Source: an uncultured Chromatiales bacterium (lineage in GTDB: Bacteria; Pseudomonadota; Gammaproteobacteria; Poriferisulfidales; Poriferisulfidaceae). From it: a stretch of 64,000 nucleotides of DNA. The notes beneath the pieces are model-generated. The model saw only the letters and a list, made by a program, of their open reading frames with translations. It had not been told where the DNA came from and searched no databases. The DNA lies in NCBI GenBank assembly GCA_964526195.1, contig CAZGIH010000003.1, positions 9,434 to 73,433 on the forward strand. Direction: 5' to 3'. The translations under genes were made by a program, and so were the position numbers. Shown here piece after piece: positions 1 to 64,000 of this stretch (positions are counted from its first letter, which is position 1; each line of letters begins with the position of its first letter).

Positions 1-9347: not shown

Positions 9348-10319
9348 TTACTTAATCAAAATTCGCTTGACTTCGTATTGGCCATAAAAGTCTTGGCCAA
9401 GCAACGCCAGCACCCCGTTCTTTCCATACAAATGCAAGGCACCGACGGCAATGAACGCATTGCCCTCGCGAAACGCTGCGCCCATGTAGTGCGTCATCAC
9501 AATGCTTCGAATATCGATGGCATGCTTGACATACATTTCATAATGCTTCCGTTTGTTCGGGTCCTTATCAATAAAGTCCGTCGACAGATCCATCATGGCC
9601 TGCAGATCTTCCTGCCCGTAGGCCAGAACGATCTCTTCCATGGTATTGCGCATCTCTGGAAAGGCCCGCAACTTGTCTTTCAGCAACGAGACCTGTGAAT
9701 CCACCGGCATCGCATAGAATGCAGCCAGCAACTCTTCCGGGCTCTCGATTTGATACAACTCTTTGTCCTGCAGCACCGCCAGATCCAGAAGCTTCTGATC
9801 CACAATCGGTCCTTGGTGCTCTGACTTAATAGCGAGGCTGTGGATCGCGGCCCACGGTTTTACGCGCCGTGCAAATTCATCATCAACGTAATTGCTCTTG
9901 AGGATCGTATACACCTTCTGCGCCACTTCCTCGCCAGCGACTTCCGCAAGCGTCTGCTTGCCCGGCAGCATCATGCGGCCGCGAATATTCTGAAGCCCAT
10001 GGTAGGGATTCCATAATTCACTCCCGGGAAATGCTTCGATGGCATAGGCCGACGATTGCGTGAACACGTCCATGACTCGTTTCGGAATCCGCGTGACGCG
10101 TTCATCGTTACTATGGAGGGTGCCAAGAATGTGCCCGACAATCTCGCCGTCCTTGCTCACCTCCCAAAAAACACCTTCCGAAAATGGTGCCGGTCTTTGA
10201 GAGATATAGATGGACCCGATCAGCAGAACAAGCAACAGCGCAATAAGTGCTGCCGGAGTAAGACGCTCAGACATCTCGCTGAAAAAACCGTTAGAAAACG
10301 CTGTGCGCAAGTCTATCAC
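9348..10319 (-). CDS. TraB/GumN family protein (Tiki-like metalloprotease fold); start uncertain
   Basis: N-terminal TM segment, W.V.K....HILGTLH, IESPEELL, FIAVGALHLYG..GVLALL pattern. Confidence 0.85.
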   Translation of the reverse strand: MIDLRTAFSNGFFSEMSERLTPAALIALLLVLLIGSIYISQRPAPFSEGVFWEVSKDGEIVGHILGTLHSNDERVTRIPKRVMDVFTQSSAYAIEAFPGSELWNPYHGLQNIRGRMMLPGKQTLAEVAGEEVAQKVYTILKSNYVDDEFARRVKPWAAIHSLAIKSEHQGPIVDQKLLDLAVLQDKELYQIESPEELLAAFYAMPVDSQVSLLKDKLRAFPEMRNTMEEIVLAYGQEDLQAMMDLSTDFIDKDPNKRKHYEMYVKHAIDIRSIVMTHYMGAAFREGNAFIAVGALHLYGKNGVLALLGQDFYGQYEVKRILIK

Positions 10320-10403
10320 AGGGACTCGCTCTCACTGCAAATCACGCAAATAGCACAGAAACCCTTTCGATTCAAGTGTTGTCGCCGTGTAAATCCCCTC
10401 GCC

Positions 10404-13325
10404 TCAGGCGACTTGACGGCGAACTAGATCCCGGAAAACTCCTCCAACCTCCATCAATGTCTCGAAGGTCCCCACTTCGGCCACTTTCCCGGCCTGCATG
10501 ACATAAATGCGATCCGCCTGGCGCAACGTTGAAAGGCGGTGAGCAATGACAATCCGAGTTGAACGTAGACTCGCGAGATTATCCATCACCCTGGCTTGGT
10601 TCTCGTTGTCGAGCCAATTCGTCGCCTCGTCAAGCAACATAACTCGGGGAGTCTCAATCAGCGCATGAGCAATCACGATACGCTGACTTTCTCCTCCTGA
10701 CGTAAGGCCACCACCACCCACGCACGTCAGCATCCCCATCGGCATCCGCATGATGTCGCGGTCGACAGATGCGGCCTTGGCGGCTGTCCATGCGACATCA
10801 CTAGTCACGCCTTCCCGGTCTCCAACGATGTTGTCCCATACGTCCTCCGGATGCAATTGCAGGTCCTGAGGAACTGCGCCAATCTTCCGGCGCACTTGCT
10901 TGAGGTTGAGATGCCTCAGGTCGCGCCCGTCGTAATACACTGCCCCGGAAGACGGATGGTCCAAGCCAAGCGCAATTCGGAAAATCGTACTCTTGCCCGC
11001 CCCCGACTCGCCGGCAATAGCGACAAACTCGCCGGGGTTGGCGCGAATTGTGACATCGTCGAGAATCAGGGGGCCCTCAGGATCATACCGAAAAGTGATG
11101 TGGTCGAACACGACCTCGCCTCCCAAACTCTCGACAAGTTCTCCCTCAGAACTTGTCTCCGGAGTCTCGGATAGAAATGGGCGGATTTGATCGAATGCTG
11201 GCATGATGGCAACGACCGCACTGAACGATGCGCCCAGCCGGGCCACCGCTGCCTGAAACACTATAAACACGAGGTAAATGACAAGAAAGTCTCCGATCTC
11301 GATCCCTTCCCGGCCCGGCGTCATCATCATCAGAAACAGCGTTGCACCGGCAAGCAGTGGCAATGCGGCCCCAAATGCCTGTAAATGATCTTCCAAGGTG
11401 CCTAGTTTGGATTCCGCGCGTTTTTGCTCGCGGTAGCCACGCGCCAGAACCGCGAAAGCGGTCCCTTCCGCATCATCGATCCGTAGTTTAGAAATGCCGT
11501 TGATGAACTGAAACAGTTGACCCGCCATGTGGTGAACGGTTCGCATCACTTGGCCATAAGGCGAGATTTGCTGCAGGCCCAATACTACGGTTACAACCAA
11601 GGACAAAAAACCAAAAGCAGCCGTAACAGTTCCCAGCACCTCATCGTAGTAGGAAATCAGGAGAAACGCGGGTAACAGGAAAACGATTGACAGCACTGCG
11701 TTTGCGATCACGGCCCGCACGGCGTCGCGAAGAGCCTGAAACGTCATACCTCGCATGGCCAGGTTGCCCGCCGGGTAACGACGCAAGAAACTCAAAGGCA
11801 GCCGGAGCAGGCGATCCCAGAATGCAGCCTCAAGCCGAGACGCGCCACGCCCTTCGAGGCGCATGAGCGCCATGCCCTGAAGGATATGCAGTAATGCCCC
11901 AACCAAAGCGAATGCCGCCAGTGTTGCCGTCGCCAGATACAGCAGACTTATTTCACCAGTTGGAATGACTTCATCCACGACGAAACCGACCACTACGGCA
12001 GGCACCAGTATGACCAAGCCACCAAGCAGCCCGGCTGTCGCAAAGCGTAAAAAATCAGCAACTAGACCTTTCCGAACAAGGCGGTACAGGTCTCGCAATC
12101 CGACCTTGCCCGACGTCAGCGGCTGGTAGAAAACCCAAGCGTCAGGATCGAGCGCCTTCGCACGTTCGGGAGTCACTCGAGTGCCGCGTCGTCCGACCAT
12201 CTCCATTTCCCGGTAATGCCCGAGCATACCCGGCAGCAATGCCACAGGCTGCCCATCGGCTTCCCGAAACGCCAACATCGCACCGCTGTCTCCAATCCAC
12301 CACCGTTCTTCCCAAGTCAGCCGCACCTGCCGACCGCGCACTCCAGATGCATCCAAGACGTCGCCGAGGGTAGGAACCGAATCAACAACGCCCGATTTTT
12401 CGGGCCATTTGAAATCAATGCCTTCATGTTCCCCTATAACTTTCAACACCTCAAGCAATGCCGTACCGTCCACATCGGCCCTTTCTTCATCCGGAAGATC
12501 GTAGAGATTGAACAGGCGGTGTCGGGCATGCTCTTCGTCGCTGCGGCGACTAGTCACACGATCCCGTTCCAAATTCGCCTGATCAGCAACCGCCAGATTG
12601 CGGTTGAGCCGCTCATGAGAAAACGCTGTCACGTGGAAATCCGCTAAGGCAGACAGAAGAAGCCCCTCTTTGGCAAAATTTTCCGAGGACCGAATGGAAA
12701 CCTTCGCCTTTTCCATCAAACTTAGCCAAGTCGCAGGCGTAAGCGGTACGGTGCCCTTGGCAGGCTCACCATGCAAATCACCCTCGACCGGATCAATTAG
12801 CCCCAAAAACAATCCCGCTCCTGAAGACAGTTGCGATACCCACACCACGCCCTGCCGGGACGATAGTGTGCCTCCCACTTCTGGAAAAATCTTGTCAGGC
12901 TCGACAGGCGTGTCCGGCCGCGGCCGCGGCCCAGCATCCCGGGACAATTCAGTAGAAATATCCGTGATCCATGCATCGACATGCTCTGCCAATTCCGCAT
13001 TCGGAACCACACCCAAGTCTGCAATCGAAAGACGCCACAAAACCGTGTCCGGCAATCCTTTTGCAACCAAGCCGAAAGTCGTGTCCCCTTCCTGCGGAAC
13101 CACACCCGGCAGAAGACGCCCGGAATGGGCACGAAACAGGTGTTGCGGGGATGCCTGGTCCACTCCGTCCTGACGCTCGACTAGAAACAGGTCAACCGAA
13201 CCTTTCTCGATGAACCAGATGCATTGCGGGTCGTCCATGTCGATCGGCAGGTTTCCGGCGCAGGGCACCAAAGATCCTGATTGAGCCGCCAAACTGGCAA
13301 GAGAGTGGAATTCCGGAGACGCCAT
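10404..13325 (-). CDS. NHLP bacteriocin system ABC transporter, permease/ATP-binding protein with N-terminal cNMP-binding-like domain
   Basis: GGMLAF...PVALLP linker, ABC TM region, Walker A GESGAGKST, SGGESQR, LLDEAT; adjacent to the peptidase ABC gene and an NHLP precursor. Confidence 0.88.
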   Translation of the reverse strand: MASPEFHSLASLAAQSGSLVPCAGNLPIDMDDPQCIWFIEKGSVDLFLVERQDGVDQASPQHLFRAHSGRLLPGVVPQEGDTTFGLVAKGLPDTVLWRLSIADLGVVPNAELAEHVDAWITDISTELSRDAGPRPRPDTPVEPDKIFPEVGGTLSSRQGVVWVSQLSSGAGLFLGLIDPVEGDLHGEPAKGTVPLTPATWLSLMEKAKVSIRSSENFAKEGLLLSALADFHVTAFSHERLNRNLAVADQANLERDRVTSRRSDEEHARHRLFNLYDLPDEERADVDGTALLEVLKVIGEHEGIDFKWPEKSGVVDSVPTLGDVLDASGVRGRQVRLTWEERWWIGDSGAMLAFREADGQPVALLPGMLGHYREMEMVGRRGTRVTPERAKALDPDAWVFYQPLTSGKVGLRDLYRLVRKGLVADFLRFATAGLLGGLVILVPAVVVGFVVDEVIPTGEISLLYLATATLAAFALVGALLHILQGMALMRLEGRGASRLEAAFWDRLLRLPLSFLRRYPAGNLAMRGMTFQALRDAVRAVIANAVLSIVFLLPAFLLISYYDEVLGTVTAAFGFLSLVVTVVLGLQQISPYGQVMRTVHHMAGQLFQFINGISKLRIDDAEGTAFAVLARGYREQKRAESKLGTLEDHLQAFGAALPLLAGATLFLMMMTPGREGIEIGDFLVIYLVFIVFQAAVARLGASFSAVVAIMPAFDQIRPFLSETPETSSEGELVESLGGEVVFDHITFRYDPEGPLILDDVTIRANPGEFVAIAGESGAGKSTIFRIALGLDHPSSGAVYYDGRDLRHLNLKQVRRKIGAVPQDLQLHPEDVWDNIVGDREGVTSDVAWTAAKAASVDRDIMRMPMGMLTCVGGGGLTSGGESQRIVIAHALIETPRVMLLDEATNWLDNENQARVMDNLASLRSTRIVIAHRLSTLRQADRIYVMQAGKVAEVGTFETLMEVGGVFRDLVRRQVA

Positions 13326-13329
13326 GAGA

Positions 13330-15552
13330 CTAACCAGCCTGGACAAGCCGGTAGTAGGCCCCGTCCTTGTCCGTTATCAACTCTGCATGCGTGCCACGCT
13401 GTACTACCTTCCCCTTTTCGAGCACAATAATCTGATCGCAATCCCGAACCGTACTCAGCCGGTGCGCCACGATTAGGCAACTAATTCCTCGGCGGCGTAG
13501 TGCATCGTCGACCAAATCCTCGGTGGCCGCGTCAAGCGCGCTGGTTGCTTCATCAAGAATCAATATTGTCGGATTGCCGACCAATGCACGCGCGATTTCC
13601 AATCGCTGTCGCTGACCGCCGCTGAAATTGTTTCCGTCTTCCTCGACCTGCGTCGCGTAGCCATGCGGCCGGCTAAGAATCTCATCGTGAATGCAGGCAT
13701 CGCGGGCTGCCGTAACCAGAATATCGTCTGGAATGGCAGGATTCCATAAGGTGATGTTGTCACGTACTGTCGCAGAAAAAAGAATGATATTCTGATCCAC
13801 CATAGATAAAGACCGGGACAGAACTTCGTCAGGAACTTCATGCCTGAGATAGCCGTCGAACAGAATTTCACCGGACCATGGCTGGTAGAGGCCGGAAATC
13901 AAGCGAGCCAGTGTCGATTTCCCCGACCCGCTCGCCCCAACCACTGCGACTCTCTGCCCTGGTTTTATTGTCAAGTCAAAATTCTCGATTATGGGACGGC
14001 GGCCCTGGTTGTAGCCAAAGGTGATGTCGCGCAGCTCTACATGTCCAGCCAGCTGCAACCGCCCATTCAGGGTGGCAATGGAATCCGACGAATCACGCCT
14101 CTGAGCCAACCCAGGGTCCTTCGGGGCTTTCGTAATGTCTTCCAAACGTTGCATATCCGTCTCAAGTGCCTGAAGATCGTCTGAAAACGAAACGAAACGT
14201 CCGACGGGTTCCAAAAACATAGCCGCCACAACATAAAATCCCATCAACATGCCGAGTGTCATTTCACCAGCCATAACCTCTGTTGCGCCAACTGCCAATA
14301 CAGCCACACTCCCCAAGATCAAGAACAGGCCTGGCAAAGCCGAATTAACATGGCTCCACTCGGAAAAACACTGGAGCGCCTCTAGTTCTCGGGCTTGATG
14401 GCCGCTCCAGCGGGAAAAGAAACGATCATCCGCGGCAGTCATCCGTAATGTATCCGTGTGATGCAGCATCATCGTTCCGATGCCCAGTAACAGGCTTCGC
14501 TCTCTCTGCAGGGTATGGCTCGCATCGGCGCGAATGCGTGAGATCAGACGCATTAAAACGGCATTAAGCACGGCTAAGCCGAAAACGATTAGCGCTAACG
14601 TCGGCTCGTATGCCAGCATGGCGAGCAAAAATACTATGCTCATTCCGAGTTCGATCAATAGGCTGATGAAATGATTCGAAAGAGTCTTGGCAATCTTGTC
14701 GACAGACAGGACACGGGCTGTCAGTTCTCCCGCTAACCGATGATGGAAGAAGTCGATTGGCAACTGCAATAGCCGGGTTAGGCATTGATCCCAAGCAACT
14801 ATCGAGAGGCGGGCAGCCAAACGCCGCAGACACCTCTGCTTCAGCCAAGTCAATCCGTAGATAAGAACGGCCGCGCTTGCCATGGCGCCGGCCACAATCC
14901 CTCCCCAAGGCTCACTTTTCCCCAATACTTGATCCACGAATATGATCAGTAATGCAGGTGTGGCGAGGGCCAAGACGGCCAGCAATAGCCCGCATCCAAC
15001 TGCATAAGCCAATCCACCCCAAGTGCCTTGCAACCAGGACGGAAGACGTTCCAAGATGCTAGGACGAACGCCCCCGGGCTGGAATTCCGACCCAGGCTTG
15101 AACTGTAGAGCCACTCCTGTAAAGCCGCTTTCAAATTCCTTCCTTGAGAGCTTGCGGCGTCCGGTGGCTGGGTCGTTGAGGTAGAACCAATCGCGGTCAT
15201 AGCCTTCCAAGATCAGAAAGTGGTTGAATTCCCAGAATAAGATCATCGGGAGTGGCCTTTGCTTGATCTGGCCAATTTTTCCGAACCATCCGGAACATTC
15301 GAGACCATAGTGTTGGGCCGCACGCTTGATGCCAGCAGCTGTAGAACCATCCCGACTGATTTCACATCTATCACGTAATTCGGCCAGTGGCACCCAGCGC
15401 CCGAAATAGGCAAGTACGCTACCCAAACACGCGGCAGAGCATTCGGTCATATGCATCTGCAACAGAAGCGGAGTAGTCACACGCCGCTTTTCGCGTTCTT
15501 TTATTTGCAACTTACCGAGTTTAGTCGGTTCTTTCGGGTTGGAAGAAGGCAT
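13330..15552 (-). CDS. NHLP bacteriocin export ABC transporter with C39 peptidase domain
   Basis: C39 triad QMHMTECSAACL, FNHF, LNDPA; Walker A GASGSGKST; FSGGQRQR; ILDEAT. Confidence 0.93.
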   Translation of the reverse strand: MPSSNPKEPTKLGKLQIKEREKRRVTTPLLLQMHMTECSAACLGSVLAYFGRWVPLAELRDRCEISRDGSTAAGIKRAAQHYGLECSGWFGKIGQIKQRPLPMILFWEFNHFLILEGYDRDWFYLNDPATGRRKLSRKEFESGFTGVALQFKPGSEFQPGGVRPSILERLPSWLQGTWGGLAYAVGCGLLLAVLALATPALLIIFVDQVLGKSEPWGGIVAGAMASAAVLIYGLTWLKQRCLRRLAARLSIVAWDQCLTRLLQLPIDFFHHRLAGELTARVLSVDKIAKTLSNHFISLLIELGMSIVFLLAMLAYEPTLALIVFGLAVLNAVLMRLISRIRADASHTLQRERSLLLGIGTMMLHHTDTLRMTAADDRFFSRWSGHQARELEALQCFSEWSHVNSALPGLFLILGSVAVLAVGATEVMAGEMTLGMLMGFYVVAAMFLEPVGRFVSFSDDLQALETDMQRLEDITKAPKDPGLAQRRDSSDSIATLNGRLQLAGHVELRDITFGYNQGRRPIIENFDLTIKPGQRVAVVGASGSGKSTLARLISGLYQPWSGEILFDGYLRHEVPDEVLSRSLSMVDQNIILFSATVRDNITLWNPAIPDDILVTAARDACIHDEILSRPHGYATQVEEDGNNFSGGQRQRLEIARALVGNPTILILDEATSALDAATEDLVDDALRRRGISCLIVAHRLSTVRDCDQIIVLEKGKVVQRGTHAELITDKDGAYYRLVQAG

Positions 15553-15564
15553 TCAGGATAGTCA

Positions 15565-16452
15565 TCAAATTTGCTCTAGGCTAAGCAGCGCGATAGGCGA
15601 ATGCCGACCAAGCATGATGCGTACGTGGCATGGCGTGCCGTCCGGCACAGTGAGTTTCGATTCGGAGTCAAGGGCAATGTCGACGCGATAGGCGTAATCC
15701 ACGCTCTCCGACTGAAATGCCGCAAGCCAACTCGGAAACGGTCCAGAGGTTACAGCGACAATTTCTCCATCCACTTCACGCACTGCCCTGTCCGGCATTA
15801 CAACCTCGACCGATGCCTGCATGCCAGCACGGAGACGTTTTGCCATACGCGGAGCGACTAGTAGCACCGCTTGGAGTGGCTTGTCTTCCGGATCGCGAAG
15901 CTGGGCAACAACTGATCCAGCAGGCAAGTAGTCTCCCGGGGCAGCATCCAAAACCATGATTTCGCCACTCATATGGCTGGCGATAACTTCTTTCGCAGTA
16001 CGCCGGGCCTCCATTTGCAGCAATGCTTCTTGGGCCGAGGCTAGAAACGAGTTCGTGCCGTCACCACCAACCTGCCGCACCCCCGCCTCCAGAATCCCAA
16101 TCTGGTCACGTAAAGCGGTAATCTCACGCTCCAATTCCGGTACGGTCTGACGGGCAATCGGGGCTCCCTTTTCGATCTGGTCTCCAAGGGTCACCAAAAA
16201 TTTCACCAAATGGCCCGGCTCGGCCGAGACAACCTCATGGCGAATTCCTGGCTTCAGTAGGACTCCGTCGACCGTAACGCTGCGTACAACACTGCCGAAT
16301 AATATCCAAACGAGGAGCGCCAACAAAACCACACCGATGCCAGCCAGGATGACGCGCTCGTGAGGAGCCGCTACCCTTAGTAAATAGTCGAGTTGCTGGC
16401 GTTTGTTCCTGCTGGCCGCAGCATCATCAAGAAACAGACTATTGAACATCAA
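15565..16452 (-). CDS. NHLP bacteriocin system secretion protein (HlyD-like adaptor)
   Basis: N-terminal QLDYLLRV..P followed by a TM helix, barrel-sandwich hybrid and coiled coil; first gene of the exporter operon. Confidence 0.88.
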   Translation of the reverse strand: MMFNSLFLDDAAASRNKRQQLDYLLRVAAPHERVILAGIGVVLLALLVWILFGSVVRSVTVDGVLLKPGIRHEVVSAEPGHLVKFLVTLGDQIEKGAPIARQTVPELEREITALRDQIGILEAGVRQVGGDGTNSFLASAQEALLQMEARRTAKEVIASHMSGEIMVLDAAPGDYLPAGSVVAQLRDPEDKPLQAVLLVAPRMAKRLRAGMQASVEVVMPDRAVREVDGEIVAVTSGPFPSWLAAFQSESVDYAYRVDIALDSESKLTVPDGTPCHVRIMLGRHSPIALLSLEQI

Positions 16453-16696
16453 TTCTTGTCCATATAGGGCCGTTCATTATAGTCACAGCCGACACACCGC
16501 CATCAAAAGCCATCGCCTGTCTGCTAGGAAAGAAAGGCATCTCAGAACACTTTATTGAGTGAAAAATCCTCGAAAGTCCATTGGAAATCAGTTCGCAGAA
16601 TGAAGCCCTGGAGGCCTGCACATGTGCATTGACAAGCCTGTAGGGATAAGATACACTCCATACACTCAAGTTAAACCCACCTAGCGAGGAGGAATC

Positions 16697-16969
16697 ATGG
16701 GAGCATTTATGGAATCGGCCATGCAGCGTGCGGAAGAAATGCGCACTCACTTGACCGAGAAAGCATGTGAAGATAGTGAATTCCGCAAGCGTCTTGTGGA
16801 AGACCCTCGGGGTGCTGTTGCCGATGAGTTCGGCATTGAAATCCCCGAAGCTTTTGATGTCCAGGTGCATGAAAGCGATCTGACTACTCTTCACCTTGCA
16901 TTGCCGCCTGGTCCAGATTTGGATGAAGAGCAGCTTGAGGCAGTTGCTGCTGGTCTTTGCTGCTGCTGA
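16697..16969 (+). CDS. NHLP-leader (proteusin-type) RiPP precursor, core LCCC
   Basis: RBS GAGGAGG; nitrile-hydratase-like leader KACEDSEFRKRLVEDPR...VHES...LHLALP...LDEEQLEAVAAG; then CTT TGC TGC TGC TGA. Confidence 0.93.
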   Translation: MGAFMESAMQRAEEMRTHLTEKACEDSEFRKRLVEDPRGAVADEFGIEIPEAFDVQVHESDLTTLHLALPPGPDLDEEQLEAVAAGLCCC

Positions 16970-17139
16970 AAACGATATTACATCTTTTGACGCAGACAGG
17001 TTGACCTAGAGCAATTTCTGTCAATCAAATTGGCTCCTGGCGTTGAGTGTATCGACACTTTTTCGTCAGGAGTCAGTTGGTTAAGGCCACCCGTCAAGGC
17101 GGGAATCAAGTAAATATCTTGTGGTAGAGTTTGCCAAGC

Positions 17140-19503
17140 ATGGCAAGCGAACCTAACAACACCTCTCAAGGTTTTGAAGTACGATTCGGAAAGTGGGTCA
17201 TCGCGGCTCGTTGGCCAATCACCATAATCTCTCTAATCCTGACTGCGCTGGCTGTCAGTGGCAACGTATTTCTCGAAACCGCCACAAGCTATCGTGCATT
17301 CTTCGAGAAAGACAATCCTCAATTTCAAGCGCTCGAATCTCTGGAAAACATCTACGGGAGAAACGACAGTGTCGTCTTCCTTGTGGTCCCAGAAGATCGT
17401 GACTTTGCATCGGAGCAATCTCTCGCGGCTGTAGTCTGGCTAACCGATCGCGCATGGCAAACACCATATTCAACGCGGGTCGATTCAATTGCAAACTTCC
17501 AGCACACTACTGCAAAAGGCGACGATTTGTTCGTGCGCAACCTTGTAGACCCGCAAAAACTAAACAGCGCGCAAGAACGATCTCGAATTCGTGAAACGGC
17601 CCTAGCCGAACCGCGACTCGCCGGCAATCTCGTGGCCCGGGATGGTACCGTAAGCGCGGTCGGCGTCACTGTTCAATTGTCCGAGGAAAACTCATTATTC
17701 GAGGGTTCCGAAGTCGCTAAATTCGCATACAGCCTTGCCGCCGAAGCGGAAGAAAAATTTCCTGGCATCGACCTCCGCTTGGTCGGCTCGATAATAATCA
17801 ACGACACACTTTCAAATGCGACCATAGATAGCCAAATAACCTTCCTGTCCGTGAGCCTGCCCATCATGGCATTGACTCTCGGCATCCTGATTCGGGGGGT
17901 TGTGGGAGTCATGACGACAGGACTTGTCATCATTTTCTCTGTTCTCGCGGCGATAGGGATAGGTGGATGGGCGGGCCTGCCATTCACGCCATCCACAGCT
18001 CCCGCGACAACCATAGTGCTGATGATTTCCATTGCCGGCTGCGTACACCTGCTGGTCACTTTAATGCAGCGTCTACAGGCTGGAGACTCGAAAAATACCG
18101 CGATTGTCGAATCTCTCAGGATCAATCTTTATCCGATGTTCCTTGCGAGCTTGACTACGGCTCTCGGATTCCTGAGCATGAATTTTTCTGAGGTCCCACC
18201 CTATCGCCACCTCGGGATGTTTGTCACATTTGGCGTCGGCGTCTCATTCTTGCTCACGGTAACCTTCCTGCCTGCTCTTCTTTCACTGCTTCCAATGCGC
18301 ACGCCAGCAGCCCGGCAGGAGAAGCATGTAGTAATGGCAGCTATTGCGGAATTCGTGATCCGTCATCGAACACATGTGCTATGGAGTTCGACGGCAGTCG
18401 TCCTAGTGTTGTTGGCTGCAATTCCGCGTAACGAATTAAACGATGTCCTAGTGTATTTCTTCGACGAGAGCATCGAGTTGCGTCAGGATGTCGACTTCAT
18501 GGACGAACACTTGAGCGGAAACACCGTGCTTGAGTACTCGATTGTTTCGTCTGGACCGGAAGGGATCGTCGATCCTGCTTTTCTCGCAGATCTTTCAGCC
18601 TTTGCCGACTGGTACCGGGCTCAACCGGAAACACGGCATGTCATGGTTATTAGCGATACTTTCCGGCAACTTAACAAGAGCATGCACGGCGACGACCCCG
18701 CCGCCTACCACCTGCCCGCCCGTCGTGATCTCGCCGCACAGTACCTGCTGCTTTATGAACTTTCGCTTCCTCTAGGCCTCGACCTGAATAACCAGATTAA
18801 TGTTTCCAAGTCGGCCACCCGCATGACTGTGACAGCGAAAACACTTTCCTCAAACGAAATAGTGGAATTGAACGAGCGTGCGACGGCATGGCTGAACAAC
18901 AATGCGCCCCACTTCACTCGGGCAGAAAGTGCGGGAGTTGCATTAATGTTCGCGCATATTGGGTTACGTAACATCAAGGCCATGCTGCTCGGCATAACAC
19001 TCGCACTTATCGGCATTTCTATCCTTCTCATTATCGCCCTCCGCTCAACCCGTCTTGGCCTTGTGAGCTTAGTGCCAAATCTCGTTCCTAGTGCAATGGG
19101 ATTCGGTGTTTGGGCACTGACCGTAGGAGAAGTTGGACTCATATTGTCAGTTGTCATGGCCATGACCATCGGTATTGTGGTGGATGACACGGTGTACTTC
19201 CTCAGTAAATATCTCAAAGCGCGCCGCAAATACAACTCCACGACTGAAGACGCGGTACGCTACACTTTTCGGAGAGTCGGGCGGGCGTTGGTCACGACCT
19301 CGGCTGTATTGGTGGCTGGTTTCCTGACTTTGGTTCTGTCCCCATTCGTCCCGAACGTGCAGGTCGGGCTACTCATCGCAATGATCATTACATTTGCCTT
19401 GATTGCGGACTTTTTGCTCCTTCCTACCCTGCTAATGGCTTTGGACCGGCGTCCCCGCTCTACTGAACCGACCCCAACAACGCTCGGTCACTCCTCCGCA
19501 TAG
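17140..19503 (+). CDS. MMPL/RND family transporter
   Basis: Two repeats of periplasmic loop plus TM bundle; ASLTTALGFLS, GIVVDDTVYFL, RRVGRALVTTS motifs. Confidence 0.9.
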   Translation: MASEPNNTSQGFEVRFGKWVIAARWPITIISLILTALAVSGNVFLETATSYRAFFEKDNPQFQALESLENIYGRNDSVVFLVVPEDRDFASEQSLAAVVWLTDRAWQTPYSTRVDSIANFQHTTAKGDDLFVRNLVDPQKLNSAQERSRIRETALAEPRLAGNLVARDGTVSAVGVTVQLSEENSLFEGSEVAKFAYSLAAEAEEKFPGIDLRLVGSIIINDTLSNATIDSQITFLSVSLPIMALTLGILIRGVVGVMTTGLVIIFSVLAAIGIGGWAGLPFTPSTAPATTIVLMISIAGCVHLLVTLMQRLQAGDSKNTAIVESLRINLYPMFLASLTTALGFLSMNFSEVPPYRHLGMFVTFGVGVSFLLTVTFLPALLSLLPMRTPAARQEKHVVMAAIAEFVIRHRTHVLWSSTAVVLVLLAAIPRNELNDVLVYFFDESIELRQDVDFMDEHLSGNTVLEYSIVSSGPEGIVDPAFLADLSAFADWYRAQPETRHVMVISDTFRQLNKSMHGDDPAAYHLPARRDLAAQYLLLYELSLPLGLDLNNQINVSKSATRMTVTAKTLSSNEIVELNERATAWLNNNAPHFTRAESAGVALMFAHIGLRNIKAMLLGITLALIGISILLIIALRSTRLGLVSLVPNLVPSAMGFGVWALTVGEVGLILSVVMAMTIGIVVDDTVYFLSKYLKARRKYNSTTEDAVRYTFRRVGRALVTTSAVLVAGFLTLVLSPFVPNVQVGLLIAMIITFALIADFLLLPTLLMALDRRPRSTEPTPTTLGHSSA

Positions 19504-19609
19504 GGATGACCATCCTCAAAGGTTACTCATCACTGGCGCGGATGGGGTCCCTGCGAACATGCAAATAAAGAAACGGAGAACTCGCTCATCACGAAAAGAC
19601 CCATCTGAA

Positions 19610-20761
19610 TTACTTGGAGAGATTTGTGGTCAGCGGCCAAGCAAACACAAGTAGAAAAATGTAGCCTTTGGCTTTCTCGACCTTGTCATGAATTAGTGTG
19701 AGCTTGATGTGGTGTATGCCCCGCATCAGCACAAATTGACCTGACTTGCCAGAAAAAGGCTCCGACCCCGATGCCCATTTCACCAGTTCCTCCAACTTCT
19801 CCGGAACAGCGACGCCTGTCTCACGTATACCGTCAATGAGGGGAGTCCAATGCTGGATATCTTTCAGCCATTCTCCCTCACGTGCGTAGAAATTCAGTCC
19901 AAGAGTCTCCCCCACGCCGTCCACGCCCATGTCAAGATGGACTCCCATGTAGGTGAAAGCATCACGTTCTTCAAGGGGCGAAGCGCTTGCGGCGACCGCC
20001 GAGCATTGCCCCGGCCATCCAACACGCTCCAAAAAAGAAACGACTTCGTTCACTTTTTTAAATCCCATCACCGATAGCCTAATCCCCCCTTTTCTTTCCG
20101 GGAAGCCCCCAACGGCCTGAATCCATGTGTCTGGCTTCGCGGCTAGATACACGCTCTCGATCTGTCGACGTTCTTCAGCGCTCAGGTCCAAGTGAGCCGA
20201 ATGAGCCACCGCATCAACCACGGTAAAGAGATCCCGAAGTTGTTGATCACCGCCCCCACCAGCCAGCGCGTCTTTGTCAGGGTATAAGAAAATTCCAGGG
20301 GCCGGGAGTGGAGCATCCGACTCTGTGTCGATATCGTATTCGAGCATCAACTTCCGACCAACTATACGGCGAAGAATGGCTTCTTCCGATTCCGTCTCGC
20401 CGAGCAGCCAAGCAACACTCGCCGAAGACGCGTCTGCACCTTCTGCTTTCCCCTTTTCCTCAAGAAATGTTGCAGATTGACCTCCGCCAATAACCGAAAC
20501 ACCAAAATCCGCTATTGCCCGGGGATCATGCAGAGGCAATTCAAACCCGAAAGGCAAGGCCGCTACGGTTACAGGCAGATCTCGAGCATGTTCAAGGGTA
20601 ATTTCCCATGCTCGCTCTCCAATTAGTTGAGGAGAAATGCGGCTTCTGAGTTGCTGCAGAAATTCCGCCATGGAATCCGCCTCGTGAAGGAGGCGTTTCT
20701 CTGTCGCGATCCATTGATCTTCAAGGCTCATGGCTGGCGGTTCCTCGTGGTGATGATTCAA
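19610..20761 (-). CDS. Uncharacterised RiPP-cluster enzyme, 383 aa; possibly aromatic prenyltransferase (PT-barrel) fold
   Basis: Overlaps the YcaO stop codon by 4 nt. Pattern FGFELPL/ADF/LEYD/GWPG/HLD/HHIKL/KGY resembles, from memory, a family found beside cyanobacterial RiPP genes; the fold is inferred only. Confidence 0.5.
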   Translation of the reverse strand: MNHHHEEPPAMSLEDQWIATEKRLLHEADSMAEFLQQLRSRISPQLIGERAWEITLEHARDLPVTVAALPFGFELPLHDPRAIADFGVSVIGGGQSATFLEEKGKAEGADASSASVAWLLGETESEEAILRRIVGRKLMLEYDIDTESDAPLPAPGIFLYPDKDALAGGGGDQQLRDLFTVVDAVAHSAHLDLSAEERRQIESVYLAAKPDTWIQAVGGFPERKGGIRLSVMGFKKVNEVVSFLERVGWPGQCSAVAASASPLEERDAFTYMGVHLDMGVDGVGETLGLNFYAREGEWLKDIQHWTPLIDGIRETGVAVPEKLEELVKWASGSEPFSGKSGQFVLMRGIHHIKLTLIHDKVEKAKGYIFLLVFAWPLTTNLSK

Positions 20762-23097
20762 GCAATAACGGGGACGGGGTTCAGGTCAGTCTCTGAAATC
20801 GGGTCGTCGCGCCACCCCATTTCGACCGGTACATCGAATAGACGCCCAGGCGCGAAGCGCTCCCAGAAGTGGCGCAGACCCGGCACAATGACTCGTGCCA
20901 CGGGCATGCCGATATCGGGTCGGGTCAGGTCCAGCACTAACAATTCCATGCCTTTAGATTCGATCAAGGTGCGGCATCGTTCCACGTCCTCTCTCATGTC
21001 TGTTGTGTCGGGAACAGGGTAATCCGACTTGGCGCGCAGTGTGGCATCAGGATCCGGCGCCAGATACGGGAGATCTGACAGTTTGCCATTCTTCCACCAC
21101 CACAGGCACAGTGGCTCGTCGACATCGTGGCCGCAACCGCCCCTCTTCGACCCCTGAACCCAGTTCAGAAATTGGTTCAGCTCGCACACTGCACGCAAGG
21201 CCGCAATGTGTGGATCCACATGTGCCCCAGCCCCGTAAATAATGTCTTCCTCTTCCTTGTCAGTCCGGCGCGAGACGGCAACAAAGGCGGGAATACCAAG
21301 ATCATTGGTTACGTCCAGCAGCCACATTTCGCGGTTGAAGCTGCGGTAGAAGTCGGGCGCGGCTGCAAGATAGTCATCCTTGAAGCTTGCCAAATCCACT
21401 CCAGGCAAGCGCAGTCGGTTGTACCACCAAATTGAGAAAGCATCACGTTCAACCAGCTCAAAAAATCCTTGCAGAACTGCCTCTTCGAGCGTGTTTCCGG
21501 CAGCACAACCATTGGAATCCGCCTTCAGAATTGGTGTTCCGTTCTGATCAGCCCACACGCTATAAAGCATTGGTGTCGGCAGGTATCGGTGCCGGTCTCG
21601 TGTTAATGACCACACGGGAGACCACTCTATCTCTGCACACGAGTCGAAACGGGGCGGCACAAAATTATAGGGATGACCATGGCCATTGATTTGATCTGCG
21701 TGATCCAATTGCCAATCACTGAACAACTGTATGTTATTCGGGTGGATCACTTCGGCCTCGCTAAAATCCTCAAGCCGCTTCCTGCAGCGGATCTCATCGC
21801 CATGAAATGCGCAGGAATAACGCTCAATTGCCTCACAGAGCGCACTCGCCTCGGATTGCTGTGGGGTGCTTCCCTTGCCTGCACTTTTGCTCCTCAAACT
21901 GCGACGCAACGAACTCAATTTGCTATTTCTTAACGCGAAATTACTTCCAGCCCAGTAGACGTGCAACCAGGAATCGGATTTTTCCGTGGTACGTGAAAGC
22001 CACGACACGACACCGCTGACAGAACTAATCAGATGCCGGTACTTAGCAAGAGTCTCCTCTGGAGATACCGAATGCACACCGCCACTGTTCCGAATGCTTT
22101 TCGGGCTCGGCTTCAGTTGTATCGGGATTGGCGGCCGGTCGGCACGATACAACGTCTCGTCACCGCATGCGAAACACTGCGGACGGCGCATAACCTGGTG
22201 ATATTCGCCCTTCAAACGGACAGTGTCCATCGAAATAGCCTGTTCGTGGAGTGGCGCCAGTTCCCCGAAAACCAGCCATTTGGCAATCTCGACCGCGACG
22301 AGACGATATACCGCATCCAAAATGGCAGGCTGGGCGACATTCGGCAGGAACGCAGCATCCTCACCGCCGAAGTTGCGCAAAAAATTGTGAACCTCCTCGT
22401 GGCCCCGAAGACGATATGCGAGACAATCCCAACAGGGGCCCTGTTCCGCTGGCCGAAAAATCGGTCCGAACAGAGGATAGATGCCTTTCGGCCTAACCAA
22501 CATCCACGGCATGCCGGACTTGACATGACGTTGATTCATGTCCGCGTGCCGCTTATCAAGATAGTCGCTGCAAACGGTGACAGAAAGGCTTGGTCGGTCC
22601 GTGCCCACGGCCACATCCATGGCTTCAAGCTGTCGGACGATATGGCCATCATCGCCGGCAACCGAAACCCTAGACTCCGCAAGGCGTTCCTCGGCCCACC
22701 GAGGAGAAGCGCCCAATGAAGACCAAAATGCTGCCTCTTCCCGTTCCATAGCGTAATCGCCTGAGGCGATATAGCCCCTAGAAGCCAAGGCCATCAGTGC
22801 CATCTGGACGTCAGATTCCGAATACGTGCCGGAGAGCTCGGACGTAATGTCGTGATGTGAGCGAGAACCGTCGAGAAGCGGTAGTAGGTCAGAATAAATC
22901 GGTTCGCGAAGCAAAGTACTGAACAACTCGGAAACCAGCAGCACCTGCCCGTCGTCGATCTTGCGAAATTCTATATGCGGCGTAAGGATGGGCGATTCGA
23001 CAACGCCAAGGTCGGGTGCCGTAACTCTCTTTAAAATTCCATGACTCGATTTCTTGTTCGATCCCATCTTCTCGCTTGCACTCTCATTCATGTTCAT
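20758..23097 (-). CDS. Fused TOMM cyclodehydratase (leader-binding/E1-like plus YcaO domain)
   Basis: GPCWDCL...RRPQCFAC, SAGKGST, ALCEAIERY, SNGCAAGNTLEEAVLQGFFELVERDA, Pro-rich C-terminus NPVPVIA. Confidence 0.95.
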   Translation of the reverse strand: MNMNESASEKMGSNKKSSHGILKRVTAPDLGVVESPILTPHIEFRKIDDGQVLLVSELFSTLLREPIYSDLLPLLDGSRSHHDITSELSGTYSESDVQMALMALASRGYIASGDYAMEREEAAFWSSLGASPRWAEERLAESRVSVAGDDGHIVRQLEAMDVAVGTDRPSLSVTVCSDYLDKRHADMNQRHVKSGMPWMLVRPKGIYPLFGPIFRPAEQGPCWDCLAYRLRGHEEVHNFLRNFGGEDAAFLPNVAQPAILDAVYRLVAVEIAKWLVFGELAPLHEQAISMDTVRLKGEYHQVMRRPQCFACGDETLYRADRPPIPIQLKPSPKSIRNSGGVHSVSPEETLAKYRHLISSVSGVVSWLSRTTEKSDSWLHVYWAGSNFALRNSKLSSLRRSLRSKSAGKGSTPQQSEASALCEAIERYSCAFHGDEIRCRKRLEDFSEAEVIHPNNIQLFSDWQLDHADQINGHGHPYNFVPPRFDSCAEIEWSPVWSLTRDRHRYLPTPMLYSVWADQNGTPILKADSNGCAAGNTLEEAVLQGFFELVERDAFSIWWYNRLRLPGVDLASFKDDYLAAAPDFYRSFNREMWLLDVTNDLGIPAFVAVSRRTDKEEEDIIYGAGAHVDPHIAALRAVCELNQFLNWVQGSKRGGCGHDVDEPLCLWWWKNGKLSDLPYLAPDPDATLRAKSDYPVPDTTDMREDVERCRTLIESKGMELLVLDLTRPDIGMPVARVIVPGLRHFWERFAPGRLFDVPVEMGWRDDPISETDLNPVPVIA

Positions 23098-23298
23098 TGC
23101 CCAGCATCATGTTCGCGCAGATAGGTTGCGGTGCTTATTCGACTCTGCACTGGCTACCTAAGCAACTTTGCAGCAAGGTTTCATTTGGATTAGATTTCAT
23201 GTCAAAAGGTTTGCGAGATTCACGGATGGGATGTCCGCCAATCGCCCCCAGTGCCTACCTATCAGTGGGGTGCCGGAACCCGGGCATATAAATTCAGA

Positions 23299-25722
23299 TT
23301 ACGTAGCCAATTCGGCAATATCGGCAGCAGCGCGAGATGCTGTTTCGTGAATTGTCTCGGTCAACTCACTATAGTCGTCCATCCCGCAGGATCGAGCGAT
23401 CATCTCTTCGACACTCGGATTTGCTGTTCCATTCAAGGGTCCGTCTTGCATGGCCAACCGCGAGATCCCCCGCAGGTTCTGCCACATTTTTGCAGTCTCC
23501 GCCAACCGCATTGCAGCTTCAGAAGAGATTAACCCATTTGCGCCCGCTGTTTGGAAAACTGAAATCGCATCGGGGGCCAAGATGTCCGGAGTCTCGCTCG
23601 CGTGGGTCAATTGCAGGAACCGGGCAGCACGCTCGACATCCTGGCGTCCGCCTCGCATATTCTCGATCGACTGCAGGTCGGATCCAGTTGTGTCTGCGGT
23701 GATTCCGTGCAATTCAGAAATCAAGGCGTCACGCGCAGCTCCCTGAGCTAGGATTTCATGTCTCGCTTCATCGAATCGCTCCCCGATCTCGGGGTTGCCA
23801 GACACAAAGATGCACCGCGCCCGGGTCAGGTTCAGCATGTCCTCAGCCGAGTCGGTAGCCTGATGGTGTTCCATAAAATCGGCAAAAGAATAAATGGCCT
23901 TCCTTTCCCCGAGATTCGAGGCTGGTGCAAACAAGAGGCTTCCGTGTGACAAAGAGCGCAACGCCTCGAGAAAGCGGGAGCATATCACTTCGTTATGCAT
24001 CTCGGAAGAACCGCTGTTTTCGTAAACGATTACCGTGCGAAGCTCAGTGCCGAACACCGCTTCCTTGCTAGCCAAATCTCCCAAAACTGCCACGGCTACA
24101 CCGTCTCCGGCCTGGCGGATGTGCCGACTGGCAAACACCTTGTCAACCGCTGACAGCAGGGACGCAATCGAAGCTTCAGCGACATTGGACAGCGCTATAC
24201 CCGCCTCAGCTGGCGACAAGCTACCCCGCATCGTGTGCACCCCGATCTGGAAAGCCTTGTCATTTGACCAGTGCCGTGCGGCTTCCACTGCTTCTCGGAT
24301 TCCTTGAATCGGGATCTCCGCAATCCTTTCCCGCATTTCGGAGACATTGAATTCGCGTGTCCAGTACAAACGCGCAAGGCCACTGCGAGCAACCCTCTCG
24401 TAGTCCGAATCGGGCCCAAAACCCTCAGGGAGATCAAGGTCGGTGAATTCCCTGTCCTGAAGGTTTTCGAGCAATTCCGGTGAGTGGTTGATCCACTCGG
24501 CTAGAAGAGGCGCGGTATCAAGAATCTTGCCAATCTCCTCAAATGCATCTGGATATCCAGCGTACGCCCGACTGTCATAAACGTGCCAGTCCTTAACTTC
24601 CGGATAGAATTTCGCGCGCCATTCATCGACCAGCGGATCCATCGTCTTGAACCAATGTCGGGCGGAAAGGGCTAGGCCAGCCATTTTCAGATAGTTGCCC
24701 GGGAGTTTAGGTGATTCGTCCTTGCCATAGTGTTGCAGCACCGGATAATGCCGGTTTGCCTCCATGTGATGATCAGCATGGCGTTGCATGTTGTAAAAAA
24801 TCCAATTCGTGAATCTGCTGGAAGCAGTCCAAGAATGCCGTGGCAGCACTTTCTCATACCGACCATTAAGTAGACGGATGCGCTGCAATCCGTAGTGCTG
24901 GACATAATTGATGACCTTCATCGAAAGGATCATACTGAGGCAAACCACGGCGAAAACCAGCACTGCCCATGGGCCGCCCATCCAATAGATCAATCCATAC
25001 CACGCCGCGGTCTCAAAAGCATACCGCCAAAACGGGTTTGTGTAATGCCACACCGGCAGACGTCGGCGCGCCAGCCGCTGACGTGCGAATCGCCAAGCCT
25101 CAGTGAGGCTACACTTCAAATCTCTCGGGATATGTTGCCAGAAACTTACACCCTTTGGAGCGGACCCAGGGTCTCCAGGAGTGCTAACGAGAGCGTGATG
25201 AACATAGATGTGTTCCGTCGCGTAATGTGGATAGGAAGCGGAGGCCAGCAAGAACTCACCAAGCCAACGCTGCCACGCGATACGTCGGTGGACCAATTCA
25301 TGACCGACAATGAAGACCACCTGGCCGATATTTGCCATCCCCATCACCAGTATCACAATTTCCCAAACGGCCAGATGGCCAACAACAAGAATCTGCCAGA
25401 GTGAAAACACCAGCGTCACCGGCCAGAATATCGCCCATAGCAAGACGGTCAACTCGTACCAGAACAATTGCCTTTCGGACGTCTGGGCTGGGTCCATGTT
25501 CCGCTCTTCCTGCCCGAATGCGCCATCGAGGCTTTCCACAATGATCAGGTAAGCAATCGGACCCACGAGCCACCAGCCACCGTACATCGCGGCGCAAGCG
25601 GTAAGTGGAAAAGCCGCAAGGGACAGGAAGTACAGCAGGGCGTTCCGAATTGATGGTTCAATTCTCCCTACTTCAACCGTTCCGGTGCCTAGAGCGCTTG
25701 TGTCCACCCCACCTCCATTCAT
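23299..25722 (-). CDS. AlkB/fatty-acid-desaturase-type membrane diiron enzyme fused to a degenerate GlnE adenylyltransferase-like domain, 807 aa
   Basis: RBS GAGGAGG before ATG at 25722; His boxes HELVH, EHIYVHH, NYVQHYGL, QRHADHH; C-terminal half follows GlnE motifs (FQIG, AVLGDL, RARCIFVSG, RGGRQDVE...LQL). Confidence 0.85.
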   Translation of the reverse strand: MNGGGVDTSALGTGTVEVGRIEPSIRNALLYFLSLAAFPLTACAAMYGGWWLVGPIAYLIIVESLDGAFGQEERNMDPAQTSERQLFWYELTVLLWAIFWPVTLVFSLWQILVVGHLAVWEIVILVMGMANIGQVVFIVGHELVHRRIAWQRWLGEFLLASASYPHYATEHIYVHHALVSTPGDPGSAPKGVSFWQHIPRDLKCSLTEAWRFARQRLARRRLPVWHYTNPFWRYAFETAAWYGLIYWMGGPWAVLVFAVVCLSMILSMKVINYVQHYGLQRIRLLNGRYEKVLPRHSWTASSRFTNWIFYNMQRHADHHMEANRHYPVLQHYGKDESPKLPGNYLKMAGLALSARHWFKTMDPLVDEWRAKFYPEVKDWHVYDSRAYAGYPDAFEEIGKILDTAPLLAEWINHSPELLENLQDREFTDLDLPEGFGPDSDYERVARSGLARLYWTREFNVSEMRERIAEIPIQGIREAVEAARHWSNDKAFQIGVHTMRGSLSPAEAGIALSNVAEASIASLLSAVDKVFASRHIRQAGDGVAVAVLGDLASKEAVFGTELRTVIVYENSGSSEMHNEVICSRFLEALRSLSHGSLLFAPASNLGERKAIYSFADFMEHHQATDSAEDMLNLTRARCIFVSGNPEIGERFDEARHEILAQGAARDALISELHGITADTTGSDLQSIENMRGGRQDVERAARFLQLTHASETPDILAPDAISVFQTAGANGLISSEAAMRLAETAKMWQNLRGISRLAMQDGPLNGTANPSVEEMIARSCGMDDYSELTETIHETASRAAADIAELAT

Positions 25723-26002
25723 AGCAACCTCCTCGCTCAGGTTATTGCAATGATATATCGACAATTGTCTACGACGAAGTAGCCGTGTCAAGCACAAACA
25801 CTTCTCATTCTATGTTCACGCCTTGGTTTAAATTTGTAACTGAGCCTGTTCACTTGATCGACAATGCAGACCTTCATTTGCCAAGGTAAAGTCGAACTGC
25901 ACCCAAAGAATAAAGCCTTTCGTCAGTGATATACTCATTTTTTACACAAAACCACATCCATTCTGCACGGCTCCAGCTTCAGCAATCGGTCAAATTGTCA
26001 CC

Positions 26003-26869
26003 ATGAGTAAAACCCAGCCCGCCCAAGGCACGAATCAGGAAAAAGAATCTTCGGTCCCTGCTTATTACGCCGAGCATACCGATTTCATGGTCAAGCGCGC
26101 CGGAGATCTGTTGGCCTACCACTATGGCCTTTGGGGACCGGACACGGCAACTGACAAGGAGGCTCTGTTACGCGCCGAACTCACCTTGGTTCAGGGGTGC
26201 GACCTCTGCCCGGGGCGGCACGTGCTGGACGCGGGCTGCGGCGTGGGAGGCACGGCGATCATGCTGGCTGAAACATATGGCGTCCAGGTTACCGGGCTGA
26301 CTAATTGCGAGCCCCATATCGAGGTCGCAGAAGAACATGCAAGACGGCGCGGGGTCGATCACCTGACCGAGTTCCAGTACGGGGATTTTATGGATTTCCC
26401 ATTCCCCGATGCGAGTTTCGACTCAGTCCTGAATCACAACTCTTTCTGCTACGCTCCAGATAAGCTGGCCTACTTGCAAGGCGTGCACCGCGTACTCAAG
26501 CCTAGAGGACGGTGGCAGGCTGTGGATATCCTGACGCAAGACGCGCCAATGTCAGAAACGCAAGAAGCGTATCGAACCAATGTGGAGCAGGGCTGGCTTA
26601 TACCACCTGTGGCTTCATGGCCCGACGTGGCTACGGCTCTTGAGGGGGCGGGTTTCGATCAAATGGAATGTCAGGACCTCTCCGCCGAAGTGCTGCGTTC
26701 CACGGAAAAAATCCGGAAACAATGGCAACTGTACACATTTCTGATTCCCCCGTCAGGTTGGCCAAGCGGGGCAATTCTGGAGTCTGCGGAAGCTGCCGTG
26801 AATTACAGCCTAGGACTAAAAGAAAACGTGTTCACCTACAATTTTCTTTCTGCCAGAAGGCCAGATTAA
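26003..26869 (+). CDS. Class I SAM-dependent methyltransferase (sterol/tocopherol C-methyltransferase-like)
   Basis: YHYGLWG, VLDAGCGVGG, FPFPDASFD, LKPRGR. Confidence 0.92.
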   Translation: MSKTQPAQGTNQEKESSVPAYYAEHTDFMVKRAGDLLAYHYGLWGPDTATDKEALLRAELTLVQGCDLCPGRHVLDAGCGVGGTAIMLAETYGVQVTGLTNCEPHIEVAEEHARRRGVDHLTEFQYGDFMDFPFPDASFDSVLNHNSFCYAPDKLAYLQGVHRVLKPRGRWQAVDILTQDAPMSETQEAYRTNVEQGWLIPPVASWPDVATALEGAGFDQMECQDLSAEVLRSTEKIRKQWQLYTFLIPPSGWPSGAILESAEAAVNYSLGLKENVFTYNFLSARRPD

Positions 26870-26975
26870 AGAACTGTGCCGCAATAATTTGCTGCGAAAT
26901 TCGCGTTTCACACCAGCCGTTCTGGAAAAGTAAAGGAACGTCGCCCATTACAGTAACTGAGAAGAAGCTCGCCTT

Positions 26976-28067
26976 TTACAGCAGGCTGCGCTGTACCGGC
27001 CCTTCTTCGTCGGAATGCGGCACTAAGTTCGAGACCGTTACTCCAAGCAGACGCACTGCGCGACCTGGCTCCGTGGCCCGGCGCAACAAATCCGGCAGGA
27101 TGGCCACCATCTGCCGGTACGAGGTCAGTGGCCGATCGAACGAATGACTTCGGGTCACCTGCGTGAAGTCGCTGAACTTGACCTTGACCGTAACGGTTTT
27201 CCCGGTCAACTGCTTTTCCTGTAGATCCAGTGCCACCTCGCGTGCCCGCAACTTGAGCGCATTCAGCATTTCTTCCAAGTCTTGGATGTCCTGCACGAAC
27301 GTCGTCTCCGAACCTAGTGACTTGCGGGGTCGGTCCGGCTCTACTTCGCGCAGATCCACGCCCCGTGCCGCTTGGTAGTAGTACTCGGCGTGCTTCCCAA
27401 ACAAAGGCTGGAGCCGTTCCAACGGCCACTGCTTGAGATCGGCCCCGGTTTCGATTCCTAATTCCTCCATTCGTGCCGCTGTGACCGGTCCGATCCCGAA
27501 GAACTTTCGAATCGGTAAGTGGGCCACCAGCTTCGGGCTATCCTCCGGGCGCACCACGGTCAAGCCGTCCGGCTTGTTCATGTCCGAAGCAATCTTGGCA
27601 AGGAACTTGTTGTACGAGACGCCGGCCGAACCGGTCAACCGGGTTTTCTCCAAGATGCGACGCTTGATGTCGTGCGCAATGTCAGTCGCAATTCCACCGA
27701 ACAAGCGACAGCCGGTCACGTCAAGGTAGGCTTCATCCAGGGACAAGGGCTCAACCTTGGGTGTGTAATGGAGGAAGATTTCACGTATTTCGGCCGACAC
27801 TGCACGGTACAGGTCGAACCGCGGGCGAATGAAGATTACTTCCGGGCATCGTTTCTTGGCGGTCCGGCTCGCCATTGCCGAGTGAATGCCGTAGGCTCGG
27901 GCCTCGTAGTTGCATGTCGCCACCGTGCCCCGCCGTTCCGGCTCACCGCCAACGACCAAGGGGCGACCTCGTAGCAAAGGATCCTCGCGCATCTCGACTG
28001 CCGCATAGAACGCATCCATGTCGATGTGGATGATGCGGCGTGCATAAGGATCGTCAGCAGATGCCAT
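26976..28067 (-). CDS. dinB: DNA polymerase IV
   Basis: IIHIDMDAFYA, TCNYEAR.YGIHSAM, SLDEAYLD, KFLAKIASD.NKPDG, VRLLGV. Confidence 0.97.
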   Translation of the reverse strand: MASADDPYARRIIHIDMDAFYAAVEMREDPLLRGRPLVVGGEPERRGTVATCNYEARAYGIHSAMASRTAKKRCPEVIFIRPRFDLYRAVSAEIREIFLHYTPKVEPLSLDEAYLDVTGCRLFGGIATDIAHDIKRRILEKTRLTGSAGVSYNKFLAKIASDMNKPDGLTVVRPEDSPKLVAHLPIRKFFGIGPVTAARMEELGIETGADLKQWPLERLQPLFGKHAEYYYQAARGVDLREVEPDRPRKSLGSETTFVQDIQDLEEMLNALKLRAREVALDLQEKQLTGKTVTVKVKFSDFTQVTRSHSFDRPLTSYRQMVAILPDLLRRATEPGRAVRLLGVTVSNLVPHSDEEGPVQRSLL

Positions 28068-28086
28068 GACCCTGTACCGGTTGGAA

Positions 28087-28785
28087 TCAATCGGGGGAAA
28101 ACCGGGCACGCACCTCCTCCCGGTCGAACCACCAGTCCGGCGTGATCGTGTCGAGAATGCGTGCCATCCGTTCCAGCAGTAGATCCACATCGTCCAAGTC
28201 ATGCATCTGCACCCAGATCCCGATTGCTTCTTCGTCGGTGATGCCGCGGTGGCGCTCAGCCACTTCCGCCACCTGCTGCCGGGCCAGGAAAATCAGGCGA
28301 TCGCGTTCCGCACCGGTCGCCCGCTTGTCCATTAGGAAATAAGCCAGCATCGCAGCCACTGCCGCACCATCGGAATGAGCCGGGGTCTCCTCTACCAAAT
28401 GACGGAACAATTGCCAAGTCAGATCCGGATCCATCGGGCAAGCCAGCGCGAGCCAAAGGCCGTGTCCCAAGGCCGGCGTAGACTCCGGCTGTTCGCTCAG
28501 GTACATGACCTGGCAAGCTGAAGCCGCCTCTTCATAGCGTTCCGTCCGAATACCCGAATCCAACACTTCCCGAGCTATCGCGAAAGCCGTCTCGGACTCG
28601 CCGAGATCAAGCAGAACCTGGGAAAGTTCCAATTGTGCGTCAAGGCGTTCCGAATCCTTGAGATCCGGGCGACGCAACTCCTTCTCCAGCGTCAACCGAC
28701 GCTGCTGCTGTGCCGACTGCCCTGCGGCCGCAGCATCATCGATCAACCGGTCTTCCAGCCGACAGGTTTGCCCGAATTCACTCAT
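28087..28785 (-). CDS. Hypothetical alpha-helical (TPR-like) protein
   Basis: Long ORF in operon position between the monooxygenase terminator and dinB; helical, charged sequence. Confidence 0.7.
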   Translation of the reverse strand: MSEFGQTCRLEDRLIDDAAAAGQSAQQQRRLTLEKELRRPDLKDSERLDAQLELSQVLLDLGESETAFAIAREVLDSGIRTERYEEAASACQVMYLSEQPESTPALGHGLWLALACPMDPDLTWQLFRHLVEETPAHSDGAAVAAMLAYFLMDKRATGAERDRLIFLARQQVAEVAERHRGITDEEAIGIWVQMHDLDDVDLLLERMARILDTITPDWWFDREEVRARFSPD

Positions 28786-28813
28786 AATCTCTATTGTACG
28801 GAGGGCTTGCCTC

Positions 28814-28850
28814 AAAAAAGAAACGCCCCCTCGAAAGGGGGCGTTCTTTT
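28814..28850 (-). terminator. Bidirectional Rho-independent terminator
   Basis: Stem AACGCCCCCT/AGGGGGCGTT, CGAA loop, A run on the left and T run on the right. Confidence 0.85.
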
Positions 28851-28865
28851 ATATGGTTAGGGTTT

Positions 28866-30017
28866 TCAGACTTCGTATGCGTAGCCTGCAACCTTGTTGA
28901 TCGCCCGGGAGACTTCCAACTCGCCTTCAGAGGCTTCGTTGTCGTCCCACTTCTTCAACTCCTGCTCCATGAACGCATGGAATGCCGGAGGAATCAACGC
29001 CAATGCGAACAGGGTGAAATACCCCATTCCCGTATTTGGCGCCCCGACCTCGTCGAGCTCCCAGAAGTGGGTTTCACCACGGTCGTGGTGGTCTGCCTGA
29101 CGGCCGATCTCGATGAAGAACCAGCTGGTAAACGCCGTGCTGTTGTCCCAGCTATGGCGATAGTCGATGGGCTGGCCTTTCTCGCGAATCAACCCATAGT
29201 GCTCCAGATAGTTGAGTGCTTCCAGCTCGAAGTTCGAGATCATCCAGATCAGCAGCATGGCGCAGATGCCGAGCCAACCGCCTGCCATCCAGAACAGGAA
29301 GATCGTCGGCAGGCTCATTGCATAGCCACGGATCCAGCGGTTCTGCCAAGACAGGAACGGCACGCCCAGACGTTCTAGGCGATGCTTCTCCATCGAATAC
29401 AGGAATTTGCTCTGGCCGAAATAGGATTTCGGAAGATGGGCATACATGCTGCGTCCGCGCGGCGAAGTCGCGGGATCATCCTCGCAGCCCAATTCCAGAT
29501 GGTGGTTGTACACATGCGCATAGCAGAAATGGGATGAACCAGACAGCCCCATCATCCAGCGGGCGATCACGAAACTGAAGCCCTTGGTGTGCGCCAGCTC
29601 ATGCCCGTAGATGATGCCGATGCCGGCGAAGATGCCGGTCGAAACGACTGCCCCGACCAACTGCATCCCGGTGATTCCTTCCTGATAGGACAGGCCCAGG
29701 AAAGTGCCAGTCCCGATCGGAACACCAGTCACATACTGGTAGATGCGCCAAGCAATGGTCAACTGCAACAGGATGAACACACCCAGCATGCTGTACATGA
29801 CACCGTTCTGAAGAGCGGGGATGCCATAGGTATCGCCCTCTTCGTCAAACCCCGCACCCATGGTGCGTTGTGGCGTGGTGGTGTCGACCAGGATGCCGAC
29901 GCCCATCAGCGCGACACCGACCCAGACCCACGGCCCGCCTGCCATAACCCCGAACAGTGCCGACAGGATCAGCAACGGCGCAAGGAAATAGCGTAGATTG
30001 ATAAACAGTTTTTTCAC
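28866..30017 (-). CDS. AlkB/XylM-family membrane diiron monooxygenase
   Basis: GHELAH, HVYNHH, NYLEHYGL, GRQADHH; strong RBS AGGAGGAG before GTG. Confidence 0.9.
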   Translation of the reverse strand: MKKLFINLRYFLAPLLILSALFGVMAGGPWVWVGVALMGVGILVDTTTPQRTMGAGFDEEGDTYGIPALQNGVMYSMLGVFILLQLTIAWRIYQYVTGVPIGTGTFLGLSYQEGITGMQLVGAVVSTGIFAGIGIIYGHELAHTKGFSFVIARWMMGLSGSSHFCYAHVYNHHLELGCEDDPATSPRGRSMYAHLPKSYFGQSKFLYSMEKHRLERLGVPFLSWQNRWIRGYAMSLPTIFLFWMAGGWLGICAMLLIWMISNFELEALNYLEHYGLIREKGQPIDYRHSWDNSTAFTSWFFIEIGRQADHHDRGETHFWELDEVGAPNTGMGYFTLFALALIPPAFHAFMEQELKKWDDNEASEGELEVSRAINKVAGYAYEV

Positions 30018-30186
30018 GACTCCTCCTAAGTAATTCTGACAATCGTGGGGACACGATTCTTTTGAGGCTAATCTATCACAAATATTTCAGCCTACTAGTT
30101 GGCCGGTGGGAAGGCATCCAGTACAATGGCTGTACGAAACACCGAATTGCCCAGGATTTTCCTGTACAAAAGGTGGATAACTTAAT

Positions 30187-31143
30187 ATGGCCGAATTGTC
30201 GCTCCATCCCATCCAAGTTGCCGCACGCCGCTCGGGCCTGAGCGTCGAGTTGATCCGCGCCTGGGAGCGCCGCTATCACGCAGTCGAACCGATGCGTACC
30301 CGAAACCAGCGTCGACTGTACCGGGATAAGGATATCGAGCGCCTACGCCTGCTGGCTCGTGCCACCAATGCCGGGCGGCGTATCGGCGACATCGCGCGAT
30401 CGTCCACTGCTGAACTCCAAGCCATGGTGGAAGGAGATGAGCAGGCGGCAGTTCTGGTGCCTTCCCTTGGTTCCTCGCGCCCACGCACGGACGCGGTCAT
30501 GGAATATTTCGATCGGTGTCTTGAGGCAATCGACAGGATGGATCCGGAACAACTGGCCGAAACCCTGAGCGATGCCGAGAAGAATTTGGTCGAGCTGTTC
30601 ATGCAGGAAGACCTAATTGCACCGCTGATCCAGCACATGCAAGACGAATGCCGCAATGGAACCCTGCGCATGGCTCAAAAGCACATGGCCGAAGGCGTAA
30701 TTCGCAGTCACCTGCTGAACTATGCCACCCGCCCGGGAACCGGTTTCACTTTCCGCGTGGTCGTTGCCGGCGGATTGTCCGGGCCCGATGAACTTCCACT
30801 ACTTCGATTGGCCGTGGCGACCCGAGCCTACGGGTGGCGGCCCATCTTCCTTGGTGCTGGGCTGTCTGCTGACGAAATCGCGTACGCAGCGGAACGCAGC
30901 CGGGCCCTGTGCACCGCCATCGCCGCCTATCCGGTCGATGATCCTTTGCTTCCAAATGAGTTGCGCAAACTCCGCCGCGCCGTCCCGGAAGGTCACCCGA
31001 TCCTCCTGCACGGCTCTAACCTGAATCTTTATGAGGCGGTGATCGACGATACCCGGATCATCCCGACACAGACGTTCGGTGAATTGCGTCTCGCCCTGGG
31101 ACGGATGCGGCTTGATGCCCAGGCCGACGCCGAACCGGCCTGA
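30187..31143 (+). CDS. MerR-family regulator of CarH/LitR architecture with a degenerate B12-binding domain
   Basis: IQVAARRSGLS.ELIRAWERRY...RRLY HTH; four-helix cap and Rossmann domain (FLGAGLSADEI); canonical EH and ExHxxG ligand motifs are absent. Confidence 0.82.
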   Translation: MAELSLHPIQVAARRSGLSVELIRAWERRYHAVEPMRTRNQRRLYRDKDIERLRLLARATNAGRRIGDIARSSTAELQAMVEGDEQAAVLVPSLGSSRPRTDAVMEYFDRCLEAIDRMDPEQLAETLSDAEKNLVELFMQEDLIAPLIQHMQDECRNGTLRMAQKHMAEGVIRSHLLNYATRPGTGFTFRVVVAGGLSGPDELPLLRLAVATRAYGWRPIFLGAGLSADEIAYAAERSRALCTAIAAYPVDDPLLPNELRKLRRAVPEGHPILLHGSNLNLYEAVIDDTRIIPTQTFGELRLALGRMRLDAQADAEPA

Positions 31144-31203
31144 TTCCCCACTTATCCGCACTCTATAGAATAGTCTGCAGGCTTATTACCCGGTTTTCAT
31201 CCC

Positions 31204-31719
31204 ATGGGTTCACCTAAAAGTTTCTCCTACCAGGAGCTCCTGCGTTGCGCGCGCGGTGAGATGTTCGGCGAAGGCAACGCCCAGTTGCCGAGCCCGAACA
31301 TGCTGATGCTGGACCGCATCACGCATATCAGCGAGCAAGGCGGCACCTACGGGAAAGGCGAACTGCGGGCGGAATTGGACATTCGCCCCGATCTCTGGTT
31401 CTTCCAGTGCCATTTCCCCGGCGACCCGGTGATGCCAGGCTGCCTGGGGCTCGATGCCCTGTGGCAGTTGGTGGGGTTCTTCCTGGGATGGCAGGGTCAT
31501 CCGGGGCGGGGCCGGGCACTAGGCGTCGGCCGGGTCAAGTTTTCCGGCCAGGTGACTCCGGAAAACCGCGTCGTGCACTACCACATCCACCTCAAACGCC
31601 TGATCACCCGCTCACTGGTGATGGGGATTGCCGACGGCCTGGTGCAGGTGGACGGCCGCGACATCTACACTGCAAAGGATCTTCGGGTCGGCCTGTTCAC
31701 CACCCTGGAACAATTCTGA
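31204..31719 (+). CDS. fabA: 3-hydroxyacyl-ACP dehydratase/isomerase
   Basis: [42 protein letters not shown]. Confidence 0.96.
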
Positions 31720-31721
31720 CC

Positions 31722-32528
31722 ATGGCGCCTCTTCTGGTCCACACCACGGCCTACCAATTCCTGGACTTCGACGAAGACGAGACGCTGCGCCGCCACCTGC
31801 TCAAGGCCTGCGAACGCCTGCAACTAACCGGCAATATCACCCTGGCCCCTGAAGGCATCAACCTGAGCCTGTCGGGCTCAGAAGATGGCATCGGTCAGAT
31901 CGAGCGACTTCTTTTGGACGAAAGCCCATTCAAACAACTCCAGTTCCGGCGTAGCCGTATCACCACTTCACCTTTCTCCAAGCTGATCGTCCGTTATCGC
32001 CCTTCCCTCCTGCCTATCCAAGTAGACACTCCGGTCGCCCGCCGCCAGCCGGGCACTCACCTGCCACCGCAACAGTTGTGCCAATGGCTGGACGAGGGTC
32101 GTCCACTGCGACTGCTGGACGTGCGCAACGTCTACGAGACGCACCTAGGGCAGTTTGCCACCGCCGAAACCCTGCCTTTGCATCAGTTCCGTGATTTCCA
32201 GGAAGCGGCTCGCGCCTTGGAACCGGACACGAGACCCATCGTGACCTACTGCACGGGCGGCATTCGCTGCGAGTTAGCCAGCGCCTGGCTACGCGAGCAG
32301 GGACACCCGGAAGTCTGGCAGTTGTCCGGAGGCATCCTGAACTATTTCGAGCAATGCGGCGACCGTCACTGGCAGGGGGAATGCTTTGTCTTCGACGACC
32401 GCCTAGCCGTGGACCCCCAACTGCATGCTACCTATCCCCAGCTATGCCGCACCTGCCAGAAGCCCCTTTCAGAAATGAGGCTCGGCCGCTGCGCGGAATG
32501 CGGAGATCCCAGGCTTGATGCTCACTGA
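31722..32528 (+). CDS. trhO: Rhodanese-domain tRNA uridine(34) hydroxylase (YceA/TrhO family)
   Basis: ITLAPEGIN, LDVRN.YE, YCTGGIRCE, L.GGIL.YFE, GECFVFDDR. Confidence 0.85.
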   Translation: MAPLLVHTTAYQFLDFDEDETLRRHLLKACERLQLTGNITLAPEGINLSLSGSEDGIGQIERLLLDESPFKQLQFRRSRITTSPFSKLIVRYRPSLLPIQVDTPVARRQPGTHLPPQQLCQWLDEGRPLRLLDVRNVYETHLGQFATAETLPLHQFRDFQEAARALEPDTRPIVTYCTGGIRCELASAWLREQGHPEVWQLSGGILNYFEQCGDRHWQGECFVFDDRLAVDPQLHATYPQLCRTCQKPLSEMRLGRCAECGDPRLDAH

Positions 32529-33303
32529 CATCTGCTGCAACCTAACCCACGAGTCGTTCGCAAACGATCAGGAAGAGGTCCTGCAGCGGGCCCGGGAAAC
32601 TGGCGTTACTCGATTTCTGCTGGCCGGCGCGGATCTTGCCGAGAGCCGGGCATGCGTTTCGGCCGCACAGCGCTATCCCGACTGCTGGGCGGCAGTCGGC
32701 GTACATCCGCATCAGGCGCGTGAATGGGACTCCGACAGTGCCGAAATCCTGCGTGACCTTCAACAAGACCCCAAAGTCATCGCCATCGGCGAATGCGGGC
32801 TGGACTACTACCGGGACCTGTCGCCTCGCGAAACACAGGTCGCCGTTTTCTCGGAACAACTAGAACTGGCAGGTGAATTGGGCCTGCCCGTGCTCATGCA
32901 CAACCGCGATGCGGACGAGGATTTCCTGCAGGTTTTCGATAACGTGGCCAGCCGCCCACCGCGCGCCGTCCTGCATTGCTTTACTGGAGGACGGTCTTTG
33001 TTGCATGCCTGCCTTGAGCGCGGCATATACATCGGCGTCACCGGTTGGTTCTGCGACGAGCGCCGAGGACAGCCACTCAGAGACCTGATCGGAGAGATCC
33101 CGCTGGACCGACTAATGATCGAGACGGACGCGCCTTATCTATTGCCACGCACGCTGCGCCCACGCCCCCGAACTCGCCGCAATGAACCCATGTGGCTGCT
33201 CCATATCGCCGAACAGATCGCTGAGGCTCGGGGCCTGAGCCTGGATGAATTCGCCCACCATACGCAGGCGTGCGTACAAGCATTCTTTGCTTTTTCAGAC
33301 TGA
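32518..33303 (+). CDS. tatD: TatD family DNase
   Basis: GVHPH, IGECGLDY, H.RDA, HCFTG, IETDAPYL, RNEP. Confidence 0.93.
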   Translation: MLTDICCNLTHESFANDQEEVLQRARETGVTRFLLAGADLAESRACVSAAQRYPDCWAAVGVHPHQAREWDSDSAEILRDLQQDPKVIAIGECGLDYYRDLSPRETQVAVFSEQLELAGELGLPVLMHNRDADEDFLQVFDNVASRPPRAVLHCFTGGRSLLHACLERGIYIGVTGWFCDERRGQPLRDLIGEIPLDRLMIETDAPYLLPRTLRPRPRTRRNEPMWLLHIAEQIAEARGLSLDEFAHHTQACVQAFFAFSD

Positions 33304-33387
33304 TTGGGCTGTCCCGCAGGCTGTCTCGCGCTGCAAGACGCGGGAACATTTGGTTTAAAATGGCATTTTTCCACTGCTCCTAGCCTC

Positions 33388-34824
33388 ATGGAACACTACT
33401 CCGCTTTTGCGCCCAGTATTGGAGTCTGCGCCGAGCAGGCAACCGTCTACGCTCCTTGGGACCGCTCGCCCATTGGTACCGTCGACATCATCAACAGCCA
33501 GCAGGCCGACCAGGTTCTGGAGACTGCCTTTGCGATCTACCAAGACAAGTCGCGCTGGCTACCGCCCGCGAAACGCATCGAAGTGCTGGAAAAAACCGCA
33601 CAGTTGATGGCTGCGCGCAGCGAAGAGCTGGCCGTGGAAGCAGCCCGTGAAGGCGGCAAGCCCTTGCCGGATTCCAAGGTCGAAGTAGCCCGGGCAATCG
33701 ACGGCATGCACAGCTGCGTAGAAATCATGCGCACCGAGGCAGGCCAGGAAATCCCGATGAACCTGAATGCCGCGTCAGCCCACCACATGGCGCTGACCCG
33801 CAAGTACCCGATCGGCGTGGTGCTGGCGTTCTCCGCATTCAACCATCCACTCAATTTGATCGTGCACCAAGTCGGCCCCGCTCTCGCTTCCGGCTGCCCC
33901 GCCATCATCAAGCCAGCGCTTGATACGCCCCTGTCGTGCATGCGCTTCGTCGAAATGCTGCATCAGGCCGGGCTTCCCGAAGGCTACGTGCAGGCAATCA
34001 ACCTGGGCGATCACGAGGTTGCCGGGCAGATGGCCGGAGATCCCCGGGTGGCGTTTTTCAGCTTTATCGGAAGCGGTGAAGTGGGTTGGATGCTGCGCTC
34101 GAAACTGGCACCCGGCGCACGTTGCGCGCTGGAGCACGGCGGCATCGCTCCGGTCATCGTGGCGGCGGATGCCGATATCGACGATGCCCTGCCCCTGATG
34201 GCCAAAGGCGGGTTCTACCATGCCGGACAGGTCTGCGTATCGGTCCAGCGAGTCTACGCCGACCAGAGCATCGCACAGCGCATTGCCGAAGGACTGGCCG
34301 AACTGGGCAACAACATGAAAGTGGGTGACCCAACCGAAGCCGACACGGAGGTCGGCCCCCTGATCCGGCCGGCTGAAGTGGACCGGGTCGAAGCCTGGGT
34401 CCAGGAAGCCGTGGACGCGGGAGCGCAACTCGTCAGCGGAGGCCAGCGGCTGTCGGACACCGCCTACCAGCCGACCGTGCTGCTCAACCCTCCGGTCGAT
34501 GCCAAGGTCAGCGCCCACGAGGTGTTTGGGCCGGTGATCTGCGTGTACGGCTTCGACGACATCGACGCCGCCATCGCGCAGGCCAATGCCGGGCCGTATT
34601 CGTTCCAGGCCGCCGTCTTCAGCCAGAACATCGACACTGCCCTGCACTGCTACCACCAGTTGGAAGCCGCTGCGGTGATGATCAACAACCACACCGCGTT
34701 CCGGGTCGACTGGATGCCTTTCGCCGGTCTCAAGCAGTCTGGCCACGGCGTGGGCGGCATCCCCTACACCTACGAGGACATGCAGGTCGACAAGCTGATG
34801 GTCGTCCGCTCGCCATCCCTCTGA
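33388..34824 (+). CDS. Aldehyde dehydrogenase family protein
   Basis: FNHPLNL, FIGSG.VG, LEHGG, GQVCVS, EVFGPV. Confidence 0.93.
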   Translation: MEHYSAFAPSIGVCAEQATVYAPWDRSPIGTVDIINSQQADQVLETAFAIYQDKSRWLPPAKRIEVLEKTAQLMAARSEELAVEAAREGGKPLPDSKVEVARAIDGMHSCVEIMRTEAGQEIPMNLNAASAHHMALTRKYPIGVVLAFSAFNHPLNLIVHQVGPALASGCPAIIKPALDTPLSCMRFVEMLHQAGLPEGYVQAINLGDHEVAGQMAGDPRVAFFSFIGSGEVGWMLRSKLAPGARCALEHGGIAPVIVAADADIDDALPLMAKGGFYHAGQVCVSVQRVYADQSIAQRIAEGLAELGNNMKVGDPTEADTEVGPLIRPAEVDRVEAWVQEAVDAGAQLVSGGQRLSDTAYQPTVLLNPPVDAKVSAHEVFGPVICVYGFDDIDAAIAQANAGPYSFQAAVFSQNIDTALHCYHQLEAAAVMINNHTAFRVDWMPFAGLKQSGHGVGGIPYTYEDMQVDKLMVVRSPSL

Positions 34825-34852
34825 GCCTGGAACCGCCAGTTCCCCTATTCCG

Positions 34853-35698
34853 ATGCGCCTGACCGCCGCAGAATTCCGCGCCCTCCCGCACAAGGCCGTC
34901 ACCTTGCTCGGCATGTCCGGCGTGGGCAAGACCCGGCTGTCCGAGCGGCTCGACAAGACGCAGTGGTTCCACTATTCCGGGGACTATCGGATTGGAACCC
35001 GCTACCTCAGCGAGAACATCCTCGACAACCTCAAGTCGAAAATGATGGAGGTGCCGTTCCTGGCGGACCTGCTGCGCTCGGACTCCATTTACATCTCCAA
35101 CAATCTCACCGTCAGCAACCTGGAGCCGGTCTCGACCTTTCTCGGCAAACCCGGAAATTCCGGGCTCGGCGGGCTATCGCTGGAGGAATTCAAGAACCGC
35201 CTGCGGCTTCACCACGAAGCCGAAATCAAGGCCATGCAGGATGTCCCGGGTTTCATCCTCAAAGGGCAGGAGATCTACGGCTATCCGCATCTCGTGAACG
35301 ATGCCGGCGGCAGCCTGTGCGAACTGCAAAGACCGGACGTGTTCGAGCTGCTGGCCGAACACACCCTGATCCTGTACATCCATGCCGATGACCAACAGAT
35401 CGAGGAACTCTGCGAACGCCAGGCGAAAAGCCCCAAACCCCTCTACTACCCGGAGGCCTTCCTGGATCGGGCGGTTGAGGATTTCATGGCCGAGCACGAC
35501 TTGCGCGATTTCCAAGACATCAATCCCGACGATTTCACCCGCTGGGCCTTCCCGAGGCTGTCGCGGGACCGCCTGGAGCGCTACCAAAGCATTGCCGCCG
35601 AATACGGGTACACCGTCAGCATGGACGAAGTCAGCCGCGTGCGGAACGCCGATGATTTCGTCGACCTAATTGCCCAAGCCATCGAACGCGCGGGCTAG
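34853..35698 (+). CDS. Uncharacterised P-loop NTPase upstream of metA
   Basis: LLGMSGVGKT Walker A, DYRIGTRY, NDAGGSLCE. Confidence 0.8.
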   Translation: MRLTAAEFRALPHKAVTLLGMSGVGKTRLSERLDKTQWFHYSGDYRIGTRYLSENILDNLKSKMMEVPFLADLLRSDSIYISNNLTVSNLEPVSTFLGKPGNSGLGGLSLEEFKNRLRLHHEAEIKAMQDVPGFILKGQEIYGYPHLVNDAGGSLCELQRPDVFELLAEHTLILYIHADDQQIEELCERQAKSPKPLYYPEAFLDRAVEDFMAEHDLRDFQDINPDDFTRWAFPRLSRDRLERYQSIAAEYGYTVSMDEVSRVRNADDFVDLIAQAIERAG

Positions 35699-35703
35699 CC
35701 CCC

Positions 35704-36684
35704 ATGCCCCTGCTTCGCCTGCAGGACCTGCCCAGCCTGGACCGGATTGCTGAACAAGGCACCCGGGTTGCCGAGCAGACCCCGGAACATGCCATCCGTT
35801 TGAATGTCGGCCTGCTCAACATGATGCCGGACCGCGCGCTGGCCGCGACCGAACGACAGTTCCTGCGGCTTCTGGACAGCCACGAGGAACGTTATTGCGC
35901 CGTACATCTATTCACGATTGAAGGTGTCCCCCGCGGAGACGAAGGTCGCGAACATCTCCAGCAGTACTACCGGGACTGCGTGGAGATCGGCAGCATGGAC
36001 CTAGACGCTTTGATTATTACCGGGGCCAACGTCACCAAACCCGACCTGACGAGCGAACCTTTTTGGGACAGTCTGGCCGCCGTGCTGAAACAGGCCGATG
36101 ATTGCCGTTTGCCGGTGGTCTGCTCCTGCCTGGCCGCACATGCTTCCGCTTTGATCTTTCATGGCGTCGCCCGCCGCCACCTGCCACACAAGTGCTGGGG
36201 CATTTTCGATCATTCGGTCTGCGAGTCCGACCACCCCCTGGTCGCCAATCTTCCGAACCATTTCGAGATGCCGCATTCGCGCTTCAATGATGTCCCGGAA
36301 GAGAATCTCCGGGAACATGGCGTACAGGTTCTGGTTACGGGACCCGTGCCCGGCGTGCAGATGGCCGTGGAGCCGGACGGCCGTCGGCTCTATTTCCAGG
36401 GGCATCCCGAATACGAAGCCGTCAGCCTGCTGAAGGAGTACAAGCGCGAGATCCTGCGCTACTTGAACAAAGAGCGTGAGGACTACCCGCCCCTGCCGGA
36501 CAACACGTTCAGTGATTCGGCAGCCGACCTTGCGGCAACCTTCCGCGAAAGTGCTTTGCCGAGAAACGGAGATGCAGAACTGATCGAGGGATTCCCGGAA
36601 GAAGCTCTCACGAAGGAAATGCGCCACTCATGGAAGGAAGTCTCCCAGCAGTTGTTCTTCAATTGGCTCCACGGACTCGCATAG
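35704..36684 (+). CDS. metA: Homoserine O-succinyl/acetyltransferase
   Basis: GLLNMMPD.AL.ATERQF, IITGA, CLAAHA, PHSR.N, QGHPEY. Confidence 0.93.
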   Translation: MPLLRLQDLPSLDRIAEQGTRVAEQTPEHAIRLNVGLLNMMPDRALAATERQFLRLLDSHEERYCAVHLFTIEGVPRGDEGREHLQQYYRDCVEIGSMDLDALIITGANVTKPDLTSEPFWDSLAAVLKQADDCRLPVVCSCLAAHASALIFHGVARRHLPHKCWGIFDHSVCESDHPLVANLPNHFEMPHSRFNDVPEENLREHGVQVLVTGPVPGVQMAVEPDGRRLYFQGHPEYEAVSLLKEYKREILRYLNKEREDYPPLPDNTFSDSAADLAATFRESALPRNGDAELIEGFPEEALTKEMRHSWKEVSQQLFFNWLHGLA

Positions 36685-36712
36685 CCCATCAGCGCCCGCT
36701 ATCTGTCGCGAA

Positions 36713-38104
36713 TCAGGCCGCGTCCCGAAAAACGAAAGAGGCGCATTCTTCAGCGGCGTCCACGCCGCTCAGCAAGGCTCCGTTGCATGAAGGCATCCGC
36801 ATGTAGTCGCCGGCGAGGAACAGGCCTTTCAGGTCAGCCAGTTGGTGTTGGCGCATTTCGTATATCTCCCGCAGCATGCCCCCGGGAGCCAGGCACAACG
36901 CCTCAGGCCAGCGGTAAACACGAGTGAACAGGGGTTTGTCAGGCATGGCGGGGAGGTACTTGCGTATTTCTTCGATGATCCTGTCTGCTATCTCGGTGTC
37001 ACTCAAGGTGAAAAGCTTTTGGGCGTGTTCCCCAATCACCAGTGCATACACCAGGGATTTGCCTTCCGGTGCCGCACAAGGAGCCATTGAAGACAAATTG
37101 CTTACGAAAGTCAGAAAAGTCCCGGAATCTGGAGGGAAAATGGCAGCATGAGATCCTTCAGGAAGGATATTCTCATCAAGTCCAATTGCCATGTTGATGC
37201 AGGAGGAATACGTGATCCGGGCTAGAACACACTCAACTTCGGAAGGAAGATCGGGAATGATTTCGACCGCTTTCGTAGCTGGAGTTGCGCAAATTACGGC
37301 GTCTGCTTCAATCTCTCCCGCCTCTCCTCCATCCACAATTACGCCTTTGACGGTTCCTTCTTCGAGGACAATGCGCTGAACGGGTGTAGACAGTCTGATA
37401 TCTCCTGCGCATGCTCCGACGAGTGCGTTGGCAAACTCTCCAACCCCTCCTTCAGGAAGGCACGGACGTTCGGATTGGTTCAAGGTCCAAAGCCAAAGCA
37501 ACGCCATACCGAAAGCAGCACCCACCTGCTCGGAGAAACCAGCTGTAAAGCAGTTGATGTCTGCCTCTCCGGCTTGCTCCAGATACTCCATCAAAGAATT
37601 CGCTTCCATAAACTCGGCGAAGCTCTCGTGAGTATCCAAATCCAACATCCTTGAATGATCCTGAAACCTAATATCTTTACTCCGAGCCTTCAGCATCATG
37701 ACAAGCCGTATGGATTGCCACATTGCTTTTGGTGTTAACAGACGGAAAGAAAGGATGGTCTGAACGGTTGTCATCATTTGTTTCAGTGAACCGTTCGAAT
37801 AGATGCCCCAAAGTTTCCCATCGCGGTAGATGTGGCCCCCTTTTTTGCGGGGACTCATCTTCAAGGGGACACCGAGGTTTTCGGCTAAGTCCCAAACCGT
37901 TTCAAATGATTCGTGGAAAACTGATGCACCGGTATGGATGGAAAAACCATCAATTTCTTCCCCCGCAATTCGGCCTCCAGCGCGATCAGCCGCTTCCAGC
38001 ACAACGACTTCCAGCTTGTTTCCGTATTTACTGCGCAAAGTGTACGCCGCAGCCAAGCCAGAGGTTCCCCCTCCGACAATGACGATTTTCGGCTTGCGGG
38101 CCAT
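36713..38104 (-). CDS. FAD-dependent oxidoreductase (protoporphyrinogen oxidase/flavin amine oxidase fold)
   Basis: IVGGGTSGLAAAY, LEAADRAGGR, LFLAGDY...GALLSG. Confidence 0.88.
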   Translation of the reverse strand: MARKPKIVIVGGGTSGLAAAYTLRSKYGNKLEVVVLEAADRAGGRIAGEEIDGFSIHTGASVFHESFETVWDLAENLGVPLKMSPRKKGGHIYRDGKLWGIYSNGSLKQMMTTVQTILSFRLLTPKAMWQSIRLVMMLKARSKDIRFQDHSRMLDLDTHESFAEFMEANSLMEYLEQAGEADINCFTAGFSEQVGAAFGMALLWLWTLNQSERPCLPEGGVGEFANALVGACAGDIRLSTPVQRIVLEEGTVKGVIVDGGEAGEIEADAVICATPATKAVEIIPDLPSEVECVLARITYSSCINMAIGLDENILPEGSHAAIFPPDSGTFLTFVSNLSSMAPCAAPEGKSLVYALVIGEHAQKLFTLSDTEIADRIIEEIRKYLPAMPDKPLFTRVYRWPEALCLAPGGMLREIYEMRQHQLADLKGLFLAGDYMRMPSCNGALLSGVDAAEECASFVFRDAA

Positions 38105-38140
38105 CGCTACCAACCTTCTTTTGGTCTTTCCGACAGCACC

Positions 38141-38683
38141 TTAGATCCCAAGTCCCCATCGGCCGATCTGGTACAGCCCGCTCTGCAGAAAATACAGCCC
38201 GAACAGGGCCACCATGGGAGACAAATCCAGTATTCCCGTATCCGGCAGCACCCCTCGAATCCGCATGAGCATCGGGGTTGTCAGACTGCGCACCAGACTT
38301 AGGAACTGATCTGCGCCAGCCGACAGTCGCACCCAGCTGGCAATCACCACCACGATCAGGGAAATCAGGTAGATGTTCAGCAGCATCCTGCCGATCTGGG
38401 TCAGTGCGAACAATACCAGGCCCAGGATCGAGGCCTCCAGTTGCATGGCCCCACCGACGTAAAGGCTGATTAATTTCAGAATCAATGCGATCGCAAGCAA
38501 GGCGAGGTCCCACCCCCGAGCCGACGGCATGATGCGCCGAACCGGCTGGTACACCGGATCGGTCACTCGCGCCAGCACCTGCGAGATCGGGTTGTAAAAG
38601 TCCGCTTGGTGAAACGTGAGCAACAACCGGATCAGGATCCCGTACAGATACAGGGTCAGCAGGAACTGGATCAGATCTTCCAT
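38141..38683 (-). CDS. yggT: YggT family membrane protein
   Basis: ADFYNPISQ...VTDP...P.RR, LDLSPMV; follows proC. Confidence 0.92.
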   Translation of the reverse strand: MEDLIQFLLTLYLYGILIRLLLTFHQADFYNPISQVLARVTDPVYQPVRRIMPSARGWDLALLAIALILKLISLYVGGAMQLEASILGLVLFALTQIGRMLLNIYLISLIVVVIASWVRLSAGADQFLSLVRSLTTPMLMRIRGVLPDTGILDLSPMVALFGLYFLQSGLYQIGRWGLGI

Positions 38684-38684
38684 G

Positions 38685-39524
38685 TCAGGCCCGGCCGTTT
38701 TCGTCCCCCAGTTCCTCAGCTCGTTGGCGCGCCGCCTCAAGCGCATTGAGAATCAAGGCCTCAAAGCCTGCCCTTTCCAGTACGCCCAGAGCGGCCGCGG
38801 TTGTCCCGCCTTTGGACGTCACCTTCCGGCAAAGCTCCTGCAGGGAATCCTCCGAGGCACTCGCCAGCTCCTGCGCGCCACGAGCTGTCTCCAGCACCAG
38901 CAGGCGTGCCTGCGCTTCGTCCAGCCCCATGCGGCATGCCCCCTCGATCATCGCCTGCATGAACAGGAAGAAATAGGCGGGCCCGCTACCTGAAACCGCA
39001 GTCGCGGCATCCATCAGGGCCTCATCCTGCACCCAGAGAACCTTCCCGACGCTCTCCATGATTCGGCCCGCGAGTGCACGCTGGGCATCGGAAACATCTT
39101 CCTGCGCATACAGGGCGCTCATTCCGGCGCCGACCAATGCCGGCGTGTTCGGCATGACGCGTACCACCGGGCAATGTCCCCCTGTCCAACGTGCCAGGTC
39201 GTCCGCACGCACACCAGCCGCGATGGTTATCAGCAGCGGGTTGTCCGTGACCATCCAGGGCGCCAGTTCAGTTGCGGTCGTCGGCAACTTGTCGGGCTTA
39301 GTCGCGAACAGCACAACATCCGCGGAAGCCCGGGAGTAGGCCAGCGAATTCTCGTAGTACAACTGCATCAGGCCGAAATTAGCGGCCAGCGCCTGATGGG
39401 ACTGCGGGTCGGGATCAGAGACCGTGATGTCGCCGGCCTCCCAACCGGAACGGACCAAGCCACCCACCAGCGAGCGGCCCATGTTGCCTCCCCCGATCAG
39501 AAGGATTCGTGGATTCTCAGGCAT
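38685..39524 (-). CDS. proC: Pyrroline-5-carboxylate reductase
   Basis: IGGGNMG, RVMPNTP, SGSGPAY, VTSKGGTT. Confidence 0.96.
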   Translation of the reverse strand: MPENPRILLIGGGNMGRSLVGGLVRSGWEAGDITVSDPDPQSHQALAANFGLMQLYYENSLAYSRASADVVLFATKPDKLPTTATELAPWMVTDNPLLITIAAGVRADDLARWTGGHCPVVRVMPNTPALVGAGMSALYAQEDVSDAQRALAGRIMESVGKVLWVQDEALMDAATAVSGSGPAYFFLFMQAMIEGACRMGLDEAQARLLVLETARGAQELASASEDSLQELCRKVTSKGGTTAAALGVLERAGFEALILNALEAARQRAEELGDENGRA

Positions 39525-39566
39525 GTTCTCTCCGCCGCGACGGCAGCGAAACCTCTAAACCCCGCA

Positions 39567-40451
39567 TTATAGGCGGCTACCTTCCTCCGGAAACACCGCT
39601 TGCGCATTGAATACCGGGCCGTCCACGCACACCCGCTTCATGGCCCAACCGTTTTCACCCAACACCGGAACCGTGCAGCCCGCACACCCGCCCACCGCAC
39701 ACGCCATGTATTCCTCCATGCAGACCTGGCACGGCACGTCGAACTCCCGCGCCAGCCGGGCGACCGCTTCCAGCATCGGCACCGGCCCGCAGGTATACAC
39801 GGCAACTCGCGCGCGCTGTTCCGGAGTCTGTGTCTCAAGCCACATCCGGGCAGCCGCATCGACATAGCCGTCGTAGCAACCGGCGTAACCCTGAGCGGAA
39901 CACAAGCGGGAAGCTACGCCCCAATCCTCAAGCAGGCTCATGCCCGCGATGATGCCGTCCGGCATTCCCGGAACCCGGATGGTCGAGGGGCGGCTTGCGA
40001 ATGGAAAGGGGATCTCCGATCCCATCACCACCAGCGGCACGGTGTGATCCTTGATCTCGCGGGCCAGGAACAGGATCGGCGGGATTCCAACCCCTCCTCC
40101 GATCAACAGGGGACGATCCCGATCCGGTTCGGCCTGGAACCCCCGTCCGATCGGACCGAGCGCCGGCAGCGTCTCGCCTTCCTGAACACGCGCCAACTCC
40201 TCCGTCCCTTTTCCGATCACCTTGTACAGCACTTCGATTGTCCCGCACTCCGGGTCGCTCCACAGGATGGAAAGCGGGCGACGCATCATGGATGGCTCGG
40301 CATGCACGCCCAGATGAACAAAACTGCCCGGCGTGGCGGATTCGGCGATCACCGGCGCATCAATCACCAGCGCGTGCTGATCCGCTTCCAAGTGGCGCAC
40401 CTGGACAACCCGGGCGTCAAGGCTGTGGATGACGTTGCGAAATTCCTCCAT
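39567..40451 (-). CDS. pyrK: Dihydroorotate dehydrogenase electron-transfer subunit (PyrK-like)
   Basis: RRPLS, GPIGRGF, GGGVGIPP, CGPVPML, MACAVGGCAGC, RVC.DGPVF. Confidence 0.88.
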   Translation of the reverse strand: MEEFRNVIHSLDARVVQVRHLEADQHALVIDAPVIAESATPGSFVHLGVHAEPSMMRRPLSILWSDPECGTIEVLYKVIGKGTEELARVQEGETLPALGPIGRGFQAEPDRDRPLLIGGGVGIPPILFLAREIKDHTVPLVVMGSEIPFPFASRPSTIRVPGMPDGIIAGMSLLEDWGVASRLCSAQGYAGCYDGYVDAAARMWLETQTPEQRARVAVYTCGPVPMLEAVARLAREFDVPCQVCMEEYMACAVGGCAGCTVPVLGENGWAMKRVCVDGPVFNAQAVFPEEGSRL

Positions 40452-41734
40452 TACGCCTCTCCCTCCCGCTCGTAGACGATGCGACCACCGCAAATGGTCG
40501 CCTGCACCCGATCGTGGAACTGCCAACCATCGAACGGCGTGTTCCGCCCTGCACTCAACATTGCTTCCACGTCAAAAGCCCAAGGGTCGTCCAACCGCAC
40601 CACGCAAAGATCCGCCGGCGCCCCGACAGCCAACGTCCCCGTTTCGCGCCCCAGGATCGCAGCCGGGCCTGCCGTCAGCCGTTCCACCGCGGTCGCCCGC
40701 GTGAGGATGTCCTCGGTCACCAGTTCCATGGTCAGCGGCAACAACGTCTCGATCCCCGAGATGCCGGGCCGGGCCTCGGGAAACGGCGCCATCTTCGAAT
40801 CCGGGTCCAACGGCTGGTGATCCGAGCAAATCGCCTGGATCACTCCGTCCCGCACACCTTCGCGCAAACGTTGCCGGTCATGCTCGGTACGCAGGGGTGG
40901 GCTGACCAGCGCGTTGACCTCGAATCCTTCCACGGCCTCTTCCGTCAAGAACAACTGGTGCACCGCCACATCCGCCGTCACCGGCAACCCTGCCTGCTGT
41001 CCGATTTCCAGCATATCCACCGCCTGCGCACAGGAAAGGCGGCAGAAGTGAACCCGTGCGCCGGTGTCCTGCACCAAGGCCGTCATCTGTGCCAGGGCGG
41101 CAGTTTCCGCCGCCGGCGGAACCCCCGGCAGACCCAGTCGGGCCGCGAAAGTGCCTTCATGCGCACAGCCCTGACCCGCCAAGGCATGATCCAAGGGGTG
41201 GTAGAACAGGGTCAGATCCTGGCTGGCCGCATACTCCATGGCCCGGCGCAGCACCAGCAGGTTGGCGTAGGGCCGCGTCCCGTTGCTGACCCCGGCACAA
41301 CCCGCTTTGCGCAACGCGCCAAGACTGGCCAACTGGGTATCTCCCAGCCCGTGCATGGCCGCGCCCAAGGTTTCCAGCCGAGCGAAACCGGCTTGTTGCG
41401 CCTGCTCCATCAGTAGCCGCACCGCTGCCGGCGAATCCGGGATCGGCTGCGTCTCCGCCACCGAGCAGACCGTGGTCACGCCGCCCGCCACCGCGGCCCG
41501 GGTCTCGCTTTCCACGCTGGCGCGCTGCTCACCCATCGGGTTGAGGCAGACCGCTAGATCCACTGCGCCCGGCATCACCAGGCAGCCTTGGGCATCCACG
41601 ACCTGTTCCGCCTCGAACTCTTCCGCCGCCGTCCCCAGCCCGACGATCTTTCCGCGGGCGCAGAACACGTCGCGCACCGCATCCGTCCCGCCGGCCGGGT
41701 CGAGAACGTATCCTCCGCGTATCGCCAAGCGCAT
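40451..41734 (-). CDS. pyrC: Dihydroorotase-like PyrC' (probably the non-catalytic ATCase scaffold subunit)
   Basis: Amidohydrolase fold with ET.AAVAGGVTTV and SDHQP; metal-binding HxH replaced by AVC; follows pyrB. Confidence 0.85.
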   Translation of the reverse strand: MRLAIRGGYVLDPAGGTDAVRDVFCARGKIVGLGTAAEEFEAEQVVDAQGCLVMPGAVDLAVCLNPMGEQRASVESETRAAVAGGVTTVCSVAETQPIPDSPAAVRLLMEQAQQAGFARLETLGAAMHGLGDTQLASLGALRKAGCAGVSNGTRPYANLLVLRRAMEYAASQDLTLFYHPLDHALAGQGCAHEGTFAARLGLPGVPPAAETAALAQMTALVQDTGARVHFCRLSCAQAVDMLEIGQQAGLPVTADVAVHQLFLTEEAVEGFEVNALVSPPLRTEHDRQRLREGVRDGVIQAICSDHQPLDPDSKMAPFPEARPGISGIETLLPLTMELVTEDILTRATAVERLTAGPAAILGRETGTLAVGAPADLCVVRLDDPWAFDVEAMLSAGRNTPFDGWQFHDRVQATICGGRIVYEREGEA

Positions 41735-42729
41735 TACCAGGCATGCCTCCGCATCGCCATGGACAGGATCGCCATGCGCACCGCAATCCCGTTCCGGACC
41801 TGTTTCAGGATCACCGACCGAGGGCCATCCACCACGGCCGATTCGATTTCCACCCCGCGGTTGACGGGACCCGGGTGCATCACGATCCCATCCTCCGCCA
41901 GCAATTCCATCCGTGCCCGGGTCAAGCCGTATAGCCGGTAATATTCAGCCTCGCTCGGCACGAAACTGCCATGCATCCGTTCCTTCTGCAGGCGCAGCAT
42001 GATCACCGCCTGCGCCCCGGCCAAGCCTTCTTCCATGGACTTGAACGGAATCACTCCCAAGCTGGTCGCCTCGCGCGGCAGCAGGGTCCGCGGCGCGATC
42101 ACCCGAATCTCGCCGACCCCCAGGGTGCGCAAGGCCTGAATCTCGGAGCGCGCCACCCGCGAATGCAGGATGTCGCCGACGATCACGACCGTGATTGCGC
42201 CGAAGTCCGGGAAATGCTGGCGCAAGGTAAACATGTCGAGCATGGCCTGGGTCGGGTGCGCATGCCGGCCATCGCCCGCATTGATGACGCTGATGTGCTC
42301 GGCGACGTGGCGGACGATGAAATGCGCCGCGCCGCTCTGGTGATGGCGGACCACGAACATGTCGCAGTGCATCGCCTCAAGGTTGCGCAGGGTGTCCAGC
42401 AGGCTCTCGCCCTTGGTCGTGGCGGCGGTGGCCATGTCCAGGTTGAGCACGTCGGCGGACAGGCGTTTGGCCGCGAGTTCGAACGTGGTGCGGGTGCGGG
42501 TGCTTGCCTCGAAGAACAGGTTGACGATAGTCTTGCCGCGGAGCAGCGGGACCTTCCGTGCCGCCTGGTCCGAAGCCGTATGAAACGACTCGGCGGTACT
42601 CAGGATCTCTTCCAGGAGCGCTGCCGGCAATCCCTCGATGGTCAGGAAGTGACGCAAGCGCCCTTCCTCGTCCAACTGATATTGCGCCGCAGGCGGCAAC
42701 CGAAACAGTGTCGGCTGGGTCGAACTCAC
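41734..42729 (-). CDS. pyrB: Aspartate carbamoyltransferase catalytic subunit
   Basis: [41 protein letters not shown]. Confidence 0.97.
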
Positions 42730-43262
42730 CGCCCGGGCTCTTCCAGCAACGAGTCGTTGGGCCGCGTAATCACCAGTTCCATGGGGTCCGGGCCCTGAAG
42801 CTTGACCCGGTCTTCCGGACCCAGTTCCAGGCGCATTCCGGCCAGATCCGGCGCCACCGGAATTTCCCGCCCCGGTCGCTCCACCAGCACCGCCAGCGAA
42901 ACCGAGGCCGGACGGCCGTATTCGAACAGTTCGTTGAGCGCCGCGCGAGTCGTCCGGCCGGTGAACAGCACGTCGTCGATCAACAGGACATGCCGGTCGT
43001 CCAGCGAGGCGGGCATATGAACCGGCTTCAGCGGCCGCACCCCGGTGCGGGCCACATCATCGCGGTGGTAACTGACGTCCAGCATTCCCAGCGGCTCGGC
43101 GACCGCACAGTGCGCGTGCAGCGCCTCGGCCACCCACACGCCACCGGTATGGATGCCGACGAAGACCGGCAAATTGATTCCGCGGGTGGTCAGAAAGGAT
43201 TTAACAGAATCGCCAAGGTGGGCGAGTACGGCACCGACATCAACCCTCTCGTGCGATGACAT
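42726..43262 (-). CDS. pyrR: Bifunctional pyr regulator / uracil phosphoribosyltransferase
   Basis: [29 protein letters not shown]. Confidence 0.9.
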
Positions 43263-43692
43263 GCTGCTCCGACAGCCAGGCATTCAGGATATAGGCGGCG
43301 GCCATCTTATCAGTTTCACCCCGCGCGAGCTTTTTCCGGGCCCCCTCCTGGCGCTGTGCGCGCAGCTCGGCGCGGGCGCATTCGGAAGAGTAATCCTCGT
43401 TGACCCGGGCCACCGGCAATTCGTATCGGGACCCCAATTCGGTGCAGAACCGGCGCAGTGCGCGAGGCAAGCGGTCGCCGGACCCGGTCTGCGCCTCCGG
43501 CTCGCCCACCACCAGCACGCTCGGGCGCCAGGTCTGGATCAAGCGGTCGATCTCCGTCCAATCGACGGCGCCATCGCGATTGGCAACCACGTCCAGCCCG
43601 CGTGCGGTCGCAACCTCCAAGGAGCCCACCGCCACGCCAATCCGGGCCAATCCAAAATCAAATCCCAAGGCCACCTTATACGCGTCAGGCAT
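43240..43692 (-). CDS. ruvX: Holliday junction resolvase-like RuvX/YqgF
   Basis: LGFDFG..RIGVAVG, LVVG.P, D..AAA.IL; conserved yqgE-yqgF-pyrR order. Confidence 0.92.
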   Translation of the reverse strand: MPDAYKVALGFDFGLARIGVAVGSLEVATARGLDVVANRDGAVDWTEIDRLIQTWRPSVLVVGEPEAQTGSGDRLPRALRRFCTELGSRYELPVARVNEDYSSECARAELRAQRQEGARKKLARGETDKMAAAYILNAWLSEQHVIAREG

Positions 43693-44242
43693 GCCCGCTT
43701 CCGAAATACAGGGACGACTCCTCCAAACCCAACTGCTCGAGCGCCTTACCCCAGCGGCGCTCCGGGGGCAGGTCGAACAACAACTCCGGCGACGGGGAGG
43801 TCAGCCACCACGAGCCGGTATCCAGTTCCTCCTCCAGCTGGCCGGGAGACCAACCGGAATAACCCATCGTCACCAGCAGGTTCTCCGGCCCCTTGCCAAC
43901 TGCGCAGTGCTCCAGCAGGGAACGGGACGCCGTGACCCGGACCCGGTCGTCGATCTCCGCGCTGTCCGACATTTCGTAGGTTCCCGAGTAAAGCCCGAAG
44001 CCCAGGTTCGGCTGCACCGGGCCGCCGAGGAAGACCGGCCGGGCGAGGTCCTGTTCCACCTCCGGCGTAATCTTCATGTCGACGAGCAGGTCGTGCAGCG
44101 TCATCTCCGAGGGATGGTTCACGATGAAACCCATCGCGCCCTTCTCCTCCTCGTGCTCGCAAACCAGGATCAGGGAACGCTGGAAAATCGAATCCTGCAG
44201 ATCCGGGGCCGCCACCAGCATCCGACCGCGCAAGGTCTTCAT
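43685..44242 (-). CDS. yqgE: YqgE/AlgH family protein
   Basis: F.RSLIL.CEH...GAMG, GGPV, GYSGWSPGQLEEE. Confidence 0.94.
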   Translation of the reverse strand: MKTLRGRMLVAAPDLQDSIFQRSLILVCEHEEEKGAMGFIVNHPSEMTLHDLLVDMKITPEVEQDLARPVFLGGPVQPNLGFGLYSGTYEMSDSAEIDDRVRVTASRSLLEHCAVGKGPENLLVTMGYSGWSPGQLEEELDTGSWWLTSPSPELLFDLPPERRWGKALEQLGLEESSLYFGSGHA

Positions 44243-44820
44243 GGGTGGAGCGACTCCGCGGCGTACAGCCCGACCGACTCCCCGAACAACCAGCGGCGGC
44301 TGATCTGCAACTGGTCGCGGTGCCGGCGAAGTTCCTCGGAAAACGGCGCGTGCGGCTGCGATTTCATCACGATCCTGCGGGCCGCATCGGCCAGAGGCTT
44401 TGGCCCCAGTTCGGCTTCGAACTGCCGAACCCCGCCCTGCGCATTCACCACCACATGCACGACTACTTCTCCATCGAGACCCTGCACCATGCCGTTACCC
44501 AAGTGTTCCGTGCGTTCCACCCACTGGCGCACATATTCCTGCTCCAGAGTATACGCCTCTGGCATTTTTCCATCCAAGCTTCTTGTCGAAGTCGGAACAG
44601 GTGTCGGGGAAGAAGGCCAAGGTGATCCCTCTCCAGCCTCCGCCACGGAGGCCGGGCGGCCCATGCCTCCGGTCCAGAATACCTCGAAATTCAATTTTGC
44701 TCCCGGCTGTGCGGACGAAAACGTCACGCCCAGTATCACCATGCCGTGGAATGCTAGCGCAAGAAACAGGCAGAACGCCAAACGTTCGGAATCGGGAACC
44801 GCAGGCAACAGCGGCTGCAT
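44239..44820 (-). CDS. TonB-family energy transducer
   Basis: N-terminal TM FLALAFHG, Pro/Ser linker, TonB-C-like domain; gshB-tonB-yqgE synteny. Confidence 0.75.
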   Translation of the reverse strand: MQPLLPAVPDSERLAFCLFLALAFHGMVILGVTFSSAQPGAKLNFEVFWTGGMGRPASVAEAGEGSPWPSSPTPVPTSTRSLDGKMPEAYTLEQEYVRQWVERTEHLGNGMVQGLDGEVVVHVVVNAQGGVRQFEAELGPKPLADAARRIVMKSQPHAPFSEELRRHRDQLQISRRWLFGESVGLYAAESLHP

Positions 44821-44825
44821 GGGGG

Positions 44826-45782
44826 TCAGGTCTCCAGCCAGTGGTCGGCCACGGCATCCCAGAAACGCATCGCCACCGCCTGCCCAGTGTGCGCCTCCAC
44901 CTCCCGGATGCAGGTCGGCGACGTGATGTTGATTTCGGTCAGCCATCCCCCGACGACATCCGCGCCGGCAAAGCAGACCCCGGCGTCCCGCAAGGGCGCT
45001 CCGAGGCGGTCGGCGATCTCGCGGTCGCGGTCATTGGCGGGCTCGATCCGCAGGGTACCACCCTGGGCAAGGTTGGCACGAAATTCACCGGCCTTGGGAA
45101 TGCGCACGGCAACATCCGGGATCAACTCGCCGTCGATCAGCAGCAGGCGGCGATCCCCTTCCGTGACTTCGGGAAGAAAACGCTGCGCCATCACCGGCAC
45201 GGTCCCCTGGTGCGTGACGGACTCGATGATGGAAGCCAAGTCGGCATCATCACGGCGCAAGCGGTACACCAAAGCTCCTCCCATACGGTCGAGTGGCTTG
45301 ATGACGATCTCATTGTACTCCGCGAGGAACCCCTCCAGGTCGTCCCGGCGCGCGCTCACCAGCAACGGCGGCGCCAGATCGGCGAACTGCACGATGGAGA
45401 GTTTTTCGTTCATGTTGCGCAGCGTCTCCGGGGCATTGAGCACGCAAACGCCTGCGGCGCGAACCTGGTCCAGCAACCAGGTAGCGGCGATGTATGCCAT
45501 ATCGACCGGTGGATCCTTGCGCATCAGCACCACGTCGAACTCCTTCAGTGCAACCGAGGCCTCCTCCCGGACCTGCCACCAGTCGGCCTGGTCGGCAATC
45601 TGGATCTTGCGGACATGCGCATCCACGCCGGCCGGGCCGCCGCAGAGATCGGAAGGGGTCGTGATGTAGATTTCGGCGCCCCGCTCCTGCGCCGCCAGCA
45701 TCAGAGCGACGGTCGAATCCTTGGCGGGTTGGATCCGCTCCGGCGGATCCATGACAACGGCGACGCGGCGCAGTTCACCCAC
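44826..45782 (-). CDS. gshB: Glutathione synthetase
   Basis: VMDP, KDST.ALM.AAQ.RG, MRKDPP, NEKL, KPLD.MGG, EINITSPT. Confidence 0.96.
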   Translation of the reverse strand: MGELRRVAVVMDPPERIQPAKDSTVALMLAAQERGAEIYITTPSDLCGGPAGVDAHVRKIQIADQADWWQVREEASVALKEFDVVLMRKDPPVDMAYIAATWLLDQVRAAGVCVLNAPETLRNMNEKLSIVQFADLAPPLLVSARRDDLEGFLAEYNEIVIKPLDRMGGALVYRLRRDDADLASIIESVTHQGTVPVMAQRFLPEVTEGDRRLLLIDGELIPDVAVRIPKAGEFRANLAQGGTLRIEPANDRDREIADRLGAPLRDAGVCFAGADVVGGWLTEINITSPTCIREVEAHTGQAVAMRFWDAVADHWLET

Positions 45783-45809
45783 GAACCGGGCCCGACGCCT
45801 TAGATGCCA

Positions 45810-47120
45810 TCAATAGCGGTAGTGCTCCGGCTTGTAGGGCCCGTCCACGCCAACGCCCAGGTATTCCGCCTGTTCCGGCGTCAGGGCGGTCAGCCGGACG
45901 CCCAGCTTGTCCAGGTGCAGGCGTGCCACCTCTTCGTCCTTCTCCTTCGGCAGGGTGTGCACGCCGAGTTCGTAGTCGTCCGGACGCTGCCACAGTTCGA
46001 TCTGGGCCAGTATCTGGTTGGCGAACGAGCACGACATCACGAAACTGGGGTGCCCGGTGGCACAGCCCAGGTTGACCAGCCGCCCCTTGGCCAGCACGAT
46101 CAGGCGCTTGCCGTCGGGGAAAGTCACGTGGTCGACCTGCGGCTTAATTTCTTCCCAGGCGTAATTGTCCAGCGAAGCGATATCGATCTCGTTGTCGAAG
46201 TGTCCGATGTTGCAGACTATCGCCTCGTTCTTCATCTGCCACATGTGCTCGAAGGTGATCACATGGTGACAGCCGGTCGCGGTAACGAAGATGTCGGCCT
46301 TCGGCGCGGCCTCCTCCATGGTCACCACCGGCAAGCCTTCCATTGCCGCCTGCAGCGCGCAGATTGGGTCCACTTCCGTGATCCATACGATCGCGCCCTG
46401 TGCCCGCAGCGATTGGGCGCAGCCCTTTCCGACCCCGCCGTATCCCGCGACCACGCAGATCTTGCCCGCGATCATCACGTCGGTCGCACGCTTGAGGCCG
46501 TCGAGGAGGGACTCACGACAACCGTAGGTGTTGTCGAACTTGGACTTGGTGACTGAGTCGTTCACGTTGATCGCCGGCACCTTCAACTCCCCTTTCTCGT
46601 ACATGGTGTACAGGCGGTTGACGCCGGTGGTCGTCTCTTCGGAGATTCCGCGCACCTGTTCGAGCAGTTTCGGGTATTCGTCGTGCATCATGCGCGTCAG
46701 ATCGCCGCCGTCGTCCAGCAGCAAGTTCGGGGTCCAGCCATCCGGGCCCTCGATGGTCCGGCGGATGCACTCCTCATATTCCTCCTCGGTCTCCCCTTTC
46801 CAGGCGAACACCGGAATGCCCTGCTCGGCGACCGCGGCCGCGGCATGATCCTGAGTCGAGTAGATGTTGCAGGACGACCAGCGCACTTCAGCGCCGAGTG
46901 CCACGAGAGTCTCAATCAGCACAGCGGTCTGGATCGTCATGTGCAGGCAGCCCGCAATGCGGGCACCCGCAAGCGGCTGCTTGCCCTTGTATTTTTCGCA
47001 CAGTGCAACCAACCCGGGCATTTCGGTGCGGGCGATCGCAATCTCCTTGTGGCCCCAGGCGGCCAATCCCAAGTCGGCGACCTGATGGTCCGGGCGGAGC
47101 TGAGTGGCAGGCTCGGTCAT
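45810..47120 (-). CDS. ahcY: S-adenosylhomocysteine hydrolase
   Basis: [47 protein letters not shown]. Confidence 0.97.
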
Positions 47121-47127
47121 GATTTAA

Positions 47128-48327
47128 CTATACTCCCAGCGCATTTTTCAGCTGTTTCAGCCGCTTCGGATCCTCATTTTCCCACGGAAATGCCTTTCTT
47201 GGGTCACCGAAGTGCCCGTGTTTCGCCGTATCCCGGTAGCGAAAACCGCGTTTCGGGTCCAGCAGGCCAAGCATTTTGATGATGCCGGCCGGCGAAAGGT
47301 CGAAGATGTCGCCGGTCATCAGGACCTTGTTCAGGTGCTGCTCAGAAACCGTGCCCGTGCCGAACGTTTCGGCCCGGACCGACACTGGATCGGGCCATCC
47401 GATCGCATAGGCTAGTTGCACCTCGCAGCGCCGGGCGAGCCCGCTACCGACCACATGCCGGGCCACGTAGCGCGCCGCGTAGGCGGCCGAGCGATCCACC
47501 TTGGACGGATCCTTGCCGGAGAACGCCCCGCCGCCGTGGCGGGCCATGCCGCCATACGTGTCGACGATGATCTTGCGCCCGGTGACGCCGCAGTCGCCCA
47601 CCGGCCCCCCGGTGACGAACCGTCCGGTCGGGTTGATCAGGACCTTGAACCTCCCCGCACGCATTTTTTCCGGAATGACCGAATGGATGATTGTCTCGCG
47701 CACGAATTCCCGTAGATTCTTTTGCGAGATGTCTTTGCTGTGCTGGGTGGACAGCACCACCGTCCTGACTGCGACCGGGCGACCCTCCTCATCGTAGCGG
47801 AACGTGACCTGGCTCTTGGCGTCCGGGCGCAATATGTTTCTCCCCTCTTTGGTCTTGCGTACCCGCTCATGCTTGCGCATCAACTCATGCGCGTAGTGGA
47901 TCGGGGCCGGCATCCGGGTTCTGGTTTCATCGCATGCGAAGCCGAAGATAATGCCTTGGTCTCCGGCGCCCTGCCTTTTTTTGCTGACCCCCCTACCGAT
48001 ATCCAGGGACTGCATGCCGATGTGGTTGGTCACCTGGCAATCGGTCGAATCGAATCCGACTCCCAAAGCCTTGGTGTAACCGATATCCTTGACCACGGAC
48101 CGGACAATCCGCTCGTAGTCGGCATCCTTAAGCTTCTTGCCTCGAACCAGCGACAGCTCGCCGGCAAGAACCACCTGCTGGTCCTTGACCAGGGTTTCCA
48201 CCGCCACTCGTGCACGGATATCCCGCGCCAGCGCCTCGTCCAGCACCGCATCCGAGATCTGATCGCATACTTTGTCCGGGTGGCCCCGGGAGACTGCTTC
48301 GGAGGTAAAAAGGCTGTGTCGGCTCAA
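47128..48327 (-). CDS. metK: S-adenosylmethionine synthetase; TTG start inferred
   Basis: [50 protein letters not shown]. Confidence 0.96.
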
Positions 48328-48420
48328 CCGATTCGTCCCGCTTCGAAATTGCGCCCATTCTACAATGCCCAAAAAACGGGTAGAATCTGTCCGCTCAAAT
48401 CCATCTCGAAGGAGAATTGC

Positions 48421-48927
48421 ATGACGACCGTCACCCTGCACGGCAACGAAGTCAACCTGGAAGGCACCCTGCCGGAGATCGGCAGCACTGCGCCGGACTT
48501 CGAGTTGGTCGACCGGGACCTCAACGTAGCCACCCTCGGCACTTTCGGCGATGCCCGCAAGCTGCTTTCAATCCTGCCCAGTATCGATACTCCGGTCTGC
48601 GCGAAATCTTCCGTCCAATTCAACCAAGAGGCCCAGAAACTCGACGACAAGTCAGTGGTTCTGGTGATCTCGTCCGACCTGCCTTTCGCCATGACCCGCT
48701 TCTGCGCCGACCAGGGCGCCGACCGCCTGGTGACCCTGTCGATGATGCGGAATCGGGACTTCGCTCGCGACTACGGCGTGCTGATCGCCGAAGGCCCTCT
48801 GGCCGGGATTACCGCCCGCGCCGTCATGGTGCTGGACAGCAACAACCAGGTTTTGTATACCGAACTGGTGCCTGAAATCGGAGACGAACCGAATTACGCG
48901 GAAGCGATGGCCGCATTGCAGGGGTAA
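48421..48927 (+). CDS. tpx: Thiol peroxidase
   Basis: [24 protein letters not shown]; RBS AAGGAG. Confidence 0.95.
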
Positions 48928-49074
48928 CCGGCTACCACACGCCTCGCCTCCGGGTCGTCAGCACGGGCCATCGCGAGGCCTTTTCCCTTATTGCGAGACC
49001 CCCACAGGCACGCGGGGAAGGCGTGTCAGGTTTTTTGCTATACTCAACGAAGGTTCAGAAGGAGCCGCATAATT

Positions 49075-49302
49075 GTGGACTTAAACAAGCCTTCGGTCGA
49101 AGCCGCACTCGCCACGCTTGAGCAGCAGGTCGACACGTTGACCACGCTGTGCGAGCGTCTGGTCAATGCCAACCAGGTTCTGGTTAAACGTTGCGACCAA
49201 ATGCAGGAACAGCAGCGCGACTGGCGCCGTAAGAACCGTCAGGCCCGCACCGCCGTCGAGCAGGTGCTGGCGCAACTCAAGCCGTACAGCAGACTCCAAT
49301 GA
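49075..49302 (+). CDS. Small coiled-coil ZapB-like protein (TIGR02449-like)
   Basis: Coiled-coil heptads; immediately upstream of zapA. Confidence 0.75.
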   Translation: MDLNKPSVEAALATLEQQVDTLTTLCERLVNANQVLVKRCDQMQEQQRDWRRKNRQARTAVEQVLAQLKPYSRLQ

Positions 49303-49607
49303 GTGCAGAATCCGAACAGGTCGGTTTCCGTCTTCTCAAGAAGACCTACGAAGTCGGCTGTCCGCCCGACCGGCGCAAATCCCTCGACGAGGCCATCAAG
49401 TTCCTGAAGGCCCAGGTACAGAAAGTCCACGACGCCGATGCCACCGCCGGCATAGATCGCGTTGCGGTCGTCACGGCACTGAACCTGAGCCATGAATACC
49501 TGCGCCTGTCGAAGGGAACGCCGGATCATCTGCTTGAACGCATCGATGCGCTGTCGGCACGAGTCCAGGAAGCACTGGACCGGGTCGAGGAGGCGAACCT
49601 GACGTAA
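49299..49607 (+). CDS. zapA: Cell division protein ZapA
   Basis: Y.V.CP, DRVAVVTALNLSHE. Confidence 0.9.
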   Translation: MSAESEQVGFRLLKKTYEVGCPPDRRKSLDEAIKFLKAQVQKVHDADATAGIDRVAVVTALNLSHEYLRLSKGTPDHLLERIDALSARVQEALDRVEEANLT

Positions 49608-49632
49608 TGGCGAGAAACCCCACGAATCATTG

Positions 49633-49826
49633 GAAGTCGGTGCCTCCGCCTGTTCCACCAGGCACACCCGTGAACCTATTCCAACTGACCGGGACCCGAC
49701 GCGTAAATGCTTTTGCGCATTACCGGCGTTTTCGTCCGGGAAGCCTACGGCATTTCCCAGGGACCCACCTGAACTTTCGGTTCAGGGTCACGTCCTGGTT
49801 CACGGCAGGCGGAGTGCACTGCCTTC
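49633..49826 (+). ncRNA. ssrS: 6S RNA
   Basis: About 190 nt directly after zapA (its usual locus); 5' CTCCGCCTG pairs with 3' CAGGCGGAG; internal CCTGAAC/GTTCAGG arm; boundaries approximate. Confidence 0.85.
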
Positions 49827-49886
49827 ATTTGGTTTGGCTCTCGCCCCTACAGGCTTAATTCACCAATATCCCTGTCGCCCGCCTTT

Positions 49887-51413
49887 TCAGGCGTCGCGTT
49901 CCATCTGTCCCAGAAAAGTCCGGCAGGCGGCGTTCCCTGTCTCTTCGTAGTACTGGTACCCCAGTGTCTCGAGGAATGAACGCAGTGCATCCATCTCGTC
50001 CTCCGGCACCTGCATGCCCACCAGCACCCGACCGTAGGCGGAGCCATGATTCCGGTAGTGGAACAGGCTGATGTTCCAGTTCTGCCCCATGCTGGACAAA
50101 AAGTCCAACAGCGCCCCGGGCCGCTCCGGGAACTCGAACCGGTACAGGATCTCGCGCTGGTCGCTGCTGGTGTGCCCACCCACCAAGTAGCGCAGGTGCA
50201 ACTTGGCCGTCTCGTTGTCGCTCAGGTCCTGCACGTTGTAGCCACATTCCTGCAGGTGCGCCACCCAGTCCGGCTTTTCGGCTTCCGCATCACGGAATTT
50301 GATGCCAACGAAGATCTGAGCGTCGCGGGAATCCGCATAGCGGTAGTTGAATTCGCTGATGCTGTGGTCGCCCACGGCCTCGCAGAACCTGCGGAAACTG
50401 CCGGGCTGCTCCGGAATCGTGACCGCGAAGATGCCCTCGTGGCCTTCGCCGAGTTCTGACCGCTCCGAAACATGGCGCAGGCGGTCAAAGTTGATGTTGG
50501 CGCCACTGTTGATCGCGACCAGCGTCTGACCCGCGGCTGCATGAGACTGCACGTAGCGCTTGACTCCGGCTACCGCCAGCGCACCCGCCGGCTCCACCAA
50601 GACCCGGGTTTCTTCGAAGATGTCCTTGATTGCCGCGCAGATTTCGTCAATACTCACCAGAATCACTTCGTCCACGCATTCGCGTGCCAGCCGGAACGTC
50701 TCCTCGCCGACCTGGCGCACGGCCGCCCCGTCCGCAAACAAGCCGACCTGCTTCAGGCATACGCGTTCATCGGCTTCCAGCGCCCGCGCCATGGACGGCG
50801 CATCCTCCGGTTCCACCCCGACCACGCGCGTGTCCGGTGCCGCATGGCGCAGCCAAATTCCCATTCCGGCCAGCAACCCGCCACCGCCGACCGGGATGAA
50901 CACCGCGTCCGGCAGAGTCGCGCATTGCTCACAGATTTCAACCGCGATGGTTCCCTGCCCCGCGATGACGTCCGGGTCGTCGTACGGATGCACGAAGATC
51001 CGCTGTTCGGCTTCTGCCTTGTCCAAGGCATACCGGCTGGCCGCATCGTAATCGTCCCCTTCCAGTACGATGTTGCCCCCCAGGGCGCGCACGGCATTGA
51101 CTTTGATCGGCGGCGTGGTCCGCGGCATCACGATTACGGCATCCAGGTTCAGCTTGGAGGCCGCCAGCGCCACACCCTGGGCGTGGTTGCCTGCCGAAAC
51201 GGCGATCACGCCGCGTGCACGCTGTTGTTCGTCCAGCCCGGAAATCTTGTTGTAGGCGCCACGCAACTTGAACGAAAACGTACGCTGCTGATCCTCGCGC
51301 TTGAGCCAAACTTCACAGCCCAGCCGTTCCGACAACTGCGGTGCCCGCTGCAGGGGCGTACGTTCCGCGACGTCGTAGACCCGGGCCTGTCGAATCCGTT
51401 CCAAATAGTCCAT
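49887..51413 (-). CDS. ilvA: Biosynthetic threonine dehydratase
   Basis: FSFKLRGA, SAGNHAQG, GGGGL, SGANINF, two ACT domains, FHYRNHG. Confidence 0.96.
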   Translation of the reverse strand: MDYLERIRQARVYDVAERTPLQRAPQLSERLGCEVWLKREDQQRTFSFKLRGAYNKISGLDEQQRARGVIAVSAGNHAQGVALAASKLNLDAVIVMPRTTPPIKVNAVRALGGNIVLEGDDYDAASRYALDKAEAEQRIFVHPYDDPDVIAGQGTIAVEICEQCATLPDAVFIPVGGGGLLAGMGIWLRHAAPDTRVVGVEPEDAPSMARALEADERVCLKQVGLFADGAAVRQVGEETFRLARECVDEVILVSIDEICAAIKDIFEETRVLVEPAGALAVAGVKRYVQSHAAAGQTLVAINSGANINFDRLRHVSERSELGEGHEGIFAVTIPEQPGSFRRFCEAVGDHSISEFNYRYADSRDAQIFVGIKFRDAEAEKPDWVAHLQECGYNVQDLSDNETAKLHLRYLVGGHTSSDQREILYRFEFPERPGALLDFLSSMGQNWNISLFHYRNHGSAYGRVLVGMQVPEDEMDALRSFLETLGYQYYEETGNAACRTFLGQMERDA

Positions 51414-51470
51414 GACGCGCTTCTCCGCCCCAGCGAAAAGTTATAATTTGTAAGGTTAAACGAGTCAATT

Positions 51471-51782
51471 ATGTCAAATTCCTTCGTACAAGTCGCCACC
51501 GTATCGGAAATCCCGGCAGGACAAACCCTCCGCATCCAGCATGAACAGCGCGACATCCTGCTGGCCAATGTCGGCGGGACCCTGTTCGCCTGCGACGACA
51601 CCTGCACCCATGAAGATTCCTCCCTGTCGCTCGGCTGCCTGGACGGGGAACTGGTCAAGTGCACCCTGCACGGCAGCCGCTTCAACGTCCGCACCGGACA
51701 ACCCGTCGAGGAACCGGCTGAAGAACCTTTGCGTACCTACCCGGTCCGAGTGGACGGGGACCGCGTGCTGATCTGTTACTGA
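51471..51782 (+). CDS. Rieske-type ferredoxin
   Basis: CTHE and CTLHGSRF (CxH...CxxH). Confidence 0.92.
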   Translation: MSNSFVQVATVSEIPAGQTLRIQHEQRDILLANVGGTLFACDDTCTHEDSSLSLGCLDGELVKCTLHGSRFNVRTGQPVEEPAEEPLRTYPVRVDGDRVLICY

Positions 51783-51794
51783 CCCGGGGTTAAC

Positions 51795-52541
51795 ATGGCA
51801 ACCGAGTGGCTCGAAGGCACGGTCGTCGAGAACCAGCACTGGACCGACCAGCTTTACTCCCTGCACATCAAGGCGCCGGAAGTCCGGTTCACGGCCGGGC
51901 AGTTCGGTCGCCTCGCGCTCGATATCGATGGAGAGCGGATTGCCCGCCCCTACTCTTTCGTCAACCCGCCAGATGCCGAACATCTCGAGTTTTATTCCAT
52001 CATCGTGCCGGAAGGCCCGCTGTCCGCGCAGCTGGAATCCCTGGCGGCCGGCGACCGGATCTGGGTTGCTTCGCAAGGCGTCGGCTTTTTCGTGCTGGAC
52101 GAAGTGCCCCAGAGCGAATACCTGTGGCTGCTGGCCACCGGGACCGGCCTTGGCCCTTATCTGTCCATCCTCGGTACGCCCGATCCCTGGGCCCGCCACC
52201 GCAAGATCGCATTGGTGCATGCGGTCCGCTACACCCGTGAACTCACCTACCAGGACACCATCCAGCAACACCTGAACCGGCACCCGGATCAGCTCGCTTA
52301 TGTGCCGTTCGTCAGCCGGGAAGACGATCCCAGCGCCCTACACGGGCGCATCCCCGCCGCTATCGAGGACGGGCGGCTGGCGGAACGCGCCGGCATGGAT
52401 TTCGATCCGGCGCACGCCCAAGTGATGCTATGCGGCAACCCGGAGATGGTCCAGGACACCTCGGCCCTGCTGAAGACAATGGGAATGGCCCGGAACCGGC
52501 GCAGCGCGCCGGGGCAGATTACGACCGAAAGCTACTGGTAA
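51795..52541 (+). CDS. fpr: Ferredoxin-NADP+ reductase, bacterial type
   Basis: FTAGQF, RPYS, ATGTGLGPY, MLCGNPEM, C-terminal ESYW. Confidence 0.94.
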   Translation: MATEWLEGTVVENQHWTDQLYSLHIKAPEVRFTAGQFGRLALDIDGERIARPYSFVNPPDAEHLEFYSIIVPEGPLSAQLESLAAGDRIWVASQGVGFFVLDEVPQSEYLWLLATGTGLGPYLSILGTPDPWARHRKIALVHAVRYTRELTYQDTIQQHLNRHPDQLAYVPFVSREDDPSALHGRIPAAIEDGRLAERAGMDFDPAHAQVMLCGNPEMVQDTSALLKTMGMARNRRSAPGQITTESYW

Positions 52542-52567
52542 GGGAATCATCAAGATCATTTGACAGG

Positions 52568-53806
52568 CTAACGCCTGTCAGATTGTCCAATTTCTTGACG
52601 TTTCACAGGCCGACTGTGGCAGGGTGCCCCGCCGGTGTCGCCGCCTCCACGTCCAGTCGCCCCATTCCCGAAGGCCAAGATATTCAATGCGGCGTTCACG
52701 TCCGCATCGTCCGCGTGCCCGCAAGCGGTGCACTTGAAGTCTGTTTTCTTCCTGCTGTTCTTGTCGACATGCCCGCACTGGTGGCAGGTCTGGCTGGTGT
52801 ACGCCGGGTTAACATGGCGGACTTCCATCTTATAGTTCAGGCACAACTCCAGCGTGCCCCATGCGCTGGCCAGGATTTGCCGGTTCAAGCCGGATTTCGA
52901 TTTCACGTGCCTGCCAGGTTTCTCTTTCGTGCCCTTGGCGGATTTCGTCATGCCCAAGATGTTCAGTTTCTCGATGTAGGCCAGGTCGTACTCTCTTGCG
53001 ATGCCCTTGCTGACGTGATGCGCCCAGTTCAACCGAGCGAAGCGTTCCGCACGGAACGCCTTCTGCAAGCGGATCCTTGTGACCTTCCGCCGCTTGCTCC
53101 CTTTCACCTGCCGCGCCATCTTGCGCTGGTATCGCTTGCGCCGTGCCACCTTGAGCGCAAGGTCGGGACCGCCGTGCTTCGTGCCGTCCGACAGCACCAC
53201 CAGCCGACCCTCGGCGATGTTCCGGTCGATGCCCACCTCCTTGATGGAATGAGGAAGGCTGGCTTGCGCGTCCACTTCGTACACCAGGTAGGCATACCAG
53301 TTGCCGCATTCGTACTTGACCGCACCGGACTTGAACTCGCCGTCCGGGTACGGGTTGTTGCCCACCAGCTTCATCCAGCCGACTTTCTGCACGTACAGGC
53401 TTTCGCCCGATACCTTGGCTGACACGTAATTGATCGGGAAACTCGGCGTGGTCGTCCACTTGCCGTGAAACTGCGGCGGCTTGCGGTTGAATTTCCTGCC
53501 TGTTTCCAAGTCCTTGAAGAATGCCTTGTAGGTTGTCTCGATGGGCTTCAGGGAGATTCTGACCACCCTAGACGAATAGTCCTGCAACCACTTTGTCGTG
53601 CCATCATCTCTCCGCATGATGGTGAATACGTGGCACAAGGAATAGTGCCGAAAGTCCGGCTTGATGCCGAACTCGTATTCGTCCTTGAGTTTCCCAACCA
53701 TGTGGTTCCAGACGAAACGGCAGGCTCCGGCAGTGCCGTGCAACTGCTGGTTCTTCCGGCGAGTGCCGGGATGCAGGCGGTACCGGACGGCGCGATGGAC
53801 CTTCAT
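52568..53806 (-). CDS. tnpB: RNA-guided endonuclease TnpB, intact, 412 aa
   Basis: YRLHP...CRFVWN, GIDRN, YIEKL, CHQCGH...CTACGH, DADVNAA; all three RuvC acidic residues present. Confidence 0.95.
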   Translation of the reverse strand: MKVHRAVRYRLHPGTRRKNQQLHGTAGACRFVWNHMVGKLKDEYEFGIKPDFRHYSLCHVFTIMRRDDGTTKWLQDYSSRVVRISLKPIETTYKAFFKDLETGRKFNRKPPQFHGKWTTTPSFPINYVSAKVSGESLYVQKVGWMKLVGNNPYPDGEFKSGAVKYECGNWYAYLVYEVDAQASLPHSIKEVGIDRNIAEGRLVVLSDGTKHGGPDLALKVARRKRYQRKMARQVKGSKRRKVTRIRLQKAFRAERFARLNWAHHVSKGIAREYDLAYIEKLNILGMTKSAKGTKEKPGRHVKSKSGLNRQILASAWGTLELCLNYKMEVRHVNPAYTSQTCHQCGHVDKNSRKKTDFKCTACGHADDADVNAALNILAFGNGATGRGGGDTGGAPCHSRPVKRQEIGQSDRR

Positions 53807-53812
53807 GGGCAG

Positions 53813-53840
53813 ATTATGGCGTCAGTTTTTCCTCTGTCAA
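53813..53840 (-). promoter_or_regulatory. Putative sigma70 promoter of tnpB2, probably leaderless
   Basis: TTGACA (53840-53835), 16 nt, CATAAT (53818-53813); ATG 6 nt further on; no Shine-Dalgarno sequence. Confidence 0.6.
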
Positions 53841-53876
53841 AAAATCTTGAAATTCCTACTGCAGTCTGCGACGATC

Positions 53877-54761
53877 CTAGCGCCCCACCACCCGGTTGCG
53901 AATCGTCCCAATTCCTTCCACCTCGCACTCCACCACGTCGCCCGGCTGCAAGTATTCCGGCGGCGTACGCGCGAAACCGACGCCGCTCGGCGTTCCGGTC
54001 GCGAGGATGTCTCCCGGCTCCAGCCACATGCCGCGCGACAAGGCCGCGATCTGCTGAGCGACGCTGAAGATCTGGTAACTGGTATTGGAATGCTGTTTCT
54101 CCACGCCGTTGACCCGGCACCACAATTCCAGATCGTGCGGATCCTCGATCTCGTCGGCCGTCACGATGCACGGGCCCATCGGGCAGAAGCCGGTGAGACT
54201 CTTGCCGATGAAGAACTGCTTGTGGCGGCGCTGCAATTCGCGCGCCGAGACGTCGTTGATCACGGTATACCCGAACACGTGGTCGTAGGCTTCCGCTTCC
54301 GAGATGCCGCGACCGGCACGGCCGATGATCACGCCCAGTTCGACTTCCCAATCCAGTTTGTCCGACACTTGGGAGTCGTAGGGAATCTCCCCGAACGGCG
54401 CGTTGACGCTGTTCGCCGCCTTGGTGAACACGATCGGGTATTTCGGCAGGCTCTGGTCGCGACCCAGCGAGGCGGCTGCCTCCTCGATGTGGTCCGCATA
54501 GTTCAATCCCATGCACATGACGTTCTGCCGCGGGCGCGGGATCGGAGCCAGTAGTTCAGTCTGATCGGCCGGGACGAACGCGTCGGCTGGCCCGGATTCA
54601 AATGCCGCACGCACGGACTGCAGCGCCGCGTCACCGCCCTCGATCAAGTCCAGCATGGACGACGGCAGCGAGGCGTCGTGCAGAACCGGCAGGAAAACCA
54701 GGTCTTCCTGCTGCACGCCGAGCCAGGTCCGGCCTTCGTATTCGACGGTGACCAGCCTCAT
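53877..54761 (-). CDS. Fumarylacetoacetate hydrolase family protein
   Basis: CMGLNY..H, F.KA, DWEVELG, NDVSAR, K...FCPMGP, TGTPSGVG. Confidence 0.94.
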   Translation of the reverse strand: MRLVTVEYEGRTWLGVQQEDLVFLPVLHDASLPSSMLDLIEGGDAALQSVRAAFESGPADAFVPADQTELLAPIPRPRQNVMCMGLNYADHIEEAAASLGRDQSLPKYPIVFTKAANSVNAPFGEIPYDSQVSDKLDWEVELGVIIGRAGRGISEAEAYDHVFGYTVINDVSARELQRRHKQFFIGKSLTGFCPMGPCIVTADEIEDPHDLELWCRVNGVEKQHSNTSYQIFSVAQQIAALSRGMWLEPGDILATGTPSGVGFARTPPEYLQPGDVVECEVEGIGTIRNRVVGR

Positions 54762-54763
54762 GT

Positions 54764-55591
54764 CTACTTCCCTTTCGCTTTCTTGATCGCCTGGTATGCC
54801 TTGGTGAACTGCTTGGTCCGTTCCGTGGCGAATTCCATGAATTCCTTCGGCAACCCCTTGGATGCCAACTTGTCCGGGTGGAAGTCTTTCATTTTACGGG
54901 CATATGCGCGCTGCACCTCTTCCATCGGCATGGACGCCTCGACTTCCAGCACGTCATAGGCCCAGTCCAGGTTCACCTCGGCCTCCGGCACGGAACCGGC
55001 GCGCCGGGCGTGCCCGAGATATTGGTCGATGATTGCCCGCACCCGGCTCTCCGGGTATCCCAGCGCCGTACAGCAGGTGTAGATGATCTGCTCTTCTGAC
55101 GGAGAAAGTTCCCCGTCCGCACACGCCATCGCGACCTGGATCCCGATGAAAGTTGCGATCAACGAAGGTTCGCTTCGGCAGGCCCCTATCAGTTCCTGCA
55201 GGCTGCCGCCCAAGTCGAAGCCCGGCCGGGTGCCAAGGTTGAAGTAATGCATGGCATGCCCGCGCTGCTCCGGGTTCAGGCCGAACTCTTCGATGAGCTC
55301 TTCGGCGCACCGGATCTCCTGCTCCGTCACCCGGCCGTCCGCCTGGGCGATGTGCCCGCTGACCAGGAACACGATGCGCGAGAAGACTTGCCGCCTCTGA
55401 ATCAGTTGATCGTTGTCGTCCCACACGCCGCCCTCGCCCGCACTCCCAAACGTGCCCCACGTGGTCCTGCCCAGCGTGAACACCGCGACCGCCGCGCCCA
55501 GGATGATGCCCCAGCCGCCGAACAGCCAGGCACCGATCATCATGCAGAACGCCCCCCAGAACAGAGCGAACAGGCAACCGAAGAACTGCAT
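54764..55591 (-). CDS. djlA: DjlA co-chaperone (TM, TerB-like and J domains)
   Basis: ADGRVT..EI, ADG.LS..E, J-domain FHPDK. Confidence 0.88.
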   Translation of the reverse strand: MQFFGCLFALFWGAFCMMIGAWLFGGWGIILGAAVAVFTLGRTTWGTFGSAGEGGVWDDNDQLIQRRQVFSRIVFLVSGHIAQADGRVTEQEIRCAEELIEEFGLNPEQRGHAMHYFNLGTRPGFDLGGSLQELIGACRSEPSLIATFIGIQVAMACADGELSPSEEQIIYTCCTALGYPESRVRAIIDQYLGHARRAGSVPEAEVNLDWAYDVLEVEASMPMEEVQRAYARKMKDFHPDKLASKGLPKEFMEFATERTKQFTKAYQAIKKAKGK

Positions 55592-55599
55592 GGTCGCCC

Positions 55600-55992
55600 C
55601 TAGTCCAGATGCCGCACGTAGCGGGGGTTGCCGTCCAAGGACAGGCACATCCGCGAGCCTTGCAGGCGCAGCGGCTCGTCTCGGCCTTCAAGCCATAGGG
55701 ACAGCACGATCTCTCCCGATACATCCGACGGGATGCGGATCATGTCGCGCTGGGTATACAAGCCGTCTTCCAGTTCCGAATGCGCGATCCGGAACGGCGC
55801 GGCCGGGAGCTCGCCCAAGAGATTTGGATCCCACATCTCGATAGACCCCGCTTGCGTCCATAGGGTGCGCTGCTCTGCATTGTCCATGATCTTCTCGATG
55901 TTCGCCTCAAGGAAATGCAGCGCCAGCCGCTGCGCATCCTGGTCGACCCGGTCGATCTGCAGGTTTTGCGGATCCAGGATGCGGTAACTCAC
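55600..55992 (-). CDS. Hypothetical protein
   Basis: GTG start overlaps the gshA stop; fills the gap to djlA on the operon strand. Confidence 0.65.
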   Translation of the reverse strand: MSYRILDPQNLQIDRVDQDAQRLALHFLEANIEKIMDNAEQRTLWTQAGSIEMWDPNLLGELPAAPFRIAHSELEDGLYTQRDMIRIPSDVSGEIVLSLWLEGRDEPLRLQGSRMCLSLDGNPRYVRHLD

Positions 55993-57563
55993 GCCTGGGC
56001 CTCGTAAGCGGCCAGATAATCCTCGAAAGACAGGGGAGATTCCCGCTCCGCTTCCTCGATGGCCTGCTGCTGCTGCCGGGACTGTTCGGCGACTTGGTCG
56101 AAGCGGGCGCGAAGTTCCGGGTCGGGCGGCCGGTTCCCGAAGAATTCCCGGTGTTCCTGCGAACGTTTCAGTACCCATTCCACGTAAGCTTCCCCGGATT
56201 CGCTCATTTGCGTCACCATGCGCCCCGAAGGCGTCCGCACCGGATCCCGCAACTTGGCTTCCTGTACTTCCCAAGCCTGCCGGAACATCGTCTGCCCGTG
56301 GGCTTCATCCAAAAGTTCGCAGACCGGCTGGATATCCGCCAGCAAATCACCCGCCCAGTCCCGCAAGGAGACCGCCTCCCCGCGCTGCAGGGTCACCTCC
56401 AGATCCCGCCCGAGGTGCGCGACCTGCTGCATGTTGTAGTCGGCGTCGGCCTGTTCGGACATGGACATTTTGGGGCTGTCGTCCAGCAAACAATACACCA
56501 CCAAGGCGGTGAGGAAATGCATCGCATCCGGCCCGATGCCGCAGGGCTCGAACGGATCGATGTCCAGCGACCGGAGTTCCAGGTATTCCACGCCCCTCTG
56601 CCGCAGGCCCCGGCTCGGCTTCTCATTGCCCTGCGGGACGCATTTGGGACGAACCGGGCTGTAGTATTCGTTTTCGATCTGCAACTGGTTGGCGTTCAGC
56701 TGCAGGTACTCCCCATCGCGTCGGACCCCGATCTGCTGGTACTGGGGACAAAGCGTGGAGGTTGCCTCCCGCAGGCACTCGATGTAACTGGCCCGACTGT
56801 TGTAGTCGGCATGAACACCGGTGCTCGCCTCCTGGCTGTTTTGGTAACCGATGCTGCCTTGGCGCAGTGAGGTCGCGTCAGGGCCGTAGTAGGTGCCGGG
56901 AGTAAACAGGTCGAGGCTTTCATGCTTCTGTAGGACGAAGGATCGGCAGATCGCGGGCGACGCGCCAAACAAGTACGCGATGAGCCAACCAAACCGCAAT
57001 AGGTTGCGCAAGGCGTCGAAGTAACGTTCGGAAATCCCGCCCAGGTCGAGCTTTCCGCCGAATTCCTGACGCCAGAATTCCGCTGGCATCGAGCAGTTGA
57101 AGTGCACGCCCGAAATTACCTGCATCGAACGGGTGTACCGATAGCCCAGCCCACGCCGGTAGATGGTCTTCATGCGGCCTGGGTTGGATTCCCCGTAGTA
57201 CGCCAGCGGAATGTCCGGATCCCCGGCAATCACGCAGGGCATGCTCCCGCACCACAGCCTCTCTTCCCCCAAGTGTTCGTAAACGTAGCGATGCAGATCC
57301 TCCAGGAACGCATAGGATGCCTCCAGGGTGTCCGGTGGCGTGACCAGTTCAATCATCACCTCCGAGTAGTCCGTGGTGATGTGCGGGTGAGTCAGCGGCG
57401 ACCCCAAGGCTGCAGGATGAGATGCGTGGCTCAGGCCCGCCTCCGCGTCCACGCGCAGGGCTTCCCGTTCGAGCCCGATCTGGATGTCGCGAAAAATGTG
57501 GCGGTTGGACGACCGACGCCATGCTTCTAGGCGTTGCTGAAAAAGGGAAGCATTCAAAGGCAT
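55989..57563 (-). CDS. gshA: Glutamate-cysteine ligase
   Basis: GLEREALR, ITTDYSE, ISGVHFN, SLR...GY, QIENEYY, EY.ELRSLD. Confidence 0.96.
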   Translation of the reverse strand: MPLNASLFQQRLEAWRRSSNRHIFRDIQIGLEREALRVDAEAGLSHASHPAALGSPLTHPHITTDYSEVMIELVTPPDTLEASYAFLEDLHRYVYEHLGEERLWCGSMPCVIAGDPDIPLAYYGESNPGRMKTIYRRGLGYRYTRSMQVISGVHFNCSMPAEFWRQEFGGKLDLGGISERYFDALRNLLRFGWLIAYLFGASPAICRSFVLQKHESLDLFTPGTYYGPDATSLRQGSIGYQNSQEASTGVHADYNSRASYIECLREATSTLCPQYQQIGVRRDGEYLQLNANQLQIENEYYSPVRPKCVPQGNEKPSRGLRQRGVEYLELRSLDIDPFEPCGIGPDAMHFLTALVVYCLLDDSPKMSMSEQADADYNMQQVAHLGRDLEVTLQRGEAVSLRDWAGDLLADIQPVCELLDEAHGQTMFRQAWEVQEAKLRDPVRTPSGRMVTQMSESGEAYVEWVLKRSQEHREFFGNRPPDPELRARFDQVAEQSRQQQQAIEEAERESPLSFEDYLAAYEAQA

Positions 57564-57647
57564 GACAGCCCTAGGGTTTTCGCGGGACCCATATGGAAAG
57601 GACGCGTGACCACGTCCTTTCGGGAAGGCGGCTGAATCTCAGCCGGG

Positions 57648-57728
57648 TTACTTGATACGCATGGCGATCTGCATGATCACCACAGCAAGGACGGTGGCGC
57701 CGATCGCCATCCAAGCCCATCCACTCAT
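57648..57728 (-). CDS. Putative 26-aa single-pass small membrane protein
   Basis: RBS GAGGAG 6 nt before ATG; MSGWAWMAIGATVLAVVIMQIAMRIK is one hydrophobic helix with a basic tail; 7-bp hairpin right after the stop (57629-57645). Confidence 0.55.
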   Translation of the reverse strand: MSGWAWMAIGATVLAVVIMQIAMRIK

Positions 57729-57830
57729 AGCGTTCTCCTCTCTATTGGTGCGTAGGTTGGAACACGCGACATTGTACCGCAAGAGGTGCCCGTGACTCCC
57801 TAGTCGTTTCGCATCCAGTATAGTGGCGAA

Positions 57831-58229
57831 ATGGAGAAACTGCAACGCAGCGAAGCCGAATGGCGGGCGGAATTAAGCGCCGAGCAGTTCGCCGTATGCC
57901 GCCGCAAGGGTACCGAGCGTCCCTTCCAAGGAGACTACTGGAATTGCAAGGAAGACGGCATGTATCTCTGCGTCTGCTGCGGGCAACCCCTGTTCGACTC
58001 GCAGGACAAGTTCGACTCCGGAACGGGCTGGCCAAGCTTCACTCAGCCTGTCGACTCACAATGCCTGGATGAGCAGGCTGACTCAAGCTACGGCATGGTC
58101 CGCACCGAAGTCCTGTGTGCGCATTGCGATGCACATTTGGGCCACGTCTTCCCGGACGGCCCTGCCCCCGGCGGCCTGCGCTACTGCATCAACTCCGTCT
58201 CGCTGCAGCTAAAGCCCAGGACCGGCTAG
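57831..58229 (+). CDS. msrB: Peptide-methionine (R)-S-oxide reductase
   Basis: [32 protein letters not shown]. Confidence 0.97.
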
Positions 58230-58769
58230 CAAGCTTCGGAGACCGTCCCAGTCGAAATACGGCCCCGGGTCGGTCTTGCGCCCCGGCGACACGTCACTGT
58301 GCCCCACCACCCTATCCGGGGTCAGCCCAGGATACGCCTCGTATAAAGCCTGGATCACTTCTGCCAGTCTTTCAATCTGCACCGTTTCGTATGGCTGCTC
58401 GTCCGTGCCTTCCAGTTCGATGCCAATCGAAAAGTCGTTGCACTGCTCCCGCCCCTCGAAGCAGGATTCTCCCGCATGCCAAGCCCGTTCGTGGAACGGC
58501 ACGAACTGCACCAGTTCCCCGTCGCGGCGGATCAGCAAGTGAGAAGACACGCGCAAATCTTTGATTTCCATAAAGAATGGATGGGCATCCGGGTTCAGCG
58601 TATTCGTGAACAGGCGTTCGATATCATCCGAACCAAACTCCCCCGGCGGGAGACTGATGCTGTGAATTACTACCAAGTCGATGCCGCACTCTTCCGGCCG
58701 ACCGTCGCGATTCGGCGATTCTACCTGCCGCGCCTCGTGCAGGCGCCCGCTCGCAGTATCGATGCGCAT
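58209..58769 (-). CDS. ampD: 1,6-anhydro-N-acetylmuramyl-L-alanine amidase
   Basis: [41 protein letters not shown]...RKTDPG. Confidence 0.96.
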
Positions 58770-58777
58770 GCCGTCTC

Positions 58778-64000: not shown

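Follow-up and report, generated by a model that had tools for sequence, protein, structure and literature searches.

Is the RiPP locus described here a separate system that resembles the published srp clusters, or is it one of them, and what would its enzymes make? The srp (sponge-derived RiPP proteusin) clusters encode a SrpE precursor, a SrpC YcaO protein and the Trp-6-brominase SrpI (Nguyen et al., JACS 2021, here after the accounts in PMC10286304, PMC10858898 and bioRxiv 10.1101/2023.06.09.544420). According to PMC10286304 and PMC10858898, SrpC forms three thiazolines in the LCCCW core of SrpE, and cleavage of a chimeric precursor by LahT150 sets this core free. The type cluster (JACS 2021), from Smenospongia aurea, was compared through published sequences and these later descriptions. 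The locus lies in a stretch of 64,000 nucleotides (the window), the DNA of which is present in sequencing runs labelled sponge metagenome. The host is a Candidatus Porisulfidus-like gammaproteobacterial sponge symbiont.

Gene content, transcription and export

All nine open reading frames at 10404-26869 are intact, and ORF, Pfam and NCBIfam scans found every gene listed there in the original prediction. One of them changed in length: the ORF of its 383-aa protein is present, and the start is most likely the ATG at 20722, giving 370 aa as in homologues. The features are as follows.

10404..13346 (-): NHLP-type export ABC transporter subunit 2, ABC2 (TIGR03797, ABC_tran, ABC_membrane)
13330..15552 (-): PCAT, a C39 peptidase and ABC exporter, C39-ABC1 (TIGR03796, Peptidase_C39)
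15565..16452 (-): short HlyD-type membrane-fusion adaptor, 295 aa (HlyD_3, partial TIGR03794)
16629..16657 (+): promoter-like site TTGACA-17-TACACT, 5' of the precursor gene (consensus match only)
16697..16969 (+): SrpE-like NHLP precursor, 90 aa (TIGR03793, NHase_alpha, SrpE likeness)
17028..17078 (+): strong hairpin between the precursor and MMPL genes (RNA fold energy)
17131..19503 (+): MMPL / HAE3-type RND transporter (MMPL, sterol-sensing domain, TIGR00921, HpnN-like)
19610..20722, longest ORF to 20761 (-): unannotated 370-aa protein, predicted PT-barrel (AF2 and Foldseek)
20758..23097 (-): winged helix/RRE, E1-like and YcaO fusion, SrpC counterpart (YcaO, TIGR03604, TIGR03882)
23299..25722, longest ORF to 25797 (-): AlkB-type di-iron oxygenase fused to a GlnE-type nucleotidyltransferase domain (FA_desaturase, GlnE)
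26003..26869 (+): class I SAM-dependent methyltransferase, divergently transcribed (Methyltransf_25/11/31, CMAS)

The cluster has a GC content of 53.9% vs. 61.0% in the remainder of the window (whole-region counts), and the earlier spot counts were reproduced (41.7% at 14641-14700, 63.3% at 40981-41040). A search of the window around the cluster found no tRNA, integrase or convincing flanking repeat. The low GC and the missing integrase were thus both as described.

The precursor consists of an 86-aa leader ending LDEEQLEAVAAG and a four-residue core, LCCC, with the boundary at ...EEQLEAVAAG/LCCC and the stop codon next. It scores 69.9 bits against TIGR03793 (cutoff 50.9; E 1.2e-19), and its leader is nitrile-hydratase-like (NHase_alpha, E 5e-8), as in proteusins. 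It is 54% identical, gapless over 82 residues, to the SrpE sequence given in the SI of PMC10286304, with which it shares an LxxxxL motif and the AG/LCCC end; Leu and then three contiguous Cys open the core, as in srp cores. These domains and the likeness to SrpE bear out the prediction that the locus is a proteusin (NHLP) RiPP cluster, that it is complete and that it is related to srp. In the sequence read here the core has no C-terminal Trp, the stop codon following directly on the third Cys.

A GAGGAGG ribosome-binding site lies immediately 5' of the precursor start, and the promoter-like site matches the consensus at 10 of 12 positions. Metatranscriptome contigs start at 16677-16716, downstream of this site. 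Four sponge RNA-type runs, of which three are labelled as metatranscriptomes and one has no library record, gave contigs holding only the precursor at a depth of 5-49, and in these sponge contigs the depth over the precursor gene is far above that of every other part of the cluster. Three contigs end at 16975, 17040 and 17080, and a fourth follows the window only as far as 16916. Folding of 16965-17090 gave -43.6 kcal/mol (z -3.9), and the hairpin at 17028-17078 is possibly an attenuator or RNA stabiliser. The precursor-only contigs agree with the disproportionately high transcription published for srp precursors (bioRxiv 10.1101/2023.06.09.544420).

C39-ABC1 scores 884 bits against TIGR03796 (cutoff 853; Peptidase_C39, E 4e-31). 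Its N-terminus bears the motifs Q..TECSAACL, NHFLILEG and NDPATG, which we take to hold the catalytic Cys, His and Asp, and the predicted role of the protein is to cleave the leader behind ...AVAAG and to carry the core out of the cell. ABC2, a permease/ATPase without a peptidase domain and with an N-terminal extension of ~290 aa, reaches 673 bits against TIGR03797, just below the cutoff of 709 (E 4e-202). Its amino acid identity of 95% in two related loci (L001 and L008) places it in the conserved, non-swapped part of the locus. The HlyD adaptor matches HlyD_3 (E 1.7e-7) and, partially and under the cutoff, TIGR03794 (89.5 bits). The MMPL transporter (MMPL, E 7.5e-27; TIGR00921, E 1e-41) has a sterol-sensing domain, and its gene is found in 56 of ~80 related loci.

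Candidate tailoring enzymes

The fused YcaO protein is well matched by its domain models (YcaO, E 1.3e-94; TIGR03604, 265 bits, cutoff 219; TIGR03882, 123 bits) and by LynD (4v1t) over its full length (E 5e-166); TruD and MusD also matched. It is 60-76% identical to the YcaOs of srp-like loci, and the family-wide C-terminal motif LNPxPVIA is intact. From these sequence matches we infer an azoline-forming heterocyclase of the SrpC type.

The 370-aa protein has no Pfam or NCBIfam match. Its AF2 model (pLDDT 91.2) shows five alpha-alpha-beta-beta repeats, the order of a ten-stranded antiparallel barrel, and all 50 of the 50 PDB matches listed by Foldseek are ABBA prenyltransferases (prob 1.0, TM 0.35-0.59), at a sequence identity of 8-14%. 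The PT-barrel fold of these enzymes is therefore predicted with high confidence, and the model suggests that the protein is probably a prenyltransferase. Its family comprises 1639 clusters at 50% identity (E<=1e-3), with relatives encoded in 454 species genomes. R223, R228, H350, K353, K365 and Y367 (basic or aromatic) and E74, E141, D143 and D277 (acidic) are invariant in homologues. The tree of the protein groups by core type and not by phylum, an agreement expected of any gene that moves with the cluster and by itself no proof of action on the core; the LCCCW type is nested within the same family. Paralogue numbers also track core type, and sister clusters hold isoprenoid-related accessory genes encoding an MpaB/Lcp-type oxygenase, a GGR-like flavoprotein and a polyprenyl synthase. 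The prenyl acceptor is uncertain because the LCCC core has no aromatic residue to accept a prenyl group and, as long as the leader is attached, no free N-terminal amine.

The probable start of AlkB-GlnE is Met26 (nt 25722), which is invariant. Both parts were recognized by Pfam (FA_desaturase, E 1e-28; GlnE, E 3.7e-7) and among PDB sequences (8f6t AlkB, E 7e-54, residues 76-391; 3k7d GlnE, E 3e-5), and its AF2 model (pLDDT 83) matched 8f6t (TMt 0.74, rmsd 2.5 Å), GlnE (1v4a/3k7d) and DrrA in Foldseek. The boxes GHELVHR, EHIYVHH, NYVQHYG and RHADHH are present, with His residues that are invariant in 35 homologues. No rubredoxin or rubredoxin reductase that could serve as electron donor is encoded among the cluster ORFs. 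The nucleotidyltransferase motif reads GTELRT here and mostly ELD, DLD or ALD elsewhere in the family, in which only G573 is at least 90% conserved. The fold is GlnE-like; the GlnE-type metal-binding motif G-[GS]...D-x-D is absent from the window copy, and the fused domain probably serves docking or regulation instead of catalysis. The methyltransferase matches Methyltransf_25/11/31 (E ~1e-19) and CMAS (E 2.6e-12) and no NCBIfam equivalog above its cutoff; homologues occur in 50 of ~80 related loci.

Place of the locus in the srp family

Related loci were taken from the best 80 of the 454 species genomes with a relative of the 370-aa protein. By titles and study labels, nearly all of these 80 are sponge or other marine-invertebrate host metagenomes, and they span six or more phyla. 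The genes for the 370-aa protein (in 80/80 by construction of the search), YcaO, AlkB-GlnE, NHLP and the ABC transporters occur together in nearly all of the ~80 loci. SrpI, 78-81% identical to the published protein, was found in 4/84 loci (L072, L074, L079 and L080), and tblastn gave a weak match in one other (L041). That search covered the related loci; the window was scanned by Pfam and NCBIfam, which found no halogenase domain in cluster ORFs of at least 140 aa. In L072, L074 and L080 SrpI and an LCCCW precursor stand beside the 370-aa protein, AlkB-GlnE, a LynD-like YcaO, MMPL and the methyltransferase, and L079 has SrpI (80%) and an NHLP precursor with an unreadable core. The cores counted were RCCC (17), LCCCGI (9), LCCCL (5), LCCCW (5) and LCCC (3). 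LCCCW accounts for 5 of the 63 cores read outside the window, and cores ending in CCC are common, RCCC being the commonest. The halogenase/Trp type is a minority in the sampled loci. Two further species-level genomes, L005 and L006, have retained the LCCC cluster with proteins 90-100% identical to those in the window.

The original prediction was right that the core has no Trp, the stop following the third Cys, and that the cluster has no halogenase, as judged from the ORF scans; since Trp and SrpI are absent, there is no bromination in this cluster. It belongs to the published srp family as a variant without the bromination step, and is therefore not a separate new system. The enzymes that had been taken as different from those of srp form the conserved gene core of that family and also adjoin SrpI and LCCCW precursors, and the tailoring set that had been called unusual (370-aa protein, AlkB-GlnE, YcaO, MMPL and methyltransferase) is common across it. 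The product may still be called undescribed, as a natural srp product is unreported in the literature examined.

One genome with ~95% identical flanks carries at the same site a biosynthetic cassette that is 63-80% identical and has the core LCCCT, which indicates cassette exchange. From these comparisons near-identical genomes appear to exchange the biosynthetic half (~16.4-27.0 kb) as a cassette, and the exporter half is conserved. The proposal of horizontal acquisition thus holds for the cassette, on the evidence of the 95% flanks and of the tree by core type, but in a form that differs from the one envisaged. If true, cassette swapping with a retained exporter resembles variable bacteriocin loci and suggests that the locus plays a part in competition among symbionts.

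Proposed pathway, alternatives and known systems

In the proposed pathway the 90-aa SrpE-like precursor would be produced in large excess, driven by a promoter of its own. The LynD/SrpC-like YcaO would convert the three Cys of LCCC to thiazolines, the sole step with published support, which is for SrpC and SrpE. The PT-barrel protein, judged by its fold only, may attach an isoprenoid group, and the AlkB-type domain may oxidise the lipophilic intermediate by hydroxylation or desaturation; the GlnE-like domain, in which one metal-binding Asp has been lost in this lineage, would probably act in docking or regulation. The methyltransferase would add a methyl group. C39-ABC would cut after AVAAG and, with ABC2 and HlyD, export the product, which MMPL may help carry across the envelope if it is lipophilic.

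The tris-thiazoline carboxylate might instead be unlipidated and act as a metal chelator like pyochelin or desferrithiocin, with the PT-barrel protein engaged in something other than peptide prenylation (e.g., scaffolding or another substrate) and MMPL as a siderophore-type exporter. Cyclisation of the C-terminal Cys would give a thiazoline-4-carboxylate, no aromatic prenyl acceptor is present in the core, and MmpL4/5 export siderophores in mycobacteria. However, the PT-barrel fold has so far been seen in no proteins other than prenyltransferases, and all structural matches listed belong to that class. The 370-aa protein is the most constant partner of precursor and YcaO (80/80, by search construction), and the number of its paralogues follows core type. 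Accessory genes for isoprenoid processing turn up repeatedly in sister clusters, and ORF, Pfam and NCBIfam scans found no TonB-dependent receptor or uptake genes among the cluster ORFs. We consider such a chelator unlikely.

An independent sister system of srp, with different tailoring enzymes and an unrelated product class, is very improbable: the missing Trp and halogenase would suit it, as would tailoring genes without an annotated RiPP function in Pfam or NCBIfam, but it is contradicted by the same enzymes flanking SrpI (78-81%) in four loci (LCCCW read except in L079), by the 54% leader identity to SrpE and by the nesting of the LCCCW type in the 370-aa protein tree. We give even less credence to a decaying srp cluster, now productless after loss of the Trp codon and the halogenase. 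The core is indeed one residue shorter than LCCCW, the nucleotidyltransferase motif is eroded, and ABC2 and HlyD fall under their family cutoffs; against this, none of the nine ORFs is broken, AlkB has kept its His boxes and YcaO its C-terminal motif, the LCCC cluster is retained at 90-100% in L005 and L006, CCC-ending cores are the commonest type (RCCC, 17 reads), and transcripts of the precursor occur in four sponge RNA-type runs.

The best explanation as a whole is an intact, expressed srp-family variant without Trp or SrpI, which follows the above pathway and carries an exchangeable cassette (probability about 0.7). That srp-family products, including the LCCC type, are prenylated, AlkB-oxidised and methylated poly-thiazoline mini-peptides, with three corollaries, is a tentative proposal with the odds somewhat against it. 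If true, the 370-aa protein would found a large family of leader-guided PT-barrel peptide prenyltransferases (~1,600 clusters at 50% identity) able to act on cores without aromatic residues, AlkB-GlnE would be the first case of a membrane di-iron oxygenase in RiPP tailoring, and the above cassette swapping with a retained exporter would follow.

Compared with AlkB of Fontimonas thermophila AlkB-AlkG (PDB 8f6t/8sbb), the AlkB domain is 32% identical (TMt 0.74-0.79, rmsd 2.5-2.9 Å) and retains all of the motifs HELxHR, EHxxxHH, NYxQHYG and RHADHH. In contrast to that protein, a GlnE-type nucleotidyltransferase is fused in place of rubredoxin, the setting is a RiPP cluster, and the substrate is presumably a peptide-linked group, not a free alkane. 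The precursor, C39-ABC, second ABC and HlyD arrangement is that of NHLP/Nif11 TOMM-type export (TIGR03793/03794/03796/03797; Haft et al. 2010), and the leader has the double-glycine-type end of LahT-type peptidase substrates (L-12, L-7, V-4, A-2, G-1). Unlike in those systems, the core has only four residues, and ABC2 and HlyD are under the equivalog cutoffs.

Cyanobactin pathways (LynD/TruD/PatD) likewise combine a LynD-type heterocyclase with small azoline peptide products, and, as with their F-family PT-barrel prenyltransferases (PagF), a PT-barrel-fold protein and a methyltransferase accompany the heterocyclase. Linear cyanobactins have a methyltransferase-prenyltransferase. The 370-aa protein resembles known PT-barrel families in fold (PagF, E 3.6e-4, Foldseek), with no detectable sequence similarity. 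Unlike cyanobactin clusters, this one has an 86-aa NHLP leader, relies on a C39 ABC transporter for cleavage and also encodes an AlkB-type oxygenase and an MMPL transporter; Pfam and NCBIfam found no PatA/PatG-type subtilisin protease or cyanobactin precursor among the cluster ORFs, the sole protease being the C39 domain. With srp it shares the SrpE-like leader, the L-C-C-C core, the LynD-like fused YcaO, origin in a sponge symbiont and very high precursor transcription. Unlike the LCCCW of SrpE, its core has Cys as the last residue, from which a terminal thiazoline-4-carboxylate is expected, and the cluster carries only the minimal tailoring set of the srp family.

The precursor and its gene cluster

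The srp clusters of sponge microbiomes encode a proteusin precursor, SrpE, with the core LCCCW, a YcaO enzyme, SrpC, that converts three cysteines to thiazolines, and SrpI, a brominase of the terminal tryptophan (PMC10286304; PMC10858898), in line with the original prediction. The precursor gene in the window has a GAGGAGG ribosome-binding site, and its product ends in HLALPPGPDLDEEQLEAVAAG, followed by the core LCCC and the stop. With SrpE and SrpI of the SI of PMC10286304 as references, it was found to be 54% identical to the SrpE leader over 82 residues, gapless through the AG-LCCC junction, and is therefore an SrpE orthologue whose stop lies one codon earlier. Judged by its sequence, the cluster is a tryptophan-free, halogenase-free variant of the published, chemically unsolved srp family. 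Because it lacks tryptophan and SrpI, two of the features that define srp in the literature, it is filed as a variant rather than as a plain member; both absences had been correctly predicted, and an undescribed product is in keeping with the chemical status of the family. A review of sponge peptides does not mention srp (PMC12426817), and papers naming Porisulfidus that were found by literature search do not discuss the cluster.

Every gene predicted at 10404-26869 is present, and there are none beyond these.

Genes of the cluster at 10404-26869
[quoted passage not shown]
Minus strand: ABC1 exporter with C39 peptidase (TIGR03796, 884 bits, above the cutoff of 853)
Minus strand: short HlyD-type adaptor
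Plus strand: NHLP precursor, 90 aa (TIGR03793, 69.9 bits against a cutoff of 50.9)
Plus strand: MMPL/HAE3 RND transporter
19610-20722, minus strand: 370-aa protein (zero matches in Pfam and NCBIfam)
Minus strand: winged-helix/E1-like/YcaO fusion (domain matches in Pfam/NCBIfam)
Minus strand: FA_desaturase and GlnE fusion, here AlkB-GlnE (domain matches in Pfam/NCBIfam)
Plus strand: class I SAM methyltransferase (domain matches in Pfam/NCBIfam)

The likely start of the 370-aa protein is the ATG at 20722, as in its homologues, and that of AlkB-GlnE an invariant Met26. An ORF of 151 aa at 16439-16894 on the minus strand, antisense to the precursor and overlapping the HlyD start, lacks a functional counterpart and is very probably spurious; in related loci it appears solely as a cluster of overlapping ORFs. 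The GC content of the cluster is 53.9% compared with 61.0% in the remaining window, and the two spot counts of the original prediction were reproduced (41.7% at 14641-14700, 63.3% at 40981-41040).

Predicted activities of the tailoring proteins

An AlphaFold2 model of the 370-aa protein, based on a 26-sequence alignment, had a pLDDT of 91.2 and five alpha-alpha-beta-beta repeats. The PDB matches listed by Foldseek, 50 of 50, were ABBA/PT-barrel prenyltransferases, among them CymD, 5- and 6-DMATS, TleC, EpzP, NphB, PriB, FunA, AmbP3 and PagF (probability 1.0, TM 0.35-0.59, identity 8-14%). A profile of the family alignment retrieved nothing meaningful from PDB sequences (best E 0.69), so it is the fold comparison that is informative, and the fold suggests that this protein transfers a prenyl group. 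A literature search turned up no link between prenyltransferases and clusters of the proteusin or srp kind. Among 1.84 billion representatives, the family at 50% identity falls into 1639 clusters when the threshold is E ≤ 1e-3 and into 182 when it is E ≤ 1e-30.

The YcaO fusion matches the cyanobactin heterocyclases LynD (E 5e-166), TruD and MusD over their full length, and retains the family-wide C-terminal LNPxPVIA. The N-terminal 400 residues of AlkB-GlnE match Fontimonas AlkB (8f6t; E 7e-54, 32% identity); the predicted model superposes on this structure with a TMt of 0.74 and an rmsd of 2.5 Å, and no His box, NYVQHYG included, varies among 35 homologues. The C-terminal half has a predicted GlnE/DrrA nucleotidyltransferase fold (1v4a, 3k7d, 6yx5) and is poorly conserved. 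Its metal-binding motif is ELD, DLD or ALD in most members, and ELR in the Porisulfidus clade, which includes the window. In view of this motif and the poor conservation, nucleotidyl transfer by the domain is unlikely here, and it may be a docking or regulatory module. A second AlkB-type FA_desaturase, stand-alone and of 383 aa (28866-30017, minus strand; E 7e-29), lies 2 kb past the cluster. It shares 28% identity with the AlkB part of AlkB-GlnE and is syntenic in three related loci (L005, L006 and L012).

Related loci, core types and cassette exchange

A word-indexed search gave at least 265 homologues of equal length to the 370-aa protein. The few that are named come from MAGs of Gammaproteobacteria and Gemmatimonadota with accession prefixes that we take to be those of sponge studies, and in two the surrounding gene set matches that of the window. 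A scan with one genome per species found relatives in 454 genomes. The best 80 of these are nearly all MAGs whose record titles or study labels suggest metagenomes of sponges or other marine-invertebrate hosts, and include Ca. Porisulfidus, Nitrospirales, Alphaproteobacteria, Acidobacteriota, Binatia, Gemmatimonadota and Thermodesulfobacteriota. Window DNA was found in runs labelled sponge metagenome. Two related loci, L005 and L006 (the latter from Ca. Porisulfidus sp. TsSOB), match the window at 93-95% DNA identity across the whole region, with the same gene order and LCCC core.

Genes were counted by tblastn and clustering in 84 loci. The 370-aa protein is present in 80, by construction of the search, the YcaO in 71, ABC exporters in 67, AlkB-GlnE in 64, MMPL in 56 and the methyltransferase in 50. 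SrpI, at 78-81% identity to the published protein, occurs in only four (L072, L074, L079, L080); the 370-aa protein accompanies it in all four, and AlkB-GlnE, MMPL and the methyltransferase each in some. Cores were read from 63 precursors outside the window: RCCC (17), LCCCGI (9), LCCCL (5), LCCCW (5, including L072, L074 and L080), LCCCT (3), LCCCG (3), LCCC (3, counting the window), RCCCCA (3) and several rarer ones. These counts indicate that the tailoring set, which had been thought unusual, is the constant core of the family, and that the tryptophan/halogenase type is a minority branch, which fits a report of 116 srp-like precursors adjoining YcaO genes and only 66 adjoining halogenases (bioRxiv 10.1101/2023.06.09.544420).

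Accessory genes track core type, and the window has the minimal set only. RCCC clusters have two paralogues of the 370-aa protein (14/16), a flavin amine oxidase (10/16) and an MpaB/Lcp-type oxygenase (8/16), LCCCGI clusters a FAD_binding_4 oxidase (7/9), LCCCT clusters a geranylgeranyl-reductase-like flavoprotein (3/3), and those with RCCCC followed by A, F or I a ThcOx-type azoline oxidase (4/4). The MpaB/Lcp-type gene, whose family takes in rubber oxygenase and MpaB', an enzyme that cleaves farnesyl chains, recurs in RCCC-type clusters and was noted in L016, L061, L080 and ten more loci. Other related clusters repeatedly carry genes of the polyprenyl synthase and geranylgeranyl-reductase-like kinds, and together these genes hint indirectly at isoprenoid chemistry. 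The in-cluster amine oxidase accompanies mainly cores ending in CCC in the sampled loci. A solitary flavin amine-oxidase gene in the window (36713-38113, minus strand; Amino_oxidase E 9e-51) shares 41-51% identity with those that Nitrospirales and other phyla have inside srp clusters of the RCCC type. With a GC content of 52.5%, it lies among housekeeping genes (metA-like, YggT, proC) of 60-61%, and may be a detached accessory gene of the pathway.

Another related locus, L008, shares 92-97% identity with the window over 9597-16400, which holds a TraB-like gene and the exporter trio, and 92% over 26977-28613 on the DinB side, but just 63-80% across 16400-26970. This middle part of L008 holds an LCCCT precursor, genes in rearranged order and one additional GGR-like gene. 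Identity breaks off sharply at about 16400 and at about 26970, as seen with L008 and L001, whose flanks are about 95% identical. In L005, whose flanks are about as similar, the LCCC cassette is 94-95% identical. Thus the biosynthetic half is a cassette that has been swapped in one fixed place of the chromosome, with the exporter trio, which lies outside the swapped part, retained. That genomes so nearly identical differ by such a swap suggests that the product is under diversifying selection. A check for mobile-element signatures gave neither tRNA nor integrase, and no convincing repeats, direct or inverted, around the cluster or the swapped cassette; the original prediction had likewise noted no integrase or att repeat.

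A quick maximum-likelihood tree, built for the 370-aa protein with SH-aLRT support only, required 8 changes of core class (mean 29.7 and minimum 25 in 200 shuffles) and 15 of phylum (mean 20.9, minimum 17), which indicates that cluster types move between phyla. This match alone is no proof that the protein acts on the core, since any gene travelling with the cluster would give the same pattern. The predicted horizontal acquisition is thus supported, though in another form, by cassette exchange and by the crossing of phyla. L072 and L074, from Alphaproteobacteria MAGs, each have two precursors, LCCCW and WCCCGQ or WCCCGN, and beside SrpI two PT-barrel paralogues, each in the clade matching one core type, which suggests one such enzyme per precursor type. 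One gammaproteobacterial MAG has three in tandem (L081, 7709-11137).

Expression, proposed pathway and alternatives

Four sponge RNA-type runs, of which three are labelled metatranscriptomes and one has no library record, gave contigs over the precursor gene (16677-16975, 16698-17040, 16716-17080 and 16680-16916), at k-mer depths of 5-49, a rough measure. Elsewhere the 19-kb stretch is empty save for a few contigs, in the TraB-like and AlkB-GlnE genes, whose depth is 3-7. The precursor contigs show 4-9 differences from the window and so derive from a close relative. Ahead of the gene, at 16629-16657, is the promoter-like TTGACA-17-TACACT, and a strong hairpin follows the gene at 17028-17078. 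This coverage agrees with the reported dominance of precursor genes in srp cluster transcription (bioRxiv 10.1101/2023.06.09.544420).

In the pathway we propose, an abundant precursor would be made from its own promoter, and the YcaO would form three thiazolines, as published for SrpC and SrpE. With this step the predicted [M+H]+ would fall by 54.03 Da, from 441.130 for the unmodified core to 387.098 for Leu-(thiazoline)3. The PT-barrel protein would then prenylate the intermediate, as its fold and the isoprenoid-related accessory genes of sister clusters suggest, the AlkB-type domain may oxidize it at the membrane, and the methyltransferase would add a methyl group. Finally, the C39 domain would cut after AVAAG, with export through ABC1, ABC2 and HlyD, and MMPL would handle the lipophilic product.

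The leading alternative is an unlipidated thiazoline-carboxylate chelator. The core LCCC offers no aromatic residue as prenyl acceptor, and its alpha-amine is blocked until leader cleavage; given the PT-barrel fold, we consider such a product unlikely, though worth keeping in mind. A system truly separate from srp, in line with the prediction of a sister system with different enzymes, is highly improbable: tryptophan and SrpI are missing, but the precursor is an SrpE orthologue and the PT-barrel protein stands beside SrpI wherever that gene was found. Slightly less credible still is a decaying cluster; the C-terminal motif of the YcaO and the His boxes of AlkB are intact in the window. The original prediction was thus right in what it observed, and its interpretation holds only in part.

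In marine sponge microbiomes, few secondary-metabolite loci are as widespread or as highly transcribed as clusters of the srp type. With the shortest core, no halogenase and the conserved tailoring set only, the copy in the window is the simplest template for reconstitution of the pathway. The comparison of some 80 loci makes the published tryptophan/brominase type a side branch. The constant machinery is the YcaO, the PT-barrel protein and AlkB-GlnE, which shifts attention to a probable lipidation chemistry; particular to the window are the minimal LCCC type, precursor-focused transcription and cassette exchange.
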